From Acidobacteriota bacterium (GTDB lineage Bacteria > Acidobacteriota > CAIWXX01), in NCBI GenBank assembly GCA_040755995.1, contig JBFMAF010000055.1, positions 224,001 through 288,000 of the forward strand: DNA of 64,000 nt. Reading direction: 5' to 3'. The notes beneath the pieces were generated by a model. The model saw nothing but the letters and a program-made list of their open reading frames with translations. It was not told the DNA's origin and did not search any database. This document shows positions 1 to 64,000 of this stretch, piece after piece. The position numbers and the translations under genes are program-made. Numbering within the stretch: the stretch's first letter is position 1; the number at the start of each line of letters is the position of its first letter.

Positions 1-287
1 TCATCGACGTTGAGAGCGCAGATCGTCGTATGACCGCAGACCAGGCACACAAACACTCGATTACCGGCCGATTTGGCCTTCGCGAGGGCCGACAGCTCGT
101 CTGGCGCGAAGACGAACTGCCAAGGTGACCGCTTGGTCTTTCGGTACTTCGTGAACACCTGCCGATCCGTGTTCACGAGATAGTGCCCGTAGCGCTTGGA
201 TGCTCGGTTGAGCGCCTTGAAGGAGGGATGCTCGACGATCTGCATCAAGGCGGGGCCGTGGTAGACATCCTGCTCCTGGATCTTCAT
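1..287 (-). CDS. Hypothetical cassette protein, runs off window start (MKIQEQDVYHGPALMQIVEHPSFKALN...)
   Basis: ATG at 287 with AAGGAG RBS, open to base 1; lies directly downstream of the attI-like site and Pc promoter. Not in the supplied ORF track. Confidence 0.75.
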   Translation of the reverse strand, partial: MKIQEQDVYHGPALMQIVEHPSFKALNRASKRYGHYLVNTDRQVFTKYRKTKRSPWQFVFAPDELSALAKAKSAGNRVFVCLVCGHTTICALNVD

Positions 288-309
288 GCGCAGCTCCTTT
301 CGTCCATGC

Positions 310-366
310 GGCGAACCAATGTCTAGATGCTTTCCGGATAAACCCGGTTTCTTGCCCTTCCTTCCA
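310..366 (-). other. attI-like site, type A, copy 1
   Basis: Core GTTCGCC on minus strand; homologous to 6434-6490, with similarity stopping exactly at the AAC/GTT crossover triplet. Confidence 0.65.
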
Positions 367-367
367 G

Positions 368-396
368 ATGATACGCCGCGTAAGAAACCGCGTCAA
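368..396 (-). promoter_or_regulatory. Pc-like sigma70 promoter facing the cassette
   Basis: TTGACG-17bp-TATCAT on minus strand. Confidence 0.75.
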
Positions 397-427
397 CTTG
401 TTTGCCATCAAGGACTTGCGGAACTCT

Positions 428-943
428 TGAGGCCTTTCCAGCTTCTTGGATGGTTTCCGCATAGCATGAATCGCTTCTTTCCTCACAGGGTGTCCGCTGG
501 GCTTGGGGCCTCGCGGACTCAGAACGTCTGTATTGATAGTGCTGGTCCGGAACTGTGCGTTGCTGCCCCCTTTCTCTCCTTGGCCAGAAGCATCGACAAA
601 CCTCAAACGAAGACATCGAACTCTCTATTTGATAAGTGTCATGACCCCATGAGTATCTTGGTTTCCGTTGCCCTGGGCTCGCTTCCAAGGGCCGCGATTC
701 TATGGGAGCACCTTCCCTAACCTCCAGCCCAGACATCCCCCTGGAGGGCGAGCCCGTGTCGGCCACCTCGGTTGGGCGTGGACCGTCTCGCGGGTCTGGT
801 CGTCAACAGTGACCATGACGCCATATGCCTTGTCACTCTTGTACTTCGCCGGGACCGTGACGGTGAACCTGCTCGCCGGGGCCTCGTGGCGGAGACACGG
901 AGAGGAATCTGCTCAGTCGCCGCCGGATCGTGTCAGTCGCAGG
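428..943. repeat. Segment X copy 1 (non-transposase repeat fused to IS110 remnant)
   Basis: Diverged homology to 11123-11716 and 14876-15340; identical junction to the transposase at GGGATCGACAGCGAG. Confidence 0.8.
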
Positions 944-1549
944 GATCGACAGCGAGCTCGGTCTCGCGGATTCAATCGAGCACGTGATTCGCGAGATGGA
1001 GCAGACACTCATTCAAGCAGCATGGCAGGAGGATCGAGCTCGACTGTTGATGACGCTGTCCGGGATCGACTTCTGCGGCGCACAGTCACCGATAGCGGCG
1101 ATGGGATATCTCAGGCGGTTCGTGGATGGGGACCACTTCGCAAGCTATCTCGGGTTGGTGCCTGCGACGCGGGCGTCGGCGAATCACTGTTACCACGGGC
1201 CGATCACGAAATAGGGGCGGAGTCACACCCGATGGACGCTGATTCAGGCCGCACAGCACCTGGCCGATCATCCCGGACCGTTGGGACAGTTCTTCCGCCG
1301 GTTGCTCAAGAAGAACAATCGCAACATCCCTGTCGTGGCGGTGGCGAGGAAACTGGCCGTGATCGCGTACCACATGCTCAAGAACAACGAGCCCTACCGG
1401 TACGCACTGCCGGATTCAACCGGGCAAAAGCTGGCGCGCCTCCGATCCCAGGCGACAGGCCAAAGGCGTCTGCGAAGAGGAGACCAGCGCTGGGGGCCAA
1501 CACGGCCCCCAGTGGTCGATCACTGGAGTTGCGATCCTCAGAGGTATTC
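944..1549 (+). mobile_element. IS110-family remnant 1 (C-terminal transposase domain, nonsense codon, internal deletion, downstream end)
   Basis: FASYLGLVP..RASANHCYHGPITK*GRSH...VAVARKL motif; TAG at 1212-1214; jumps to the downstream non-coding end near 1468. Confidence 0.9.
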
Positions 1550-1568
1550 GTTGGGCCCCGCCCCACTT

Positions 1569-2069
1569 CTAGAAGTAGACGATCTCACCAGTGGGGATGT
1601 AGCACCTGATGTAGGACCGCGTGCTTTCCGGGAATCGGTCGTTGAGAGGATGAAGCAGTTCCTCGATGACTGTGCCGAGATCTACGCGGGTCGGTACCTG
1701 TACCGTGAATTCGCGAATGCCGTAACTGTCTCGGGTGTAGTCCCGTATCAGGGTGAGCTCGCCGTTCTTGACCAGGATTGTCATTCCGATTGGGGTGCCT
1801 TCCACGGAGCTGACTGTTGTGGAAAGGCCGAAAGAACCCCTGCCCGAGAGATAGACATCGAGGAAGCGTTGGCGCTGAGCAGACTCGGATGAGGTTGACA
1901 GAGGTTCAATGGCCGGATCATGAAGGGCAGCGGGCGTTCGGAAAGCACGATGGTACAGACCCTTGGCCGGGCCGTAGAACTGCATGGCAGAGACGAGCAC
2001 CAGGAAGAGAGCCGCTAGGACCGCAGAAACGGCGAGGAGGATTCGGTATGGCTTCGGGAGGGCTGCCAT
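1569..2069 (-). CDS. Hypothetical membrane-anchored cassette protein
   Basis: 166 aa ORF with N-terminal hydrophobic helix; bounded by R' GTTAGGC (2088-2082) and R'' GCCCAAC (1556-1550). Confidence 0.75.
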   Translation of the reverse strand: MAALPKPYRILLAVSAVLAALFLVLVSAMQFYGPAKGLYHRAFRTPAALHDPAIEPLSTSSESAQRQRFLDVYLSGRGSFGLSTTVSSVEGTPIGMTILVKNGELTLIRDYTRDSYGIREFTVQVPTRVDLGTVIEELLHPLNDRFPESTRSYIRCYIPTGEIVYF

Positions 2070-2081
2070 GTATGCCCGGGG

Positions 2082-2153
2082 GCCTAACGCGGCGGCTCAC
2101 CTGCCGGGATGAAGCGCAGCGGGATCCTGGGCAGGTGCAGCCGCTTGTTGGGC
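2082..2153 (-). other. attC site
   Basis: Minus strand GCCCAAC-AAGCGGCTGCACCTGCC...GGCAGGTGAGCCGCCGC-GTTAGGC; imperfect palindrome with the extra base in the L'' arm. Confidence 0.92.
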
Positions 2154-2306
2154 CTCCCTCAGTCTCTGCCGCCTAATCAGTCTGGGGCCTGCCAAGAGTT
2201 GCCGCTTTCGCAAATCCTCAAAAATGGCATGGACATCGTAGTTGAATTGTCTCGCGAGTTGCTCGCGTACCCGCCGAACTTCGGAAACAATCGGGTCCTC
2301 CGACAT
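2097..2306 (-). CDS. Small protein, probable partner/antitoxin of the PIN gene
   Basis: 69 aa (MSEDPIVSEVRRVREQLARQFNYDVHAIFEDLR), starts 4 bp after the PIN stop and ends inside attC. Confidence 0.7.
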   Translation of the reverse strand: MSEDPIVSEVRRVREQLARQFNYDVHAIFEDLRKRQLLAGPRLIRRQRLREAQQAAAPAQDPAALHPGR

Positions 2307-2310
2307 TGCA

Positions 2311-2781
2311 CTACCCTCCCATCAATTCTTCGGGCGTGCAGATCACCGGCATGTCGTACCCTTTCTGGTTGCACACAACTGCAACCCGCCGAATGACCTG
2401 CGCGTTGGCGAGATGCCTGCAGTTCCACGTCAACAGGTAGTCCATCTGGCTGACGGTGGCAACCGCAATGTGCGCTGCATCCCGCACAGCACTCGGTGGT
2501 ATGGCTCCGCTCTCCATGATCCTCGCTGCAAGCGATTCTGCCTCCTCTGTGACTTCAAGCACTGGGAAGTCGCTGATCATTTGGATTCGGGCCTTCGCCT
2601 CATCGGGGTCGCCAGCAGCCCCTTCATCGAGTACAACCTGGGAAACGTAGCACTCGAATTCCCGACGCCGTTCAATCCACCAGTCCTTGGTGGCCTGTTG
2701 ATGGGCCGCCACAAGAAGGTCCCGACTGGGACGAGCGACAAGATAGCTTATGAAGGTCGTCTCGATGTAAACGGTCTCCAT
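2311..2781 (-). CDS. PIN-domain (VapC-like) toxin
   Basis: VYIETTFISYL...VVLDE...DAAHIAVA...LLTWNCRHLAN PIN motifs. Confidence 0.88.
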   Translation of the reverse strand: METVYIETTFISYLVARPSRDLLVAAHQQATKDWWIERRREFECYVSQVVLDEGAAGDPDEAKARIQMISDFPVLEVTEEAESLAARIMESGAIPPSAVRDAAHIAVATVSQMDYLLTWNCRHLANAQVIRRVAVVCNQKGYDMPVICTPEELMGG

Positions 2782-2806
2782 GGTTCCACGCTATTCAATC
2801 TATTCT

Positions 2807-2942
2807 ATCACGAAGGGCCCTCCTTCCCTGGTCGAACACCGATCATCTCGGACCGTTGGGACAGTTCTTCCGAGGGTTGCCCAAGAAGAAGAATCGCAAC
2901 ATCGCCGTCGTGGCGGTGGCGAGGAAACTGGCCGTGATTGCG
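2807..2942 (+). mobile_element. IS110 remnant 2 (short internal fragment)
   Basis: GPLGQFFRGLPKKKNRNIAVVAVARKLAVIA, matching the other copies. Confidence 0.85.
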
Positions 2943-3164
2943 GCCGGCGCACGTCAGCCAGGGCACGTAGCCGATGAACGTCTGGAGTCCCCTCACCCAA
3001 GGCGACTGTTGATCGAAGATGACCTGTTCCCGTCCCATCAACCAGGCCGCAATCGCCAGCCAGTGCCACTCGAGGAGGATCAAGAGCACGAATGTGGCTA
3101 CGCCCAAGAGACCGAAGACGAGGACATCCTTCTGCTGCAGCGAAATGTTGGGCGGTTCAGTCAT
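2943..3164 (-). pseudogene. Membrane protein truncated by IS110 remnant
   Basis: Hydrophobic N-terminal ORF ([21 protein letters not shown]...) reads through into antisense IS110 sequence. Confidence 0.5.
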
Positions 3165-3169
3165 TCAGA

Positions 3170-3549
3170 TCAAAACAGAAGGAGTGCGGGTGTCGTACCT
3201 GGTTTGATTCCAGCCGTCTCCAGCCGTTGAACCAGGCGGATGATCTGTTGTCTGATTTCCTGCGCGTCGAACGGGCGGCCCTGGGCGGAAAGTAGGGTGC
3301 CTCCGAGCCGAGATCGTGCATGCCGAGCTGCCTTGAGCATCGCGTCGTGGACCGCGAGGGGGGCGGGGCTCCGCGGAACTGAATACCCGAAGACCAAATC
3401 CGCGGTGTGTACACGTCCAGCCGCGATTTCCTCGGGAAGAAGTAACCGGGAGGCGTAGAAGTCCAAACGCTGAAGAGGTGGTCTCCGCCAGACTCTCCGC
3501 TTGGATTGTCGAGATGGAAAATGTCCATGTCGCCCCAGGGCAGGCCCAA
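3170..3549 (-). pseudogene. ZipA C-terminal-like domain gene, frameshifted
   Basis: [24 protein letters not shown] / [32 protein letters not shown] is split over two frames and resembles the ZipA_C pattern. Confidence 0.55.
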
Positions 3550-3565
3550 GGAGTTTGTGAAAGCC

Positions 3566-3643
3566 GCCTGACGTCGAGCGTCACCCTCGGTTCACCTGGC
3601 GTCCGCGCCGGTTGAACGGTAGTGGTCCTCGATCTTGTTGGGA
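3566..3643 (-). other. attC site (R' variant GTCAGGC)
   Basis: Minus TCCCAAC...hairpin...GTCAGGC; the R'' TCCCAAC complements the GTTGGGA that opens the FKBP cassette. Confidence 0.75.
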
Positions 3644-4461
3644 GGTTCTCGTCTCTTTGATGCCGCCTCGTGTTCAAGCAGTTCACCTATCCACTTCAAC
3701 AGCGGCGACTCTTTCAATGCTTGGCTGGTTTCCGCCAACGAGTAGTACACGACCCACTGGCCGCGTTCCATTACTCCGATGGTTAAGCAGAGTGAGTTGG
3801 TCGCCCGATCTCTGGTGATCGCATTGCCTGACTCCGCCATGTCTGCCCATAGTTCTTCGTGTCGGAAGCAGTCCGTTGGATAGCGCTTTGGCAACGCTGC
3901 GGCGTCGACGAGGAGTGAGCGTGCCGTCTCAGCGTCCACGTTCGCGTCGAGATGTGAGTGGCTTGCGTGGCGCCAAGGCATCCCCGGAATGGAATGCGTG
4001 AGAGATACGCCAGAACGTCCGTCCTCCTCAAGACCAAATTGCCACCGAGGCTGATTGCGAGCGGCGATTCCGGGGTGAAACACGAAGAGGTGTTTGCCGG
4101 GGGGGTAGTCCTCCGGTTTTCTGACGCCTGACTCTCGGACGTCGAGGAGTTCCACGACGGCATGGATCACCGCGTTGGGCGGCACATAGCCTGGTATCCC
4201 GGATGCGCCGTAGGCCAAATGCGGACTGATCTTCAGTTCTCGGATTCCACCAACACGCATTCCCTCAATTCCGTACCTCAAACCGGCAATGCAGTCTCGT
4301 CGCTTCAGGTCTACTACCATCCGCGGGTCACCCGTGAGTGTGCCCGTCAGTTCCGTGCCGTGATTGAGAAACAAGCGGACGTTGGCGGCCACCGTCTTCC
4401 CGTGCACAGCTTCTTCGCCTGTGCCGATCACAATGTCTTTTGCCTTCACACCCGAACGCAT
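3592..4461 (-). CDS. FKBP-type peptidyl-prolyl isomerase with unknown C-terminal domain (cassette)
   Basis: DIVIGTG..IAGLRYGIEGMRVGGIRELKISPHLAYG..VPPNAVIHAVVELL; ATG at 4461 preferred because the longer start lies in attC. Confidence 0.85.
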   Translation of the reverse strand: MRSGVKAKDIVIGTGEEAVHGKTVAANVRLFLNHGTELTGTLTGDPRMVVDLKRRDCIAGLRYGIEGMRVGGIRELKISPHLAYGASGIPGYVPPNAVIHAVVELLDVRESGVRKPEDYPPGKHLFVFHPGIAARNQPRWQFGLEEDGRSGVSLTHSIPGMPWRHASHSHLDANVDAETARSLLVDAAALPKRYPTDCFRHEELWADMAESGNAITRDRATNSLCLTIGVMERGQWVVYYSLAETSQALKESPLLKWIGELLEHEAASKRREPPNKIEDHYRSTGADAR

Positions 4462-4488
4462 TCTGTCCCTACCTGCTTTCTCCGCTGT

Positions 4489-4552
4489 TCCCAACGAATA
4501 GCCTCAGCGACGCCGGCCCGTGGCCGGCGTCCAGTGGAGCGTGTTCTTGAAC
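4489..4552 (-). other. attC site with degenerate R''
   Basis: Central GACGCCGGCC/GGCCGGCGTC hairpin; R' GTTGGGA; R'' position reads GTTCAAG. Confidence 0.7.
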
Positions 4553-4616
4553 TGAGCCGCTGGCGCGCCAGTTTCGTGTTCATTCACTTCCGCCTGGGAA
4601 TCAAGCATAGTAGACC
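4547..4616 (+). mobile_element. Orphan end of tyrosine-recombinase element (copy of 17077-17146)
   Basis: TTGAACTGAGCCGCTGGCGCG...TTCACTTCCGCC.GGGAATCAA.CAT.GTAGACC shared with 17077-17146. Confidence 0.7.
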
Positions 4617-4620
4617 CCAA

Positions 4621-5041
4621 GACCACTTCGCAAGCTATCTCGGGTTGGTGCCTGCACCGCGGGCGTCGGCGAATCACTGTTACCACAGGCCGATCACGAA
4701 GCAGGGGCGCACTCATACCCGATGGATGTCGATTAAGGCGGCACAGCACCTGGCCGATCATCCCGGACCGTTGGGACAGTTCTTCCGACGGTTGCTCAAG
4801 AAGAAGAATCGCAACATCGCCGTCGTGGCGGTGGCGAGGAAGCCGGCCGTGATCGCGCACCACATGCTCAAGAACAACGAGCCCTACCGGTACGCACTGC
4901 CGGATTCAACCGGCCAAAAGCTGGCGCGCCTCCGATCCCAGACGACAGGCCAAAGGCGCAAGAGCGGACAATCGAAGGAGGCTGCCGAGAAGCGACGAGT
5001 CGGAACGCGGAGCCGCACGGTGCCCTCACTCGCAACGGTCT
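4621..5041 (+). mobile_element. IS110 remnant 3
   Basis: DHFASYLGLVP...RSRTVPSLATV; both ends truncated. Confidence 0.9.
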
Positions 5042-5053
5042 TCTCAGGGTTCA

Positions 5054-6439
5054 CTATTGGCGCCCTCGCGGCTTCAGTAGCGTTCGCAGCCTTCTTGCAA
5101 TGAGGTGTATCTGTCGGTCGGGCCTTACCGCGTTGAAGGCGAGCTCCGCACATGCGTCGACGACGCGCGCCTCATCCTGCTTCCCCCGAAGGATGCACAG
5201 CCACTCTAGGATTTGTAATATGGCAACCATCAGATGAGCCGTATGATAGGAGCTTGGCGACGAGAACTCGGTTCGCAACGCCTCAAACGCTCGTTCAGCC
5301 TCCGCGAGTTTTCCCAAGGCCAAGTAACCCCTGCAGGTCGCCCCAAGAGCGTTAAGACGCCGGTGCCAGTATTCCTGGCTGTGCGGCTCTGACTTCCACT
5401 GCTCCAGCCTGCCCTCCAGCTTCGCAAGGAGCCGAGGGACCGAGGGCAGCCCTGGTCTGCTCCACAGTGCTGGGTAGGATGCGGCATTCAGTGCCTCAGT
5501 GGCGCGAATAATCTGGTCCTTCAGCGGCCGCCTCGACGCACTGCCCTCCTCGAATAGCTTCTGGCATCTCGCCCAGTCGGCATTGGAGGGATTCTCCATG
5601 CATCGCAGGAGTTCCACGAAAGCCTTTTCATATTTGGCTACCGGCATGCTGTGGCCGTCAAGCTGCTTCAAGGCCTCCGACGCCTCCTTTGATTTGCCGA
5701 GGCGTCGGAGAACACGTGCCTTCTTCAAGACCAATTCAGGAAGAACGGCGGGTCGAACGAGGGAGATCTGACGCGAGCCGAGGAGCTCCCTTACGATCTG
5801 GAGAGCGCGGTCCGGCTCTCCGCCTTCTATGAGTCGTTCTGCATCCTGGAGGCTTCGCGACGCAATCGCCTCGGTCGGGTTAACAGTCGTGGCGAGGAGC
5901 CACTCGCGGACACCTGTCCAGGGTGGCTTGGTGTACTTGATGGCTGGGCCTGCAAGGTTCCGCACGACTGAGCACCCTCTCTTCCCGAATTGCACCGCGC
6001 CCACTCTGTCGAGTCTCCCAAAGTCCAAGAGCGTCAGGCGCAGCGGAGTGGGGCCGCGATTCCTATGCCTGCATTCGACGAGACAGAGAACAACGGGCAG
6101 ACGCTGCAGCAACCAGTATTCATGGTGGCGCTCCCTCGCGCTGAACGCGATCTTGTCCCCGGGGCGGTCGAAGCTTGCGGCGCTCGTCTTCACCTGAAGC
6201 AGGATGTGCCCCATCGGGCGCTCCGTTGCCGGTAGCTCGACTGCGGCGTCGATGCCGATGTCCTGACCGGTCAACTCTCGCCAGATGAAGCCCGTTTCGA
6301 CGGCGCAACGGTGGACGTAAGCTACGCCGAGTCGATCGATTAGATCACTACCAGGATGTTCCGGAGTATTGGCGAGTGACGCATTGCGTCGACGTTGGAT
6401 CAGCAGGCTCCCACTCTGCTCGTGGATCCGGGCGCCCAA
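5054..6439 (-). CDS. DUF4365-like PD-(D/E)xK nuclease domain plus helical/TPR-like region (start uncertain)
   Basis: LGVAYV..GFIWRE..QDIGIDAAVEL..LLQVKTS motif with an all-helical C-terminus; first gene after attI-A copy 2. Confidence 0.75.
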   Translation of the reverse strand: MGARIHEQSGSLLIQRRRNASLANTPEHPGSDLIDRLGVAYVHRCAVETGFIWRELTGQDIGIDAAVELPATERPMGHILLQVKTSAASFDRPGDKIAFSARERHHEYWLLQRLPVVLCLVECRHRNRGPTPLRLTLLDFGRLDRVGAVQFGKRGCSVVRNLAGPAIKYTKPPWTGVREWLLATTVNPTEAIASRSLQDAERLIEGGEPDRALQIVRELLGSRQISLVRPAVLPELVLKKARVLRRLGKSKEASEALKQLDGHSMPVAKYEKAFVELLRCMENPSNADWARCQKLFEEGSASRRPLKDQIIRATEALNAASYPALWSRPGLPSVPRLLAKLEGRLEQWKSEPHSQEYWHRRLNALGATCRGYLALGKLAEAERAFEALRTEFSSPSSYHTAHLMVAILQILEWLCILRGKQDEARVVDACAELAFNAVRPDRQIHLIARRLRTLLKPRGRQ

Positions 6440-6490
6440 CCAATGTTCATGTGGTTTCCAGATAGACCCCGTCTCTTACCTTTCCATCGA
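6434..6490 (-). other. attI-like site, type A, copy 2
   Basis: GTTGGGC core; homologous to 310-366 only on the promoter side of the GTT. Confidence 0.7.
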
Positions 6491-6491
6491 G

Positions 6492-6520
6492 ATAGTACAC
6501 GGCGTACGGCCCCGTGTCAA
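6492..6520 (-). promoter_or_regulatory. Pc-like sigma70 promoter
   Basis: TTGACA-17bp-TACTAT on minus strand, at the same position as 368-396. Confidence 0.8.
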
Positions 6521-6574
6521 CGTGACTGGCATGAAACCATGAAGCAGTAATTCCTGTTCCGCTACAATCTCAGC

Positions 6575-7704
6575 GGCTGGTCTCGTGTATCGGACCGGAC
6601 GAGGGTGAAGAACCGGATCCACTCAATCCTGGCTCAACGGTTGATCGCGGTTCCCTTCAAGCAACTCTACTCACCGAAGGGGATTCAGTGGCTCCGGAAT
6701 CTGGCACTGGAGCGAGATGACCGGCAGGCGATCGACAGCGAGCTCAGGCCCCTAGATTCAATCGAGCACGAGATTCGCGAGACGGAGCAGACACTCATTC
6801 AGGCAGCATGGCAGGAGGATCGAGTTCGACTGTTGATGACGCGGTTCGGGATCGACTTCTGCGGCGCACAGTCATTGATAGAGGCGATGGGAGATCTCAG
6901 CCGATTCACGGATCGGGACCACTTCGCAAGCCATCTCGGGTTGGTGCCGTCGACGGGGGCGTCAGCGAATCACTGTCACCACGGGCCGATCACGAAGCAG
7001 GGGCGGAGTCAAACCCGATGGATGTTGATTCAGGCTGCACAGCACCTGGCCGATCATCCCGGACCGTTGGGACAGTTCTACGGAGGGGTGCCCAAGAAGA
7101 AGAATCGCAACATCGCCGTCGTGGCGGTGGCGAGGAAGCTGGCCGTGATCGCCTACCACATGCTCAAGAACAACCAGCCCTACCGGTACGCAATGCCGGA
7201 TTCAACCGGGCAAAAGCTGGTGCATCTCCGATCCCAGGCGACAGGCCAAAGGCGCAGGACCGGACCATCGAAGGAAGCTGCCGAGAACCGACGGGTCGGA
7301 GCGCAGAGCCGCACGGTGCCCTAACTCGCAACGGTCTACCAGCGTGAGGGAGTGCCCGCACTCCGAGCCCCCGAGTCGCTGCCGGCTGGCGAGAAGCGCA
7401 TGATCGAGGAACGCAAACTTCGACCGTTCAACCAGACTATCGACACCGCGCAAAGACACGAACAGAAGAGCCCCCACCGGCCGAATGCAGTCGCGAGTGT
7501 GAACTGAGATGAGAGATCTGCTGCGCCTCGACGACACGAGCCGACAGGCTCCTGAACATGACGCATCGAGGGCCCGCAACGACCGAGGCTCCCGTCTGCC
7601 AGGCTCACCGAATCAAGGATTCGTCTGTCAAGAAGAGACCACCGCTGGGGGCCTGTACGGCCCCCAGTGGCCGATCACAGGAGTTGCAATCCTCAGAGGT
7701 ATTC
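6575..7704 (+). mobile_element. IS110 remnant 4 (longest; no N-terminal DEDD domain, premature stop, about 200 bp downstream non-coding end)
   Basis: RTRVKNRIHSILAQ...ARKLAVIAYHMLK; TAA at 7322-7324; natural stop at 7505-7507. Confidence 0.92.
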
Positions 7705-7712
7705 GTTCGAAG

Positions 7713-8564
7713 CTACTTCCGCAAATCCGGTACAAGCTCTGAGAGCCTTAACGATGGCTTCATCTTCCGAGGCCATTGAATCCCTCTCCTGGGTGTCCTC
7801 GTCCAGAAGCTTATCTTGTACTGCTCCAAGTCAAAGTGGACCTTGACGTCGTCGTTCTTGCCGTGAGCGTGATCGGATCTGCACGTCAGAAGAAGCGGAA
7901 CACCGAGACCGTGAGCAAACCCAACCTCGAAGTAGACTGATGGTCTTGCATACGTGAGGTCGGCGATTGCACAAGCACACTCCGTGATGCCCTCCAGAAT
8001 CGCCTCGGTAATGGTCTGCTTGGGTTCGGTCATATCTACTCGCACAGGCTCGTAACCCAAACTGGCGCATGCCGGAGCAAGTTGGTTGTCGTAAAGCATG
8101 TCTATATCCGAATGACCGAATGCACAAGCCACAAAGACGTTGGCTCGCCGCTCTGGCGCCGGGCGGAGAACGAGTCGCCGCTCCTCCTTGATGCTATTGG
8201 CAACTCGCTTGCCTTCGTGGGTGAGTTCAACAGCGACTTCTGAGAGGCTCCCATACGGAAGTAATAGCTTCTCCCCTGTGTCGCGCCGCGCCAAACCTGT
8301 ATAGCCTGGCCTCTGGATGAGCCCAACGGCAATGAGACCTTCCACAGTTCGCTCAAGCTCGGACAGCTTCGGCCTGTCAAGCGCGAAAAAGCGATCTTCC
8401 CGCGCTCTGTCCGCGACGACCCGAATAAAGGCGGAGAAATCCGACTCGGCAAAATCAACTGCCTTTACGACTCGCTGCAATGTCGGGAATGGGATGCTGC
8501 CCGTCTCCCCGAGTATGCGAAGCACCAATCTCTGGGGCCGATTCAATCGGATGTTGACTTTCAT
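7713..8564 (-). CDS. Nucleoside 2-deoxyribosyltransferase/TIR-like C-terminal domain protein (cassette)
   Basis: VFVACAF..GYEPVRVD..IADLTYARPSVYFEVGFAHGLG..HFDL motif. Confidence 0.8.
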   Translation of the reverse strand: MKVNIRLNRPQRLVLRILGETGSIPFPTLQRVVKAVDFAESDFSAFIRVVADRAREDRFFALDRPKLSELERTVEGLIAVGLIQRPGYTGLARRDTGEKLLLPYGSLSEVAVELTHEGKRVANSIKEERRLVLRPAPERRANVFVACAFGHSDIDMLYDNQLAPACASLGYEPVRVDMTEPKQTITEAILEGITECACAIADLTYARPSVYFEVGFAHGLGVPLLLTCRSDHAHGKNDDVKVHFDLEQYKISFWTRTPRRGIQWPRKMKPSLRLSELVPDLRK

Positions 8565-8579
8565 TCAGGTTCCTCATTG

Positions 8580-8638
8580 CTTCAACGTCGCGGATCACGC
8601 GCGGCTACAAGCCGTCGCGTGCATCCGGCTTGTTGGGC
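8580..8638 (-). other. attC site (59 bp)
   Basis: Minus GCCCAAC-AAGCCGGATGCACGCG...CGCGTGATCCGCGAC-GTTGAAG. Confidence 0.92.
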
Positions 8639-8640
8639 AC

Positions 8641-9381
8641 TCACATCCCTGTTCGGAGTTCATCGTCATCCTTGAAGAAATCCCGCAACTCTGGAGCGTG
8701 GCGGAGGGTGAAGTCCTTCGCTTCCCGAAGAAGCATGGACCTGTCTTCGGTCTTGAATCGGTGTTCTGGAAAAGGCCAGCCTGTGAGTTCGATTGCACCT
8801 TGGTGCACAACCAGCGTGCGCCATGCCGGCGCTTCCGTTGGGATCGTTCCAACCCGCTGCTGCACCGATTTGGGCGAGTCACCGCGTTGCGCGCAGTTCT
8901 GCTCCGTCTTCTTCTCGAGGTCCTTCCAATCAAACATCTCCGCGAGAGGCGTAGACGACGGATTCAAGACAAGCACGTGCGGAACACCCACGGCATCCTT
9001 GATCTCGGCAATGCCAAGCATGGCAGGCAAGACAGGCGCATACAGCTCCGCCTTTGCGACATCCGCATCAAGATTGTGTAGGATCAGGCATTGCCATACG
9101 CCACGAACCGTGAAGAAGAGGACTCTTGCCGTCGGGAACCATTCCATCTTCTCGGGGGCGCACGGTATCTGACGACATGAATCGCCCAGCGTTGTAAGGA
9201 CGCTGTGCAGTTCTCTCCGCAACTTCGGATGCGCGTACAGTGGATCATCGGACTCTCGACGGGGACCTTCGGGCCGAAGTCGATACGGATCGATGGATAC
9301 GGCGTCATTCCGAATCAGATCCGCCAACGGCCCCTTGCCTACGCCTCCAGGGCCGACGATGATGAGTGTCTTCTTGATCAT
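8641..9381 (-). CDS. P-loop nucleotide-kinase-like protein (cassette)
   Basis: N-terminal IIVGPGGVGKG Walker A of guanylate/NMP kinase type. Confidence 0.7.
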   Translation of the reverse strand: MIKKTLIIVGPGGVGKGPLADLIRNDAVSIDPYRLRPEGPRRESDDPLYAHPKLRRELHSVLTTLGDSCRQIPCAPEKMEWFPTARVLFFTVRGVWQCLILHNLDADVAKAELYAPVLPAMLGIAEIKDAVGVPHVLVLNPSSTPLAEMFDWKDLEKKTEQNCAQRGDSPKSVQQRVGTIPTEAPAWRTLVVHQGAIELTGWPFPEHRFKTEDRSMLLREAKDFTLRHAPELRDFFKDDDELRTGM

Positions 9382-9395
9382 GATGTTCCCTCTAT

Positions 9396-9452
9396 GCCCA
9401 ACGTACGGCTCACCGGTGAGCGAAGCGAATGCAGGGCAGCCGATTGATGGGC
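9396..9452 (-). other. attC site (R'' variant GCCCATC)
   Basis: Minus GCCCATC-AATCGGCTGCCC...GGTGAGCCGTAC-GTTGGGC. Confidence 0.8.
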
Positions 9453-9472
9453 GCCGACTTCCACACCAGCTC

Positions 9473-10426
9473 TCAGTGCTCCCAGCGATCCCGGAGTTCG
9501 ATCAAGATATCCGCCAAATGGCTCTCGAACGCTCTATAGAGGTTCTCCACAAGTTCTCCACTAGCGACGACTGGAGGAGATTCTGGCAGAGGACCAACGC
9601 ACTCGATGATCAACCTGCCAGAAGCGTCGCTGATCGCATGCTTCTCCGTCACGCCGTCGTCAGAAGAAAATGAGGCACTTGCTTGTTGGCTGCCGCCAAT
9701 GGCCGGAAGCACGCAGTGCCACACAGGCACGGAGCGTCGAAGGGAGACTCTGGAAACGCCAGCCAAGACAGCGGAATCCGATGACTGGGAGCCAGTCACC
9801 TTCCGGTGTGTGGAGGCCAACACAGGGGCAACGTAATGGGTGATTTCGTCCCTTCGACTTATCAGCTGGCCAGCCCATCCGTCAAGCGCATCCGAAACAA
9901 GGGTAGATATCCTGTCGCCGGAGCCGAACATGTTGCGTAGCTTGGCGTACCGATGCACACCGACTTTTCCGAGGGAGTAACTAGCGACGAGTCGCGCAAG
10001 ATGGTCAAGGGTACTTCGCATTGAAGAAAGCAGCGCTTCAAATTCCGACTCAAGTCTCGCATCTTGGAGAGAGATCGTGAACGAGGCGTTGGCATTCGGA
10101 AGTAACGAACCGACGTCGTCTCCTGAGGAATCGGTGGTCCCTCGTTTCTCGACCTCGGCAAACCGTGATTCGTGCTCGCTGAGGACCTCCCTCCACCGTT
10201 CGAGACGGTATCTAGATCCCACCAGCTTGCGATACAGGCTCGCCACTCGTGCTAGGTACTCCTCTAGCGCTACGTGAATGAGTTCGGGAGCGGCGCCACC
10301 TCGCGGGATAATCCTATCGATTAGCAGGTCAAGACGACTGAATTCGGCCGGAGCAGATAGCGTCTCGTGCGTTGTGTTGGGTTGCAGGGATATCTTGGAA
10401 AGGAGTTGGTCGATCATATTGGCCAT
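9473..10426 (-). CDS. HEPN-like (Cthe_2314-type) protein (cassette)
   Basis: RSTLDHLARLV and RDEITHY (Rx4H) motifs. Confidence 0.65.
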   Translation of the reverse strand: MANMIDQLLSKISLQPNTTHETLSAPAEFSRLDLLIDRIIPRGGAAPELIHVALEEYLARVASLYRKLVGSRYRLERWREVLSEHESRFAEVEKRGTTDSSGDDVGSLLPNANASFTISLQDARLESEFEALLSSMRSTLDHLARLVASYSLGKVGVHRYAKLRNMFGSGDRISTLVSDALDGWAGQLISRRDEITHYVAPVLASTHRKVTGSQSSDSAVLAGVSRVSLRRSVPVWHCVLPAIGGSQQASASFSSDDGVTEKHAISDASGRLIIECVGPLPESPPVVASGELVENLYRAFESHLADILIELRDRWEH

Positions 10427-10484
10427 GGGTCACATCCGCGCTGTCAATTCACTGGATCCCGCCTCTAACAACTGTTCCTCGTTC

Positions 10485-10650
10485 GCCCAACAATGATTAG
10501 ATTGATCCGCATAGGATGCGGAACTTCACTTTCCTCCCGGTATCGCACACCGCTGATTCATCTGGCAGTTTCGCGATAACCCCTTCTGTTTCGGTCGCTT
10601 CTGCCCTATGCTTTGACTCATCCTCCAATCCTATGCGGATCGGCATAACC
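10485..10650 (-). other. attI-like site, type B, copy 1 (downstream of co-directional intI)
   Basis: GTTGGGC core at 10491-10485; homologous to 14255-14420 up to the AAC; 14-bp inverted repeat 10504-10517/10628-10641. Confidence 0.75.
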
Positions 10651-10664
10651 ACCTCCTCGTTGCC

Positions 10665-11027
10665 TCAAAGTCCCTCAACCGGGCTGCGTACGCCGGCCGG
10701 GCCACGGTTGAGGACATGGGTATAGATCATCGTCGTCGAAACGTCGCTGTGACCTGGGAGTTCCTGGGTGGCCCGCCCGGGTTGCCCTGCGCGATGGCCC
10801 ACCGAGTTCACCGGACCAAGTGAAGGGTGCACCTCCACCGGTTCTCCCGCGAAGAGGTTGAGGAGTCGAGGTAGCATCCCCTCGGTGTCCAGCACTGTCC
10901 AATAGCTCTCTTCGGGATGCCAGCGCCGATCATGGATAGTCTTGATCTTCTCCACTCGTTGCCACTCATACGGCACGATCACTCTCAACCGCCCCCTGGG
11001 TCCTGGATCAATGACCACAGAACTCAT
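10665..11027 (-). pseudogene. intI: Integron integrase with large internal deletion
   Basis: C-terminus [29 protein letters not shown] fused to an N-terminal extension; catalytic core missing. Confidence 0.88.
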
Positions 11028-11044
11028 CGCTGCGAACTCCCTGC

Positions 11045-11073
11045 ATTCTGAACAGAGGCGACGAATGTGTCAA
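11045..11073 (-). promoter_or_regulatory. Candidate intI promoter
   Basis: TTGACA-17bp-CAGAAT, 17 bp upstream of the ATG. Confidence 0.6.
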
Positions 11074-11122
11074 CAAGGCTTGCCCATGCCCGTCGAGCCG
11101 GCGAGCATTCGCGCGACTCCTC

Positions 11123-11716
11123 ATGGCTTTCCGGCGGCTTAGATGGTCTCTACATGACATGCGTCGCTTCTTTCCTCACAAGGTGCCCGCCGGGCTTCTG
11201 GCCCCTCGGCCTCCGAGATTCAGAAGGTTCCTGTTGATCATGTTTGTCCGCAACGGCACGTTGCTGCCCCCCTCCTCTCCCTCGCCAGAAGCATCGACAA
11301 GCCCGAAACCAAGGCATGGACTCCTCTCCTACAAATAAATAGTGTCGTGACCCCATGGGTATCTTGGCGTCCCTTGACTTCGGCTCGCTTCCAGGGGCCG
11401 GGATTTTACGGGTTCACCTTTCCTGACCTCCAGCCCCGGCATCCCCCCGGGGGGCGCGCCCGTGTGGGCAACCTGGTTTCGGCGTGGACGGCATCGTCTC
11501 GCTGGTCTGGCCGTCAACCGTGACCATGACGCCGTATGCCTTGTCACTCTTGCACTTCGCCGGGTTCCTGACGGTGAACCTGCTCGTCGAGGCCTTATGG
11601 GGTTGATCGGGCGAACAGCGGGGACGCCTCGCGATGCCGGACTAGGCGCCCGGGCCTCGTGGCGGACGCACGGAGAGCAGTCTGCTCAGTCGCCGCCGGA
11701 TAGTGCCAGTCGCCGG
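11123..11716. repeat. Segment X copy 2
   Basis: Homologous to 428-943 and 14876-15340. Confidence 0.8.
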
Positions 11717-12399
11717 GATCGACAGCGAGCTTAGGCTCCTGGATACAATGGAGCACGAGATTCGCGAGATGGAGCAGACACTCATTCAAGCAGCATGGCA
11801 GGAGGATCGAGTTCGACTGTTGATGACGCTGTCCGGGATCGACTTCTGCGGCGCACAGTCGCCGGTTGCGACGATGGGAGATCCCAGGCGGTTCGAGGAT
11901 GCGGACCACTTCGCAAGCTATCTCGGGTTGGTGCCTGCGACGCGGGCGTCGGCGAATCACTGTTACCACGGGCCGATCACGAAGTAGGGGCGGAGTCACA
12001 CCCGATGGACGCTGATTCAGGCCGCACAGCACCCGGCCGATCATCCCGGACCGTTGGGACAGTTCTTCCGACGGTTGCTCAAGAAGAAGAATCGCAACAT
12101 CGCCCTCGTGGCGGTGGCGAGGAAGCTGGCCGTGATCGCGTCCCACATGCTCAAGAACAACGAGCCCTACCGGTACGCGCTGCCGGATTCAACCGGGCAA
12201 GAGCTGGCGCATCTCCGATCCCAGGCGACAGGCCAAAAACGCAAGACCGGACCATCGCAGGAAGCTGCCGAGAAGCGACGCGTCGGAACGCGGAGCCGCA
12301 CGGTGCCCTCACTCGCAACGGTCTACCAGCGTGAGGGAGTGCCCCTACTCCGAGCCCCAGAATCGCCGCCGCCTGGCGAGAAGCGAATGATCGAGGAAC
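11717..12399 (+). mobile_element. IS110 remnant 5
   Basis: Same transposase segment; TAG at 11985-11987 at the same codon as remnant 1. Confidence 0.9.
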
Positions 12400-12460
12400 C
12401 CTCCCGTTCAAGGTAGAAGGCGTCGCCCTGCGCTACTGGAAATGCGATGAACTGGGGCAT
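12400..12460 (-). pseudogene. N-terminal stub of a ComEC/MBL-fold hydrolase cassette
   Basis: MPQFIAFPVAQGDAFYLEREG (V.QGDA motif), cut by the IS110 remnant. Confidence 0.6.
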
Positions 12461-12470
12461 GTCTTGCTCG

Positions 12471-12512
12471 TTGTAACGACAGGCATGACGCGCGAGAAAT
12501 GGCACGTTCCCC
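12471..12512 (-). other. Partially deleted attC
   Basis: Minus GGGGAAC...GCGCGTCATGCCTGTC-GTTACAA; right arm typical, left arm missing. Confidence 0.55.
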
Positions 12513-12515
12513 GCA

Positions 12516-14201
12516 CTATTTCTCGTCGCTGTCCATGCCTTCGTTAGATTGTATTTCGACCAGGCCTCTTTCGAGGAGGGCCTGAAACGCTTCCTGCCTC
12601 CTGTGTTCGTCGCTCGCCTTCATCATTCTGAGGCCCACATCTCGAAAGCACTCGCTGGACAGGCCATGGCCAATGTCCGCGCCGGCCAACGTGATTTTCA
12701 AATACTCCCGATAAAATGGGACCTCGTGAGACAATGAACCAGTAGCTTCCAAAACATTACACACCGCACTGAACGTCCTTCTTGCTGATTTCCTGGTAAT
12801 GCGCAATGTAGTGCACCAGAGAAGAGGTCTCAGCACGTAATCCAACACCCATTCTTCCATAGCTATGAGGGGGAGTCCTTCATGATTCTTACTATGATTC
12901 GCGATTCGATCTATCAGGGCGACAACACGAGGCGCAATCGCTCCAGATTCACGCCTCGGGCCGTCAATGCGGTCAAAGAGGAGTGCGTCAATTTCCCGGA
13001 ACATAACCTCCAAGTCACCTATTCCCATCACCCCTCGAAGCCTATCTATGCCGGAGGCCCCAGTAACTACCTTTGCTGAGGCGAGGATATAGTCGGCTCT
13101 TTCCTCTAAGAGATGCATCCTTTCTTTGTAAGGGAGAATCTCAGTTTCCAAACCCCGAGCGAACACCTTGGCCCGCGTGACCTCCGAAAAGGCGCGGACC
13201 ATTTGGCTATGCGGATAGTAAAGGCGTAGATGAATCGGATCACGAAGAGCGCAAAGCTCCACAATAGAACGTTGCTTAGCGTTGAGAGAGCCCCAGCGTC
13301 TCTCGAACCAAGGGTATCCTAAACTTAAGATGCTAGCGTCCGGTTCTTCTCCAACAATGTGAAACAATTCATCACACACATAACCGGTCGGTTCATTCTC
13401 CGCAAGATGGAGCAGCATGTACATCCCGTTCGCTCGCTTATCAGAATCGGAAAGGCCACAAAAAAACAGCGCGGAAGAAACAAGGAAGGCGAATTCCCGT
13501 TCAGAAAAGGCCGAAAGCTTTGCATTCTCGATGAGCATTTGCCGCGCCGCCATAAGCTGTTGCGGATGACTTAGGTTGTCGCCATCTTCCACCGAATATG
13601 CCACCCACCGCAGCGTCCTCGAGTTGATATCCTCTCTTCCCTCCTTATCCTTGATAACGGCTTCGCATGCGGATTTTGCGTCATCTGCTTTCGGCGCTCT
13701 CAGTTGATGGCCAGTGCTCCAATCAGTATTGAACGGTAGGCGATTACCGTTCCGTACCTCAACTGACAGCCGATCCAGTTCATCTTGGTGGTAGCACTCG
13801 AAATATGGTGTGTCAGAAAGACTATCAGGTACGACCGAATGTGGGACCATATGTGCAACCATTACCCTTGACGCTGACGCTTGTCTTTCGACTTCAATCG
13901 CAGGCAGATATTCTGCGCGGCACCACACTGAATCGCGAAAACGATCATCGACGGACAATACTACAAAGCGAGAGCGAATCAGAGCCGAGCTCACCACTTC
14001 TTGAACTCTTCGATCGCGTAGATCTTGATCATCATCATGCCAAACCATGACGCCGCGGGCGCCAAGTTCTTGAGCAAGCCTCTTCGAGTGTTCGTCTCCT
14101 CTGTTATGACTAATGAACGCATCGAACTGAAACGAACGGTCACCGTATTCTTTCGACCATGAAACTGGGAGAAACGGATGCAAATCTATGTGCCCGATCA
14201 T
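12516..14201 (-). CDS. TIR-domain protein with long helical C-terminus
   Basis: FDAFISHN..GVMVWHD..ALIRSRFVVLSV..SVWCRAEY TIR motif including the catalytic-position Glu. Confidence 0.85.
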   Translation of the reverse strand: MIGHIDLHPFLPVSWSKEYGDRSFQFDAFISHNRGDEHSKRLAQELGARGVMVWHDDDQDLRDRRVQEVVSSALIRSRFVVLSVDDRFRDSVWCRAEYLPAIEVERQASASRVMVAHMVPHSVVPDSLSDTPYFECYHQDELDRLSVEVRNGNRLPFNTDWSTGHQLRAPKADDAKSACEAVIKDKEGREDINSRTLRWVAYSVEDGDNLSHPQQLMAARQMLIENAKLSAFSEREFAFLVSSALFFCGLSDSDKRANGMYMLLHLAENEPTGYVCDELFHIVGEEPDASILSLGYPWFERRWGSLNAKQRSIVELCALRDPIHLRLYYPHSQMVRAFSEVTRAKVFARGLETEILPYKERMHLLEERADYILASAKVVTGASGIDRLRGVMGIGDLEVMFREIDALLFDRIDGPRRESGAIAPRVVALIDRIANHSKNHEGLPLIAMEEWVLDYVLRPLLWCTTLRITRKSARRTFSAVCNVLEATGSLSHEVPFYREYLKITLAGADIGHGLSSECFRDVGLRMMKASDEHRRQEAFQALLERGLVEIQSNEGMDSDEK

Positions 14202-14254
14202 GCCGAAACCTCAAGAACAAAAATACGTCACTACTCCCGACACCACACCAAGCG

Positions 14255-14420
14255 ATCTAACAATAACTAGATTGATCCGCATAAGGTGCGGGACTTCGCT
14301 TTGGTGCCGGTATCGCAGGCCGCTGATTCATCTGGCGGTTTCGCGACAACCCCTTCTGTTTCAGTCATTTGTGTGCTATCCTTTGACTTGTCCTCCGATC
14401 TTATGCGGATCGGCATAACA
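14255..14420 (-). other. attI-like site, type B, copy 2
   Basis: GTTAGAT core; homologous to 10485-10650. Confidence 0.75.
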
Positions 14421-14434
14421 ACCTCCTCGTTGCC

Positions 14435-14873
14435 TCAATGTCCGTCAACCGGGCTGCGTACGCCGGCTGGGCCGCGGCTGAGGGCATGGGTATAGATCAT
14501 CGTCGTCGAAACGTCGCTGTGGCCTGGGAGTTCCCGGACCGTGCGGATATCGCACCTGCTTTTGACCGAGTGGGTGGCGAAGGAACGGTCGAAGGTGTTG
14601 CACGTAGCCCTCTTGGTCAAGCCAGCGTTCACCACCACTGCGTCCCCGACGGCTTTCTGAATGAGCGATTCACCCACATGGTGCCGTCCTTCCTCACCGG
14701 TCTTCCGGTTCCTCCGCCGGTTCTCCTGCGGAAAGATCCATTGCCACCGCCAGTCCTTCGACGCAGTGGGGTACTTGCGGTCGAGGGCATCCGGCAACAG
14801 GACGCGACCCTAGCTTTCCAGCAGGTCCCGTTCGTGGACCATCTTGACTGTCTTGAGATGCTCCTGAAGCGGG
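14435..14873 (-). pseudogene. intI: Integron integrase C-terminal half, inactivated
   Basis: [42 protein letters not shown] (integron-specific insertion)..[25 protein letters not shown]; stop codon present and HxxR lost. Confidence 0.92.
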
Positions 14874-14875
14874 TG

Positions 14876-15340
14876 TCCCTCGCCAGAAGCATCGACAAGC
14901 ATGAAACCAAGGCATCGACTGCTCTCCTACAATTAATAAGTGTCGTGACCCCCTGGGTATCTTGGCATCCGTTCACCTCGGCTCGCTTCCAAGGGCCGCG
15001 ATTCTACGGCTTCACCTTTCCTACTAGCCTCCAGCCCCGGCATCCCCCCTAGGGGGGCGATCCCGTGTGGGCAACCTCGTTTCGGCGTGGACGGCATCGT
15101 CTCGCTGGTCCGGCCGTCAACCGTGACCATGACGCCATATGCCTTGTCACTCTTGCACTTCGCCGGGATCGTGAGGGTGAACCTGCTCGTCGGGGCCTTA
15201 TCGGGTTGATCAGGCGAACAGCGGGACCCCCTCCCGCGGTGTCGCCGACGCGCCGCCATGCCGAGTGAAACGCCCGGGCCTCGTGGCGGAGGCACGGAGA
15301 GGAGTCTGCTCAGTCGCCGCCGGATGGTGTCAGTAGCAGG
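14876..15340. repeat. Segment X copy 3 (left-truncated)
   Basis: Begins TCCCTCGCCAGAAGCATCGAC as at 11278; same junction to IS110. Confidence 0.8.
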
Positions 15341-16315
15341 GATCGACAGCGAGCTCAGGCTCCTGGATTCAATCCAGCACGAGATTCGCGAGATGGAGCA
15401 GACACTCATTCAAGCAGCATGGCAGGAGGATCGAGTGCGACTGTTGATGACGCTGTCCGGGATCCATTTCTACGGCGCACAGTCACTGATAGCGGCGATG
15501 GGAGATCCCAGACGGTTCCAGGATGGGGACCACTTCGCAAGCTATCTCGGGTTGGTGCCGTCGACGCGGGCGTCGGCGAATGGCTATTACCACGGGCCGA
15601 CCACGAAGCAGGGGCGGAGTCACACCCGATGGATGTTGATTCAGGCCGCACGGCACCTGGCCGGTCATCCCGGTCCGTTGGGACAGTTCTTCCGACGGCT
15701 GCTCAAGAAGAAGAATCGCAACATCGCCGTCGTGGCGGTGGCGAGGAAGCCGGCCGCAATCGCGTACCACATCCTCAAGAACAACGAGCCCCACCGGTAC
15801 GCACTGCCGGATTCAACCGGGGAAGAGCTGGCGCGCCTCCGATCCCAGGCGACAGGCCAAAGGCGCAAGACCGGATCATCGAAGGAAGCTGCTGGGAAGC
15901 GACGGGTCGGAACGCGGAGCCGCACGGTGCCCTCACTCGCAACGGTCTACCAGCGCGAAGGAGTGCCCGGACTCCGAGCCCCAGAGTCGCTGCCGGCTGG
16001 CGAGAAGCGCATGATCGAGGAACGCAAACTTCGACCGTTCATCAAGAGTATCAACACCGCCCAAAGACGCGAGCAGAAGAGCCCCCAGCGGACGAATGCA
16101 AACGCGAGTGGGAACTGAGATGAGAGATCTGCTGAGCCTCGACGACACCAGCCGGCAGGCTCCTGACCAAGACGCATGGATGACCCGCAACGACCGAGGC
16201 TCCCGTCTGTCAGGCCCACCGAATCACGGATACGTCTGTCAAGAAGAGCCCAGCGCTGGGGGCCAGCACCGCCCGCGGTGGCCGATCACCGGAGTTGCAG
16301 TCCTCAGAGGTGCTC
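15341..16315 (+). mobile_element. IS110 remnant 6 with downstream non-coding end
   Basis: Open C-terminal transposase frame to TGA 16118; downstream end matches 7508-7704. Confidence 0.92.
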
Positions 16316-16349
16316 GTTGGCGCACCCTGAATGTACCCAGGTGGATGGC

Positions 16350-16991
16350 TCAGCTCCTCAGCTTGCTTTCTCTGCTAATGTCTATCAAAGAAAACGTCCT
16401 GATGACTTCAGTCGCAATCTGTCTGATGGACGGCGGAACGGGGTCATTCAGAGGAGACTTCTCGCCCGTTGCGCTTCTTATCCACCATCCGGCTGTGTTT
16501 TGTCGGCTCAGATCATAGTATTTCTCGTCAAGAGAGGCATCGACATGTGCTCCGCCATCCCGGTCAGCTGTTTCCAGGATGAGCCTCTTGCGGGTGAAGG
16601 ACTCTTTGTTCTGATCGACAATTACCTTCTTGCGGTTCCACCAGTTGTCGATGCTCACGAGGTTGTAACTGGGGTTGTCGGAAGGCACGTATGTGATCTC
16701 TTTGTCCGGCATGTCTACTCGAGTGCTCAACAAGCCCAAATGGGTTAGAAGATTCTCCGGATCGTACGGCCGACAGGTATCTACAATGCTGATGTGCTCC
16801 AATTTCAATAGCCGGAGCAGAGACTTCTGGTTGTTCGTGTTGCTGAAAATAAGCCGGATCTTTACGGCCATGTCCTGGGCGTAGTGGTACTCCCCACGGT
16901 CGTACAATTCGCAAAGGCCGGAAAGTTTGTTGACCTGATCTGAGAGCTTGTTCACGAGTTCAACTTTTGTTACTGGCTTCTTGGTGTCCAT
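16350..16991 (-). CDS. Hypothetical cassette protein, possible HEPN-like RNase
   Basis: 213 aa, lower GC, good RBS; ADRDGGAHVD motif; flanked by complementary GTTGGGCGCACCC / GGGTGCGCCAAC. Confidence 0.7.
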   Translation of the reverse strand: MDTKKPVTKVELVNKLSDQVNKLSGLCELYDRGEYHYAQDMAVKIRLIFSNTNNQKSLLRLLKLEHISIVDTCRPYDPENLLTHLGLLSTRVDMPDKEITYVPSDNPSYNLVSIDNWWNRKKVIVDQNKESFTRKRLILETADRDGGAHVDASLDEKYYDLSRQNTAGWWIRSATGEKSPLNDPVPPSIRQIATEVIRTFSLIDISRESKLRS

Positions 16992-17044
16992 GATATCTCC
17001 TCATCCTGAGGCCTCACCGATGAGAATCATTTCCGATTGGGTGC

Positions 17045-17082
17045 GCCCAACACCGCGGGTCAGCTGCATCCGCTTGTTGAAC
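17045..17082 (-). other. attC site with central deletion
   Basis: Minus GTTCAAC-AAGCGGATGCAGCTGACCCGCGGT-GTTGGGC; only 38 bp. Confidence 0.65.
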
Positions 17083-17394
17083 TGAGCCGCTGGCGCGGCG
17101 GGTTGCTGATCCTTCACTTCCGCCGGGGAATCAACCATGGTAGACCGCCCGTGTCCTTTCCGATGAGCCGTATCGCTGTCCCCGTTTCTCAGGAGGTCCA
17201 CTATGTCTACACTCCGCGGACGTATGATCGAAGACATGCAGCTTCCCGGGCTTTCACCTCGCACGCAGCAGCCCTATGCCCGAGCGGTCGGCAAGCTAGC
17301 CGAGCACCATCATAGGTCTCCGGACCTGATCACGCAAGATCAAACGCGACTGGACCGCCGTCAATCTGGTCAAGCCCAAGCTTCGACCTCCTGA
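17077..17394 (+). mobile_element. Element end plus truncated tyrosine recombinase N-terminus (SAM-like domain, ATG 17203)
   Basis: MSTLRGRMIEDMQLPGLSPRTQQPYARAVGKLAEHHHRSPDLIT, of the integrase type often paired with IS91-like transposases; AGGAGG RBS. Confidence 0.8.
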
Positions 17395-17413
17395 GCCCCG
17401 GCGCCGTCCGCTC

Positions 17414-19471
17414 TCATTCCTGAGCCGGGCGACAGTCGTAGAGTTCGAGCGCGGACTCACCGTACATCATGGAGACTATCTGGTCCGTCGGGCCCCACAT
17501 CGGCATGAAGGCGGAGGTTCGTGCCGATGGGACGTCGGGTGACTGCCACGCCTCTGCCGGCACCAGGGTCCCGTTGCTCTTCGCCCACTCCTCGATCCAG
17601 TTCCGCGGCGAGGACTGCCGGGAAGGCCCCGCCATCTGCCCCACGTTCGCTGCCGCGACTAGCACATAGCGGACTTCTCCCGAGGACACCCTGTGGGCGA
17701 ATTCCTCGACGCTCAGAGTCTCCTCGCGACCGTAGTAACCACCGAAGGCCATGACCGGCTCGCCGGTCTCTATGATCACGGGCGCCGCCCAGTGGATGTC
17801 CGGCACGGCCAGCAGGAATCGCTCGCCGCGGTGATTTGCCCGCAGGAATCGGATGAGGCTCGGGAGATGCGTCGGTCGCGTACCCTCGGCGGCCGTAGTC
17901 TCCCGGTAATCGAGCAACGCCGGATCGGCAATCGGCACCATGCGGCCCGCTGGAGCCAGAGCGGGTGTCGCCGCCCACAGGAAGGGACACACGAACGCGG
18001 CCGCGACCCCGAGGCCCAGTGCGCACTTCCGGACGAGCGGCGTCCTCGCAACCAGCAGGCCGACGACACTCGCGACGCCGGCCACGGTCAGCACGGGCAC
18101 AAGCGAGCGCGCCCATGAGGGGTAGAAGCCGATGATGCGCACGTGCCACAGCAGCGTGAGCGCCACGGCTGCGGCCGGCACAACCGCTGCTCGTCGGCCG
18201 CGGTCGAGTGCCCCCCATAGGCCACCCGTCGCAACAGCCGCGAGAACGGCCACGGCCGGCGTGAGCAGCGTGAGATAGTAGGTGTGGATGAAGGTCCTGG
18301 GCAGACTGAAGACGGTGGCGAACGTCAGGAACCAGACGATCCAGAAGAACGTGTCCCGATTCGGCCGCGGCCAGGCGTTGTACGAAGGTTTCCAGCGGAT
18401 CGTCGCGATCACCCCGATGAGGGCGATCGGGAGGAACCACGTGATATGGCCGGCCATGTCACGGTTCGCCAGCCGAAACGGACCCGGGATACCCCCGTGG
18501 CCAGTGATGACCTGGGATGGATGACCCGAGCCGCTCGGGAACCCGGGGCCGGGTCCGCCCGAGAACCCGCCGCGCCTGGAGTCGAGCCCCGGGCTGACTG
18601 CCTCCGGTCCGGGAGTGGGGCCCCCGGCCGCGGATCTCGGGGTTGGTCCGCCGTTCCTCATCGCAGGCTCAGCGCGGTTCAAGACGCGGCCAAGACCCTG
18701 GAGACCGAATGCGAGGCTCAGCATGGAGTTGTCGTTGGTCTCGGCGATGTAGGGACGCCGGTCGCGGGGCGTGAGATCCACGGTGACGGGCCAGACGAGC
18801 GACGTGAGGGAGACCACGACGGACGCGAGACCGAGGTGCATGAGCCGCCGCCGAAGCGCGATCGGCGCCGTGAGCGCGTATGTCAGGAAGAGCGCCGGAA
18901 TCGAGAGATAGGCCACCATGAGCTTGGTCATGAAGCCGACGCCGACGAGCGCGGAGCCCACAAGCAGTCGCCTCGCACTTCCAGTGTCGCTCGCGGAGAG
19001 CGTCAGTGCCGCGGCCCCGAGAAGCACGAGCAGCAGCCAGCTGTCGGCGAGATTGCTCCGGTCCGCCGCAACGCTGGCCGGCGTGACGGCCGCGACCAAC
19101 GCGGCGAACGCCGCGCCCGATACGCTCGTGACGCGCCGCGCGAGCAGGAACACGATCAGCACCGAGAGCCCGCCCGCGAGGACCTGCGGCAGATGGATGG
19201 CGAGGGCGTTGAATCCCCACAGGCGGACGCTGAGCGCCTGCATCCAGAAGGCGACGGGTGGTTTGCCGATCGCCAGGAAGCCCGCCGGATCGAACGCCGC
19301 GAAGAAGAAGTGGTGCCAGTCGGAGGCCATGCTGAGCGCGGCCGGGGAGTAGTAGAGGTTGTCGAACCCGTGGGCAGCGAGATTCCAGCACCGAAGCGTG
19401 GCGGCGACCAACAGGGTGAGCCCGACGACGAGCGCTTCCCACGCCTGAACCCTCGGAAAGCGCCGGGTCAC
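17414..19471 (-). CDS. GT-C (family 39/ArnT-like) glycosyltransferase; start approximate
   Basis: NLYYSPAALSM..FFFAAFDPAGFL..KPPVAFW multi-TM pattern; the longer ORF start overlaps the cupin gene. Confidence 0.85.
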   Translation of the reverse strand: MTRRFPRVQAWEALVVGLTLLVAATLRCWNLAAHGFDNLYYSPAALSMASDWHHFFFAAFDPAGFLAIGKPPVAFWMQALSVRLWGFNALAIHLPQVLAGGLSVLIVFLLARRVTSVSGAAFAALVAAVTPASVAADRSNLADSWLLLVLLGAAALTLSASDTGSARRLLVGSALVGVGFMTKLMVAYLSIPALFLTYALTAPIALRRRLMHLGLASVVVSLTSLVWPVTVDLTPRDRRPYIAETNDNSMLSLAFGLQGLGRVLNRAEPAMRNGGPTPRSAAGGPTPGPEAVSPGLDSRRGGFSGGPGPGFPSGSGHPSQVITGHGGIPGPFRLANRDMAGHITWFLPIALIGVIATIRWKPSYNAWPRPNRDTFFWIVWFLTFATVFSLPRTFIHTYYLTLLTPAVAVLAAVATGGLWGALDRGRRAAVVPAAAVALTLLWHVRIIGFYPSWARSLVPVLTVAGVASVVGLLVARTPLVRKCALGLGVAAAFVCPFLWAATPALAPAGRMVPIADPALLDYRETTAAEGTRPTHLPSLIRFLRANHRGERFLLAVPDIHWAAPVIIETGEPVMAFGGYYGREETLSVEEFAHRVSSGEVRYVLVAAANVGQMAGPSRQSSPRNWIEEWAKSNGTLVPAEAWQSPDVPSARTSAFMPMWGPTDQIVSMMYGESALELYDCRPAQE

Positions 19472-19529
19472 CTTTGCGGCCTGAAGCTGGCGGACAGCGT
19501 CGGCTTGAGCGATTGGTCGGGCAAGGATT

Positions 19530-19895
19530 TCAATTTGAATCCCTGTGAACCGTGCGCGGTGAAAACGCTGGCACGCAAATAGAGATGTACTCGGCCCCTT
19601 CGGGTCTTGGCGTGCTGTACTGAACCCACTTTCCACTGTGCGTGATAATGGCCTGGCCCGCCGCCACTTCAAACGTTTCATTCTTTGTCGCAACCATCAG
19701 GACCCCATGCAGGACGATGGTGTATTCGTCAAACTCGGGTTTCTGCCCCGGTTCAATCCATCCTCCTGGACTTGTCATCTTCGCGATACTGAGTGACTCA
19801 GTCTTGGAATTGACGCGGCCGACGAATTCATTGATCACCTTCGGTGTGTTGCCTGCCGCTTGGATGGTCGCCGGGGATTTGATGAATGTCGGCAT
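19530..19895 (-). CDS. Cupin-domain protein
   Basis: MPTFIKSP..SPGGWIEPGQKPEFDEYTIVLHG..AEYISICVPAFSP. Confidence 0.85.
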   Translation of the reverse strand: MPTFIKSPATIQAAGNTPKVINEFVGRVNSKTESLSIAKMTSPGGWIEPGQKPEFDEYTIVLHGVLMVATKNETFEVAAGQAIITHSGKWVQYSTPRPEGAEYISICVPAFSPRTVHRDSN

Positions 19896-20336
19896 ATATG
19901 GAGTCACTCCTTGTTGAGGTCCACGGCCGGAGTTGAGCGGGACCGCCCGCGCACAACCCAGGGCGCAATCTTCCTGCCCCACCCCAAGCATCTGCCATGA
20001 TAGCCGAAAGGACAAACGATCGCCACGAATCAAACTGAACGGTTTGCTCGCGGCGCGACTGGCTTAGGCGCGGGCGCTGCCGGCTCGATCGACGCGGGGC
20101 ACGGCACTGTCGAGCACGTTGTCAGCCTCATGGCCAGCGTGGCGGCGTGGAACGTGCCGTGTAAGTGAATCACGTCGGCGGCAGATCGACAATTGTCTCC
20201 CCCGCCGCTAGGTATCCTTCAGTCTGGAGATCACCTGATCCAGCCAACGGGCTACAGTGGGTCTCACAGAAGGTATTGACGGTTGTGGGCAAGGAAGTGC
20301 ATACTACGAGTGGACACATCGGAAGGAAGATCGACG

Positions 20337-20579
20337 ATGAAAGCCACCGTGCTGGACCTGAGGCGTAACCCCGGTAAGATACTCGAAGCCATCGGGCGTA
20401 ACGAGGCTGTCACGCTTTCGAAGCGTGGACGTGAGATCGCCCTCATAGTGCCCAAGAGGCCTGCCGCCAAGCCATGCTCCATCAGGTGCTCCCCCGCATT
20501 CGGGATCTGGAAGGACCGCGTGGACATGCGCGACCCTTCCGGATACGTCCGCCGGATGCGAAAGGGGCGCTTCGCGTGA
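20337..20579 (+). CDS. Phd/YefM-family antitoxin
   Basis: MKATVLDLRRNPGKILEAI..VTLSKRGREIALIVP; GTGA overlap with the toxin. Confidence 0.85.
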   Translation: MKATVLDLRRNPGKILEAIGRNEAVTLSKRGREIALIVPKRPAAKPCSIRCSPAFGIWKDRVDMRDPSGYVRRMRKGRFA

Positions 20580-20947
20580 TATTCGATTCCGACGTTCTGA
20601 TCTGGACCCTGCGTGGAAACGAAACGGCCGCCAGAGTCATCGAGGAAGACCAGGCCCGGAGTGTCTCCATCGTCTCGTGCATGGAGCTCTTTCAGGGCGC
20701 GCGCGACAAGAAGGAGTTGGCGGCCATCCGCCGCTTTCTCCTGGAGTTCGAGACATTGCCTCTATCAGAAGACATCGGGTATCGGGCCAGCATCTACATG
20801 GAGGAATACGCTCTGAAATCAGGACTTCAGCTGGCCGATTCCTTGATCGCGGCCACGGCCGTGCAGAGGCTGGAGACGCTCTGTACGGGCAACTTGAAAC
20901 ACTATCGCGCGATCCCCGAGCTCGAGCTCAGACCCTTTCGTTCATGA
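20576..20947 (+). CDS. vapC: VapC PIN-domain toxin
   Basis: IFDSDVLIW..MELFQG..ADSLIAATA..LCTGNLKHY. Confidence 0.9.
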   Translation: MIFDSDVLIWTLRGNETAARVIEEDQARSVSIVSCMELFQGARDKKELAAIRRFLLEFETLPLSEDIGYRASIYMEEYALKSGLQLADSLIAATAVQRLETLCTGNLKHYRAIPELELRPFRS

Positions 20948-21023
20948 TTCCGGCAAATCCTCCGCTATAGCGCCGGCCCGCGGGCGCAGGCTGTCCGTGA
21001 CGGCTAAGACCGAGCGGAGGCCA
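20838..21023 (+). repeat. Long direct repeat, left copy (vapC 3' end plus decayed copA 3' end)
   Basis: Aligns with 39222-39410. Confidence 0.85.
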
Positions 21024-21275
21024 CGGGTGCATCTGCCGACCAGATTCTCTGGTCCCTCTCGACCGACGCTGTGAAGTGGGTGCTCTGGCCAATCGCACAG
21101 GTAGGTCACTCGTGCGCCCGAAGATCGTCTCGGGTCTACAATCTGCAGAGCCTCAGCGAAGTCACGGCGCGGGAGGCCGATGCGGATGCTCGGACCAACC
21201 GGAGAGCCACATCTCCTCTCGGCGTCCTGGCAGGCACATCCCACCTCAGAGGTCGAATGTTGAACCTGAACGAGC

Positions 21276-22112
21276 TCAAAGCTCGATCGTCAGGCCGACC
21301 CCGACCTCGACGAGGTCCACCGCCGCCGACAGCGCGATCTTCGATCGCTGATCGGTGCAGTGACATGCGTGCACCGCCCTGGGGCGCAGGGACTTCATGT
21401 ACTCGATCGTCCCCTGCAGCCGTTCGGGAGAGGGATTCTGCAGATGAAAGCCGCCTATGATGTCAACGACTCTTTCATCTCCGCAGATCCTCTTCGCGTG
21501 CTCGATGGTGTTGCAGATTCCGGCATGGGCACAGCCAGTGATGATGACCAGGCCTTCAGGCGATTTGTAGGCGAGCGCCGAATCGTCGAGTATCAAGTCG
21601 TCCCTCTGCACACCATCTTCCAGGATGGATCCTGCGGGGCTCCAGGCTTCGAAATCATTCTGTCTTTCGATCTGGCCGAGGAACACCAGTCGTTCCGTCA
21701 ACCACACGGCGGTTGTGCTCACTTCGATGCGAAAATGGCTCGACAGCTTCTCCTGCGAAACCAGTGAGCCGGTCTCCGCCAGCGATCCCTGTGTTCGGGA
21801 AGACAGCGCAAGGGGATGGGCTACAAGTGCAGGCTTTCTGACGCGACTCCCCTCGAACGCCGCCTCGGTGTAGAGGCGAATCAGCGGAATGAGACCCCAC
21901 GTGTGATCCAGGTGACCATGGGACAGCACGATGGCATCGAGCTGGAGGAGATCGATGGAGAGTTTCCGAGCATTCAATAGGAGGACGTCCGAGTAGCCGG
22001 CGTCGAACAGAACCCGCCTGCCCTCGGCCTCAACACAGTACGAAACACCCGGTTCACCGACCAGGTACCTGTCGATGAGGGTGTGGTTGTCAACGAGCAC
22101 GGTCAGCTTCAT
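21276..22112 (-). CDS. MBL-fold metallo-hydrolase
   Basis: LFDAG, SHGHLDH, TGCAHAG, GGFHL, HCT motifs. Confidence 0.9.
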   Translation of the reverse strand: MKLTVLVDNHTLIDRYLVGEPGVSYCVEAEGRRVLFDAGYSDVLLLNARKLSIDLLQLDAIVLSHGHLDHTWGLIPLIRLYTEAAFEGSRVRKPALVAHPLALSSRTQGSLAETGSLVSQEKLSSHFRIEVSTTAVWLTERLVFLGQIERQNDFEAWSPAGSILEDGVQRDDLILDDSALAYKSPEGLVIITGCAHAGICNTIEHAKRICGDERVVDIIGGFHLQNPSPERLQGTIEYMKSLRPRAVHACHCTDQRSKIALSAAVDLVEVGVGLTIEL

Positions 22113-22289
22113 TTGATCCTCCACCGGTAGGTCGCCATCTCAGCCTTACGCCGTCGCCGGGTGCGCTCGCCTGAACCGTCGACTCTGGGACCATGACAGC
22201 GCGAGCACGGCCACGCAGCCCAACACGCTGTACCAGAGGAAGGAGATCCCTGTAAACAAGAACGCACAGCGCGACATCATCGCCGAAAC

Positions 22290-22575
<286 letters not shown>

Positions 22576-22707
22576 TGAAGGCATCAAGTTCGCCCTTCAA
22601 GAAATGACCGAACCGAAGGTGATCTCATTCTTCATGCCCCGCTGGAGAAGATGATCTGAATAGGATCACGCCGCAGGCTGGTTCGCATGACAGCACATGT
22701 ACAACCC

Positions 22708-25700
22708 TCACGGCCTCTGCGCCTTCTCGGCCGACGGCGGTTCCATCCGCATTGGCCAGCGGGGAGGGTTCTTCTGAATCTCCGCCTTGAGCAACTCGAT
22801 GGCCTTGTCGAGTTGCGGATCGCGTCCGGCCTGGAAGGCATTGGGATCCTCCTCCACCACCACATCCGGGTTGAACCCATAGCCGTCGGGCAGCCATTTC
22901 CCGTCCGGGCTGAAGCTGCCCTGGACGGGCGTCGAGACGAACCCGCCATCGATCGTTTCGAAGCCGTTCACGGCCATGAAACCACCCCAGGTGCGCGTGC
23001 CGACCGAGGGGCCCAGCTTCATCATGCGAAAGCCGGTCATGAAGTACTCGCCGTCTGAGCCCGTGCGCTCGTTGCAGAGCGCCACCACACGCCCCAGGTA
23101 CGCCGTGCGATGGTACGGCTCGGGCATGCCGTAGCGCCCCTGGTCGTACTCGAAGATCACACGGTTGAGGCGCTCCAAAACCATCCCCGACGTAATCCCA
23201 CCGCCGTTGTAGCGCACGTCGATGACCAGACCATCCTTGTCGAGGTTGGCGTAGAAGTGCTTGGCGAGCTCGGCCATCCCGTTCCTGCTCATGTCCGGTA
23301 GGTGCAGGTAGCCGAGACGGGGGCCGCCGTGAGTGGCGACGTAGTCACGGTTGCGCCGCACCCAGTCGTAATAGCGCGCGTCGCGTTCATTGGACATCGC
23401 CTTCACCCGTACGACCCTGGCTCCTTCGACGCTCGGCCGATCGTTCACCTGCAAGGCCACCACCTTCTTGGCCTGATCGATCAACAGGGCGGTCGGGTCC
23501 AGCTCGGGCTTGAGCGTCACGCCGTTGATGGCCAGGAGATAGTCACCCTCCTTCACCCTCAGGCCCGGTGCCAGCAGCGGCGAACGCGCATCGCCGTCGA
23601 ACCCATCGCCGTCGAAGAGGCGGGTGAATCGATAGAGCTTCGTGTCCTTGTCCAGCCCGAGTTCGGCTCCCAGAGCGCCAAATGCCGGCGGCTTCGGCGG
23701 CGTGCGCCGGTTGTATCCGCCGCCCACGTACTCGTGGGACACGTTCAACTCAGCCTGCATGTCGCCGATGATCTCGTTCAGCTCGGAGCGCGCGCCGACG
23801 GCGGGCAGCAACGCTTCGTACTTCTTGCGGATGGCATCCCAGTCCATGCCGTGCATCTTCGGGTCGTAGAAGAGATCGCGGTGCTGCCGCCATGCCTCAG
23901 AGAAGATCTGCTTCCATTCCAGCTCCGGATTGACCTCGAAGCGCCAGCCCTCCGTGCTGACCTTGGGAGCGTCCGGCTTGACGGCTGTGCCGGCGTCAAC
24001 GATCTGGAATCCATCCTTCGTCTTGAGAGCCAGCTTCTTGCGGTCAAAGGACAGCGCGATCGCGGCAATACCCGTGGCCAGGTCGGTCTCCTTCTTCTCC
24101 TTGAACTCGTACGCCTTCAGTGTCAGCGCGGGCTCGGGCGGCCCGCCATCCTCCCCATCTCTCTTGGTCTCTTCGCGCGCCAGGTAGAGCACCTTGTCGG
24201 CCAGCGCCTCGATGCCCACGTAGTTACCGGGCTCCACGGGCAGCTCCACCAGACGCCGCTCGATCCCGTCCAGATGGACTTTCATGTCCGGCAGCTTCGG
24301 GGGCCACTCCGGCTTGCTCTCGCCTTCCTTGCCCGCCGCAGAGGCCTTACCCTTCTCGCTCCCGCTCTTCTCGGCCCCCTCCGGCTTCTTCTCGGAATCC
24401 TTCTTCGCCTCGCTCTCGACGGCCGGCTCCTCGTCGCTCTCAACCGGAAGCGGCGACATCGTGTCCTTGGCCAGGGCGATCAGGCAGAGCTTGGTTGTCT
24501 TCTCATGATTCATCTGGAAATCGACGCCGTCCCACTTCGGGGTGATGTTCCGCTCGGAGAGGAAGTAGACATACTTGCCGTCCGGATCGAACGCCGGTGC
24601 GCGCTCCCGGGTCGGTGTCGACGTCAGGCGGGCGCTCTGCTTGCTCTGCAGGTTGTAGAGGTAGAGGGAGTCGACGAAGTAGTTCTCCGGCCGCACATAG
24701 GCGAGCCACTTGCCGTCCGGCGAGAAACGGTAGTCGTTGATGTCGCCGTATTCGGCGCGGGCGACTTCAGTCACGGCCGCGGTCTTCACGTCCACGACCC
24801 GGAGCGCGAGCGTGTGGTCCTGGAATGCGATTCGAATCCCGTCCGGCGACCATTGGGGTCCGGCCAGGCGCAGCTTCTCGAGCCTGGTCACCTGGACCGG
24901 CTCGCCGGTGCCGGAGGCAGGGGCAAGCCAGAGGTTCTCCTCCCCGGAACGGTCCGAGATGAAGACGATCTGCTTCCCATCGGGTGACCAGGCCGGCTCC
25001 TTCGCCCGAGTCCCCGGCTGAGCCGCGATCGATCTGATCTCGCCCTTCTCCGCCGGAATCGTGAACAGCATGCCGCGGTCTTCCAGAACGAGGCGCTTGC
25101 CGGTTGGACCGACGCCGAACACGCTGGGCTCCCCGGTCACGTAGACCGGGCGTGCGTGAATGCGGTCGGAGGTGAGCGCGAGCCTGGCCTGGGTGGTGGC
25201 GCCCGAGATCACGTCGTAGATCCACAGTGCGTCCCCGCACTGGTAGATGACCCGCTTTCCGTCGCTCGCCGGAGCCTTGACGTCCAGGTCGGTGTGGGAG
25301 GTCACGCGAGCCGCCTCGCCCGTGCGTGTGTCGAACCGCCACAGGTTGGCCGATCCGTCCTTTTCCGAGACGTAGAAGATCTCCTCGCCAACCCAGACCG
25401 GATACTGCTCGTTGATGTCACCCTCGTGGACGCGCTTGAAGGAGTTCTTCTGCAAGTCGGCAATCCAGATCTGGTTGGCTTCGCCGCCCCTGTAGCGCTT
25501 CCAGTGATGCCTTTCCATGGGCAGGCGGCAGTAAGCGAGGCGCGCGCCGTCGGGTGCGAAGGACCCTTGCGCCGCCCGCTCCATCGGCAGTGGCTCGGGC
25601 AGGCCTCCCGCCATCGGTACCAGGTAGAGGCGGGGACCGACCACGGGAACGGCGCGACGAGACCGGAAGAGAATCTTGGCCCCGTCGGGCGACCAGCCGA

Positions 25701-26046
25701 TCATCTCCGCCCCTGTCGGGTCGTAGGTCAGCCGCCTGGGAAGGCCGCCGGCAGCGGCCATGACATACACGTCCTGCCCGCCATCGTAGCCGGCCGTGAA
25801 CGCGATCCACGCTCCATCCGGGGAGAACCGCGGGTTCTCTTCCATCCCTTCGTGCGTGGTGACGCGCTCGGCCGAGCCCGCGGCCAACGAACCCAGCCAC
25901 AGATCACCCTCGGCGCTAAACACCACGCGATCGCCATGGATGTCGGGTGTCCGCACCATCCTCGGCGGCGAGATCTGGGCCCAAGCCGATGCGGCCCAGA
26001 ACAGCGTGCAGGTGAGAACTGAAATCGCGAACCATCGACGGTCCAT
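22708..26046 (-). CDS. Tricorn-like S41 protease
   Basis: Signal peptide, PD40 repeats, PDZ, IDVRYNGGG, GSDGE, GTRTWGG; AGGAGG before ATG 26046. Confidence 0.93.
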   Translation of the reverse strand: MDRRWFAISVLTCTLFWAASAWAQISPPRMVRTPDIHGDRVVFSAEGDLWLGSLAAGSAERVTTHEGMEENPRFSPDGAWIAFTAGYDGGQDVYVMAAAGGLPRRLTYDPTGAEMIGWSPDGAKILFRSRRAVPVVGPRLYLVPMAGGLPEPLPMERAAQGSFAPDGARLAYCRLPMERHHWKRYRGGEANQIWIADLQKNSFKRVHEGDINEQYPVWVGEEIFYVSEKDGSANLWRFDTRTGEAARVTSHTDLDVKAPASDGKRVIYQCGDALWIYDVISGATTQARLALTSDRIHARPVYVTGEPSVFGVGPTGKRLVLEDRGMLFTIPAEKGEIRSIAAQPGTRAKEPAWSPDGKQIVFISDRSGEENLWLAPASGTGEPVQVTRLEKLRLAGPQWSPDGIRIAFQDHTLALRVVDVKTAAVTEVARAEYGDINDYRFSPDGKWLAYVRPENYFVDSLYLYNLQSKQSARLTSTPTRERAPAFDPDGKYVYFLSERNITPKWDGVDFQMNHEKTTKLCLIALAKDTMSPLPVESDEEPAVESEAKKDSEKKPEGAEKSGSEKGKASAAGKEGESKPEWPPKLPDMKVHLDGIERRLVELPVEPGNYVGIEALADKVLYLAREETKRDGEDGGPPEPALTLKAYEFKEKKETDLATGIAAIALSFDRKKLALKTKDGFQIVDAGTAVKPDAPKVSTEGWRFEVNPELEWKQIFSEAWRQHRDLFYDPKMHGMDWDAIRKKYEALLPAVGARSELNEIIGDMQAELNVSHEYVGGGYNRRTPPKPPAFGALGAELGLDKDTKLYRFTRLFDGDGFDGDARSPLLAPGLRVKEGDYLLAINGVTLKPELDPTALLIDQAKKVVALQVNDRPSVEGARVVRVKAMSNERDARYYDWVRRNRDYVATHGGPRLGYLHLPDMSRNGMAELAKHFYANLDKDGLVIDVRYNGGGITSGMVLERLNRVIFEYDQGRYGMPEPYHRTAYLGRVVALCNERTGSDGEYFMTGFRMMKLGPSVGTRTWGGFMAVNGFETIDGGFVSTPVQGSFSPDGKWLPDGYGFNPDVVVEEDPNAFQAGRDPQLDKAIELLKAEIQKNPPRWPMRMEPPSAEKAQRP

Positions 26047-26601
26047 GCCAAGCCTCCTCATGTCGATTTTCGGTGATTTGTCTTCAGGGTCAGTGCAAAG
26101 ATGCTGCAATCGCTCCGGGATCCTATACATGTCAACGTCGAATGTCCTTCAGGAAGAGAAGCCCGATATCCCTCCGCCGCCTCGACGGCTATCATCGTGT
26201 CATGTGAGCGGCCTGCTCCGGTGCCACACATTCTCTTGCCACTGGGAAGCTCACATCGGCTCACCTCCTGCACAGAATAATACGTAACACAGAAGGCCGT
26301 GGTTATCGGGAGCAGGCGGACCGAGAAGAGGCCGAGTGAGGCTCGCCCATATCGTCGCGGAGCTCCACTACAGGCGAGTGGGTCCGGCCGTGCTTCACCA
26401 ATGGGCCGGCGCCTGTCTTCGTCGCTTGGAGCTCGCAAGGGCTCACTTCTCGTGTGCGCCGATGTCGACTCCGCTGCCCAGTGGGCGCGACGTGCCGTCG
26501 ATAAGGGTTGGTCCCGTTTGACCCACCGTAAGCCTCCTGTCAGCGCAAGTTGGCATTACACGTGGACGCGCGCGTGGACAACACACTCTTCCCCTACCCG
26601 G

Positions 26602-26970
26602 CTACCAGGGGTCCACTTCATGGACGAGCTCAACCATCCAGGTGACGATTTCATCGGCATACCGCCCGTCGGGGTCGAGATTCGGATTGTAGATCGTGAT
26701 GTCGGCGCCTATGAGGGCTGTGGACTGGGCCAACGGCCTGACCAGATTAGCCAGCTGACTCCGGGTGAGCCCGTTGGGCATCGGATAGTCGACCGCGGGA
26801 AGAACCTCCTGGTCCAGCACGTCCAAGTCCACGTGCAGCCAGAAGCGGCCGGGATCGGACTCGAAACGCCTCACAACCTGTGTGCCCAAAGAGCTCGGAT
26901 CAGATTGGCGGATCGCCTCGGCATCGACGAGCGTGATGCCAGGAGCAGCCAGCTGAGGTGCCAAGGCTCC
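26602..26970 (-). pseudogene. Arginase-family C-terminal fragment
   Basis: FWLHVDLDVLD..PAVDYPMPNGL..ITIYNPNLD; N-terminal half absent. Confidence 0.75.
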
Positions 26971-27215
26971 CCTCTCCTCGGCCGCTTCAACGTGTTTGCC
27001 GTCCTCGGCGAGATGGTGCGCGCGATCGACCGGCTGCTCGTCGGCCTCGGCCACGCCAACGCCCGCGGCCTCCTCCACAACGATCCGATGCCCTCGTTCT
27101 ATCCAATCTTCTGGATAGAGATTCCATTGATTGGATGGTTGGCGAAAAGAAGTGTAACTCCAACAGAACCGATTGTGCACTGAACCAGGGTTGACATCAA
27201 ACGAGAGGAGGATAC

Positions 27216-27815
27216 ATGATCTGGCCTTACACAATGGGCAGATGCGAGAAACGGACGCATGCCCTCATCGACCAATGGCTGCCCGAAGGAGCCTTTATGC
27301 TGGAGCACCACGGGATGGATATGTCTGCGCCTCCGGCCAGGGCCCTTGCTGCGACCACGCAATTGGCGTTGAATGCGCTTCCCTTTGTCCGGGTCCTCTT
27401 CGCCCTGCGAGGAATTCCTCATCGGGGCGAGATGACGCTCGGCAAGATGTTCTCGAACAAACCCTTCCTGCTTCTCGACGAGGATGTGGGCCGGGAACTT
27501 GTCTTCGGCATAGTGGGCCCCTTCTGGGACCTGCGACGGGGACATATGCCCGCCGACATCCCCGACTCTCCAGGGGAGTTTCGCGAGGCCATGAAAGGAG
27601 GGCGCGTGGCCGCCATTGGCAACTTTCGCGTGGATCCGGCACACGACGGATCCCGCAGATCGACTCGAGTCTGGACGGAGACCTGGGCCTGGAGTCCCCA
27701 ACTGATTCCGACCGTGCTCTTCACCGCCTACTGGCTGGCCATCGGCCCCTGGAGTGCCTGGATCCGTCGAATGTTTCTGAATGAGGCTCGCCGACAGGCG
27801 CAGGAGGCCCAATGA
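27216..27815 (+). CDS. Hypothetical protein
   Basis: 199 aa ORF with GAGGAGG RBS; coupled to the next gene. Confidence 0.75.
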   Translation: MIWPYTMGRCEKRTHALIDQWLPEGAFMLEHHGMDMSAPPARALAATTQLALNALPFVRVLFALRGIPHRGEMTLGKMFSNKPFLLLDEDVGRELVFGIVGPFWDLRRGHMPADIPDSPGEFREAMKGGRVAAIGNFRVDPAHDGSRRSTRVWTETWAWSPQLIPTVLFTAYWLAIGPWSAWIRRMFLNEARRQAQEAQ

Positions 27816-28210
27816 ACATCTCACTTCTTTCTGCCGGGATTCTCTCGGCTCTTGCCGGCCTGATCCATCCGGTCGCGGGGGAGTACCTGATTGTCCGACA
27901 TCTCGACGGAAGCCACCTCCGACCCACTCCCTTCGGGGATGGGGACATCACGCGACGAATCTTGAGGGGCGCATGGCATTTCATCACCCTGGACTTCTTG
28001 CTTTCGGCTGTGATACTCCTGGCGCTGGCTTTCTCCTGCGTGCCCGCCGGAGCGCGAGAAATGAGCCGGTTCATCTCTCTGCACTTCTTCGGTTATGCCC
28101 TCATTATCTGGATAGTGGCCGGCCACCGTTTTGTGCATGTCCTGATCCATGTGCCCCAGTGGATCCTTTTGTCTGCGATTGCGGCCCTCGCCTGGTGGGG
28201 AGGAAGATAG
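27812..28210 (+). CDS. Small four-TM membrane protein
   Basis: ATGA overlap; hydrophobic helices. Confidence 0.75.
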   Translation: MNISLLSAGILSALAGLIHPVAGEYLIVRHLDGSHLRPTPFGDGDITRRILRGAWHFITLDFLLSAVILLALAFSCVPAGAREMSRFISLHFFGYALIIWIVAGHRFVHVLIHVPQWILLSAIAALAWWGGR

Positions 28211-28266
28211 CGAGATATGGGGCAACATGCCGCAGGCTGCAGCCGGACCCTCTGGGGCGGCGAATC

Positions 28267-29874
28267 TCATTGATACCAGCTCAGCTCGTTGCTTCGCACG
28301 AGGTTGGCATCGTAGAGCGCGAATCCGGTGACTGAGATCCTCGGGGTGCCGACACCGATCGACCGAATTGGCAGGGTCAGGCTGAAAGAGACCGTGCCCC
28401 CCTTCTTGCCCGGCAGCTGGAGAAAGGCTCCGGTGACCCAGTAGTTGGCATTCGAGACCCAGGTGTCAGGGAATACCAGGGCCAGGTGGAACTCCAGGAA
28501 CGCGCCGCTCAGGGGGGTGGGGGAGCTCGCGATCCGCACGTCCCCGCCTGAATCCTCGAACGTGAAGCTTCCAACCATCGTCACACTCAGCGACGTGTAC
28601 GATAGAGTTGTGAACTGGAGGTTCGAGATCGCGAGCTCGACCGGCGAAGTCCCGCTCAAGAACAGCAGGACGTTCTGCATCTCGTAAGAGGTGGGATTGT
28701 CATATCCGTCCAGATTGTTGTAGTGGACCGCGACCACGTCCAAGTGTGCGTCTTTGTTGACGTCCGCCACACCCAGGTTGCGGTTCGGGCTGCAATGCGT
28801 GAAGAACCCCTCATCCACCTGCGAGATGTCGACCGGCTTGCCGAGCCGGGCTGAGCCGTTGCCCGGATACAGGGCGACATGGCTTTGGTAGAGTCCAGGG
28901 GCCGAGGCGACCAGGTCCGTCTTCCCATCACCAGTGACGTCGCCAAGTACCATGTCATAATCCAATTCACCGGCCGAGCCCGGGATCGATGCCTTCTTCC
29001 CAAACGTTCCGTTCCCCCTCCCCAACCAAACCCATCCGAATGGCGAGTCGATACCCTCACCCGCCAGGTCCAGTTTGCTGTCGCCGTTGACATCTCCAAC
29101 CGTCACCATCGTTCCGCTCGTCTTCGCGTCGATCGTCCTGCCCTGTAGAAACGATCCCGCGCCATCGGCCAGGAATAGTGTCAGCGTCGGAGCATCCTCC
29201 GCCCGCACGACAATGTCGTCAAGTCCATCCCCATTGAAGTCGCCGGCTGCCATTCGCTCGTAGATGACGTCCTCGACCAACTTGATCATGGAGAACTTGC
29301 TCCCGCCCAGGTTTCGGAAGGCCGCAACGGAGCGCGGCACATCGTATTCATAGTACGTGAGGAGCCCCGCGATGTCCGGGCGCCCGTCCCCGTCGAAATC
29401 CAGAACGACCGCGTCGCCGAAATCAGGCTCGGGACTCGCGCTGCGTACGATCTTCGGGTTGAGGAGCTCTCCATTCCCCTTGCCGGGAAAAACGGCAAAG
29501 AGAGCGCCGCCGGTTGCCGAGTCGACGGCGATGTCGATCTTGCCGTCGCCGGTGAAATCAGCCGCCCCGATGAGTCGCCTTCCCAGGCCGGAGTACCCTT
29601 TGCTGAGTCGCTTGCTGTATTTCAGTTGCGTGTCCCCGAGCAGTATGTTGATCTTCCTCTTGCCTCGGTCAATCGTGACGATGTCGGAGAACCCGTCGCC
29701 GGTGAGATCGGCTGCGATGATGTCACTGATGCTTCCTGAGACCGGAACACGCACCTGTTTGAGCTCGGCTGCTTGTCCAATCACGACAGAAACCAGGAGA
29801 CACCAAAGGGTCGTCAGGACAGCTGTTCCGTTCAAACACGGGAACCCGGCGGCGCGCATACGATTCATGGCCAT
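28267..29874 (-). CDS. Secreted FG-GAP/VCBS repeat protein
   Basis: Repeated D(F/V)xGDGxxD motifs; signal peptide; RBS. Confidence 0.88.
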   Translation of the reverse strand: MAMNRMRAAGFPCLNGTAVLTTLWCLLVSVVIGQAAELKQVRVPVSGSISDIIAADLTGDGFSDIVTIDRGKRKINILLGDTQLKYSKRLSKGYSGLGRRLIGAADFTGDGKIDIAVDSATGGALFAVFPGKGNGELLNPKIVRSASPEPDFGDAVVLDFDGDGRPDIAGLLTYYEYDVPRSVAAFRNLGGSKFSMIKLVEDVIYERMAAGDFNGDGLDDIVVRAEDAPTLTLFLADGAGSFLQGRTIDAKTSGTMVTVGDVNGDSKLDLAGEGIDSPFGWVWLGRGNGTFGKKASIPGSAGELDYDMVLGDVTGDGKTDLVASAPGLYQSHVALYPGNGSARLGKPVDISQVDEGFFTHCSPNRNLGVADVNKDAHLDVVAVHYNNLDGYDNPTSYEMQNVLLFLSGTSPVELAISNLQFTTLSYTSLSVTMVGSFTFEDSGGDVRIASSPTPLSGAFLEFHLALVFPDTWVSNANYWVTGAFLQLPGKKGGTVSFSLTLPIRSIGVGTPRISVTGFALYDANLVRSNELSWYQ

Positions 29875-30168
29875 GTTCTGTCTCCTCCTCTCGTAGTGCG
29901 ATCGGTGAACATCCCTGCCCCTTCTGCCCGACCGCAAGGGTCTTGGCCGGCATGCAATTGCCTCTCAGGATGAGCGCAAGACAGCGCGTGAGGTGCAGCC
30001 GTTGCGCCTCGCGCCGAAGCAAACCGGCTGGCGCGTGCCATACTTGGACAATAGGCCTCGAAGTAGCCGAAGTCAATTGCAGTCTAACCTGACATCGTGT
30101 GGGTGGTCAGACGGGTGAACTTCGACAGCGGAGATCACGTATCTCTTGGGCATAAACGGAGGGATACA

Positions 30169-31524
30169 ATGAAGATGCTCGCCGTTCTCCCGCTCCTGCT
30201 CGCGTTCGCACCAGACCCATCGGGGCAGCCGTCTCCGAAGACGTACGCGCTCACAGATGTGACGGTGATTGACGGGACAGGTTCTTCTCCGCAGCCGCAC
30301 AGGACGGTTGTCATCTCCGGGAACCGCATTGCTGCAATCCAGCCAGCCGAAGCCCAACTGGACGGGACTGTCGAGCGAATCGATGGGAAGGGCAAGTTCC
30401 TCATCCCGGGCCTGTGGGACATGCACGTCCACCTGGCATACATGGGCGACGTGGCCTGCCCGGCTCTGATAGCAAACGGCGTGACATCGGTTCGCGATCT
30501 TGGAGGAGGTCTGGAGGTCATCGATTGGCTGCGGGCTGAGATCGCGGCAGTGGATCTGATCGGCCCGCGAGTCTATCGGTCAGGCCCGGTCGTAGACGGA
30601 CCGAAACCGGGCGCCAGGGATCGGTTGGTGATCGACAGCACGGAGGACGGCCGGCGCGCGGTGTCTTTCCTGAAAGCCCGCGGTGTCGACTTCATCAAGG
30701 TGCACAATGGTCTACAGCCCGAGCCGTACTTCGCACTGCTCGATGAAGCGAAGCGCCAGGGGATTCAAGTCGTCGGCCACATTCCGCTTTCCATCATGGA
30801 CCCGGCTACGGCCGTCGACGCGGGGCACCGCAGCGTCGAGCACATCGTCAGCCTCATGGAAGGACCCGTCTATCAGAAGGTCAAAGCCGGCAAGTCGCAG
30901 GAGGCGGCGATCGCGGAGTTCACCGACGCGGAAGCGAGAAGGTTGGCACGGACGATGGTGGCAAACGCCGCATGGTTCGATCCTACACTCGTCGGATACT
31001 GGGCCCGGGCCAATCAATGGGACATTCGAGCGCAGGGAGATCCCCGTGACAGGTATGTCAGCGCATCGGGCAAAGAGTTCTGGGATACCTTCCCGGATCT
31101 CCCCGACAAGCCTGAGCTGCGCGCCCTGCTCGCTCGAGGGTTCGACCGTTTTCTTGAAATCACCCGGATCCAACATCAAGAAGGGGTGCGCTTCCTGGCC
31201 GGTACGGATCTTGCCGCGAAGTACGTCTACCCCGGGTTCAGTCTGCATGACGGATTGGTCTGGTTGAACAAGGCCGGGCTAACCCCGATGGAGGCGCTCA
31301 TCGCAGGAACCAGGAACTGCGCGGAGTCGCTCGGCAGGCTGCATGAGCTCGGCACGATCGAACAAGGTAAGCTCGCAGACCTCGTCCTGCTGGACCGAAA
31401 TCCGCTTGAAGACATCCGGAATACGACCAGGATTGCCGTCGTCGTGGCCAACGGCCGCGTCTTTCGCAGGGCAGAGCTCGACAACATCCTGGAGCAGGTT
31501 GCCGCGGCGGCGCCAACGCGCTAG
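30169..31524 (+). CDS. Secreted amidohydrolase
   Basis: PGLWDMHVH, NGVTSVRD, AGTD, GKLADLVLLDRNPL. Confidence 0.9.
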   Translation: MKMLAVLPLLLAFAPDPSGQPSPKTYALTDVTVIDGTGSSPQPHRTVVISGNRIAAIQPAEAQLDGTVERIDGKGKFLIPGLWDMHVHLAYMGDVACPALIANGVTSVRDLGGGLEVIDWLRAEIAAVDLIGPRVYRSGPVVDGPKPGARDRLVIDSTEDGRRAVSFLKARGVDFIKVHNGLQPEPYFALLDEAKRQGIQVVGHIPLSIMDPATAVDAGHRSVEHIVSLMEGPVYQKVKAGKSQEAAIAEFTDAEARRLARTMVANAAWFDPTLVGYWARANQWDIRAQGDPRDRYVSASGKEFWDTFPDLPDKPELRALLARGFDRFLEITRIQHQEGVRFLAGTDLAAKYVYPGFSLHDGLVWLNKAGLTPMEALIAGTRNCAESLGRLHELGTIEQGKLADLVLLDRNPLEDIRNTTRIAVVVANGRVFRRAELDNILEQVAAAAPTR

Positions 31525-31889
31525 GAATCGTCCCGGCTTCGCACCGACTGCCGGCGGGGGACATCGCCTGGAACCGCGGCTGCAACAGGAGCGCCGCAGG
31601 CGACCAGATGGCACCGTGTTCACGGCCGTAGGCCCGCAGAGCCTCGTACGCGCGGTCCCGTCGCCGCGTGTCACGCGCAAGCGCGCACGTCGTCGGATCC
31701 GTGTCATCATCCCCGACAGCCAAGACATGAAAGTGCAGGCCGAAGCCCTCGTCTTCGCCGCGGATATTGACGATCGCAGGTCGTCCGAGAGCGGACGACG
31801 ACGTCCGGTTCCGCTCGATTGCAGCCCGCGTGTCGGCGGCCTGGTCATTACGATTCAATGACTTGTGCCGAGACGCCATTCCCGGACGC

Positions 31890-31905
31890 TGGCACCCAGA
31901 TTGCT
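31890..31905 (+). promoter_or_regulatory. Sigma54 -24/-12 promoter
   Basis: TGGCAC-N5-TTGCT, 23 bp upstream of an operon that encodes a sigma54 activator. Confidence 0.8.
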
Positions 31906-31928
31906 ACTTCCAAGTCCGGGAAACACAG

Positions 31929-33173
31929 ATGGATCGCGTGGTCAGCCCTGGCAAGAGGCGTCGGCGAATCATTCGCGCCTCGCTCGTAGCAGCGTCGCTC
32001 GTCGCGGCAGCCGTTACAGCTCTTGCCTTCCTGTCGGGTCTGATCGGGACAGGACTGGCCCGGGACCGCGTCCGGACGGCGCGCGTCGACACCGGCCCGA
32101 TCGAAGCCAGCATCAGCACATCGGGTGTGGTCGAACCGGAGTTCGAACACGTGGTCACAAGCCCGGTCGACACGCGCGTGCTGCGGATCGTCAAGCGGCC
32201 GGGCGAACAGGTCCGTGCGGGCGATGTCTTTGTCGAGCTGGATATCAGTCAGGTCCGGCTGGACCTCGAGAAGCTGGACCAGCAGGTGCAGCTCAAACTC
32301 AACCAGTTGGCCCGGGCGCGGCTGGACCTGGATGAGGCTCTGATCACGCTGGAGAGGCAGCTCGAGATCAAGAAGCTCGAACTCGAAGCTCAGCGCACAA
32401 ACACGGGCCGCATGCGCAGTCTCCTGCAGGAAGGACTCGTGGCCCAGACGGTCGTCGACCAAGCTGTGGTCGAGGAGAAGAAGACGGCGGTCGAACAGGA
32501 ACAGCTCGAGCAGACGATCGCCAACGCCCGAGCTTCCACACAGGCCGAGCTGGCCGGGCTCGATATGGAGATGGCCATTCTCCGCAAGGAACGCGATGAA
32601 GCTCGCCGGCAGCTCGACCTGGCTTCCACCGTCTCCGACCGCGACGGCGTGCTGACGTGGGCGCTGCAGGAGGAGGGAGCGGCCGTCCGCTCCGGCGACG
32701 TCATCGCCCGGATCGCCGACCTGACACGCTTCCGCATCAGGGCGGATGTGTCCTACGTTCATTCCGCGAAGCTCGCGCAGGGACTGCCGGTCATCATCCG
32801 CATCAACGAGACGCAACTCACCGGGACCACTCGGCAGATCCTTCCCACCATCACGAATGGGATCATATCGGTGTTGGTCGGCCTGGACGAGCCTGCTCAC
32901 GTTCTTCTCAAACCCAACCTTCGCGTAGAGGTCGAGATCGTCGTCGCGCGCAAGAGCCGGGGGCTGCGGTTGAAGCGCGGCCCCGGCGTCGATTCGGAAG
33001 GACGGCGCGAGATGTTCGTTGTGCACGGCGACCGCGCGGTGAAGACTCCGGTCGAGCTCGGTGTCGCCGGATACGATCACTGTGAAGTCATCTCCGGGCT
33101 GTCGGAGGGCGACGAGGTGATCATCTCCGACATGGCCTCCTACATGGACAGGAAGGAGATCGCGCTGCGATGA
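31929..33173 (+). CDS. Efflux periplasmic adaptor (MacA/HlyD-like)
   Basis: N-terminal TM, lipoyl halves, coiled coil, GLSEGDEVII. Confidence 0.88.
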   Translation: MDRVVSPGKRRRRIIRASLVAASLVAAAVTALAFLSGLIGTGLARDRVRTARVDTGPIEASISTSGVVEPEFEHVVTSPVDTRVLRIVKRPGEQVRAGDVFVELDISQVRLDLEKLDQQVQLKLNQLARARLDLDEALITLERQLEIKKLELEAQRTNTGRMRSLLQEGLVAQTVVDQAVVEEKKTAVEQEQLEQTIANARASTQAELAGLDMEMAILRKERDEARRQLDLASTVSDRDGVLTWALQEEGAAVRSGDVIARIADLTRFRIRADVSYVHSAKLAQGLPVIIRINETQLTGTTRQILPTITNGIISVLVGLDEPAHVLLKPNLRVEVEIVVARKSRGLRLKRGPGVDSEGRREMFVVHGDRAVKTPVELGVAGYDHCEVISGLSEGDEVIISDMASYMDRKEIALR

Positions 33174-33281
33174 GCTTCGCCATCCAGGCAGCCTGTCGTG
33201 GCCGTAGTGTAAGGACGATCCTGCCGGATTGGGGAACTGCGTGCGCAGTTGACACAGACAGCACATGACAAGGAGTACACC

Positions 33282-33950
33282 ATGATCAAACTGACTGACG
33301 TCGAGAAAGTCTACCGGACGGACCGGATCGAGACGGTGGCTCTCTCCAACTTCAACCTCGATGCGAAGGAGGGCGAATTCATCTCCGTCATGGGTCCATC
33401 CGGCTCTGGGAAGAGCACCTTGCTCAACATTATCGGATTGCTCGATGTGCCGACGGGTGGCACGGTGAACCTCGCGGGCCGTCCCGTCACCGGCCGCAAA
33501 GACCGCGAGCTGGCGCGGATCCGAAACGAGGAGGTCGGGTTCATCTTCCAGACGTTCCACCTGATCCCGGATCTCAACGTCATGGACAACGTCGAGATCC
33601 CGCTCCTGTACAGGCGCGGCGTCTCGGGGTCCGAGCGTCGGAGGAGGGTGTTGGAGGCGATTGAACGCGTCGCCCTCTCCTCGCGCGCACACCACTTCCC
33701 CCCCCAGCTCTCGGGCGGCCAGCAGCAGCGAGTTGCGATCGCGCGTGCGATCGTGGGGAAGCCCCGCATCCTGCTCGCCGACGAGCCCACCGGGAACCTG
33801 GACAGCCAGATGGGCGAGGAAATCATGAAGATCCTGAAGGACCTCAACGAGAGGAACCGGACGGCCATCATCATGGTAACGCACGACCCCGGCCTGGCCG
33901 AGCAGACCCACCGGACCATCCGCATCTTCGACGGACGGCAGGTGAACTAG
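33282..33950 (+). CDS. ABC transporter ATP-binding protein (MacB/LolD type)
   Basis: GPSGSGKS, LSGGQQQRV, LADEPTGNLD. Confidence 0.95.
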   Translation: MIKLTDVEKVYRTDRIETVALSNFNLDAKEGEFISVMGPSGSGKSTLLNIIGLLDVPTGGTVNLAGRPVTGRKDRELARIRNEEVGFIFQTFHLIPDLNVMDNVEIPLLYRRGVSGSERRRRVLEAIERVALSSRAHHFPPQLSGGQQQRVAIARAIVGKPRILLADEPTGNLDSQMGEEIMKILKDLNERNRTAIIMVTHDPGLAEQTHRTIRIFDGRQVN

Positions 33951-33959
33951 GGGGCCGCC

Positions 33960-35189
33960 ATGCTGAAGAGCTACATCAAGATCGCCTGGAAGGTCTTTCT
34001 CAGGCGCAAGTTCTTTACCTTCATCAGCCTCTTCGCCATCAGCGTCACTCTCATCGTTCTGATGGCCGCGTCCACGATACTCGACCACACGCTCGGATCC
34101 ATGCCGCCCGAGACACGCCTGTACCGCACGCTCTGCGTCTTCTTCATGAAGATGGAGGGAGAGCGGGCCGAGATATCCACCTTCGCCGGCTACGGGTTCC
34201 TCGACCGTTACGCCAGGGGACTGCCGGGTGTGGAGCGGATGGGGATCGTCAGCCAGGCCCCTGAGGCCGTCGACTCGTATGTCGAGAACAGGAAGATCAC
34301 GTCGCAGCTGAGGCGGACCGATGGGGATTTCTGGAAGATCATGGAGTTCACGTTCCTCGAGGGGGCGCCGTTCACCGTCCAGGACGATCGTGACGGGCAC
34401 CCTGTGGCGGTCATCAACGCAACGACGCGCGAGCGCTTCATCGGCGGCGGATCAGCTCTGGGGCGGTCGATCAAGCTCGGAGAGCAGACGTTCCGCGTCG
34501 TGGGTGTCGTCCCCGACGTGCCCCTGTACCGGGTACTTTCGTACGGCGACGTCTGGGTGCCGATCGGCACCATCCCGACGGCTCACTATCGGACGGAACT
34601 GGTCGGCGACTTCATCGGCCTGTTCCTTGCCCGCAGCGAGCGTGACTTCGCAACCATTCGCGCGGCCTTCGCCGAACGGTTGCGCCAGCCGGAGCTCCCG
34701 GATCCGGAGGAGTTCGATCGGCTGGAAGGCGAGTTGCAGACGCTCGCCGAGTACATCGCCAACACCGAGATCGGCCTCCCGCCGAAGAGCTTATATCTCG
34801 TCGTTGTTCTACTGATGGTGCTGTTCATGATTCTGCCGGCGGTCAACCTGATCAATATCAACGTCAGCCGGATGCTGGAGCGGAGCAGCGAGATCGGCGT
34901 CCGCAAGGCGTTCGGTGCGGCGTCCTGGACTCTGGTCACCCAGTTCGTGATCGAAAACGTCCTGCTGACGATCATCGGCGGTGTCGTTGCGGCGGGCGGC
35001 AGCGCGCTGGTTCTGAGAACCATTGCCGAGAGCGGCCTCCTCCCGTACGCCAACTTTCATTTCAACGTACCCGTGTTTCTCTATGGCCTGGCCCTCACTC
35101 TCTTCTTCGGCGTCTTCTCCGGGGTCTATCCGGCCTGGAAGATGTCCCGCCTGCATCCGGTGCAGGCGCTGCGTGGAGGTGTGCGATGA
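33960..35189 (+). CDS. ABC permease (MacB/FtsX)
   Basis: EIGVRKAFGA, GVYPAWKMSRLHPVQALR. Confidence 0.92.
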   Translation: MLKSYIKIAWKVFLRRKFFTFISLFAISVTLIVLMAASTILDHTLGSMPPETRLYRTLCVFFMKMEGERAEISTFAGYGFLDRYARGLPGVERMGIVSQAPEAVDSYVENRKITSQLRRTDGDFWKIMEFTFLEGAPFTVQDDRDGHPVAVINATTRERFIGGGSALGRSIKLGEQTFRVVGVVPDVPLYRVLSYGDVWVPIGTIPTAHYRTELVGDFIGLFLARSERDFATIRAAFAERLRQPELPDPEEFDRLEGELQTLAEYIANTEIGLPPKSLYLVVVLLMVLFMILPAVNLININVSRMLERSSEIGVRKAFGAASWTLVTQFVIENVLLTIIGGVVAAGGSALVLRTIAESGLLPYANFHFNVPVFLYGLALTLFFGVFSGVYPAWKMSRLHPVQALRGGVR

Positions 35190-36370
35190 CCCGTCATCTG
35201 CTGAAGCTGGTCTGGAACCGCAAGCGTTCCAACCTCCTGATCATGGTGGAGATACTGGTCTCCTTTCTCGTTCTCTTTCCAATTGTTCTGCTCGTGGCCC
35301 AGGGCTGGTCCAACTACCGGCGGCCACTGGGCTTCGACGTGCGCGATGTGTGGTTCGTCAAGATGTACTCCGGACAGCCCACCTTCGCCGAAACCGAGGA
35401 AGAGACGGCCCGGCGGCGGGAGCTGCTGCGGCAGCTCTACCCCGCGGCCAAGGAATCTCCGGCCGCTGCCCAGGCATCGGCCGCCCTCATCTTCCCGTTT
35501 ACCGATTCGACATTCTCCGGCCTCAGGGGTACCAACTGGATCTATGCTACGGACACGTTCAAGGACGTCATGGGTGTAACCATGGCAAGCGGCCGCTGGT
35601 TCCAGGAGGATGACGCGCAGTTGGCATGGCGGCCTATCGTCATCAATCGCCACTTCGCCCGGGATCGATGGGGGACTGACTCTCCGATCGGCCAGAAGAT
35701 CTCGCCGCCGGACGCCGACCCGGAGATGCGTGTGATCGGAGTGGTCGACGATTTCCGCGTCAAGGGTGACTTTTCGTCGAGTGAGAACATCATCTTCGTG
35801 CCGGTCAACTTGAACAGCGGGTGGGCCCCAGAGTTGCCCGACCGGCTATTGCTCAAAGTCCACCCAGGCACGACGGCTTCCGCCGAGGATGCGCTGCTCC
35901 GCCGGCTGCGTGCCATCGCCCCGAGCTACACGTTCGAGGTGAAGCCCCTTGAGGCGATTCGCGACGAGTACATTCGTATGACCGCGGCGCCGATCATCGC
36001 CGCCGCGCTTGTCGTGGGGTTCCTCCTGCTCATGGTGGCCCTCGGCCTCAACGGGGTGATCTGGCAGAGCATCACGCGCCGCACGGCTGAGATCGGGCTC
36101 AGGCGTGCCCAGGGCGCCACGGTCGGCCACATCTGCGTCCATTTGCTCGGCGAGCTCGTGTTGATGACTGGGGTCAGCATCGTCGTGGGGTCGGCCATCC
36201 TGGTTCAGGTCCCAGTCCTGGACCTCCTTGGGTCTTTCCCTGCCGGCGTGTATACTGCCAGCATGTTGATCGCCACCGCGGGGATCTTTCTGCTGGTTGT
36301 CCTGAGCGCGCTGTATCCGAGTTGGCTCGCGACCCGGCTCCGGCCGGTTGAGGCGCTTCACTACGAGTGA
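35186..36370 (+). CDS. ABC permease (MacB/FtsX)
   Basis: EIGLRRAQGA, YPSWLATRLRPVEALHYE. Confidence 0.92.
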   Translation: MTRHLLKLVWNRKRSNLLIMVEILVSFLVLFPIVLLVAQGWSNYRRPLGFDVRDVWFVKMYSGQPTFAETEEETARRRELLRQLYPAAKESPAAAQASAALIFPFTDSTFSGLRGTNWIYATDTFKDVMGVTMASGRWFQEDDAQLAWRPIVINRHFARDRWGTDSPIGQKISPPDADPEMRVIGVVDDFRVKGDFSSSENIIFVPVNLNSGWAPELPDRLLLKVHPGTTASAEDALLRRLRAIAPSYTFEVKPLEAIRDEYIRMTAAPIIAAALVVGFLLLMVALGLNGVIWQSITRRTAEIGLRRAQGATVGHICVHLLGELVLMTGVSIVVGSAILVQVPVLDLLGSFPAGVYTASMLIATAGIFLLVVLSALYPSWLATRLRPVEALHYE

Positions 36371-36376
36371 GGAACC

Positions 36377-37744
36377 GTGATCCTCGTCGTGGACGATGAT
36401 CGGTCGATCACCGCCTCGCTTTCGCTGTTGCTCAAGCAGTCGGGCTACAAGAGCATGTCGGTTGCTGCACCCGCCGAGGCGCTCGGACAGCTCGACCGCC
36501 AAGATCTGCATCTCGTCCTCCAGGACATGAACTTCTCCCGGCAGACGACGGGCGAGGAGGGGCTGGCGTTGCTGAAGCAGATCAAGTCGCGCCGCCCGGA
36601 ACTGCCCGTGATTCTGATCACGGCCTGGGGGACCATCGAACTGGCAGTGCACGGGATGCGGGCTGGAGCGGCGGATTTCGTGACCAAGCCGTGGACGCAG
36701 CAGCAGATCGTGCAGTCGGTGCAGACAGCACTGAGCCTTGCGGCCACCGCGCCGCAGGCAGCGGCGCAGCCGCGCACGCGAGCCGAGTACGACGCGCGCC
36801 ACGATTTCGCAAAGATCATCGGAGAGGATCCCAAGATTCTGAAGATCTTGGAGATCATCAGCCGTGTGAGCGCCACGGACGCATCTGTGTTGATCACGGG
36901 CGAGAGCGGAACGGGGAAGGAACTGGTTGCCGAAGTCATCCACCGCAACAGCCACCGCCGTCACGGGCCGTTCGTGAAGGTCAATCTCGGCGGTGTCTCA
37001 ACCTCCCTTTTCGAGAGCGAGATGTTCGGGCACGTGAAGGGAGCGTTCACAGACGCCCGCAGCGATCGCAAGGGCCGTTTCGAGGTGGCGGATGGAGGGA
37101 CCATCTTCCTGGACGAGATCGGGGAGCTGGACCCGGGAGTCCAGGTCAAGCTCCTCCGCGTGCTGCAGGATCGGACGTACGAGGTGCTCGGTTCGAGCCT
37201 TCCGCGGACGGTGAACGTGCGGGTCATCTCGGCCACCAACCGCAACCTGCCGGGGCTGGTCGAGGAGGGCCGGTTCAGGGAGGATCTCCTCTTCCGTCTG
37301 AACCTGATCGCGATCCAGATACCGCCTCTTCGCGAACGTCCCGGCGACATCCCGGCGCTCGTCAACCACTTCCTCGAACGCCTCTCCCGCTCTTACGGAC
37401 GCGGTGCGATCCGTGTGACGAGCGGCGGCCTGGATTGGCTCCGATGGCTCTCCTGGCCGGGCAACATTCGGCAGCTGGCCCATCTCATCGAACGCACGGT
37501 GCTGACATGTGACAAGGAGCTGCTGGATGCGGTCGACTTCCGGCTGGCTCTGGACATGGAGCTGCGGGAGGCCGACCGGTCGCTGCCGGAGGTCGGCAGC
37601 ATCTCGCTGGACGAGATGGAGAAGGCGATGATCCTGAAGGCACTCAAGCACCATCGCGGGCACATCACTAACGCCGCCGCATCGCTCGGCCTCAGCCGCA
37701 CCGCACTCTACCGCCGGATGGAGAAGTACGGAATCAAAGCGTGA
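36377..37744 (+). CDS. Sigma54-dependent response regulator (NtrC family)
   Basis: Receiver, GESGTGKE, GAFTDA, FLDEIGE, HTH. Confidence 0.95.
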   Translation: MILVVDDDRSITASLSLLLKQSGYKSMSVAAPAEALGQLDRQDLHLVLQDMNFSRQTTGEEGLALLKQIKSRRPELPVILITAWGTIELAVHGMRAGAADFVTKPWTQQQIVQSVQTALSLAATAPQAAAQPRTRAEYDARHDFAKIIGEDPKILKILEIISRVSATDASVLITGESGTGKELVAEVIHRNSHRRHGPFVKVNLGGVSTSLFESEMFGHVKGAFTDARSDRKGRFEVADGGTIFLDEIGELDPGVQVKLLRVLQDRTYEVLGSSLPRTVNVRVISATNRNLPGLVEEGRFREDLLFRLNLIAIQIPPLRERPGDIPALVNHFLERLSRSYGRGAIRVTSGGLDWLRWLSWPGNIRQLAHLIERTVLTCDKELLDAVDFRLALDMELREADRSLPEVGSISLDEMEKAMILKALKHHRGHITNAAASLGLSRTALYRRMEKYGIKA

Positions 37745-39081
37745 AGCTCCGGCACAGGTTCATCCTCTATGTAGCGGTGCTCCATTTGGGGTTGGCCGCG
37801 CTCGCGGTGCCGCTGCTGCTGGAGGACCGAGTCTGGCTGCTGGCCGTCGAGGCTCTCATTCTGATGTCGCTGTTTCTAGGGTACACGCTCTACCGCAGCG
37901 TCTTCGGCACCCTCTCGGTGATCCAGACCGGTGCGCAGTTCCTGCAGGAGCAGGATTTCAGCACGCGGATTGTGCCGGTCGGGCAGCCCGAGATGGACCA
38001 GCTGGTCGCCCTCTACAACCGGATGATCGATCAGCTGCGCGACGAGAGGGTTCGCCTGCAGGAACAGCATCATTTCCTCAACAAGGTCCTGGCCGCCTCC
38101 CCCTCCGGCATCGTGACCTTCGACCTCGACCGGCGCATCAGCATGATGAACCCGGCGGCGGCGCGGATTCTCCAGAGAAGCGAACAGGAGCTGCGCGGGC
38201 TGATGTTGGCCGAGGTCCGGACGCCGTTCGCCAACGAGCTGCATCAGCTCAAGGTCGGCGAGTCGCGACTCATCCCACTCGGCGGGCGCCGCCGCCTCAA
38301 GTGCCAGAAGTCCCACTTCCTGGATCGCGGGTTCCCGCGGGAGTTCGTCCTGCTGGAGGAGCTCACCGAGGAGCTGCGGCAGACGGAGAAGGCCGCTTAC
38401 GAGAAGCTCATCCGGATGATGAGCCACGAGGTCAACAACACGGTGGCGGCGACCAACTCCCTGCTCCATTCATGCCGGCACTATGCCGGGCAGTTGAAGG
38501 ATGAGGACCGGGAGGATTACGAAAAGGCCTTGCAGGTGGTGATCGGGCGGGCAGAGGAGCTGAACGACTTCATGAAGGGGTTCGCGGAGGTGGCTCGCGT
38601 GCCCAATCCCTGCCGCCATCCGTGCGACCTTCGCGAGCTGCTCATGCAGATCCAGCGGCTGCTGGACTCGGAGCTCGCGCAGCGCCGGATCTCATGGCAG
38701 TGGGACATCCAGGCGGATCCCGGTCCGGTGATGCTGGACAGGGGCCAGATGGAGCAGGCTCTCGTGAATATCCTCCGCAACTCGATCGAGGCCATCGAGT
38801 ATGCAGGCACCATCACGGCGCGGATCGGGTCATCGGCCGGAGTCCCTTTCGTCCTCATCGAAGACACGGGCTCGGGGATCCGTCCCGAAGACGCGGAGCG
38901 CCTGTTCACTCCGTTCTTCAGTACCAAGCAGAACGGGCAAGGGATCGGCCTGACTCTCGTCCGAGAGATCCTGGACGGCCACGGCTTCGACTACGCCCTC
39001 GACAGCGCGCCCGATTGCCCCACCCGGTTCTCCATCTCGTTCGCGACTCCCACCCACCAGCGGCTCGCGCCGACCTCGTGA
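37741..39081 (+). CDS. Sensor histidine kinase
   Basis: TM-HAMP-PAS, SHEVNN, EDTGSG, GQGIGL. Confidence 0.93.
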   Translation: MKLRHRFILYVAVLHLGLAALAVPLLLEDRVWLLAVEALILMSLFLGYTLYRSVFGTLSVIQTGAQFLQEQDFSTRIVPVGQPEMDQLVALYNRMIDQLRDERVRLQEQHHFLNKVLAASPSGIVTFDLDRRISMMNPAAARILQRSEQELRGLMLAEVRTPFANELHQLKVGESRLIPLGGRRRLKCQKSHFLDRGFPREFVLLEELTEELRQTEKAAYEKLIRMMSHEVNNTVAATNSLLHSCRHYAGQLKDEDREDYEKALQVVIGRAEELNDFMKGFAEVARVPNPCRHPCDLRELLMQIQRLLDSELAQRRISWQWDIQADPGPVMLDRGQMEQALVNILRNSIEAIEYAGTITARIGSSAGVPFVLIEDTGSGIRPEDAERLFTPFFSTKQNGQGIGLTLVREILDGHGFDYALDSAPDCPTRFSISFATPTHQRLAPTS

Positions 39082-39221
39082 CGGAAGTTGATCCCTGAGC
39101 GGCCGCTGCGCAGCCGGAAAGAGACACATGTCTGCGGGCGTGACGGCCCGGTGCCGCCAGCGGGGCCATCACGCGTGCTGGGCCGCGCTGGAGCAGTATC
39201 CGGGCAGGCGAGCCAAAGCGC

Positions 39222-39410
39222 ATTCCTTGATCGCGGCCACGGCCGTGCAGAGGCAGGAGACGCTCTGTACGGGGAATGTGAAATGTTATTGTGCTATCCC
39301 CGAGCTCGAGCTCAGACCCTTTCGTTTATGATTCGATCAACTCCTCCGTTCAAGTGCCAGCCGGCGCAGGCGCAGGCTGTTCGTTACGACAAAGATCGAG
39401 CTGAAGGTCA
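39222..39410 (+). repeat. Long direct repeat, right copy (decayed vapC 3' end plus intact copA 3' end)
   Basis: Aligns with 20838-21023. Confidence 0.85.
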
Positions 39411-41781
39411 TTGCGGCGGCCGCGAGCATCGGATTGAGCAGGCCGAATGCGGCGACGGGTATGAGAATGACGTTGTAGAAAAACGCCCAGAACAGATTCT
39501 GGCGGATCGTGCGCAGGACGCGCCGCGAGAGCCGGATCGCGCGCGGGACCCCACGCAAGTCTCCGCTGATGAGTGTGATCGGCGCCGCTGCGATGGCCAC
39601 ATCGGTCCCGGTTCCGATTGCGATTCCGACGTCGGATTGGGCGAGTGCTGGAGCGTCGTTGATGCCGTCGCCGACCATTGCCACCGCGCGGCCGCGCTCC
39701 TGGAGCCTCCGGACCTCGTCCGCTTTGTGCTCGGGCCGCACTTCCGCCAGCACCTCGCGCACCCCTACGGCGCCGGCCATCGCCTTGGCCGTTGCGGCGT
39801 TGTCCCCCGTCAGCATGATCACCCGGAATCCCATCGCCTGCATCTCGCTCACGGCCTCTCTCGATCCGTGCTTGAGCGTGTCCGCCACACCGATCACGCC
39901 GGCTGCCTGCGGGCCTACCGCCACGACCATGGCAGTCTTGCCCTCGGCCTGCAAGCGGTCGACTAGTTGAGCAGCGGCGCCGATCGCCGCCCCGCCTTCT
40001 TCGAGGAAGGCGCGATTTCCAACCAGCACTGAAGCACCGGCGACACCACCTCTCACTCCTCCGCCCGGCACCGCGCGAAAATCCGCCGATGCGGCCAGCT
40101 CCAGACCCTTCTCGCGTGCCGCGTTGACGACGGCCTGGCCCAGCGGGTGTTCCGAGCCTGCCTCGACACTCGCCGCCAGTGCGAGTATCCGATCGGCGGA
40201 ATAGCGCGCATCCGCGCTGAGCACATCCGTAACACCCGGGTTGCCCAGCGTGATGGTGCCGGTCTTGTCGAGCACCACAGTTCCGATGCGTGCCGCGCGT
40301 TCCAGCGCCTCGCCGCTCTTGAACAGGACGCCTGCCTGGGCCCCCCGCCCCATCCCGACCATCACCGCCGTAGGCGTCGCCAGGCCCATCGCACATGGGC
40401 ACGCGATCACCAGTACGGCCACAGTGTTGATCAGGGCGAGCGGGAGCGATCCGTCCACCAGAAACCACGCGATGAACGTCGCTGCCGCTATGGCCAGCAC
40501 TGCGGGGACAAACACGGAGGACACGCGGTCGGCAACACGCTGGATAGGGGCCTTGCTGCCCTGCGCGTCCTGAACCAGGCGGATGATGTGAGCGAGCGCC
40601 GTCTCGCGCCCGACCCGTTCAGCTCGGAATCTGATCAGGCCGTCCCGGTTCAGCGTGGCGCCCGTCACACCATCTCCCTGGCCCTTGTCTACCGGCATGC
40701 TCTCTCCCGTCAGCATCGACTCATCGACTGACGATCGGCCATCGATGACGACTCCGTCGGCCGGAAACTTCTCCCCGGGGCGCACGATCACCGTGTCGCC
40801 CACAACGACTTCGTCGACGGGGATGTCCGCCTCGACTCCGTCCCGCACCACCCGGGCGGTCCTTGCTTGCAGGCCTATCAGCTTTCGAATCGCGTCAGAC
40901 GTACGCCCGCGCGCGCGCGCTTCGAGAAACTTCCCGCTAACGATGAGCGTGACAATCATCGCGGAGGTTTCGAAGTAGAGATGGCCGGGCGCGCGATGCG
41001 CCAGCGAACCGGCAAGGAGCGCAACGACGCTGTATCCGTAGGCAACGGTGGACCCCATCGCGATCAGAACATCCATGTTCGCGCCACGGTTGCGGAGAGC
41101 CTTGTACGCGCCTGAGTAGTACTGCCGGCCGACAAAAAACTGCACGGGTGTGGCGAGGAACAGAAACAGCCAATCGAGGGTCGGATGGTGAAGGAAACCG
41201 ATGATCGGCGCGGGCGACATCGATATCATGTGCGCCACGTCGCGCCCCATCGACAGCACGAAGAGCGGGATGGTGAATATCAGGCCGATGCGCAGCAGGC
41301 CGCGCTGTCTCGCGATCTCCGTCGCCCGCGCCGCCTGCTCGGCGTCCTCGGTGGGGGCGTCCATCGGCTCGAACCCTGTTTCGAAGGTCGCGCGCCTCAG
41401 GTCGGCCGGGCTGACAAGCGTCGGGACGTACCTCACGACGACCTTCTCGGTCGCCAGGCTTGCTCGCACTTCGACCACACCCGCAATGACCCTCAGGGCT
41501 GCTTCCAGACGTCTGGCGTCGCTGTCGTCGGCGAGACGGCGTAGCGCCATTGTCGACTCGCCCAGAGGCACTCCGTAGCCGGCCTTCTCGACTCGTGCGA
41601 TGAGGTCAGCGAGCCCCAGCATCCCCGGGTCGAAGCTCACCGTTGCCCGCTCGGTAGCGAGATTCACCGCCGCCGTGCCGACGCCGTCGAGCCTCTTCAG
41701 ATTCCGCTCGATCGTGACCGCGCAGTTGGCGCACGTCATTCCGGAGACGGGGAGGACGACGGTGCTCGCAGGGTGGCTCAT
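39337..41781 (-). CDS. copA: Copper-translocating P1B-type ATPase
   Basis: [39 protein letters not shown] overlap with copZ. Confidence 0.95.
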
Positions 41782-41984
41782 GCCTCGGGCGGGTAATTGA
41801 TCTCGGCAAGGCGGATCTTGATCTGCGCTTCCGTAGCGGGCGTTTCGAAGTCCACCTTCACCCGTTTCGATTGCACGTCGACGTCTATGGTCTTGATACC
41901 AGGCATCTCGCCGATCTCGCTCTTGATGGCACGAGCGCAGTGACCGCACGAGATGGCCGGAACTTTTAGCTCGATCGAGTTCAT
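41778..41984 (-). CDS. copZ: Copper chaperone (HMA domain)
   Basis: [25 protein letters not shown]. Confidence 0.88.
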
Positions 41985-42043
41985 TTCGGTCTCCTTTTTC
42001 CAGATCGCCCAGGAACCAAATATAGGCGGTGTTACGGCCCGTA

Positions 42044-42148
42044 TCAATGCAAAAGGCAAAATGCAAAATGCAAAATGCAGAATGCAAAATGAAAAATGCA
42101 AATGGCGAAATGCAAAATGAAAAATGCAAAATGCAAAACGCGGAATGC
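42044..42148. repeat. Heptamer tandem repeat (AAAATGC), about 15 units
   Basis: Directly visible; AT-rich island upstream of copZ. Confidence 0.95.
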
Positions 42149-42285
42149 CTTGTAGGGGCGGCCCCCCCGTGGCCGCCCTGATGCGATGCCCGCGCCACCG
42201 TTGCCATCCCCGCACCGAAGATGTAGCATCGCGGCGTGAACAGATACCTGGGGATTGAGACGGAGCGGCGCGCGGCTTCAGGTGG

Positions 42286-44151
42286 GTGAGATTGACCGAC
42301 GGCCGGACTGAGAGCCTGAGACCCCTCTTGTGGCTGGCGGGCGCCGTCGGGCTCGCCGCGTTCTTGCGGCTGCACGCCCTGGGATCGATTCCGGGATTCG
42401 GCTATGACGAAGGCACCATCGCTCAACTGGGGCGCGAGATTCTCGGCGGCCGGCAGTTTGCTGTAGGCATCAAGCCGTACTTCGGACCGCTGCTCATATA
42501 CCTGCTCGCACTTTCGTACAAGCTCCTCGGCGTCTCCATCCTCTCCACGCGTCTGCCCATAGCGATTCTCTCCACTCTCATGCCGATAGCGGCCTACATG
42601 CTGACTCGCGAACTGTGCGGCAAGTGGAAAGCCGGGGTGGCGGCAGCGTACCTGGTCGCTGCCTCACCGTGGCATGTTTTCTTCGGGCGCTTTGCCTGGG
42701 ATGGGAACATCAGCCCGCTGTTCCTGACGCTCTACTACTACCTGTTGATCGCTTCGGTCCGGAAGGCCGGGATCGCACTCGCCGGGGCCGCCTTCTTGTG
42801 CCTTGGGCTGACGCTCAACGGGCATCCATATCTGGCGCTGCCCGCGCTGGGGCCGGCGCTGATTGCGGCGTGTGCCGCCAGAGGCGGGCGCCTGCTCAGA
42901 TTCTCGCTGGCCTTTCTCCTCACGCTCGTTCCGCTTCTGCCGCCGGTCTTCTATCAGCTGACGACCGGCTTCCGCATTATCGACCGATTCTTCGGCGGCT
43001 ACGGCCATCACTTCGCTTTGGCAGCGCCGGCTGCGGATCTTGGGGCGATCGTCGACCGGTACCGGGCGTACTGCTGGACCCTCGGTGCGTCGCTGAACGG
43101 CACGCTTCTCTATCCGGATTTATACCGGGCCGGGGAATCCACGGGATTGATACTGCCCCCACTGCTGTTCCTCCTCGGGCTCGCTTATCTCACCTGGAGA
43201 TCGAATAAGACGGCGGCTCACCGCATGGTGTCATCCGCGACATGGCTGGGCCTGATCGGGGTGCCTATCCTTGTGAAGACGGTGCAGCTCGATGCCGTCG
43301 GGCACACTGCAACCTTCACGCACTATCTGGACGCGATCTATCCGCTGCCGTACGTACTCATTGCCGCTCTGTTGTACAGCGACGAGGTGGCCCGGGTGCT
43401 GCGGGGTTTGAGTGCCGAGGTCGCGCCGGCCCTCACCGTGGGGATTCTCGCACTATCGTTGCTGACGCTGAAGACGGGTTACTTCGACTACTTCAAGGAA
43501 TCTTGGGGGAAGGGGCACTTCGTTGCCGGGATCGACCGAGTCATCGATCGAGTCGACTCGCTGTCGTTGAGCAGCGTGCCGGTTCAAGCGATGACGCGAT
43601 TCACTGTAGGCAGCTCCTTCTACCCGCAATTCGCGTCGCTCACGGCGTGGCGCCTCGAGCCCGTCGATGAGACGCTGTTTGAACCTCATCCGGTTGTCGC
43701 CGAGGGTCGCCTGATCAGAACGCCGACGCTTTTCGTGTCCCGCACGAGGGAGGCTCTGCTTCAGCCCGCTCTCACGCCCAACGAAACCATCGCATCACCT
43801 GACGGCAGCCAGCGCTGGCGCATCTACCTGTACCTGAGCCCGGTGATCTACGTTCAGGGGAAAGGGGAGGAATCCGAGCTGAGCTTGTTTGCATTCATCG
43901 ACGATCATGGGCTGGCCGACGGCGTAGGTTTCCTGCGAACGAAAGATGAGATCGTGCGGCTCGACCCAGCCGGGATTGTCCCGGGAGGAGGCCCACGCGG
44001 AGCGAAGTCGGTCCGGGTGACTGGCAAGGCCGGCCGGATCGAGGAGTTCACCATGACGCTGACGAGACGCGGCTCCGAGCGAGCCGTTCGTCTGAGAATC
44101 GCCGGTCAGGACGTTGTGGCCGGATTCCAGGGCACGGTATGCATCTTCTGA
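42286..44151 (+). CDS. GT-C (family 39/ArnT-like) glycosyltransferase
   Basis: LRL..LG..YDE motif after TM1, multi-[11 protein letters not shown]. Confidence 0.82.
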
Positions 44152-45449
44152 TGACCAGGATCGTGCGCCTATCAGCTTGCGCGCTTTCCTGCGCGTTCCT
44201 TGTGGGATGCCGCGGTGCCGAACGTGGAGTCCTTCTCGTCACGCTGGACACGGTGCGGGCCGACCACCTGTCGTGCTACGGCTACTCGAAGCGGACAACC
44301 CCGTTCATCGACTCCCTGGCGGCCGAAGGGACGCTCTTCGAGAACGCGATGTGCAGCGCCTCGACGACACCGGTGTCGCACGCGTCGATACTCACGGGAC
44401 TCTATCCTCCACGCCACGGAGTCCGGTTCATTCATGGATTCACCGATCACCATCTGGACCCAAAGGTCCGTACTGCGGCCGAGGAGTTCCGGGACGCGGG
44501 CTACGCGACGGGCGCGTTTGTCAGCGCGCTGCCTCTCGAAAGCAAGCGGTATGGCCTTGACCGTGGTTTCGACTTCTACGAGGAGAGCTTCTTGGGCGAG
44601 CGTGAGGGATCCGTCGGCAAGCGGGGAATCGTACTGACCCGAGAATGCCAGCGGCGCGCGGACGAAACTCTAGGCGCCTTCGAGAAGTGGTATGGCGACC
44701 GGCGGCCTCGCAAGTTCTTCGCCTGGGTCCATCTTTTCGATCCGCATGACCGCCTGGTTCTTCCTCCCGAGGAGTTCCGGCAGCAGTGCATGAGCGAGGT
44801 TCCCTGTGCACATCCAACGGGGCGGATCTGCGCATACGACTGCGAGATCCGCTATGTGGACGCGATGCTCTCAAAGACAGTCCAGTGGCTGCGGGAACGC
44901 TGCAGGTCCCTCATGGTAGTTGTCGTGTCGGATCACGGCGAGGGGCTTGGGGATCACGGCTATCAGGCGCACGGAGACAGGATCTATGCCGAGCAGATGC
45001 ACGTCCCCCTGGTGTTCTGGGGAGATGGTGTGAGGCGAGGACTGCGTGTCGCCAGCACCGTCAGAACCGTCGATGTCGCTCCGACTCTGCTCGGGCTCTC
45101 CGGTCTGCCGGTACCTCCGGGCCTTGACGGAGCGGATCTTCTGAATGCCCCCGCAGATCGTGAATGCTACGCCGAAACGCTGAACCCGATGATCCGGGGC
45201 CAAGGACCTCTTTTCGCGATTGTGCATGGGAATAGAAAAGTGATCTTCTCCCCGAGAAACGACGCCGCGCTGTGCTTCGATCTGACGAAGGACCCGCGGG
45301 AGCTCCTCGATCTCGCTCCCGCTGCCGGCGACTACCTTACGTTGCTCGGAGGACTCCGGAAGATGGCTGTCGAGCCTGGCGGAGCCGCCAGGGAGGTGCT
45401 TGACGACGCCACGCGCGAGAGCCTGAAGTCGCTCGGGTACGCCGACTGA
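44151..45449 (+). CDS. Sulfatase-like (alkaline phosphatase superfamily) lipoprotein
   Basis: LVGC lipobox, LDTVRAD, TPVSHASILTG, HLFDPH, SDHGE. Confidence 0.88.
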   Translation: MTRIVRLSACALSCAFLVGCRGAERGVLLVTLDTVRADHLSCYGYSKRTTPFIDSLAAEGTLFENAMCSASTTPVSHASILTGLYPPRHGVRFIHGFTDHHLDPKVRTAAEEFRDAGYATGAFVSALPLESKRYGLDRGFDFYEESFLGEREGSVGKRGIVLTRECQRRADETLGAFEKWYGDRRPRKFFAWVHLFDPHDRLVLPPEEFRQQCMSEVPCAHPTGRICAYDCEIRYVDAMLSKTVQWLRERCRSLMVVVVSDHGEGLGDHGYQAHGDRIYAEQMHVPLVFWGDGVRRGLRVASTVRTVDVAPTLLGLSGLPVPPGLDGADLLNAPADRECYAETLNPMIRGQGPLFAIVHGNRKVIFSPRNDAALCFDLTKDPRELLDLAPAAGDYLTLLGGLRKMAVEPGGAAREVLDDATRESLKSLGYAD

Positions 45450-45530
45450 CTCCGCGAGCGCCGCGGGGCCGAGCAACCAACCGGCAGTCCGCTTTCCGGG
45501 GTCCGCGCGCGTATGATAGAGTCCGCGTCT

Positions 45531-46898
45531 ATGCGAGGTTGGCCGCTCTTGCTGTTGTTGCCCTTGCTCGGGGCGGCTGCCGCGTTCTACTTTTCGCAGG
45601 GCGGAACGCTTGTCCTCCTGATCAGTCTCGACACGGTCCGGGCTGACAGAGTCGGCTGCTATGGCTACGATCGGGCCCAGACACAGTTCATCGATCAGCT
45701 GGCTGCTGATGGCACGGTGTTCCGGAATGCCATCACGGCGGCCACATTCACACCGGCCTCGCACGCCAGCATCTTCACAGGGCTCTGCCCATGCAAGCAC
45801 GGCGTGAGGTTCCCGTGGCGCTTTCGCGGACAGGACCTTGCACCGCACGTGCGCACTTTGGCCGAGCTCTTCAAGGCCAAGGGCTATGAGACTGCTGCGT
45901 TCATCAGCGCCCGCCCGTTGCAGAGCAAGATACATTCATTGAACCGCGGGTTCGACCTGTACGACGAGAGCTACCTCTCAGACAAGACGCGAGTAGGAGA
46001 GGCCCAGCATCAGAGGCGCGCGGATGAGACCGTCGATGCGGCCTGCGACTGGATCGCAGCGCGCAAGAGTCCCAACTGTTTCGTCTTCATCCATCTGTTC
46101 GATGCCCACGACGGCGAGATCGACCCGCCAGCGGAGTTCGAGAAGCAGTACCGTGCACGAGTCGCTGAGCAGAAGGGTGGTTCGACGGCACGCTCACCGC
46201 GCAGGCTGCGCCGGGAGTTCGACAGGTATGACTGTGAGGTCGCGTGGATGGACTCCGAGATTCGCAGGATGGCCGGCCGCGTCAGCTCGATGAGAGGGAG
46301 GCGGGATGTGTACTTCGTCGTGCTCGCGGACCATGGCGAAGGGCTGGGAGAACACGACTACAAGCGGCACGCCGAACGGATCTACCAGGAGCAGCTGCAC
46401 GTGCCGCTGATCTGGAACGGCCCACGAGTGGCGGCAGGCAAGGTGATCGATACGTTCGTGCGGACGGTCGACGTGGTGCCGACTCTGGCTGAGCTGCTGG
46501 GTCTGGATGTCCCCGAAGGCCTCGACGGAGCCAGTCTGGTTCCGCTGTTCCACGGGCGGGACGCGGCCGATCGCATCTGCTACAGCGAGACCAGGCATCC
46601 ACTGGTCAACCGCGGCGAGGCCCTCTTCTCCATCATCAAGAACAGAAGGAAGCTCATCTACGCTCCACAGTCCGGGCGCTTCGAGTACTACAATCTGCGC
46701 AAAGATCCGGACGAAAGCCACGACCTCGCTGCGGCAGGAGGCTTTGACGGCCTGTTGGCCGAGCTCAAGAAGCACGATCTGTCGACCGACGCGGCGCGCA
46801 AGGAGGATGTGGACGCGGAGGTGGAAGAAGGGCTCGCCGCCTTGGGGTACGTGGACGAGGCGAGCAGTAGCAGCGGGAAGACCAACCGAGACAGATGA
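45531..46898 (+). CDS. Sulfatase-like hydrolase/transferase
   Basis: LDTVRAD, TPASHASIFTG, ADHGE. Confidence 0.88.
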   Translation: MRGWPLLLLLPLLGAAAAFYFSQGGTLVLLISLDTVRADRVGCYGYDRAQTQFIDQLAADGTVFRNAITAATFTPASHASIFTGLCPCKHGVRFPWRFRGQDLAPHVRTLAELFKAKGYETAAFISARPLQSKIHSLNRGFDLYDESYLSDKTRVGEAQHQRRADETVDAACDWIAARKSPNCFVFIHLFDAHDGEIDPPAEFEKQYRARVAEQKGGSTARSPRRLRREFDRYDCEVAWMDSEIRRMAGRVSSMRGRRDVYFVVLADHGEGLGEHDYKRHAERIYQEQLHVPLIWNGPRVAAGKVIDTFVRTVDVVPTLAELLGLDVPEGLDGASLVPLFHGRDAADRICYSETRHPLVNRGEALFSIIKNRRKLIYAPQSGRFEYYNLRKDPDESHDLAAAGGFDGLLAELKKHDLSTDAARKEDVDAEVEEGLAALGYVDEASSSSGKTNRDR

Positions 46899-48454
46899 AG
46901 GAGGACCACGGCTCCGGCAGCACTCCGGGCAGGCCTCCCGTTCTCGACATCGCGCTCACCGCGGCGATCACCACCTGCATCTTCCTCCTCTTCCGGCCCT
47001 GGGAGCAGCCGCTGGTGCGGGACATCTCGATCTGGGACCACGTGGCGCAGGTTATCGCAGACGGAGGCGTGCCTTACCGTGACGTCGTCGAAATCAAGAC
47101 GCCTCTCTCCGCGTACCTGGCCGCCCCAGCCATCCTCTTCGGCCGGCTCCTGGGCATCGCTGATGTCGTGTCGATCCGAATCGTTTTCTTCGTGATCGGT
47201 GTTGTGCTGGTGCTGGCCGTCCGGGCACTCGGAGCCAGGCTCTTCGACGCCGACGTCGGCCTTGTGGCATCGTTGATGACAGCCGGCATCGACCCGCTGG
47301 CGGAATGGTCCGCATCGGGAATCCAGCCGAAGGTGCCGTTCGTCCTGTTCGGGATCGTGGCGATCCTCCTGGCGATGAGGGACCGGCCGGTGGCCTCCGG
47401 AGCCGTCGTCGCTCTCTCCGCCCTCTGCTGGCAACCCGGGTGCCTCTTCATACTGCCGGCCGCCCTGGCATTGGGGCCGGGTCTACGGCGGCTCACACGG
47501 CTGCTCCTCGGTTTCCTGCTTCCTCTGGGCCTTTGCGTCCTGTACTTCACGCTGGCGGGTGCGGTGGCGGATCTCTACAACTGGACCATCGCTTTCCCGT
47601 TCGGCCCGTATGTGGCGAAGTACATAAGGAGCCTCAGCGGCGCGCGCGACACTTGCTGGAAACTTCTCACGACATATTACTCGAGAGAGATCCCTCTTCT
47701 CGCGATCTCCGCCGCCGGGCTCGCATGGTCGCTCGCCACCGCAGTTCGTCGCCGCATCGACAGGACGGAGCCGCTGCGTTTGATGCTCGCGGGTATCGCA
47801 GCGCCGGCGTGCCTGGTGGGACTTGTGTTGCTCAATGTGCAGGGCGAGAGCGATCTGTTCCCGATATTTCCGTTCATAGCCCCGTTCGCCTCGTTCGCGC
47901 TAGTGCACTGCATGCGACTCGCGCTCAGCCCGGGGCTGGCCTTGTTCGTGTCCGCGGCAGTGTGCATCGGATGGAGCGCATCGGACTCGCTGTTCTATCG
48001 GCTGCCGTCTACACTTCAGGATGAGATCGAAGCATTGGAGCCCGCTGCCGCTCTTCTCGGCCCCAACGATCGCGTCTGGGCACACGGCGACGTCCAGTTT
48101 CTCGTCCTCTTCAACCTGCGCAGCGTCTCGCCGCACCTCTACCTTGATCGAGGCAAGGATGCGTTTCTCGATCGAATCGAACCGGACGGTTTCCGGAAGA
48201 TGCTCGACGGTCTGGAGGCCGCCGCGCCTAAGATCGTGGTTCTAGGTCGCAAGGGGACGATGCAGCGGGACGATGAGGTCGTTGCCTGGGTGCGCAGCCA
48301 TTATGTCCTCGGCCGCCGCATCATGTTGCGGTACGGCCGCGACGGCCGCTTCATCTACGGCCTGCGGGTCTATGTTCGCAAGGGCCTGGCTCTGCCCCCG
48401 GGATGGGGGATCCGCACAGCGAGAGACGCTGAGCCTGTCGAAGCGGCCGAGTGA
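46895..48454 (+). CDS. Multi-TM GT-C-like membrane protein
   Basis: RD..GGVPYRDVVEIKTPL loop motif; many TM helices. Confidence 0.75.
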   Translation: MKEDHGSGSTPGRPPVLDIALTAAITTCIFLLFRPWEQPLVRDISIWDHVAQVIADGGVPYRDVVEIKTPLSAYLAAPAILFGRLLGIADVVSIRIVFFVIGVVLVLAVRALGARLFDADVGLVASLMTAGIDPLAEWSASGIQPKVPFVLFGIVAILLAMRDRPVASGAVVALSALCWQPGCLFILPAALALGPGLRRLTRLLLGFLLPLGLCVLYFTLAGAVADLYNWTIAFPFGPYVAKYIRSLSGARDTCWKLLTTYYSREIPLLAISAAGLAWSLATAVRRRIDRTEPLRLMLAGIAAPACLVGLVLLNVQGESDLFPIFPFIAPFASFALVHCMRLALSPGLALFVSAAVCIGWSASDSLFYRLPSTLQDEIEALEPAAALLGPNDRVWAHGDVQFLVLFNLRSVSPHLYLDRGKDAFLDRIEPDGFRKMLDGLEAAAPKIVVLGRKGTMQRDDEVVAWVRSHYVLGRRIMLRYGRDGRFIYGLRVYVRKGLALPPGWGIRTARDAEPVEAAE

Positions 48455-48480
48455 CGGGCGCGCGCAGCCGCCGGGCGTGC
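48423..48480 (+). repeat. 58-bp direct repeat, left copy
   Basis: GAGACGCTGAGCCTGTCGAAGCGGCCGAGTGACGGGCGCGCG..., repeated at 48926-48983. Confidence 0.9.
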
Positions 48481-48583
48481 AGGGCAGCTGCCGAATCGGG
48501 GTGATCGGCGATAGTCGCATCGTCACAATCGCTATGCCCCGCGCCGAAATGGTAAGATACTGTTGTCAGGTGCGAGGTGAAGC

Positions 48584-48814
48584 ATGCTCAAGTCAGTTGA
48601 GGGTGTCTACAAGGACGGTGCGGTTCAGATCTTCGAGAAGCCCTCGGAGATCGGCGAATCGCGCGTCATCGTGACATTTCTGCCGGCCGGGGGCAGGGTG
48701 GACCTGGCTGCGCGCGGCATCGACGAGGCTCACGCCGCAGACCTCCGCGCGAGGCTGAGGGCATTCGCCGATGACTGGGATCGCCCGGAGATGAAGGCGT
48801 ATGATTTCCTATAA
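48584..48814 (+). CDS. Probable antitoxin (DUF104/AF2212-like)
   Basis: MLKSVEGVYKDGAV..RVIVTFL; overlaps the PemK start. Confidence 0.75.
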   Translation: MLKSVEGVYKDGAVQIFEKPSEIGESRVIVTFLPAGGRVDLAARGIDEAHAADLRARLRAFADDWDRPEMKAYDFL

Positions 48815-48935
48815 GAGAGGTGACGTAGTCCTGGTTCTCTTTCCCGACTCAAACCTCACAACAGCCAAGAGGCGCCCCTCGATTGTCATCCAGGCTGACG
48901 GCCTCGGCACCGGTCTCCCACAGACGAGACGCTGA
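48801..48935 (+). pseudogene. PemK/MazF toxin truncated at 44 aa
   Basis: MISYKRGDVVLVLFPDSNLTTAKRRPSIVIQ, then runs into the direct repeat. Confidence 0.82.
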
Positions 48936-48983
48936 GCCTGTCGAAGCGGCCGAGTGACGGGCGCGCGGAGCCGCCCAGCGTGC
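48926..48983 (+). repeat. 58-bp direct repeat, right copy
   Basis: Matches 48423-48480. Confidence 0.9.
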
Positions 48984-48985
48984 CC

Positions 48986-50266
48986 CTACTCGTTCACATA
49001 TCCCAGCGACTGCATAGCTTCGCGCGTACCCGCGTCGACTTTCGCTTCTCTTCTGAACCGCGTTGAGAGGTCGAACCTTCGGAGCTGGGTGAGCAGGTCG
49101 TCATAGCCTCCCCCGGTTGCGAGGTTGTTGAGCTCCGCCGGATCTCCTCTCAGGTCGTAGTATTCGATCAGGCCGGACTGCGGAGCGTAGATCAGTTTGC
49201 GCCGATCCTTGATGATCGAGAAGAGCGCCTCGCCTCTGCTCCCGAGCGGGTGTAGAGTCTCGCTGTAGCACTCTCTGTCGGTACGCTCATTCCCTTGAAT
49301 CAATGGGAGCAGGGACCGGCCATCGATTCCCGATAGAGACGCGTAGCCCAACGCGTCCGTGATCGTCGGGAGGATGTCGACGGTGCGCACGAAGCTGCCG
49401 ACTCTGCAGGCCGGGACCCCGCGGGCCTTCACGATCAATGGCACTCGCAACTCCTCCTGATACAGCCTCTTCCCGTGAGCCACATATCCGTGCTGTCCCA
49501 TGCCCTGGCCGTGATCGGCGGTGATGATCACAAGGAGCTCGTCCGTCTCCAGCGCGTTGAAGAACAAACCGAGCTGACGGTCGATCCACGCGACCTCGCA
49601 ATCGTAGGCATCGTAGTCTTCCGAGGCGGCCAGCCTCGACTTGAACTCTCGCACGAATTCGCGTGGAGGAAGCAGGTCTGAATCGTGTACGTCGAAGAGA
49701 TGGATGAATGCGAAGAACCTCGAAGGCCGTTCAGTCCGGAGCCAGTCTGAGCAGGCCCTCAGGGTTTCGTCGCATCGTCTCTGCACGGTAGAATGCGCGG
49801 CGGTCTCTTCCTTCGCGTGAAGGAAGCTCTCGTCGTACACATCGAAGCCCCGATCGAGGCCGTAGACGGCCTTCTCCAGCGGGCGGCAGCTCACGAAGGC
49901 CGCCGTGCGGAAGTCGTTTTCCTTCAGCATCTCAGCGAGAGTCGTAACTCCAGGCCTCAAGCGCCTCTCCGTGAACTTCCATAAGAAACGCACGCCGTGC
50001 CTCGGCGGATAGACGCCCGTCAGAATCGATGCGTGTGAAGCGGAGGTGAAAGGAGCGCATGAGATCGCGTTCTCGAACAGGGCGCCTTGGGCGGCGAGCG
50101 AGTCTATGAAAGGCGTCTCGGCCTGGTTGTAGCCGTAGCAGCCGAGCCTGTCGGCGCGCACGGTATCAAGGGAGATCAGGAACACGGCCGTTTTCGGCTT
50201 CTGCGCGAGGACGACTGCCAGTACGGCTGCGAGCGGCAGCAACGGCAACGCCCACCAGTATCGCAT
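48986..50266 (-). CDS. Sulfatase-like hydrolase/transferase
   Basis: LDTVRAD, TSASHASILTG, ADHGQ; paralog of 45531-46898. Confidence 0.88.
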   Translation of the reverse strand: MRYWWALPLLPLAAVLAVVLAQKPKTAVFLISLDTVRADRLGCYGYNQAETPFIDSLAAQGALFENAISCAPFTSASHASILTGVYPPRHGVRFLWKFTERRLRPGVTTLAEMLKENDFRTAAFVSCRPLEKAVYGLDRGFDVYDESFLHAKEETAAHSTVQRRCDETLRACSDWLRTERPSRFFAFIHLFDVHDSDLLPPREFVREFKSRLAASEDYDAYDCEVAWIDRQLGLFFNALETDELLVIITADHGQGMGQHGYVAHGKRLYQEELRVPLIVKARGVPACRVGSFVRTVDILPTITDALGYASLSGIDGRSLLPLIQGNERTDRECYSETLHPLGSRGEALFSIIKDRRKLIYAPQSGLIEYYDLRGDPAELNNLATGGGYDDLLTQLRRFDLSTRFRREAKVDAGTREAMQSLGYVNE

Positions 50267-50379
50267 CGGCGGAGGAATATACCAGACGCACGGCACTACG
50301 ACAACGGCGCCGATCCGCTACTGCTGCGCCAAGGTGAGCGGGGCGGGCTCGCGCCCGCCCAAGTTACGGCCTCTGGAAT

Positions 50380-51873
50380 CTACTGCTTCGCGAAAGCCTT
50401 GATGCAGACGTTGCCCTTCTCGCACTGGTATTGGGACCAGGTGGCGATGTCTTCCCAGTTTGTGCCGTCCCAGCTCATGAAGCTCTGGCCCGACTTCGCC
50501 GTGACCTTGCTGCTGTAGCCGGCCTCGTAGTGCTCGATCGGAATCTGGAAGATCTCCCCCGGCTTTCCAGGAGTCGTGACCTTCACGACCACGGAGAACT
50601 TCTTGCCCTTGGTGAGAGTGGCGGCTGACGGCAGAACCACGGTGTGATAGCCGGCCTGCGCGAGCTTGCCGCTCTTGCTCCCCGCGAGCGTCCCGCTCTT
50701 GGGGTTGGTGCCGGAAGTGAGCCCCCTGTATACGTATACCTGATACGAGGTATTCGGCATGGCTGCGTAGAAGCTCACGGCCCTGATCGGGTAAGCGCTG
50801 GAGTTCGGCGCGAAGATGTTGGCGAACCATACCGTGGCGGTCGTGCCGTTGCCCCAGAAGTTGACGCAGCCGAGAGGATCATAATGGTAGAAGCCGCTGT
50901 AGTTGTCGGTCGCCGCTGCGTTGTTGAAGCAACCACCGTAATACATATTGAAGTCGTAGTACGAAATCCAGAAGTAGCCGTTATCACCGGAGCCGGTGCC
51001 CCAGCTGTTCTTGCAGAGCACGGCGCCGTTGGCGGGGGGCTTCTTCACGAAGTTGTTCTTGCTGTAGGAGTCGTTCCATCCGATGGCGGTAACGGCGTGG
51101 CCGGCGTTGTCTATGTCATACTCGGAGTAGTACGTGCTGCGTGCGGCGTTGAACCGGCTCCAGTCGACCTGGAATCCCAGGTAAACCCCGCCATAATTCA
51201 TGATGGCCTGCTTCAGGTTGTTGTTATCGGTCTTGCTCTTCCGTTCAGGCAGCCAGTAGACATCCTGGATGTGCTTCTGGACCGAAGCGGTCGGGTCGAG
51301 CGGAACATATGGATAGGGGAAGTCCGTCTCGTTGTATGGGCCTTTCCACTGTGCCAGATATGCAGTCGACATCCAGTAGCTGCCGCCGTCGCACGGCCCC
51401 AGGCTGAAGCCATGGTTCTTGATGAGGTGATACTCGGAGAGGTCCCTCGTCTCGACCGCCTCAGCTTTCACCGTTTTCATCAGGAAGGACTCCAAGGAGC
51501 CGTACGTCGCGAAAGCCCAGCATGCTCCGCAGGTGGGTCCCTGGTCTTTCACCGGGGTGACTCTGTTGTAGTTGCGCAGGTCGTACGATTTCGGCAACGC
51601 CTTCGCTGGGCCGAAGACCTGCATCCCCTTCATGCGCGAAAGATCCACCGGGATTGGGATGTCTCCGAGTGCGTAACCATCCGGCGTGTACATCATGATC
51701 CTGCCTTCGGCACGCGCCTTCATGTACTTCACGAAATCGGGATTCAACGGTGCGGCCTTGGGAACATGCAGCTCGCCGGCCGTCAACGTCAACGCGAACA
51801 GCAAACCCACAAGGATCCCGAGCGGTCTCGCTGCTCCATCGAACCAGTTCCTGCCCCTCCAGAACTTGCGCAT
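50380..51873 (-). CDS. Papain-like C1A cysteine protease with C-terminal beta domain
   Basis: DQGPTCGACWAF, AGHAV, KNSWG catalytic motifs. Confidence 0.92.
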   Translation of the reverse strand: MRKFWRGRNWFDGAARPLGILVGLLFALTLTAGELHVPKAAPLNPDFVKYMKARAEGRIMMYTPDGYALGDIPIPVDLSRMKGMQVFGPAKALPKSYDLRNYNRVTPVKDQGPTCGACWAFATYGSLESFLMKTVKAEAVETRDLSEYHLIKNHGFSLGPCDGGSYWMSTAYLAQWKGPYNETDFPYPYVPLDPTASVQKHIQDVYWLPERKSKTDNNNLKQAIMNYGGVYLGFQVDWSRFNAARSTYYSEYDIDNAGHAVTAIGWNDSYSKNNFVKKPPANGAVLCKNSWGTGSGDNGYFWISYYDFNMYYGGCFNNAAATDNYSGFYHYDPLGCVNFWGNGTTATVWFANIFAPNSSAYPIRAVSFYAAMPNTSYQVYVYRGLTSGTNPKSGTLAGSKSGKLAQAGYHTVVLPSAATLTKGKKFSVVVKVTTPGKPGEIFQIPIEHYEAGYSSKVTAKSGQSFMSWDGTNWEDIATWSQYQCEKGNVCIKAFAKQ

Positions 51874-52117
51874 CTGAGCACCTCCTGTGCCATGTGTTAG
51901 ACTACAACGGACAGCGGCTGGCTTCGCCACGTCAAGTCTCTCGGATGGAATGTGAACCCGTCAGAGCCGGCCGGCTGTACATGTCGTGACCCTGGATGCA
52001 TGGTAACCCTCGCCGTACCAGGAGTCAACCGCCGCCCCAGGCGCGGGCTCTAGTAGGCGCGGCAAGGCCTGGGGCGCCCCGGGTCGTCCGGCGACCGTCA
52101 ACATCGCGGCGAGAGGC

Positions 52118-54085
52118 TCAGGCGCCCAGAGACTTCGCTGCAAGCTCCAGTACGTCGTACGTCGAGAGCTCCTCGTGCCCCGTCTCCCCCGCTGCGTTAT
52201 TCAGCATGACGTTGCAGAACGGGCATGCGACGGCGACCGCCTTAGCCTTTGTCGCGAGCACATGGTTGAAACGCTCGTGGTTGATGCGAGTGCCGAGCTT
52301 CTCCTCGAGCCACATTCTGCCTCCACCCGCTCCACAGCACATCGCCGTCTCACCGTGGTGTTCCATCTCGGTGATGCTGGTGCCCGGAATGGACCTGAGA
52401 ATCCTGCGTGACGCCGCCGTCTCGCCGTTATACCTCGCGAGGTAGCAGGGGTCATGGAAGGTGAGGGAGCCGTTGACCGGCCGGGTCAGCTTCAGCTTGC
52501 CCTGCTCGATGAGCTTCGCGACGAGCTGGGTGCCGTGGACAACCTCGTAGTTGCCGCCGAAGCTCGGGTACTCGTTCTTCAGGGTGTTGAAGCAGTGCGG
52601 GCAGTTGGTGACGATCTTCCTGACTCCGCACGCGTTGAGCGTCTCGATGTTGGTTTCCGCCAGTGTCTGGAAGAGATACTCGTTGCCCAGGCGGCGGGCG
52701 GAGTCGCCTGTGCAAGTCTCATCTTCGCCCAGGATCGCGAACGAAACCCCCGCTGATCGCAGCAGCTTCACGAGCGCCTTCGAAACCCGCTGGCCTCTAT
52801 CCTCGTAGGCTCCTGCGCATCCGACCCAGAAGAGATACTCGACATCGGTGTGCTCGGCAATCAGCGGCACGTCGAGCCCCTCCGCCCATTTCGCCCGCTC
52901 GGTCTTGGGCAGGCCCCATGGGTTCCCGTTCCGCTCCATTCCCTTGAACGCCGCATTTAGCTCGTTCGGGAAGTTTCCTTCCTCCAGGCTGAGATACCGG
53001 CGCATCTCCACGATCTTGTCGACGTACGAGATGAACAGCGGGCACGCGTACTCGCAGTAACCGCACGTCGTGCACGCCCAGATCGTATCCTCGCTGATCT
53101 TGCCGCCGATGAGCGGCCGGTTCTCCGGCACGGGCTTGTCCTTCGCCATATCGCCAAGCGGCGTCTCGTAGAGGTAGTCTCTCAGGTCGTTGCAGTAGTT
53201 CATCGGCCGGAGAGGTTTGTTCGTGATTGTCGTCGGACAGACCTCTTTACAGCGGCCGCACTCGGTGCACGTGTAAAGATCCAGGAGCTGCTTCCAGGTG
53301 AAATCCTGGATCCGGTTGGCCCCGAAATGTTCCTGCTCCAGATCCATCTTCTTGAGGCTCCGGTTCGGTTCCAGGTCTCTGAAGTACACGTTGAACAGAG
53401 CAGTGAGAACGTGGAAGTGCTTGGAGTATGGGAGGAAGTTCAGGAACCCGAAGAACAGCATCAGGTGCAGCCACCACATCAGGCGATAGATTGGCCAGAT
53501 GGCGCTGAACGGGAGAGGGCTCAGAAGGCCCGCTACGGTGTTGCCGACCGGCGACCAACTGGCCCACGGTACCGCGTGGTATCGGATGAATGCGCCGTCG
53601 GCGATCAGGTCCGTGACCATCAAGCCTCCGATGAGGCTCAGCGTTGCCCACGCATCCCACGAATTCTCCAGCCGCGCGGGCCGGGCGATGATCCGCCGGC
53701 CGACCGCCATCAGGATGCCGATGATGACCAAGAGCTCGAAGATATCCTTCACCGCCTGATACCCGAGCCCGAAGAGGCCGAGCGTCTCGGTCAGATGGAA
53801 GGAGGGTATCAACCCCTCAGCTATGAGCGCGAGAGAGCGGAGGAGCAGGACGACGAACCCCCAGAAGATGAGCAGATGAAAGAAGCCGGCGTACCAGTCC
53901 CGCACCATCCTCCTCTGCACGAACGCGTAGAGAAGCAGCCCCTTGATTCGCTCCCACGGGCGGTCGAAACGATCGGCCGGCTTTCCAGCCAGCAGAGCCC
54001 CGACACGGCGACGAGTAGTAAACAGGAAGAATGCGATCGAACCGATGACGAGAATCCAGAACAGAACCGTCTCCACAGGATGCAT
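52118..54085 (-). CDS. Membrane Fe-S oxidoreductase (FadF/HdrD-like, CCG domains)
   Basis: TM domain, CTECGRC..CP, CTTCGYC..CP, CCGAGGG. Confidence 0.92.
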   Translation of the reverse strand: MHPVETVLFWILVIGSIAFFLFTTRRRVGALLAGKPADRFDRPWERIKGLLLYAFVQRRMVRDWYAGFFHLLIFWGFVVLLLRSLALIAEGLIPSFHLTETLGLFGLGYQAVKDIFELLVIIGILMAVGRRIIARPARLENSWDAWATLSLIGGLMVTDLIADGAFIRYHAVPWASWSPVGNTVAGLLSPLPFSAIWPIYRLMWWLHLMLFFGFLNFLPYSKHFHVLTALFNVYFRDLEPNRSLKKMDLEQEHFGANRIQDFTWKQLLDLYTCTECGRCKEVCPTTITNKPLRPMNYCNDLRDYLYETPLGDMAKDKPVPENRPLIGGKISEDTIWACTTCGYCEYACPLFISYVDKIVEMRRYLSLEEGNFPNELNAAFKGMERNGNPWGLPKTERAKWAEGLDVPLIAEHTDVEYLFWVGCAGAYEDRGQRVSKALVKLLRSAGVSFAILGEDETCTGDSARRLGNEYLFQTLAETNIETLNACGVRKIVTNCPHCFNTLKNEYPSFGGNYEVVHGTQLVAKLIEQGKLKLTRPVNGSLTFHDPCYLARYNGETAASRRILRSIPGTSITEMEHHGETAMCCGAGGGRMWLEEKLGTRINHERFNHVLATKAKAVAVACPFCNVMLNNAAGETGHEELSTYDVLELAAKSLGA

Positions 54086-54450
54086 CGACTACCTCCTCGT
54101 TCTCCGGCGTCCCGCCGGAAGGGAAGAGGATAGGTCGGTCGTCTCCGCCTGTCAATCCGGGGGTCGTCTCCTCAGCTCCAGCGCGCTCGACGGACTCGGG
54201 GGAGGGCCTGGTCGCCGCCACAAGTCGTACCCATGCCCCTTCCCGTACCCGTTCCCGATCCGTCCTTCTCGGACACGCGAACGGGTTGAAGGCACGGTCC
54301 GTGGGCACGATCGGGAGGGCACGTGCATGCGCCAGACCGCTCGGTGTGCTGTGGCGCATTCATGGACTGGGCCACCCCCCGGGAGCCGTCACGCCCCCTC
54401 GGCTCCACCCCGCCCCCGGGGGCGGACCGGCCTGAAATTTTCCCAAGTTT

Positions 54451-54499
54451 CTTGTTGACAGGGATGAAATGTCGATGGTAGAAATATCCGGTCAACAAG
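54451..54499 (+). promoter_or_regulatory. Sigma70 promoter bracketed by a 9-bp inverted repeat
   Basis: TTGACA-18bp-TAGAAA; CTTGTTGAC...GTCAACAAG. Confidence 0.6.
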
Positions 54500-54529
54500 A
54501 TTGACGATCCCGGGTCAGGAGCGAGAGCT

Positions 54530-55441
54530 ATGGCGCAGAAGTTCTTTACGGTTATTCTGGTCCCGAACGCCAAGGCCTGTTTGCGCAGATTCACGATTCC
54601 TTACAAGCTGGTTGCTGCCACTGGTATTGCACTCTTGACGGTCTGCCTGATCGCGGGAGTCTTCATTTATCGTTCCGCCAGGATCGCGTGGCAGGTGGCG
54701 GAGCTGGAGACGATCCGCTCGGAGAACGCGCAACTACGCCAGGCCAACGTGGACTACCACAAGTCGACCGAGCAGCTGAAGGAGCAGATCAATCAGCTGC
54801 GGGAGTACACGAAGAAGCTGAACACGATTGCCGGCATCGAGGATCCATCTGCGATTACATTGGTGGGGATGGGCGGCATCGGCGGCTTTACGCAGCCGAC
54901 CACGGCGGGCTCGCCGGGTGCCCTCGCTCGGCCGCTGTCGAACGAGCTGAGCTTCCTGAAGGCCGAGGCGGGGCAGCTCGAGGACCAGATGCAGAGCCTG
55001 TCTTCATTCTTCGAGAAGCAGTCGCTGCTCCTGGCCTCCACCCCGTCGATCTGGCCGACCACGGGGTATCTGAGCTGCGGATTCGGATGGCGCCTGGATC
55101 CTTTCACCAAGCTGAACGAGTTCCATCAGGGCATAGATATCTCCAGCCAGTTGGGCCAACCCATCGTCGCGCCGTCCTCCGGCGTCGTCGTTGCCACCGG
55201 GAGCAAGGGAGGCTACGGCAACGTGCTTATCCTAGATCATGACTTCGGTTACCAGACGCGCTACGGACACCTCCGCGGCTTCGCCGTGAGAGAAGGACAG
55301 AGTGTCAAGCGAGGGCAGATCATCGCCTATGTCGGGAACACCGGCAAGTCGACCGGCCCGCATCTTCATTACGAGGTCTGGGTTCATGATCAGGCTGTGA
55401 ATCCGATCCAGTTCATTCTCGAAGAGTACATGAGGATGTAG
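54530..55441 (+). CDS. M23 family metallopeptidase
   Basis: HQGID, YGHL, STGPHLHYEV. Confidence 0.93.
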   Translation: MAQKFFTVILVPNAKACLRRFTIPYKLVAATGIALLTVCLIAGVFIYRSARIAWQVAELETIRSENAQLRQANVDYHKSTEQLKEQINQLREYTKKLNTIAGIEDPSAITLVGMGGIGGFTQPTTAGSPGALARPLSNELSFLKAEAGQLEDQMQSLSSFFEKQSLLLASTPSIWPTTGYLSCGFGWRLDPFTKLNEFHQGIDISSQLGQPIVAPSSGVVVATGSKGGYGNVLILDHDFGYQTRYGHLRGFAVREGQSVKRGQIIAYVGNTGKSTGPHLHYEVWVHDQAVNPIQFILEEYMRM

Positions 55442-55698
55442 CCTGAACCTGCATCGAGGTTCAGCGCGTCGGATCAGAACGCGGCCGGTGGCGTCATCGG
55501 CTTCTATCCGCACCGGTGTCCGATCGCGTACGGGGACGGGAACCGGCCTTCGACCTCGGTATGGCGGAGGGTCCACGGTTCATCGATCCGAGGCCCCGCC
55601 TCTCCAGTGACGCAGCTCACATCTTGAGGTGTAACCTCCCTCCCGGCTACAATCGTCTTGCTAGACGTGCGCAGAGGAAACAATCAAGGAGGGCACTG

Positions 55699-56403
55699 AT
55701 GAAGACTCTGGCCTCGATTCTTGCAGCTCTCGTGGCATTCGTCTCTGTGGCTGCAGCAGAGCAGTACGTCACCGATCCTGCCGTCAACACCACACTCCAC
55801 ACGATCGAGAACACCTGGAACCGCACGTATGGAAACAGCGGCGGGGAGCCCGACATCACGGGCACCTTCCCGGACATCAAACAGTCGTACACCTCGCCCA
55901 GCGGCACCACGATCAAGCTCGTCACGGACGACGTGATGTTCGAGATCGACTTCGGCTCGCTCGATTTCAGCCCCCTCGACCCGATCCAGGAACACAAGTG
56001 CGCGTTCGAGGTGACGGTGAACAAGATCGAGGGCTCGGGAACGGGCACGGTCACCGTCAACACCGCCCATCAGGACTACGAGTACACGTGCGACAAGGTG
56101 ACCATGGGAATCAAGAATTTCAGCGTCACGGGCAACGTATCCATCACCGACACCGGCGTTGCATTCAGCTCGATCGTCCTCCACATCGACCAGAATGACT
56201 ACTACTTCACGTTCCCTTGCGCCGGCGGACCGACGTACTACCCGGAGCTGCAAGAGGAGACTGACGGCGGGTTGCCATCCAACTACCGCACGCTGCTGGT
56301 GAATGCCATGAAGGCCCCCGGGTCGCAGTTCAGCACGGTGTGCCGCAGCAAGACGCTTCAGAGCATGAAGTCGTACATTCGCGAAATCGAAGAGGGCCAG
56401 TGA
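55699..56403 (+). CDS. Secreted hypothetical protein
   Basis: AAGGAGG RBS, signal peptide, beta-rich. Confidence 0.8.
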   Translation: MKTLASILAALVAFVSVAAAEQYVTDPAVNTTLHTIENTWNRTYGNSGGEPDITGTFPDIKQSYTSPSGTTIKLVTDDVMFEIDFGSLDFSPLDPIQEHKCAFEVTVNKIEGSGTGTVTVNTAHQDYEYTCDKVTMGIKNFSVTGNVSITDTGVAFSSIVLHIDQNDYYFTFPCAGGPTYYPELQEETDGGLPSNYRTLLVNAMKAPGSQFSTVCRSKTLQSMKSYIREIEEGQ

Positions 56404-56480
56404 GACGCGGATAAGCGGAGAAACGGAGAAACGGGGAACCGGGGAAACGGCGAAAAGGGAAACGGGGACGCGGAGAGCGG
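56403..56480. repeat. Degenerate octamer tandem repeat (GGAGAAAC-like)
   Basis: About 9 units after the stop codon; heptamer CAACTGA-like run at 56611-56645. Confidence 0.7.
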
Positions 56481-56714
56481 GCGGACTCTCCGCGTTTCCC
56501 GTCTTGAGTTTCGTCGCCGACGATCCATCAGCAATCCCAACCTCGTCCGGGATTGCCGGTGGATTGGGGTGGCGATGCGCGGCCTCGGCCCGACTGAATA
56601 CTCCTGCCACCAACTGACAACCGACAACTGCCAGCTGTCAACTGGCGAAAATGTTTCGCATTTGCTGGAGATTTTCTATATAATGCCGGACTCTGAAAGG
56701 AGAATACTAAACCC

Positions 56715-56999
56715 ATGGCAAAACAAATGACCAAATCCCAGTTGATTGCAAAGCTGGCCGGTGATTGCGAGTTGACCAAGAAGCAGATTGTCGGCGTGCT
56801 GGACAGCCTGGTTGCGGTCGCCTACAAGGAAGCGAAGAACGGGTTCACACTCCCCGGTCTCGGCAAGCTCGTCATCGTGAATCGAAAGGCCAGGATTGGG
56901 CGGAATCCGGCGACCGGCGAGCAGATCAAGATCCCGGCCAAGCGCGTCCTGAAGTTCCGCATTGCCAAGGTTGCCAAAGACACGGTTCTGAAGAAGTAG
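56715..56999 (+). CDS. hup: HU family DNA-binding protein
   Basis: MTKSQLI..GLGKL..RKARIGRNPATGEQIKIPAK. Confidence 0.95.
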   Translation: MAKQMTKSQLIAKLAGDCELTKKQIVGVLDSLVAVAYKEAKNGFTLPGLGKLVIVNRKARIGRNPATGEQIKIPAKRVLKFRIAKVAKDTVLKK

Positions 57000-57437
57000 G
57001 CTCTAGCACAAGGGGGCCCTGAGGAAGGGGGCGTTCGGCCCCGTCTACGGCCCCCTGGCTTTCCCCGGCGCTCTCGTGCGGCTGCGATGGCCGGTTGGGC
57101 CATCGCCCGCTCGGTTGCCGGCGGACCGGCGCGCACGAGGTGGGGGGTGTTCCTGTTCGCGGCCGCGGACGAGGGACAGCCTTGCGCTCCGATGGGTACC
57201 CGAGGCGCGGTCGGATAGACTCGCGGGCCCTCTGAAAGGCGGCCCTGCGCTCCAACTGGCGTGTCGAATAGACCGTACCCGTTCGCGTTCCCGAGGTCGG
57301 TGCGGGGCACGGGCACGAGCCCAACGAGAACGTTGCAGCCCAAAGGGATTCGTTCACGTTCACGTCGAGGTACCTTTCACAAATCCAAGGACGATGCCGC
57401 GGGATCAGGGAAGGCGAGCGCCGAGAGCCCTGAGAGC

Positions 57438-57467
57438 TTGACAGAGCCGGAGACCTTTCACTAGATT
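57438..57467 (+). promoter_or_regulatory. Sigma70 promoter of the GT4 cluster
   Basis: TTGACA-18bp-TAGATT. Confidence 0.55.
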
Positions 57468-57490
57468 AGCGTCGTCCAAGTGGAGACTTG

Positions 57491-58297
57491 ATGGAACAAA
57501 GAAGGCAGCATAGAAGGCGTCCCGCCAACGTCGCGGAGATCATGGCGCAGATCCGCCGCCGGATAGAGCAGAAGAAGAAGGATCTGGGCTATGGCGCCGA
57601 GCTGGAGGATCTGGCGGCGATGAAGCTCAAGCCGCGGCCTGACCCGCAACAGGTTCGATCGCTGCGGACGGGCAAGCTCTACGAGGACCTCGGCAGACCA
57701 GTGTCCGAGCTGTTGAAACCCGAGCCCCCGGCCGGCCCTCCTGCAGCGATGCCCGATCCCTTCGCCAGACCGCCGCTGGCGTTCGAGAGGCCGAACGTTT
57801 CGGCTGAGACTCTGTTCTATTCTTCGCGAGGCGGCGCCGGGCGCCTGCTCATGCTGATCCGCAGGCTGACGCGCCCGTTGTTGAAGCTGTTCGTGAATGT
57901 GGACGCCTACGTGTTCGAGCAGTCCCAGGTGAACCAGACTCTATGCCAGCAGACCGTGATGGTCCACGATCGCATCCTGGAGCAGCTCGTGGACCTGCGC
58001 GACCGGGACGATCATCTCCGGGAGCGTCTGGACCGGCTGAACGCGTCGGTGTCGACCCGGCTCGACGGCTTGACCGCTCTGGTGAGCAGAACTGTCCACT
58101 ACGTGCAGCTTCTGCACGGCATCCAGTCCAGTCTGGTGGCCGAGCTCACCAAGCTGGCGATCGAGAACCAGCACCTGAAGAGCCGGCTGGAAGAGGTCGA
58201 CGACCGCCTCGGCCTCCAGGGCAAGCGCGAGGCGATCGTGGAGGAACAGGTGCAGCAGATCGAAGAACTTGTGGCCCCGAAAGATGACAAGGAGTGA
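57491..58297 (+). CDS. Coiled-coil hypothetical protein preceding the glycosyltransferase cluster
   Basis: NVAEIMAQIRRRI..IRRLTRPLLKLF..coiled coil. Confidence 0.78.
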   Translation: MEQRRQHRRRPANVAEIMAQIRRRIEQKKKDLGYGAELEDLAAMKLKPRPDPQQVRSLRTGKLYEDLGRPVSELLKPEPPAGPPAAMPDPFARPPLAFERPNVSAETLFYSSRGGAGRLLMLIRRLTRPLLKLFVNVDAYVFEQSQVNQTLCQQTVMVHDRILEQLVDLRDRDDHLRERLDRLNASVSTRLDGLTALVSRTVHYVQLLHGIQSSLVAELTKLAIENQHLKSRLEEVDDRLGLQGKREAIVEEQVQQIEELVAPKDDKE

Positions 58298-58450
58298 CCG
58301 AAGCGAGCAGGACAGACCGCTAGCCGGCCTGGCACCCGGAGCAGCGGGGGACGTTGCGCGGTTGTGACCGCAGACATACGCTTGCACGAAAGGATCGCTC
58401 GACCGAGCGAGGCCGGAGAGCCGGCGCGCCGGAGCCTTACCTGGTAACTC

Positions 58451-59680
58451 ATGAAAATCGCACTCGTCGTACAACGGTACGGACTGGAAATCAACGGAGG
58501 CGCCGAGTACCACGCGAGGCTGATCGCGGAGCACCTGTCGAAGCACCTGGAGGTCGAGATCCTGACGACGTGCGCCATCGACTACATCACCTGGAAGAAC
58601 CACTACGAACCGAAATTCGACTTCGTCAACAACATACCGGTCCGTCGATTCCGAGTGTTGCGCCAGCGGAACCCGGTGGCCTTCGGCCGGCTGCAGGATC
58701 GGCTGCTGCGGTATCCGCACACGCAGCGCGACGAGCTTCAATGGCTGCGGCTCGAAGGGCCCTGGAGCCCCTCGTTGATCCGGTACATCGAGAAGAACCG
58801 GGACAACTACGACTACTTCGCTTTCTTCAGCTACCGCTACTACCACTCGTACTACGGGCTCGCGGTCGTCCCTCACAAGGCGCTTCTGGTTCCCACCGCC
58901 GAGCGCGACGACATCACAGCCTTCTCTATTTGGAAGCCGCTGTTCCTGAGACCGCGGGCGATCGTGTACAACTCCCACGAGGAACGCGAGATGATCCACG
59001 CGTTGTCCCAGGGTGTTGCCGACGTTCCCGGGGACGTCGTTGGAGTTGGATCGAACATCCCCGAGAAGGCAAGCCCGGCGGATTTCACGAAGAAATACAG
59101 TATCCAGGACCGCTATCTGGTTTACGTCGGGAGGATCGATGAGAACAAGGGATGTAAGGAGCTCTTCGATTTCTTCCAGAGGTACGTCGGAGAGACGGGG
59201 AGCAAGCTCAAGTTGGTGCTGGTGGGAAGCAGTGTCATGGAGCTGCCCAGGCATCCGTCCATCCTGCCTCTGGGGTTCCTGGATGACGAAGACAAGTTCA
59301 ATGCCATAGCCGGGGCGGACCTGCTGATGATGCCGTCGCAGTACGAAAGTCTCTCGATGGTGACCTTGGAAGCCTGGGGACTTGGCCGGCCTGTGCTGGC
59401 GAACGGCCGCTGCGATGTGCTGAAGGGGCAGTGTCTGAGGAGCAACGGCGGGCTCTTCTACGAGAACTACGAGGAGTTCGTGGAGACGCTGAGGTTCCTG
59501 GAACACCGGGAGCGGCTGCGCCAGGAGCTGGGATTCAACGGCCGCAGATACTTCCGCCGCAACTATTCCTGGGACGTGATCGAGAAGAAATACCTGGATC
59601 TCATCGAGCTCCTCGAGAAACAGGATCCCAAGCCGCCCGCCCCACCTCCTCGCCCGTTCTGGAAGCGATGGGGCTTCTGA
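58451..59680 (+). CDS. Glycosyltransferase family 4
   Basis: MKIALVVQRYG, GRIDENKG, PSQYESLSMVTLEA. Confidence 0.92.
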   Translation: MKIALVVQRYGLEINGGAEYHARLIAEHLSKHLEVEILTTCAIDYITWKNHYEPKFDFVNNIPVRRFRVLRQRNPVAFGRLQDRLLRYPHTQRDELQWLRLEGPWSPSLIRYIEKNRDNYDYFAFFSYRYYHSYYGLAVVPHKALLVPTAERDDITAFSIWKPLFLRPRAIVYNSHEEREMIHALSQGVADVPGDVVGVGSNIPEKASPADFTKKYSIQDRYLVYVGRIDENKGCKELFDFFQRYVGETGSKLKLVLVGSSVMELPRHPSILPLGFLDDEDKFNAIAGADLLMMPSQYESLSMVTLEAWGLGRPVLANGRCDVLKGQCLRSNGGLFYENYEEFVETLRFLEHRERLRQELGFNGRRYFRRNYSWDVIEKKYLDLIELLEKQDPKPPAPPPRPFWKRWGF

Positions 59681-59791
59681 AGCCGGCATCCGGCGGCGGA
59701 CCCGGGCGCCTGTGCAGGCCCTGTTGCCTACCCGTTCCCGATTCCGGCCCTGGTCGCGTGCAGATACCGGCCTGCGGCCTGGGTTTGTCCG

Positions 59792-59820
59792 CTCTCCACT
59801 CTCCACTCTCCACTCTCCAC
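59792..59820. repeat. Heptamer repeat (CTCTCCA) x4
   Basis: Directly visible, intergenic. Confidence 0.85.
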
Positions 59821-59888
59821 GCGAGGCGCGGCCGGAGCGGCCTCGCATGCTCCATGGGTTCGAGGCCGCGCCTCGGCAGGGCCGTCGC

Positions 59889-60956
59889 ATGCAGGTTCAT
59901 CAGATCCTGACGGCGCTGAGCTACGGCGACGCCATCGGCGACGACACGCTGGCGATCCAGCGGATTCTACGGGAAGCGGGGTACGAGTCCGACATCTTCT
60001 GCCAGCTCTACCACCCGCGCATGGCGAATTTTGTGCGGAAGTACGAGGACTATCCCAAGATCTCTTCACCCGAGCACGTGGTTGTTTTCCACTTCTCCAT
60101 CGGCTCGCCCGTCTCGCACATGGTGCCGCACCTGCCGGACCGCAAGATTCTCATCTACCACAACATCACGCCGATGCACTTCTTCCTCGACACGAATCTC
60201 GTGCTGGCGCGGCTTTGCCACAGCGGCCGGAAGGAGCTGCGCGCGTTCGCTGATCGCGTGGACCTGGCGCTGGGGGACAGCGAGTACAACCGGCGGGAGC
60301 TCGAGGAGCTCGGCTTCGCGCGCACGGGCGTTCTTCCGATCATCATGGATTTCTCGAAATTCGACCGCCCCAGCCCGACCCCGCGCCGCCTGCACGGGGA
60401 CGACGGGTACACGTTCCTGTTTGTAGGGCGTGTCATCCCTAACAAGAAGATCGAAGACGTCATCCGCGTCTTCCACCTCTATCAGAGGCACATCAACCCG
60501 CAGTGCCGGGTGTTCATCGTCGGTGACCACCGCGGGTTCGAGCGTTACTACTGGTCGCTGAAGGACTTCGTGCACCAACTGGGTGTCCGGAAGGTGGTGT
60601 TCTCGGGCCACGTCACCAATGAGGAGATTGCCGCCTATTACCGGATGAGCGATGTGTTTCTCTGCATGAGCGAGCACGAAGGGTTCTGCGTGCCGCTCAT
60701 CGAAGCCTTCCACTTCGACATGCCGGTGATCGCCTTCGCCTCATCAGCCGTGCCGTACACGCTGCGCGATGCCGGAGTGCTGTTCGATGACAAGGACTTC
60801 GCGGCGATGGCCGAGATGGCCGAGCTGCTTCGGATCGATTCGGGCTTCCGCGAGCAGGTGCTGCAGGGGCAGCGCGAGGTCCTGGCCGACTACCATCCGT
60901 CCAACACCGGCCGGATGCTGATCGACTTCATCGAACAGGTGAAGGACCGGCGATGA
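59889..60956 (+). CDS. Glycosyltransferase family 4
   Basis: GRVIPNK, SEHEGFCVPLIEA. Confidence 0.92.
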   Translation: MQVHQILTALSYGDAIGDDTLAIQRILREAGYESDIFCQLYHPRMANFVRKYEDYPKISSPEHVVVFHFSIGSPVSHMVPHLPDRKILIYHNITPMHFFLDTNLVLARLCHSGRKELRAFADRVDLALGDSEYNRRELEELGFARTGVLPIIMDFSKFDRPSPTPRRLHGDDGYTFLFVGRVIPNKKIEDVIRVFHLYQRHINPQCRVFIVGDHRGFERYYWSLKDFVHQLGVRKVVFSGHVTNEEIAAYYRMSDVFLCMSEHEGFCVPLIEAFHFDMPVIAFASSAVPYTLRDAGVLFDDKDFAAMAEMAELLRIDSGFREQVLQGQREVLADYHPSNTGRMLIDFIEQVKDRR

Positions 60957-62047
60957 CTGCCGCGCGCGTCGACCAGTGGCTCCCCGCATTGCACCGGGGC
61001 GATGCCATCGGCGACAGCGCCTTCCACATCCGCGACCATCTGCGATGCAGGGGCTTCCAATCGAATCTCTATGCGCTGACGGTCGATCGCGGGGTCGACG
61101 GGCTTCCGATGGATGCTTTCGACGGCAGCGCGGATGCGGTGATCCTGCACTTCGCCCTGCCCTCGCCCCTCTCCGAACGCCTCCGTCACTTTCCCGGAAG
61201 ACGCGCGATCATCTATCACAACATTACACCCGCGCACTATTTCGAGCCGTATAGCCACAAGCTCGCGCGGATGTGCACCGCCGGCAGGATGGAGATTACT
61301 ACACTCGTAGAATTCGTCGACCTGGCCCTGGCCGACTCCGAGTACAACCGGCTGGAGCTCGATGTAATGGGTTTCCGGCGCACGGGCGAGTTCCCGATCT
61401 TCATGGACCTCTCGCGCTATGAGGCGGGCTCGTGCGGAGCCCTCCGGCGCCACCTGCGGGACGGCCGTAGGAATATCCTGTTCGTGGGCCGCGTCGTCCC
61501 CAACAAACGGATCGAGCATCTCATCAAGGCTGCTTTCTACTACCGGAAGTTCATCTCGCCCAGGGTACGGTTGATCGTTGTGGGCAAGGACACGCTGCTC
61601 CCTGCTTACAGCCGCAGCCTGCGGAAGCTCGCGGGAGACCTGATGCTGAGCAGCGAGGATGTGGTATTCACGGGCCATGTGACGCACGAGGAGCTGGTCA
61701 CGTGCTACAGGAACAGTCATTGTTTCCTGTCCCTCTCCGAGCACGAAGGATTCTGTGTGCCGCTGATCGAGTCGATGGTGTTCGACGTGCCCATCGTGGC
61801 GCTGGCGCGCGGGGCTGTGCCGTTTACACTTGGCGGCGCCGGGCTGCTGCTCGAGTCGCCCGACGCGGCGGAGGTGGCGGAGGCGGTCAGCGATGTGTGC
61901 GAGAACGAAGAGTTGCGAGAGGGCATCCTGGAGGCCCAGCGGGAACGGCTGGAGTACTTCCGGACGGAGCGGCTGGAGCGGCTGCTGGACGAGTACGTCG
62001 ACGAGCTGCTTGGGAGTGGTGGCCGGGCGCCTGCGGCACGCTGCTGA
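60953..62047 (+). CDS. Glycosyltransferase family 4
   Basis: GRVVPNK, SEHEGFCVPLIES. Confidence 0.92.
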   Translation: MTAARVDQWLPALHRGDAIGDSAFHIRDHLRCRGFQSNLYALTVDRGVDGLPMDAFDGSADAVILHFALPSPLSERLRHFPGRRAIIYHNITPAHYFEPYSHKLARMCTAGRMEITTLVEFVDLALADSEYNRLELDVMGFRRTGEFPIFMDLSRYEAGSCGALRRHLRDGRRNILFVGRVVPNKRIEHLIKAAFYYRKFISPRVRLIVVGKDTLLPAYSRSLRKLAGDLMLSSEDVVFTGHVTHEELVTCYRNSHCFLSLSEHEGFCVPLIESMVFDVPIVALARGAVPFTLGGAGLLLESPDAAEVAEAVSDVCENEELREGILEAQRERLEYFRTERLERLLDEYVDELLGSGGRAPAARC

Positions 62048-62059
62048 AGGAGGGTTGTT

Positions 62060-63214
62060 CTGAAACTCGCGGTCGTCATTCAACGCTACGGCAAGGAGAT
62101 CACGGGCGGGTCGGAGAGTCTCTGCCGGGAGACCATGCGCAGGCTCGCGCGAAAGCACCAGATCACCGTGTACACATCGACGGCGCTCGACTACGTCACG
62201 TGGCGGAATCAGTATCCGCCCGGCAGCAGCGAGGATGAGGGTGTGACGGTCAGACGGTTTGCGGTGGAACGCGAGCGCGATCAGGAGAGCTTTAACCGGT
62301 TCTCCGACTGGATCTATTCCAACCGGCACTCGGATGAGGACGAGAAACGCTGGTTGGAGGACCAGGGACCGCTGTGTCCAGAGCTCGTGTCGGCGTTCCA
62401 GGCGGAGCAGGAGCGGTTCGATGCGGTCATCTTCTACACGTACCTCTACTATCCGACCGTCGAATGCCTGAGACTCGTCACGCGGCCATGCCTGCTGGTG
62501 CCGACGGCGCATCGCGAGCCGGCCGCCAGGCTCAGGATGTACGGCGATGTCTACCGGCGCCCCGATGGGCTCATCTTCAACACGCACGCCGAGGGCCGGC
62601 TGGTCCAGGAGATGTACCATCCCCCCTGCAAGCATCGGCAAGTCGCGGGTGTCGGCATAACGCCGCCCAGCCGGCAGCAGGGGAAGTTGAAGCTCGGCAG
62701 GCCGTCTATACTTTACGCCGGCAGGATCGACGCCGGGAAAGGTTGCGCCGAGCTCGTGGAGTACTTCATCCGCTTTCGCGTCTACCAGATGCCATGTCAT
62801 CTGTACCTGATGGGGAGCCTGCAGATGCGGCTCCCCAAGCATCCGGGCATTCAGTACCTCGGGTACCTCTCCGAGGAGGACAAGTTCGCGGCCTATCGTG
62901 CTGCGGACGTGACCGCGATCCCGTCGCGATTCGAGAGCCTGTCAATTGTGGCCCTGGAATCTCTCTATTGCGGCACGCCGATCCTGGTCAACGCCGGCAG
63001 TGACGTGCTTCGCGAACACTGCACTCGATCGAACGCAGGCCTGTACTACGGGGACTTCGACGAGTTCGCAGAAACGCTCGGCTACATCCTCAGAAGAGGC
63101 GATGTGGCGGCCGAGCTGGGCGGGCGAGGGAAGCGATACGTGGCCGAGAACTACACCTGGGACAAGGTCCTCGCAAGGTACGACTCCGCCTTGCAGCAGG
63201 TGCTCAACCGCTAG
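62060..63214 (+). CDS. Glycosyltransferase family 4 (probable CTG start)
   Basis: LKLAVVIQRYG aligns with paralog MKIALVVQRYG; AGGAGG RBS; PSRFESLSIVALES. Confidence 0.88.
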   Translation: MKLAVVIQRYGKEITGGSESLCRETMRRLARKHQITVYTSTALDYVTWRNQYPPGSSEDEGVTVRRFAVERERDQESFNRFSDWIYSNRHSDEDEKRWLEDQGPLCPELVSAFQAEQERFDAVIFYTYLYYPTVECLRLVTRPCLLVPTAHREPAARLRMYGDVYRRPDGLIFNTHAEGRLVQEMYHPPCKHRQVAGVGITPPSRQQGKLKLGRPSILYAGRIDAGKGCAELVEYFIRFRVYQMPCHLYLMGSLQMRLPKHPGIQYLGYLSEEDKFAAYRAADVTAIPSRFESLSIVALESLYCGTPILVNAGSDVLREHCTRSNAGLYYGDFDEFAETLGYILRRGDVAAELGGRGKRYVAENYTWDKVLARYDSALQQVLNR

Positions 63215-63232
63215 CAAGGCGCCGGGGGCCGC

Positions 63233-64000
63233 TCAGCGGGTCAGGTTCTCGCAGCCGCTCGCCGTCACCACCACGTCGTCCTCGAACCGGATGCCGCCGA
63301 ATGGGATCAGTTCGTCGATCAGCTTCCAGTTCAGCAAGCGGCCCCGGTTGCCGTCGCGCTCCGGATCCAGCAGAGTCGGAATGAAGTAGATCCCCGGCTC
63401 GATCGTGAAGACCATCCCGGGCTCGACCTGCCTCGTCAGGCGCAGGAACGGGTGCTCGGGGGGCGGCGGCGCAGGTTCACCCGATGGGTCCTTCATTCTG
63501 CCGCCGACATCGTGCACCTGGATGCCGAGAAGGTGTCCGATGCCGTGGGGGAAGAAGATGTGGCTGACCTTCTGCGCGCGCATCTCGTCCTCGGATGCAC
63601 TGCAGATCCCGACCTCGCGCAGTAGCGCAGTGACTCTCCGGTGGGCCTCCTCATGCAGCTCCAGATACGGCTGGTTCGGCCTCAAGTATCCGACCAGCTC
63701 GAGCTGCAGGCGGTCCATGCCCGCAACGAGCGACCTGAAGACCGGGTGCGCTCGGTCGCTCGTGTACGTGCGCGTGGTGTCCGAACAGTATGCCTCCACA
63801 CGACAGCCCGCGTCGATCAGTGCAACTCGACCGGCCGAGCCCATGCCACGCCTCTTATGCTGGTAGTGCAAGATAGCCGACTTCTCGTCGATGGCGACGA
63901 TGCTGGGGAACGCGGTCTCTTCATCGGTGATACCGCACGCCAGCAGGAATGCCGTGTGGATGGTCCACTCGTCGCCTCCGCGCTCGAACGCCGCCTGCGC
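63233..64000 (-). CDS. pepQ: Xaa-Pro dipeptidase (M24B), 5' part outside window
   Basis: DAG, SDTTRT, PHGIGHLLGIQVHD, TIEPG, RFEDD. Confidence 0.88.
   Translation of the reverse strand, partial: AQAAFERGGDEWTIHTAFLLACGITDEETAFPSIVAIDEKSAILHYQHKRRGMGSAGRVALIDAGCRVEAYCSDTTRTYTSDRAHPVFRSLVAGMDRLQLELVGYLRPNQPYLELHEEAHRRVTALLREVGICSASEDEMRAQKVSHIFFPHGIGHLLGIQVHDVGGRMKDPSGEPAPPPPEHPFLRLTRQVEPGMVFTIEPGIYFIPTLLDPERDGNRGRLLNWKLIDELIPFGGIRFEDDVVVTASGCENLTR

Follow-up and report, generated by a model that had tools for sequence, protein, structure and literature searches.

Co-oriented integrons are known from Treponema (PMC3607928). About one third of integrase (intI) genes are pseudogenes, some of which arose by duplication within a genome (Nemergut et al. 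2008, PMC2426708), and IS elements are found in a fourth of complete integrons according to the IntegronFinder survey (PMC4889954). In Delta-attI-type cassettes of class 1 and class 2 resistance integrons, short attI fragments take the place of attC (Gonzales Machuca et al. 2026, PMC12901181). Elements of IS1111 type have subterminal-repeat ends and a non-coding region behind tnp, and in this family the long non-coding region downstream of tnp encodes a seekRNA (Siddiquee et al. 2024, PMC11187229).

The locus described here lies in the window, a stretch of 64,000 nucleotides from an Acidobacteriota bacterium (contig JBFMAF010000055.1, positions 224,001 to 288,000). It is a chromosomal, sedentary integron region of the type whose intI reads in the direction of attI and the cassettes. 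The integron, in a soil-type bacterium, is old and broken down, has been invaded by attC-homing transposons and is partly duplicated.

Anatomy of the array

The integron/IS array spans about 19.5 kb, from -2090 to 17394 of the window, and sits in the middle of a 433-kb contig (C55) between unrelated single-copy genes. Seven plus-strand remnants of one IS1111-type IS, six in the window and one upstream, are interleaved with minus-strand cassettes (Table 1). The runs between them consist of one to three minus-strand ORFs separated by attC-like imperfect palindromes. An earlier note on this DNA had described just such an alternation of six IS110 fragments with trains of one to three cassettes, and both the remnants (the second now starting at 2839 instead of 2807) and the trains were recovered.

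Table 1. Features of the array, in window coordinates (negative positions lie upstream of the window).
Feature	Position	Strand	Remarks
IS remnant copy 0	-2047..-1326	+	just upstream of window; two pieces in protein match
cassette ORF	1..287, continuing to about -140	-	preceded by promoter-leader repeat
promoter-leader repeat	309..412; second copy 6432-6535	-	TTGACG-17-TATCAT and about 65 conserved nt
'up' segment, module 1	423..943	-	in modules 5 and 6 this sequence precedes intI; here intI and attI are deleted
IS remnant copy 1	944..1549	+	5' breakpoint common to copies 5 and 6; right end intact
cassette A	1569..2069	-	166 aa; second copy A' at -1306..-803
canonical attC	2082..2153	-	GCCCAAC...GTTAGGC (minus reading); extra base on 5' arm of minus reading
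PIN-like cassette	2097..2781	-	PIN-like gene 2311-2781 and 69-aa ORF 2097-2306
IS remnant copy 2	2839..2945	+	107-nt internal piece, cut both sides
membrane-protein ORF, N-terminal part	2946..3164	-	presumably truncated by IS copy 2
FKBP-domain cassette	3592..4494	-	FKBP_C 53.7 bits; likelier start ATG at 4461
attC without R'' box	4489..4545	-	R'' box replaced by IS91-like element end
IS91-like element left end (repeat D13)	4546..4616	+	IS fragment 4621 cuts it off at about 71 nt
IS remnant 4621	4621..5041	+	reference 6917-7337, cut both sides
DUF4365 + TPR gene	5054..6439	-	headed by promoter-leader repeat 6432-6535
IS remnant copy 3	6575..7704	+	longest; right end intact; abuts GTTCGAA (7705-7711)
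module 5, three cassettes	7713..10426	-	283, 246, 317 aa; attCs 8580-8638, 9397-9457
attI, module 5	10489..10664	-	homology to four other attI sites stops at ATT|GTTGGGC
intI stub, module 5	10665..11027	-	N-terminal extension fused to last ~35 codons; 120-aa open frame
'up' segment, module 5	11028..11716	-	promoter-like site at 11073-11045
IS remnant copy 5	11717..12399	+	shared 5' breakpoint; 3' side cut
TIR-domain cassette	12471..14260	-	ORF 12516-14201; own attC 12471-12549
attI, module 6	14259..14434	-	same attI type as in module 5
intI stub, module 6	14435..14875	-	model positions 171-313, one TAG
'up' segment, module 6	14876..15340	-	intI-proximal 250 nt missing
IS remnant copy 6	15341..16315	+	shared 5' breakpoint; right end intact; abuts GTTGGCG (16316-16322)
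cassette ORF	16350..16991	-	213 aa, no family
short attC remainder	17045..17075	-	GCCCAAC...CCGCTT (plus reading); fused to IS91-like end
IS91-family element	17076..17394	+	left end GTTGAAC and hairpin, then recombinase stub
attC-like palindromes	2082-2153, 8580-8638, 9397-9457, 12471-12549, 4489-4545, 17045-17075	-	from sequence and fold filter

The attC sites were called by eye with a simple fold filter, not with IntegronFinder's model, and a strict genome-wide filter returned no attC clusters. Complementary first and last boxes (GTTAGAT...ATCTAAC; GTTGGGC...GCCCAAC) argue that the cassettes are real. R' and R'' boxes are complementary in each module 5 cassette, and the TIR-domain cassette is fused to its attI at G|TTAGAT while its attC begins with the complementary ATCTAAC. 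The match of the PIN-like gene (21.5 bits) lies below the cut-off of 23.6.

Transposase_20 was found in three of the six plus-strand ORFs submitted. The DEDD N-terminal domain is absent from all IS remnants; its one match in the genome is on contig C24, with none in C55. Eight of the IS-protein matches in the genome lie in the array, where copy 0 accounts for two of them; the other one, 55% identical, is on C24. Copy 3 begins at about residue 150 of the transposase, with an open frame of 239 codons and 383 nt of non-coding DNA downstream of tnp. Complete relatives with subterminal repeats have ends similar to the right end found here (...CAGAGGTA). Among the IS stubs dN/dS ranges from 0.41 to 1.10 (15 pairs) at a divergence of 7-12%, and their decay is near-neutral. 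The genome contains neither an intact copy of the IS nor an intact intI, both of which the earlier note had proposed to look for.

In all five independent IS lineages the 5' part is missing, and no left end survives. Such a pattern is not expected from random deletion, and it counts against the explanation that we favour below.

The three distinct right-end junctions in the genome all read GAGGT(A/G)-(T/C)TC-GTT and continue into the R'' box of different cassettes; at copy 1 the adjoining GTTGGGC (1550-1556) is the R'' box of cassette A. The remnants share one orientation because insertion beside an attC R'' box is orientation-specific, and no collector is required for it.

Two attC sites are fused to the end of a second element, as had been noted earlier for a 'recombinase element'. 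This is the left end of an IS91-family element with a tyrosine recombinase and a Y2 transposase. An IS91-family subgroup exists in which a tyrosine recombinase gene stands before the Y2 transposase. At the right border of the array the left-end repeat (17076-17146) is followed by a stub of 63 codons of tyrosine recombinase with Phage_int_SAM_4 (17203-17394), and the element is cut off there by a deletion extending as far as the PMT_2 glycosyltransferase gene (17414-19693).

Integron heads within the array

Two true attI sites lie inside the array, each behind an intI stub. At least four further integron heads occur in the genome (C36, C34, C47 and C33). In C36 the intI scores 468.7 bits against a family cut-off of 265 and has one TAA; the same attI comes next, and then two cassettes. 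All five loci agree over about 175 nt, between the intI stop and ATT|GTT, and diverge beyond, so the attI sites are real. The first cassette differs between the two internal sites, and at both it is joined precisely at G|TT, from which it follows that cassettes were inserted at each.

The earlier note had counted four attI-headed trains, of two types with two copies each. One type indeed occurs twice, but no second type was found. Just one other head has two copies, and it is a dispersed promoter-leader repeat, probably what had been taken for that second type. It has nine loci in the genome, two in the array and seven elsewhere, and shows no consensus RNA fold. As an attI candidate it was rejected, since it also stands at those seven other places. 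The proposed decay of the integrases is borne out, intI being reduced to stubs while attI sites persist.

The heads of modules 5 and 6 are 88-89% identical to each other, compared with 74-80% (about 78%) to the heads of C36, C34, C47 and C33. In the alignment, IS copies 1, 5 and 6 have an identical breakpoint between the IS and the sequence upstream of intI ('up'), which indicates one event that was later copied. Together with the close kinship of modules 5 and 6, this breakpoint argues that the heads are copies of one block. The two heads and the third, headless stub are accordingly paralogues, judged from the alignments, and neither an origin from several platforms nor a repeated capture of the heads of other integrons, both proposed earlier, agrees with these data.

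Copy 1 is a mosaic: its 5' junction is that of copies 5 and 6, and its internal deletion (reference 7254 to 7622) and the cassette beside it are those of copy 0. It shares with copy 5 a conversion tract of 184 nt that is 98.4% identical, with flanks at 90.6% and 92.2%. Hence the idea that the IS repeat serves as an anchor is kept as far as homologous recombination between the remnants is concerned, but not for the capture of foreign heads.

History of the locus and rival readings

We consider it probable, on the whole, that the locus arose through an attC-targeting IS, an IS-head fusion, block copying by recombination, decay and IS91 entry. An IS1111-type element would have inserted again and again next to the conserved AAC/GTT of attC R'' boxes, always oriented the same way. 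One copy would then have lost its 5' part by a deletion that fused the IS to the DNA preceding an intI-attI head. Further copies would have arisen by homologous recombination among the IS copies, the mechanism that we infer: three or more of the block [IS stub - 'up' - intI - attI], and one of [IS stub + cassette A]. Cassettes entered at both surviving internal attI sites, with the integrase presumably supplied in trans. Later deletions would have taken away the original array head, truncated each IS on the 5' side and left only stubs of the integrases, and an IS91-family transposon with a tyrosine recombinase would have inserted at one and the same GTT of two attC sites. This order of events is our reconstruction. 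Between cassettes A and A' dN/dS is 0.39 (10 non-synonymous and 9 synonymous changes).

Under the reading of the earlier note, the heads of other integrons were repeatedly acquired through the resident IS repeat, which would give a higher-order, multi-promoter cassette store. The IS stubs do recombine and the further heads of the genome are possible donors, but the IS|up breakpoint is single and identical in all three modules, modules 5 and 6 are nearest to each other in every shared segment, and no donor of the 'up' segment was found elsewhere in the genome except for a 66-nt match on C34. Promoter retention is confined to module 5, where a promoter-like site precedes the intI stub, and is not above chance (two sites in the scan compared with 2.2 expected). 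In favour of the collector, the intI stub of module 5 and that of C34 have the same internal deletion junction, although they are only 78% identical. We account for this by recurrent deletion between imperfect repeats of 8-10 nt, and alternatively a head that was already deleted may have been copied between loci. Contigs of related organisms (run X1) also hint at the same parts recombined otherwise: in weak matches of 85-95% likeness with short sides, the right end stands by attI or by the IS91 end, and another seems to fuse 412 to the attI crossover at 10485. Some shuffling may have taken place between strains rather than in cis. We regard repeated acquisition as unlikely; the locus is a scrambled ordinary system, not a new higher-order collector.

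With a co-oriented intI, a whole head between two attC sites could also be excised and re-inserted by the integrase as a giant cassette. The duplicated block with cassette A terminates exactly at the R' crossover point (homology of A and A' stops at the R' box GTTAGGC), and the G|TT joins at both attI sites are site-specific recombination within the array. However, the head modules are bordered upstream not by a G|TT crossover but by an IS right end beside an R'' box, followed by an internal IS breakpoint, which makes this quite unlikely. That strain variants of one short integron in a metagenome were strung into a false tandem array is very improbable: the junctions are known only from a 56-contig assembly and repeats 88-94% alike are typical of co-occurring strains, but every module has its own cassettes and unique deletion junctions, the array is embedded mid-contig as described, copies at 90% identity offer no long exact words to mislead an assembler, and a genome of the same family (G001) also has remnants of this IS, placed among cassette-like genes. 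No close relative has the locus: the flanking genes of the array were not found in the two same-family genomes examined.

Comparison with known systems

As in the Treponema denticola type, a single strand bears intI, attI and cassettes, and attI comes after the intI stop (PMC3607928). The integrase here differs by an N-terminal extension of about 115 aa without a Pfam family, and there are several heads per genome, two of them inside one array. The locus shares with CALIN elements and intI pseudogenes an attC cluster without a working integrase, intI pseudogenes nearby and IS inside (PMC4889954, PMC2426708). Our literature search, which covered its sources in part, gave no description of two attI-bearing integrase stubs in one cassette array. 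Delta-attI cassettes likewise place attI-derived sites, still recombined, inside the variable region (PMC12901181), whereas here the whole attI, integrase stub and upstream DNA are copied along with an IS stub.

The array IS resembles the IS1111-attC group (ISKpn4, ISPst6, ISPa25) in its Transposase_20-type C-terminal half, in the long non-coding region downstream of tnp, and in inserting at one attC end in a single orientation (PMC11187229). Unlike that group, its host is of a different phylum and it lacks an intact copy, a left end and the DEDD domain. The best among the matches listed to plasmid-borne relatives are 36-41% identical, and none of the 271 records reaches 60%; the best relatives in species-representative genomes, at 53-55% identity, lie outside attC sites.

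For IS91-type elements with box ends of the kind seen here in attC, the literature search found no description. Complete relatives, of which one genome has nine near-identical copies of 2564 bp, consist of Phage_int_SAM_4 and Phage_integrase followed by Zn_Tnp_IS91 and Y2_Tnp, as in the IS91-family subgroup. In contrast to that subgroup, the left end of the array-type element is itself a GTTRRRY box (GTTGAAC), its right end is a complementary box with a hairpin, attC-like, and in five insertions from 4-5 genomes this left end stands where the attC would have its R'' box, each time at the same GTT.

Repeats, shared ancestry of the modules and probable exchange between IS stubs

A repeat search of positions 1-20000 recovered families of direct copies, with four to six members at 85-93% identity, at the positions where the earlier note had placed its repeats, and a seventh copy of the insertion sequence (IS) came from a self-BLAST of the surrounding contig (C55, 200-245 kb). 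The array lies deep within this 433-kb contig, of which the window covers 224001-288000, in an assembly of 7.7 Mb and 56 contigs. Between the IS remnants, minus-strand open frames encode 561 aa (TIR_2), 461 aa (DUF4365 and TPR), 317, 300 (FKBP_C), 283, 246, 213, 166 and 156 aa. A PMT_2 glycosyltransferase gene and a recombinase stub have been fused by a deletion at 17394, the opposite border adjoins a STAND ATPase-TPR gene, and the original head of the array is lost. The coordinates of the features are collected in the table.

Features of the array and related loci. Negative positions lie just upstream of the window; plain numbers are window positions, C-numbers are contigs of the source genome (G000), L-numbers are excised loci and other G-numbers are other genomes.
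Feature	Location	Remarks
IS remnant, copy 0	about -2047 to -1323	just outside the window
IS remnants, copies 1, 5 and 6	944; 11717; 15341	shared 5' breakpoint, joined to 'up'
IS remnant, copy 2	2839
IS remnant without copy number	4621
IS remnant, copy 3	6575-7704	longest remnant
Complementary IS remnant	L034 (G001 C344) 948-2010, minus	same-family genome
Cassette A	1569-2069	second copy, A', upstream
Cassette	2311-2781	PIN
Cassette	5054-6439	DUF4365/Aga-type nuclease N-domain and TPR
Cassette	7713-8564	TIR-like Nuc_deoxyrib_tr fold
Cassette	12516-14201	TIR_2 and long C-terminal region
attC sites	2082-2153; 12471-12549
intI stubs without catalytic core	10665-11027; L003 8281-8665; L005 82-486	first one in module 5
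Near-complete integrase	C36:325640-326932 (L002 5640-6932)
Duplicated region	L003 (C34:80001-97000)	gene copies at 4167-5435, 8784-9035, 10461-11213
Promoter-leader repeat	309-412; 6432-6535; C38:63781, C28:59887, C56:10966, C4:107028, C31:35194, C36:105187, C9:40617
D13	4544-4616; 17074-17146	repeat, left terminus of IS91-family element
IS91-element loci	4546-4616; 17076-17394; L066-L074 (G392), L075 (G116), L076 (G230), L077 (G017)

The earlier note had proposed that the locus repeatedly captured the heads of other integrons, with the IS repeat as an anchor. Its observations were largely right, and two parts of its interpretation stand, namely the IS stubs as recombination anchors and the decay of the integrases; independent capture from several platforms does not. 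When the 5' borders of the remnants were aligned, copies 1, 5 and 6 were found to break at one identical base (before GATCGACAGCGAGCTC) and to pass there into the same segment, called 'up', while copies 0 and 3 stay IS sequence. In modules 5 and 6 this segment leads to an intI stub and an attI site, both of which are deleted in module 1. The 'up' segment matches no Pfam family, and elsewhere in the genome nothing beyond 66 nt on contig C34 was found for it. The heads of modules 5 and 6 are 88-89% identical to each other, compared with 74-80% to the heads on contigs C36, C34, C47 and C33. The common breakpoint, the common 'up' segment and the closest heads therefore indicate that the three modules descend from one block.

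For the anchoring role of the IS stubs, the evidence is a mosaic copy 1 and a tract of high identity. Copy 1 shares with copy 0 an internal deletion (reference positions 7254 to 7622) and the adjoining cassette A, in a block of 93.8% identity over 1157 nt that ends exactly at the R' box GTTAGGC; with copy 5 it is 98.4% identical over 184 nt, flanked by 90.6% and 92.2%. Judging from these alignments, both appear to be signatures of homologous exchange between IS stubs. The stubs diverge by 7-12% with dN/dS values of 0.41-1.10 (15 pairs), and this divergence is mostly neutral decay after inactivation. Between cassettes A and A' the ratio is 0.39, calculated from 19 changes only.

Outside the source genome, the module DNA had matches in 13 of 40 other genomes, all of them limited to conserved parts of intI and short pieces of the IS, and a search of two same-family genomes for an orthologous locus recovered neither of the two flanking genes. 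None of the conclusions depends on two genomes marked as unpublished (G025, G048). One public sequencing run (X1) is the only one that contains any of the stretch, at 6% of its words. Since the likeness between its contigs and the window is 85-95%, the contigs belong to related organisms and have no bearing on the assembly either way, and nothing follows from parts of the window that they leave uncovered. They contain four joints: IS right end to IS91 terminus, IS right end to attI, PIN cassette to IS91 terminus, and the cassette at 412 to an attI crossover. Because the sides of these joints are short (24-77 nt) and their likeness is below 95%, we take them as no more than a hint at recombination of the same parts within a population.

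Cassettes, integrase stubs and attI sites

Imperfect palindromes of the form RYYYAAC...GTTRRRY were found behind the cassette genes at four complete and two truncated attC sites, called by pattern and fold and by eye. Rfam at gathering thresholds gave no matches in the window, and a strict genome-wide screen by pattern and fold gave 52 scattered matches and no clusters. The attC boxes of this genome are too degenerate for the strict filter, and therefore a relaxed local scan with inspection was used. On these calls the array is a CALIN, that is, an attC cluster without an integrase. The attC of the TIR cassette begins with ATCTAAC, the exact complement of its first box GTTAGAT, and the same complementarity of first and last boxes holds for all three cassettes of module 5. 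The strand of an attC site can be told by the rule of the extrahelical base. Since the attC at 2082 has its extra base on the 5' arm in the minus reading, and given the direction of the open frames, the top strand of the cassettes is the minus strand. Several cassettes carry domains that are common in anti-phage defence, and PADLOC gave weak matches, at the domain level only, for 3 of 13 proteins.

In IntegronFinder's sense, a complete integron has an integron integrase, a tyrosine recombinase with the additional domain specific to IntI, and the array holds only stubs of one. The integrase model TIGR02249 exceeds its cut-off of 265 bits once in the genome, on C36 (468.7 bits), in a gene with one in-frame TAA. 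Inside the array there are two partial matches, both on the minus strand, of 177.1 bits (model 171-313, with one TAG) and 45.9 bits, so the integrases have decayed as the earlier note supposed. The C36 gene is the genome's only near-complete integron integrase; it has an N-terminal extension of about 115 aa that matches no Pfam family and is kept in the stubs of module 5, C47 and C34; compared between heads, the extension has a dN/dS of about 0.4.

Downstream of the C36 intI, on its strand, come about 175 nt with the end ...TCTAATTATT↓GTTAGGC, and after these two cassettes with attC sites. This stretch of C36 type is also found behind both array stubs, and further stubs, on C34 and C33, have it as well. 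When five heads were aligned, two of them inside the array, the likeness ran from the intI stop codon to ATT↓GTT and ended there in all five, with unrelated sequence beyond. The array sites, each beside intI and with cassettes joined at G↓TT, are therefore genuine attI sites with intI transcribed towards them, a layout that is also described from Treponema (PMC3607928). The first cassettes differ between the two, starting with GTTGGGC at 10489 and GTTAGAT at 14259, and from these junctions the two internal orphan attI sites appear to have taken up different cassettes.

No catalytic core is left in three intI stubs, in module 5, on C34 and on C47, while their 5' region, last codons and attI have been retained. 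In the module 5 stub the N-terminal extension is fused to the last 35 codons at the same junction as in the C34 stub, the pair being 78% identical, while the C47 stub has a similar yet different deletion. As module 6 retains codons that are missing from module 5, we infer that the deletions in module 5 and C34 are recurrent events between an imperfect short repeat. At the C34 locus a sulfate adenylyltransferase-like gene is present in one full and two partial copies, among which an integron head and minus-strand cassettes are interspersed, and the locus looks like another duplicated, cassette-bearing region.

A second type of attI had also been proposed. The only other head in two copies is a repeat of about 100 nt ahead of the open frames at 287 and 6439, with a predicted near-consensus sigma-70-type promoter (TTGACG/TTGACA-17-TATCAT/TACTAT, the spacer conserved) and about 65 conserved bases that would be transcribed. 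It is a dispersed promoter-leader repeat of nine loci, seven of them elsewhere in the genome ahead of unrelated genes, which rules it out as an attI. A structured RNA was likewise rejected, as no consensus fold was obtained.

Two transposon families at the attC sites

The plus-strand remnants belong to an IS1111-type element. Transposase_20 was matched in three of six repeat open frames (60.8, 64.3 and 31.8 bits), the other three having no domain, and the only genome-wide match to the DEDD N-terminal domain (PF01548) is on C24, outside the array. With the longest remnant as protein query, there were eight matches on C55, which are the seven remnants with copy 0 split by a frameshift, and one full-length relative in the genome, a 453-codon frame on C24 at 55% identity. 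All seven remnants begin at or past about residue 150, the longest at about that residue, and complete relatives have 433-453 residues. The 5' part is missing from every remnant through five independent truncations, and the 3' part is missing too in three. The longest remnant has an open 239-codon frame, followed by 383 non-coding nt and the end ...CCTCAGAGGTA-TTC. Complete relatives elsewhere have ends of similar style (GTACC...; ...AGGTA), their tnp is followed by a long non-coding region, and they lie outside attC sites; the right end here is like theirs, and the left end survives in no array copy. The best identity of complete relatives among 185,579 species representatives was 53-55%. No intact copy of the IS was found in the genome or among these representatives, and a search of metagenome contigs with an 18-nt word of the right end returned five stretches, four being chance matches and one having 26 similar bases. 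Pieces of the same IS are present in a same-family genome (G001). Among them is a complementary remnant, truncated on the 3' side, that retains the N-terminal half with DEDD and, as a candidate left end, TACCTCGTATGAGTATTGCC.

Three distinct right-end junctions were read, with GAGGT(A/G)-(T/C)TC- followed by GTTGGGC, GTTCGAA or GTTGGCG, the TTC being part either of the IS or of its target. Beyond each of them a minus-strand cassette gene, different in every case, has its stop codon, and two more junction types were seen, weakly, in X1 contigs. From these junctions the IS appears to adjoin the AAC of the R'' box and to be antisense to the cassettes in every case. Such insertion explains the common orientation of the copies without a collector. 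Use of one end of attC in one orientation is the trait of the IS1111-attC group, and here the three junctions are at R'' boxes with all remnants on the plus strand.

The second element is represented by the repeat D13. Behind it, at 17203, are 63 codons matching Phage_int_SAM_4 (27.8 bits, cut-off 27), and among 400 other genomes sampled from the phylum, 28 have relatives of this recombinase stub, in some cases 9-11 copies per genome. The genome G392 has nine copies of a 2564-bp element with a tyrosine recombinase and a Y2_Tnp transposase, and the genome G116 has the recombinase with a Zn_Tnp_IS91/Y2_Tnp pair. The Y2_Tnp (HUH) domain, scoring 190.9 and 171.7 bits in complete relatives, has been lost from the window, which retains no more of the element than the left end and the 63 recombinase codons. 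In seven of seven relatives among the matches listed and in all nine G392 copies, the gene is preceded at 120-190 nt by a motif G(T/C)TG(A/G)ACT with a hairpin. D13 begins with this common motif, which makes it the left terminus of an IS91-family element. Two other readings of D13 were rejected because of this conserved terminus, one as the left end of the IS1111-type element, which would also require an inverted repeat of the right end that D13 lacks, and one as a second attI, belonging to an integrase of divergent orientation.

The terminus lies directly behind an attC that is complete except for its R''-side box in five insertions from four genomes (two in the window, and one each in G116, G230, at 822, and G017), and this entry point is the same as that of the IS1111-type element. 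With its sequence GTTGAAC, the terminus is a GTTRRRY box too. A complementary box and a hairpin are present at the right ends in G116 and G392, and all eight right-end flanks read in G392 start with GTT(A/G), the ninth locus having no comparable right end. The IS91-family element may therefore have a cassette-like site and be an attC-homing transposon. IS91 has a terminal hairpin and a target of GTTC/CTTG type, and the box and hairpin of the right end may equally be explained by these ordinary properties. Our literature search found no paper on IS91-type elements in attC sites.

The locus as a whole and known systems

The locus is a chromosomal integron that has decayed, undergone duplication and been riddled with transposons, and as such it is a new variant of things already known. 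Ordinary processes explain the array, and it is not a new kind of system. We regard as unlikely a more elaborate multi-entry integron, in which the two orphan attI sites remain live for docking through an integrase in trans, the intI and 'up' stubs are kept as transcription restarts behind transposon-blocked attC sites, the R''-side GTT is a shared landing pad of two unrelated parasites, and the IS91/tyrosine-recombinase element is built as a self-mobilising giant cassette that starts with a GTTRRRY box and ends with an attC-like site.

Integron biology comes mostly from Vibrio and clinical class 1 elements, and this locus is a natural record of decay and reshuffling in a co-oriented chromosomal integron outside Proteobacteria. 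Two side results deserve attention. The first is the orphan attI sites: with different cassettes at the G↓TT of two sister sites and the neighbouring integrase lost, action in trans becomes directly testable. The second is a weak spot in attC, the R''-side GTT being targeted by two unrelated transposon families, and in the literature searched neither lineage is described as attC-targeting. If the IS91/tyrosine-recombinase element does use its attC-like end, rolling-circle transposons would be linked to cassette recombination.

Among plasmid records, the IS1111-type element has no close relative (271 records, all below 60%; 36-41% among the matches listed). As far as this plasmid-record search shows, it appears to form a lineage separate from the clinical attC-targeting IS, a group typified by ISKpn4, ISPst6 and ISPa25. 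In the parts that survive, its organization resembles the IS1111 layout set out by Siddiquee et al. (PMC11187229), with a long non-coding region behind tnp and subterminal inverted repeats. The N-terminal extension of the integrase recalls the clade of integrases about 120 aa longer that is noted by Nemergut et al. (PMC2426708).

Follow-up and report, generated by a model that had tools for sequence, protein, structure and literature searches.

An IS110-family insertion sequence lies next to the R'' box of three cassettes in a chromosomal integron array

Introduction

Insertion sequences of the IS1111-attC group are said to include ISPa21, ISPst6 and ISKpn4, as well as ISPa25, and were reportedly treated by Tetu and Holmes in 2008 and by Post and Hall in 2009. 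Degenerate remnants of IS1111-attC elements are reportedly left in chromosomal arrays, again according to Tetu and Holmes in 2008. A section of PMC3001079 describes for this group the same attC position and antisense orientation that we find here, and part of PMC11187229 names the guide of the IS1111 group a seekRNA. As a control, we read the sequence of In416 in plasmid pME-1a, whose element is called ISPa21 in a passage of PMC7232449. The layout there is smr stop, GCGCTAAC, AATTC, the element, and then CCTTCAAGCC through to GTTAGAT. The element is antisense, and its 3' end adjoins R'' plus the 5-nt spacer.

Here we analyse a stretch of 64,000 nucleotides from an Acidobacteriota bacterium, referred to as the window, in which an IS110-family element has come to lie in an integron array. 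We put at roughly three in four the probability that this element invaded the R''-L'' spacer of attC at least three times, most likely guided by RNA, with deletions and unequal crossover later.

Results

Right ends of the element adjoin three different cassettes

A repeat search finds an 86-nt IS110-family right end in three window copies, at 1467-1552, 7622-7707 (88%) and 16233-16318 (84%). Junction A reads ...CAGAGG TA TTC GTT GGGCC, junction C reads ...CAGAGG TA TTC GTT CGAAGC, and junction E reads ...CAGAGG TG CTC GTT GGCGCACCC, with GTT at 1550-1552, 7705-7707 and 16316-16318, respectively. Beyond GTT, self-BLAST detects no relatedness among the three flanks, and the minus-strand cassette ORFs end 16, 5 and 31 nt past junctions A, C and E (Table 1). 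The original prediction held that a conserved IS110 end is joined at three places to GTT and the R'' box of different cassettes, and this is confirmed: the three right ends are diverged (84-88% alike), and the cassettes lie on the minus strand.

The GTT flanks were also expected to mirror the R' box that opens their own cassette. We searched the whole 64-kb window for inverted copies of the flanks, allowing at most one error, and the expectation was borne out. The cassette A flank has an inverted copy at its own opening box, 2081-2088 (one of 52 in 64 kb, the 8-mer alone being at chance level), as does the cassette C flank at 8579-8586 (one of 21 in 64 kb). For the cassette E flank, the copy at its opening box, 17039-17051, is the sole one in 64 kb, against 0.36 expected. 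Taken together, the R''/R' matches of the three flanks are far beyond chance, because each adjoins the start of its ORF.

Upstream of the window, a fourth junction (C55:222675) duplicates junction A with the same cassette, and the number of independent junctions is therefore three. In DNA of another organism (run X1), the IS end is matched by three contigs through 7707, just past GTT, after which they depart from the window, records 6 and 8 continuing for 1.7-2.6 kb. GTT-RRRY junctions beyond those of the window occur in that run, and its organism A has the element on several contigs. Site-specific insertion of an IS110-family element at the R'' end of attC, as proposed, is supported, and the element is antisense to the cassettes.

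Table 1. Positions of IS copies, junctions, cassettes and integron features in the window
Feature	Position	Strand	Remarks
Sequence X	404..938	not assigned	same IS join in copies A, D and E; X spans 11097-11646 next to D and 14876-15270 next to E
IS copy A	939..1546	+	5'-truncated transposase C-terminal pseudogene; right end kept; core TA 1545-1546; PF02371 only
Junction A	1547..1557	+	TTC (probably attC spacer) + GTTGGGCC, complement of cassette A R'' box
Cassette A ORF	1569..2069	-	166 aa; no Pfam family
Intact attC	2081..2154	-	hairpin -25.3 kcal/mol; R' end opens cassette A
Internal IS fragment	2839..2945	+	107 nt; repeat search
attC	4489..4552	-	sole unoccupied AAC-GAATA site, 4493-4500 (+ strand reading), at R' end
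IS fragment B	4621..5041	+	both sides cut
IS copy C	6587..7701	+	longest; matches P0001 transposase residues 129-437; core TA 7700-7701
Junction C	7702..7713	+	TTC + GTTCGAAGC, complement of cassette C R''; stop codon overlapped
Cassette C ORF	7713..8564	-	283 aa; Nuc_deoxyrib_tr match weak, under cut-off
Intact attC	8579..8638	-	core hairpin -18.9 kcal/mol, z -4.1; cassette C opens with its R' end
Probable attI	10489..10664	-	downstream of intI; 88% like 14259-14434
intI remnant	10665..11027	-	final 40 residues align with TIGR02249 positions 275-314
IS fragment D	11647..12399	+	5' truncation as in A and E; 3' part lost
intI remnant	14444..14875	-	TIGR02249 positions 171-313, 177 bits; one TAG stop
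IS copy E	15271..16312	+	5' truncation as in A and D; right end kept; TG at core position 16311-16312
Junction E	16313..16327	+	CTC + GTTGGCGCACCC, complement of cassette E R''
Cassette E ORF	16350..16991	-	213 aa; no Pfam family
Short attC-like site	17039..17082	-	opens cassette E; abuts another element's end (repeat D16, from 17074)

The copies are truncated and the array is decayed

All nine IS pieces of this genome lie within C55:221953-240318. Pfam recognizes PF02371 (Transposase_20, C-terminal) in copies C (E=1.7e-16), E (1.4e-17) and B (1.9e-07). NF033542 is matched at E=9e-34 and 117 bits; the protein is incomplete, and the score for that reason stays under the 140-bit cut-off. The N-terminal DEDD domain, PF01548, is absent from every window copy, and the sole match to it in the genome, on C24, belongs to a different IS. 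Full-length relatives (P0001-P0120) do carry PF01548, and the window copies are therefore truncated IS110-family members. Copy A has an internal deletion equivalent to 7254 to 7622, which copies A' and A have in common, together with a duplicated cassette 93.8% alike. Copy C has a premature TAA at 7322-7324 in a frame that would finish near 7505; it also retains the 3' non-coding region, a -35-like TTGCAA and the right end. Copies A, D and E have one common truncation, joined to the same sequence X, and their left sides are therefore not independent. The sequence X of copy D lies upstream of an intI remnant. As no window copy retains a left end, neither a left junction, nor the split-off half of an attC, nor the guide of this lineage can be read in the window. 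The copies are dead, because left end, bridge RNA and DEDD domain are missing from all of them.

The surroundings are those of an integron, with two intI remnants, attC hairpins at 2081-2154 and 8579-8638, and an attI-like segment in two copies. Different cassettes follow the two probable attI copies, ...ATT being joined to GTTGGGC in one and to GTTAGAT in the other (minus strand). The window has no intact intI, and the best copy, on C36, has one TAA. Intact attCs in this array have ...GCTT-GTT in place of TATTC-GTT, and no unoccupied target at an R'' end was found, both of which count against the proposed insertion site; a simple attC scanner gave noisy output and missed known sites. An empty-site copy, sought for cassette C only, was found in 0 of 400 other genomes. 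Cassette C was not covered by runs X1 and X2. It had been suggested that removal of attC locks the cassettes in place. Cassettes A, C and E are indeed without a usable attC and would be fixed for that reason, but the loss of attC is better seen as secondary than as replacement by the element, since every copy is without its left end.

Relatives place the end of the element at a TA core

The nearest full-length relative is P0001, which is 85% identical and comes from a contig of 1,637 bp. Relatives in genome contigs are 49-63% identical to P0001 (76 loci kept out of 546 confirmed stretches). A phylum-wide protein search reached E<=1e-60 in 5 of 401 genomes; besides the window's own copies (79-83%), the sole close match was G001 (89%), the rest being at most 57%. 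Nothing claimed here depends on G151, an unpublished genome among the five. In plasmids, every tblastn match was below 60% identity. A metagenome scan with the right-end pattern returned 0 matches, and a scan with the P0001-P0003 alignment gave 414 pattern stretches with 0 confirmed, hence no live close relative with flanks in these data. The two insertion loci of relatives that were tested are both within RHS-repeat genes.

Right ends of the relatives finish ...TTGACA-N10-A(G/T)AGG before TA, and the sequence after AGAGG+TA is variable (56 junctions). Left ends start with TA before CC.GG(T/C)ATGA. Across the circle junction of the relatives lies a promoter, -35/17 nt/-10, and the window right end joined to the G001 left end has the same 17-nt spacing. 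By comparison with these ends, the window element probably finishes at ...CAGAGG plus a TA core, with TG in copy E where TA is expected. TTC before GTT is probably attC spacer, because the relatives end at ...AGAGG+TA, and the crossover would therefore lie 3-5 nt past AAC, not at AAC.

The left ends of relatives contain a conserved two-module RNA (alignment A4; 30 sequences, 26 pairs, 11 of 26 with compensatory changes). Reverse-complemented, the module's 5' arm agrees with the right flank of its own element at 4.04 of 7 positions on average, compared with 2.39 for other guides; across 56 junctions and 29 guides, 0 of 5000 label permutations did as well. The 3' arm tracks the left flank, which is GTCGTA, with CTTTTTTA in L079, L083 and L095; the G001 3' arm is CTGTCTTA, against a left flank of gtgtct before TA. 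Left-flank matches number 132 of 193 versus 2714 of 4452 for other guides, a weak signal because GTCGTA is common to most families. The relatives, to which this result applies, thus have the structured left-end RNA of the IS110 group, with loops matching flanks and element ends. The window flanks agree over T(A/G)-(T/C)TCGTT-(G/C), the length of the guide footprint, and then diverge. G001:C344, the sole left end from a close relative, predicts a right flank of TG+ATTTCTATCG. This disagrees both with the window flanks and with the flank at the right end of G001 itself, TA+ATCCTTAACC. The latter is no clear attC.

Three candidates were discarded. A guide in the 3' non-coding region, based on a fold and on 6-mers picked by eye, was dropped after the left-end module turned up. 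Sequence X was rejected as the IS left end, having no similarity to the left end of G001. The segment 6463-6481, considered as a left-end junction for its likeness to that of G001, has an alignment score of 21 compared with a mean of 17.7 and a maximum of 27 for shuffles; it belongs to repeat Y.

An element that ends ...GGTATTC and recombines at GTT/AAC of R'' itself, base-precise at the inverse core, would fit the TATTC or TGCTC at all window junctions, the TAATC before CTT at the G001 end, and the run X1 contigs that match through GTT. We consider this unlikely. The relatives stop at AGAGG+TA, a ...TATTC end would put 20 nt instead of 17 between the promoter elements at the junction, and the conserved TA + 7 nt is already predicted by the guide footprint. 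The join at AAC that the original prediction called base-precise is therefore not upheld: the 17-nt spacing arises only with the TA end, and the right-flank guide covers the core + ~7 nt. From the ends of relatives, the promoter spacing and the guide cover, TA and TTC are most likely the core and the attC spacer.

The insertions could also reflect no attC targeting at all, but a loose TCGT-like preference with survivors only in a dispensable cassette array. Sister lineages do tolerate right flanks of varied sequence, with a bias to TCGTA-like sites; some SoGT47 flanks, TA+TTCGAAA for one, look like those of the window, and the G001 flank is not clearly attC. However, all three independent junctions lie at an equal distance from R'', and run X1 adds GTT-RRRY junctions, making such a preference a poor explanation.

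Least probable is one ancestral insertion at which integrase or another recombinase swapped cassettes, using an attI-like IS-R'' hybrid: A, D and E do have a common left structure (X plus truncated IS) while A and E differ in their right-hand cassettes, and intI remnants lie beside sequence X, but the probable attI is elsewhere (10489-10664 and 14259-14434) with junctions of its own at ...ATT-GTT, what is conserved is the right end of an IS that occurs in many phyla and, going by the two tested loci, outside integrons, unequal crossover between IS copies accounts for the common left side, cassette A being indeed duplicated, and integron integrases are not known to react at R'' unless attC is folded. 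The attI-like site offered earlier as an alternative is rejected on these grounds.

Discussion

We return to repeated insertion into the attC spacer as the preferred reading. An IS110-family insertion sequence would have entered the chromosomal array at least three times, each time by recombination with an attC, within the 5 nt of spacer that separate R'' (1L) from L'' (2L). The sequences themselves show the three junctions, the homology of the end, the guide module of the relatives and the parallel with ISPa21; the lineage's own guide, the crossover at TA and the order of events are what we infer. Crossover would take place at the TA core, 3-5 nt past AAC, so that the right end came to adjoin R'' and the transposase gene ran antisense to the cassettes. 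The target was most likely chosen by a left-end bridge RNA whose 5' arm would pair with TA+TTCGTTG (spacer + R''), that is, the core + ~7 nt of right flank, as in relatives. Later deletions would have taken every left end, with bridge RNA, DEDD domain and, from the split attC, the L''-L'-R' half. Exchange by unequal crossover among the directly repeated copies would have added to the loss of attC halves and duplicated cassette A and the intI-attI-X modules.

We lean slightly towards a broader scenario, in which an IS110-group lineage with a left-end bridge RNA, whose sister lineages use YD codons of RHS-repeat genes, was re-programmed to the attC R''-spacer and converged on the position used by the IS1111-attC group; its direct repeats would then have driven the unequal crossovers that multiplied intI-attI modules within the array. 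If this is true, attC targeting arose at least twice among DEDD recombinases guided by RNA, each time at the same few bases, and the R''-L'' spacer is a preferred entry point into integrons. A duplicated, decaying integron platform would be the end state of such invasions. The window has dead remnants only; a live copy would supply a natural bridge RNA aimed at attC.

Several known systems resemble this one in part. Group IIC-attC introns, in the relevant section of PMC3001079, also insert near the attC 5' end and antisense to cassettes; unlike the window element, they are retro-elements, and their mechanism is unrelated. In this stretch, Rfam found no intron or known RNA family in 1-20000, the sole match at E<=1 being a below-threshold Ocean-V. 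As in IS621, going by part of PMC11208160, the relatives have a left-end guide RNA with two internal-loop modules, one for target flanks and one for element ends, and a promoter rebuilt across the circle junction. In contrast to IS621, the target here is an integron attC, and the RNA is gone from the window copies.

The closest parallel is the IS1111-attC group. The window element likewise lies in attC near the 5' (R'') end, antisense, with its 3' end by R'' and the 5-nt spacer. Both use certain attC sites only and have a DEDD/IS110-family enzyme whose targeting is RNA-guided (PMC11187229, in part) or, for the window element, most likely so. However, P0001 and the ISPa21 transposase are only 28% identical over 268 aa (E=7e-15), a pairwise identity that does not place them in one clade, and they differ in length (437 and 347 aa). 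IS1111-attC elements combine a short left end with a long right end that holds the guide, whereas in relatives 49-63% identical to P0001 and in G001 the guide RNA is found in the left end, which measures 320-650 nt in the relatives; terminal repeats of the relatives are short, and their core is TA. By these comparisons, we regard the window element as lying outside the IS1111-attC group. The attC R'' targeting predicted as a new habit is not new, its position and orientation being those of the known group (a section of PMC3001079; ISPa21 in pME-1a). An IS110-family element in attC is thus a real but largely ordinary finding, because the behaviour was already described for another, distantly related element group.

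IS110 ends lie next to attC R'' boxes

A repeat search of the window, which spans C55:224001-288000 of the genome, finds an 86-nt sequence in three copies (Table). Past the GTT that ends each copy, the three flanks have no mutual similarity by self-BLAST. Minus-strand ORFs, the cassettes, end 16, 5, and 31 nt beyond junctions A, C, and E, respectively, and inverted copies of the flanks sit at each cassette's own opening box. The inverted match of junction A alone is not significant; the three positions jointly are. Because a fourth junction, at 222675 of the same contig (C55), duplicates the first with the same cassette, the independent junctions number three. The original prediction of an IS110 end followed by the GTT of R'' in three different cassettes holds, and the observation is real. 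No unoccupied AAC-GAATA site was found at an R'' end; the sole such site, 4493-4500, is at an R' end. X1, a sequencing run of another organism (A), has contigs over 6747-7707 with a likeness to the IS of about 90%. Three of these follow the window as far as 7707; beyond it they differ from the window, begin with AGGCGAC..., and agree with one another at 0.64. These contigs, with a likeness of 80% or higher, are a hint from a relative, not proof.

The region is a decayed integron with its cassette ORFs on the minus strand. Downstream of each intI remnant is a common 176-nt segment (family D7, 88% alike), and different cassettes start at its ...ATT^GTT (^ marks a boundary). The segment is the probable attI of an integron in which integrase gene and cassettes point in one direction. 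The best intI of the genome, on C36, has one TAA. Besides the remnants in the window, the genome has intI/attI paralogues at C36:325985-326929, C34:88101-88665, C33:135623-135862, and C47:241-545, the sole full-length one carrying a TAA stop. Several contigs from X1 and from a sediment metagenome run match the attC at 8584-8636 alone and have unrelated flanks, so different organisms have this attC type in common. At two attC sites, the R'' side borders on a copy of the D16 repeat (85% alike), with the N-terminus of a tyrosine recombinase fragment behind one copy (17204-17340); the repeat may mark where another attC-seeking element ends. Two array genes are possible defence genes. Another repeat, about 90 nt long with copies 79% alike, occurs in the window and at C28:59887-59976 and C4:107026-107112. 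Its minus strand reads as a TTGACA-17-TACTAT promoter followed by a leader that contains a short ORF beginning MNIG, and it precedes unrelated genes.

Features of the window
Feature	Position	Strand	Remarks
86-nt copy, junction A	1467-1552		ends ...CAGAGG-TA-TTC-GTT; GTT at 1550
86-nt copy, junction C	7622-7707		88% vs first; ends ...CAGAGG-TA-TTC-GTT; GTT at 7705
86-nt copy, junction E	16233-16318		84% vs first; ends ...CAGAGG-TG-CTC-GTT; GTT at 16316
Inverted flank copy, A	2081-2088		one of 52 in 64 kb, 1 error allowed
Inverted flank copy, C	8579-8586		one of 21 in 64 kb, 1 error allowed
Inverted flank copy, E	17039-17051		unique in 64 kb, 1 error allowed
Intact attC hairpin	2081-2154		-25.3 kcal/mol
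Intact attC hairpin	8579-8638		
intI remnant	14444-14875	as cassettes	TIGR02249 positions 171-313, one TAG
intI remnant	10665-11027	as cassettes	
D16 repeat	4544-4616; 17074-17146		
TIR-domain protein	12516-14201		561 aa
DUF4365 plus TPR protein	5054-6439		
Repeat of about 90 nt	315-400; 6439-6528		
Run of 7-nt units (AATGCAA-like)	42032-42162		14/21-nt spacing in repeat search (D9)

The copies are dead, and by homology the element ends at CAGAGG plus TA

All nine element pieces of the genome lie within C55:221953-240318; their matched parts have 87-94% identity to copy C, and they carry the C-terminal Transposase_20 domain only. DEDD_Tnp_IS110 has a single match in the genome, in a different IS on C24. 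Just one family member of the genome is intact. Located at C24:196265-197497, it has an open frame of 453 aa with 57% identity to P0001, and its guide arms point to a GTCGTA-type target rather than attC. Full-length relatives have about 437 aa, the nearest being P0001 at 85% identity; copy C spans its residues 129-437 with one TAA inside. No window copy keeps a left end, and the element copies are dead. Copies A, D, and E have one truncation point in common, beyond which each continues into a single sequence, X, which in D sits upstream of an intI remnant. The same internal deletion is found in copy A and in the copy upstream of the window (A'), and their cassette is duplicated, the two versions being 93.8% alike. 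Unequal crossover between direct IS copies would account for this mosaic of X joins, common deletion, and duplicated cassette.

Relatives are encoded by 546 of the 580 stretches from genome_contigs. We kept the best 80 of the 546, giving 76 loci with 49-63% identity to P0001; the MAGs from which these come carry the labels Gemmataceae, other Planctomycetota, Sorangium, Bryobacterales, and Acidobacteriaceae, among others. From multi-copy families, the right end is ...TTGACA-N10-A(G/T)AGG^TA and the left end TA^CC.GG(T/C)ATGA, and the ends joined in a circle give a -35, 17 nt, and a -10. The window end (TTGCAA-TCCTCAGAGG-TA) with the left end present in the sister genome G001 (CCTCG-TATGAG) likewise gives 17 nt. 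Family ends and junction spacing thus place the window element's end at ...CAGAGG plus a TA core, and a base-precise join at AAC, as first proposed, is not borne out. The TTC ahead of GTT is most likely target sequence.

Relatives carry a guide RNA that matches their flanks

The left ends of relatives hold a conserved RNA of two stem/internal-loop modules, whose alignment (30 sequences) has 26 pairs, 11 with compensatory changes. Left flank and core recur in the 3' arm of module 1, as GTCGTA for most families, CTTTTTTA for loci L079, L083, and L095, and CTGTCTTA for G001, vs a left flank of gtgtct^TA. The 5' arm of module 1, when reverse-complemented, matches the right flank. The module is present in 69 of 76 loci; leaving out loci without a usable right-end match, matches not starting TA or TG, flanks with N, and duplicate guide-flank pairs gave 56 junctions and 29 guides. 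Own guides agreed with the right flank at 4.04 of 7 positions and other guides at 2.39, a value for own guides reached in 0 of 5000 permutations; the signal covers positions 3-9. The left-arm statistic is weak (132/193 matches for own guides vs 2714/4452 for others). Module 2 tracks the right end of the element that carries it (AGAGGTA vs ATAGGTA). Over T(A/G)-(T/C)TCGTT-(G/C), the length of the guide footprint, the three flanks in the window are alike; past it they diverge. The G001 guide predicts a right flank unlike the window's, and the flank of G001's own right end is not clearly attC.

Sister IS lineages (L024-L099, e.g., L027:4200-6260 and L035:2-2098) insert at (G)TC(G/A)^TA, which when reverse-complemented gives Tyr-Asp codons. 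The two loci tested each have an RHS_repeat ORF beside the IS, on the right flank of L027 (E=5e-85, 11 repeats) and the left flank of L035 (E=1.7e-17); the other flanking ORF of each has no Pfam family. The bridge RNAs of these lineages seem to target the YD repeat in RHS genes.

Comparison with known systems

The left-end two-module RNA layout of the relatives is that of the IS110 group, as given in PMC11208160. In the literature searched, the papers returned on attC with IS1111, IS110, or bridge RNA all credit attC targeting to the IS1111 group. In that group, ISPa21 and ISPst6 insert close to the attC 5' end in antisense (PMC3001079), and the element in In416 of pME-1a is named ISPa21 (PMC7232449). 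In pME-1a, the smr stop is followed by GCGCTAAC, AATTC, the IS in antisense (3' non-coding side here), and CCTTCAAGCC...GTTAGAT; on the same strand, the window reads RYYYAAC-GAA-TA and then the IS. Insertion position and orientation are the same, so the joining of an IS end to R'' is not new as had been supposed, and the attC insertion behaviour is already known. The ISPa21 transposase is only 28% identical to P0001, standing in for the truncated window transposase, and the window lineage is separate from the known group.
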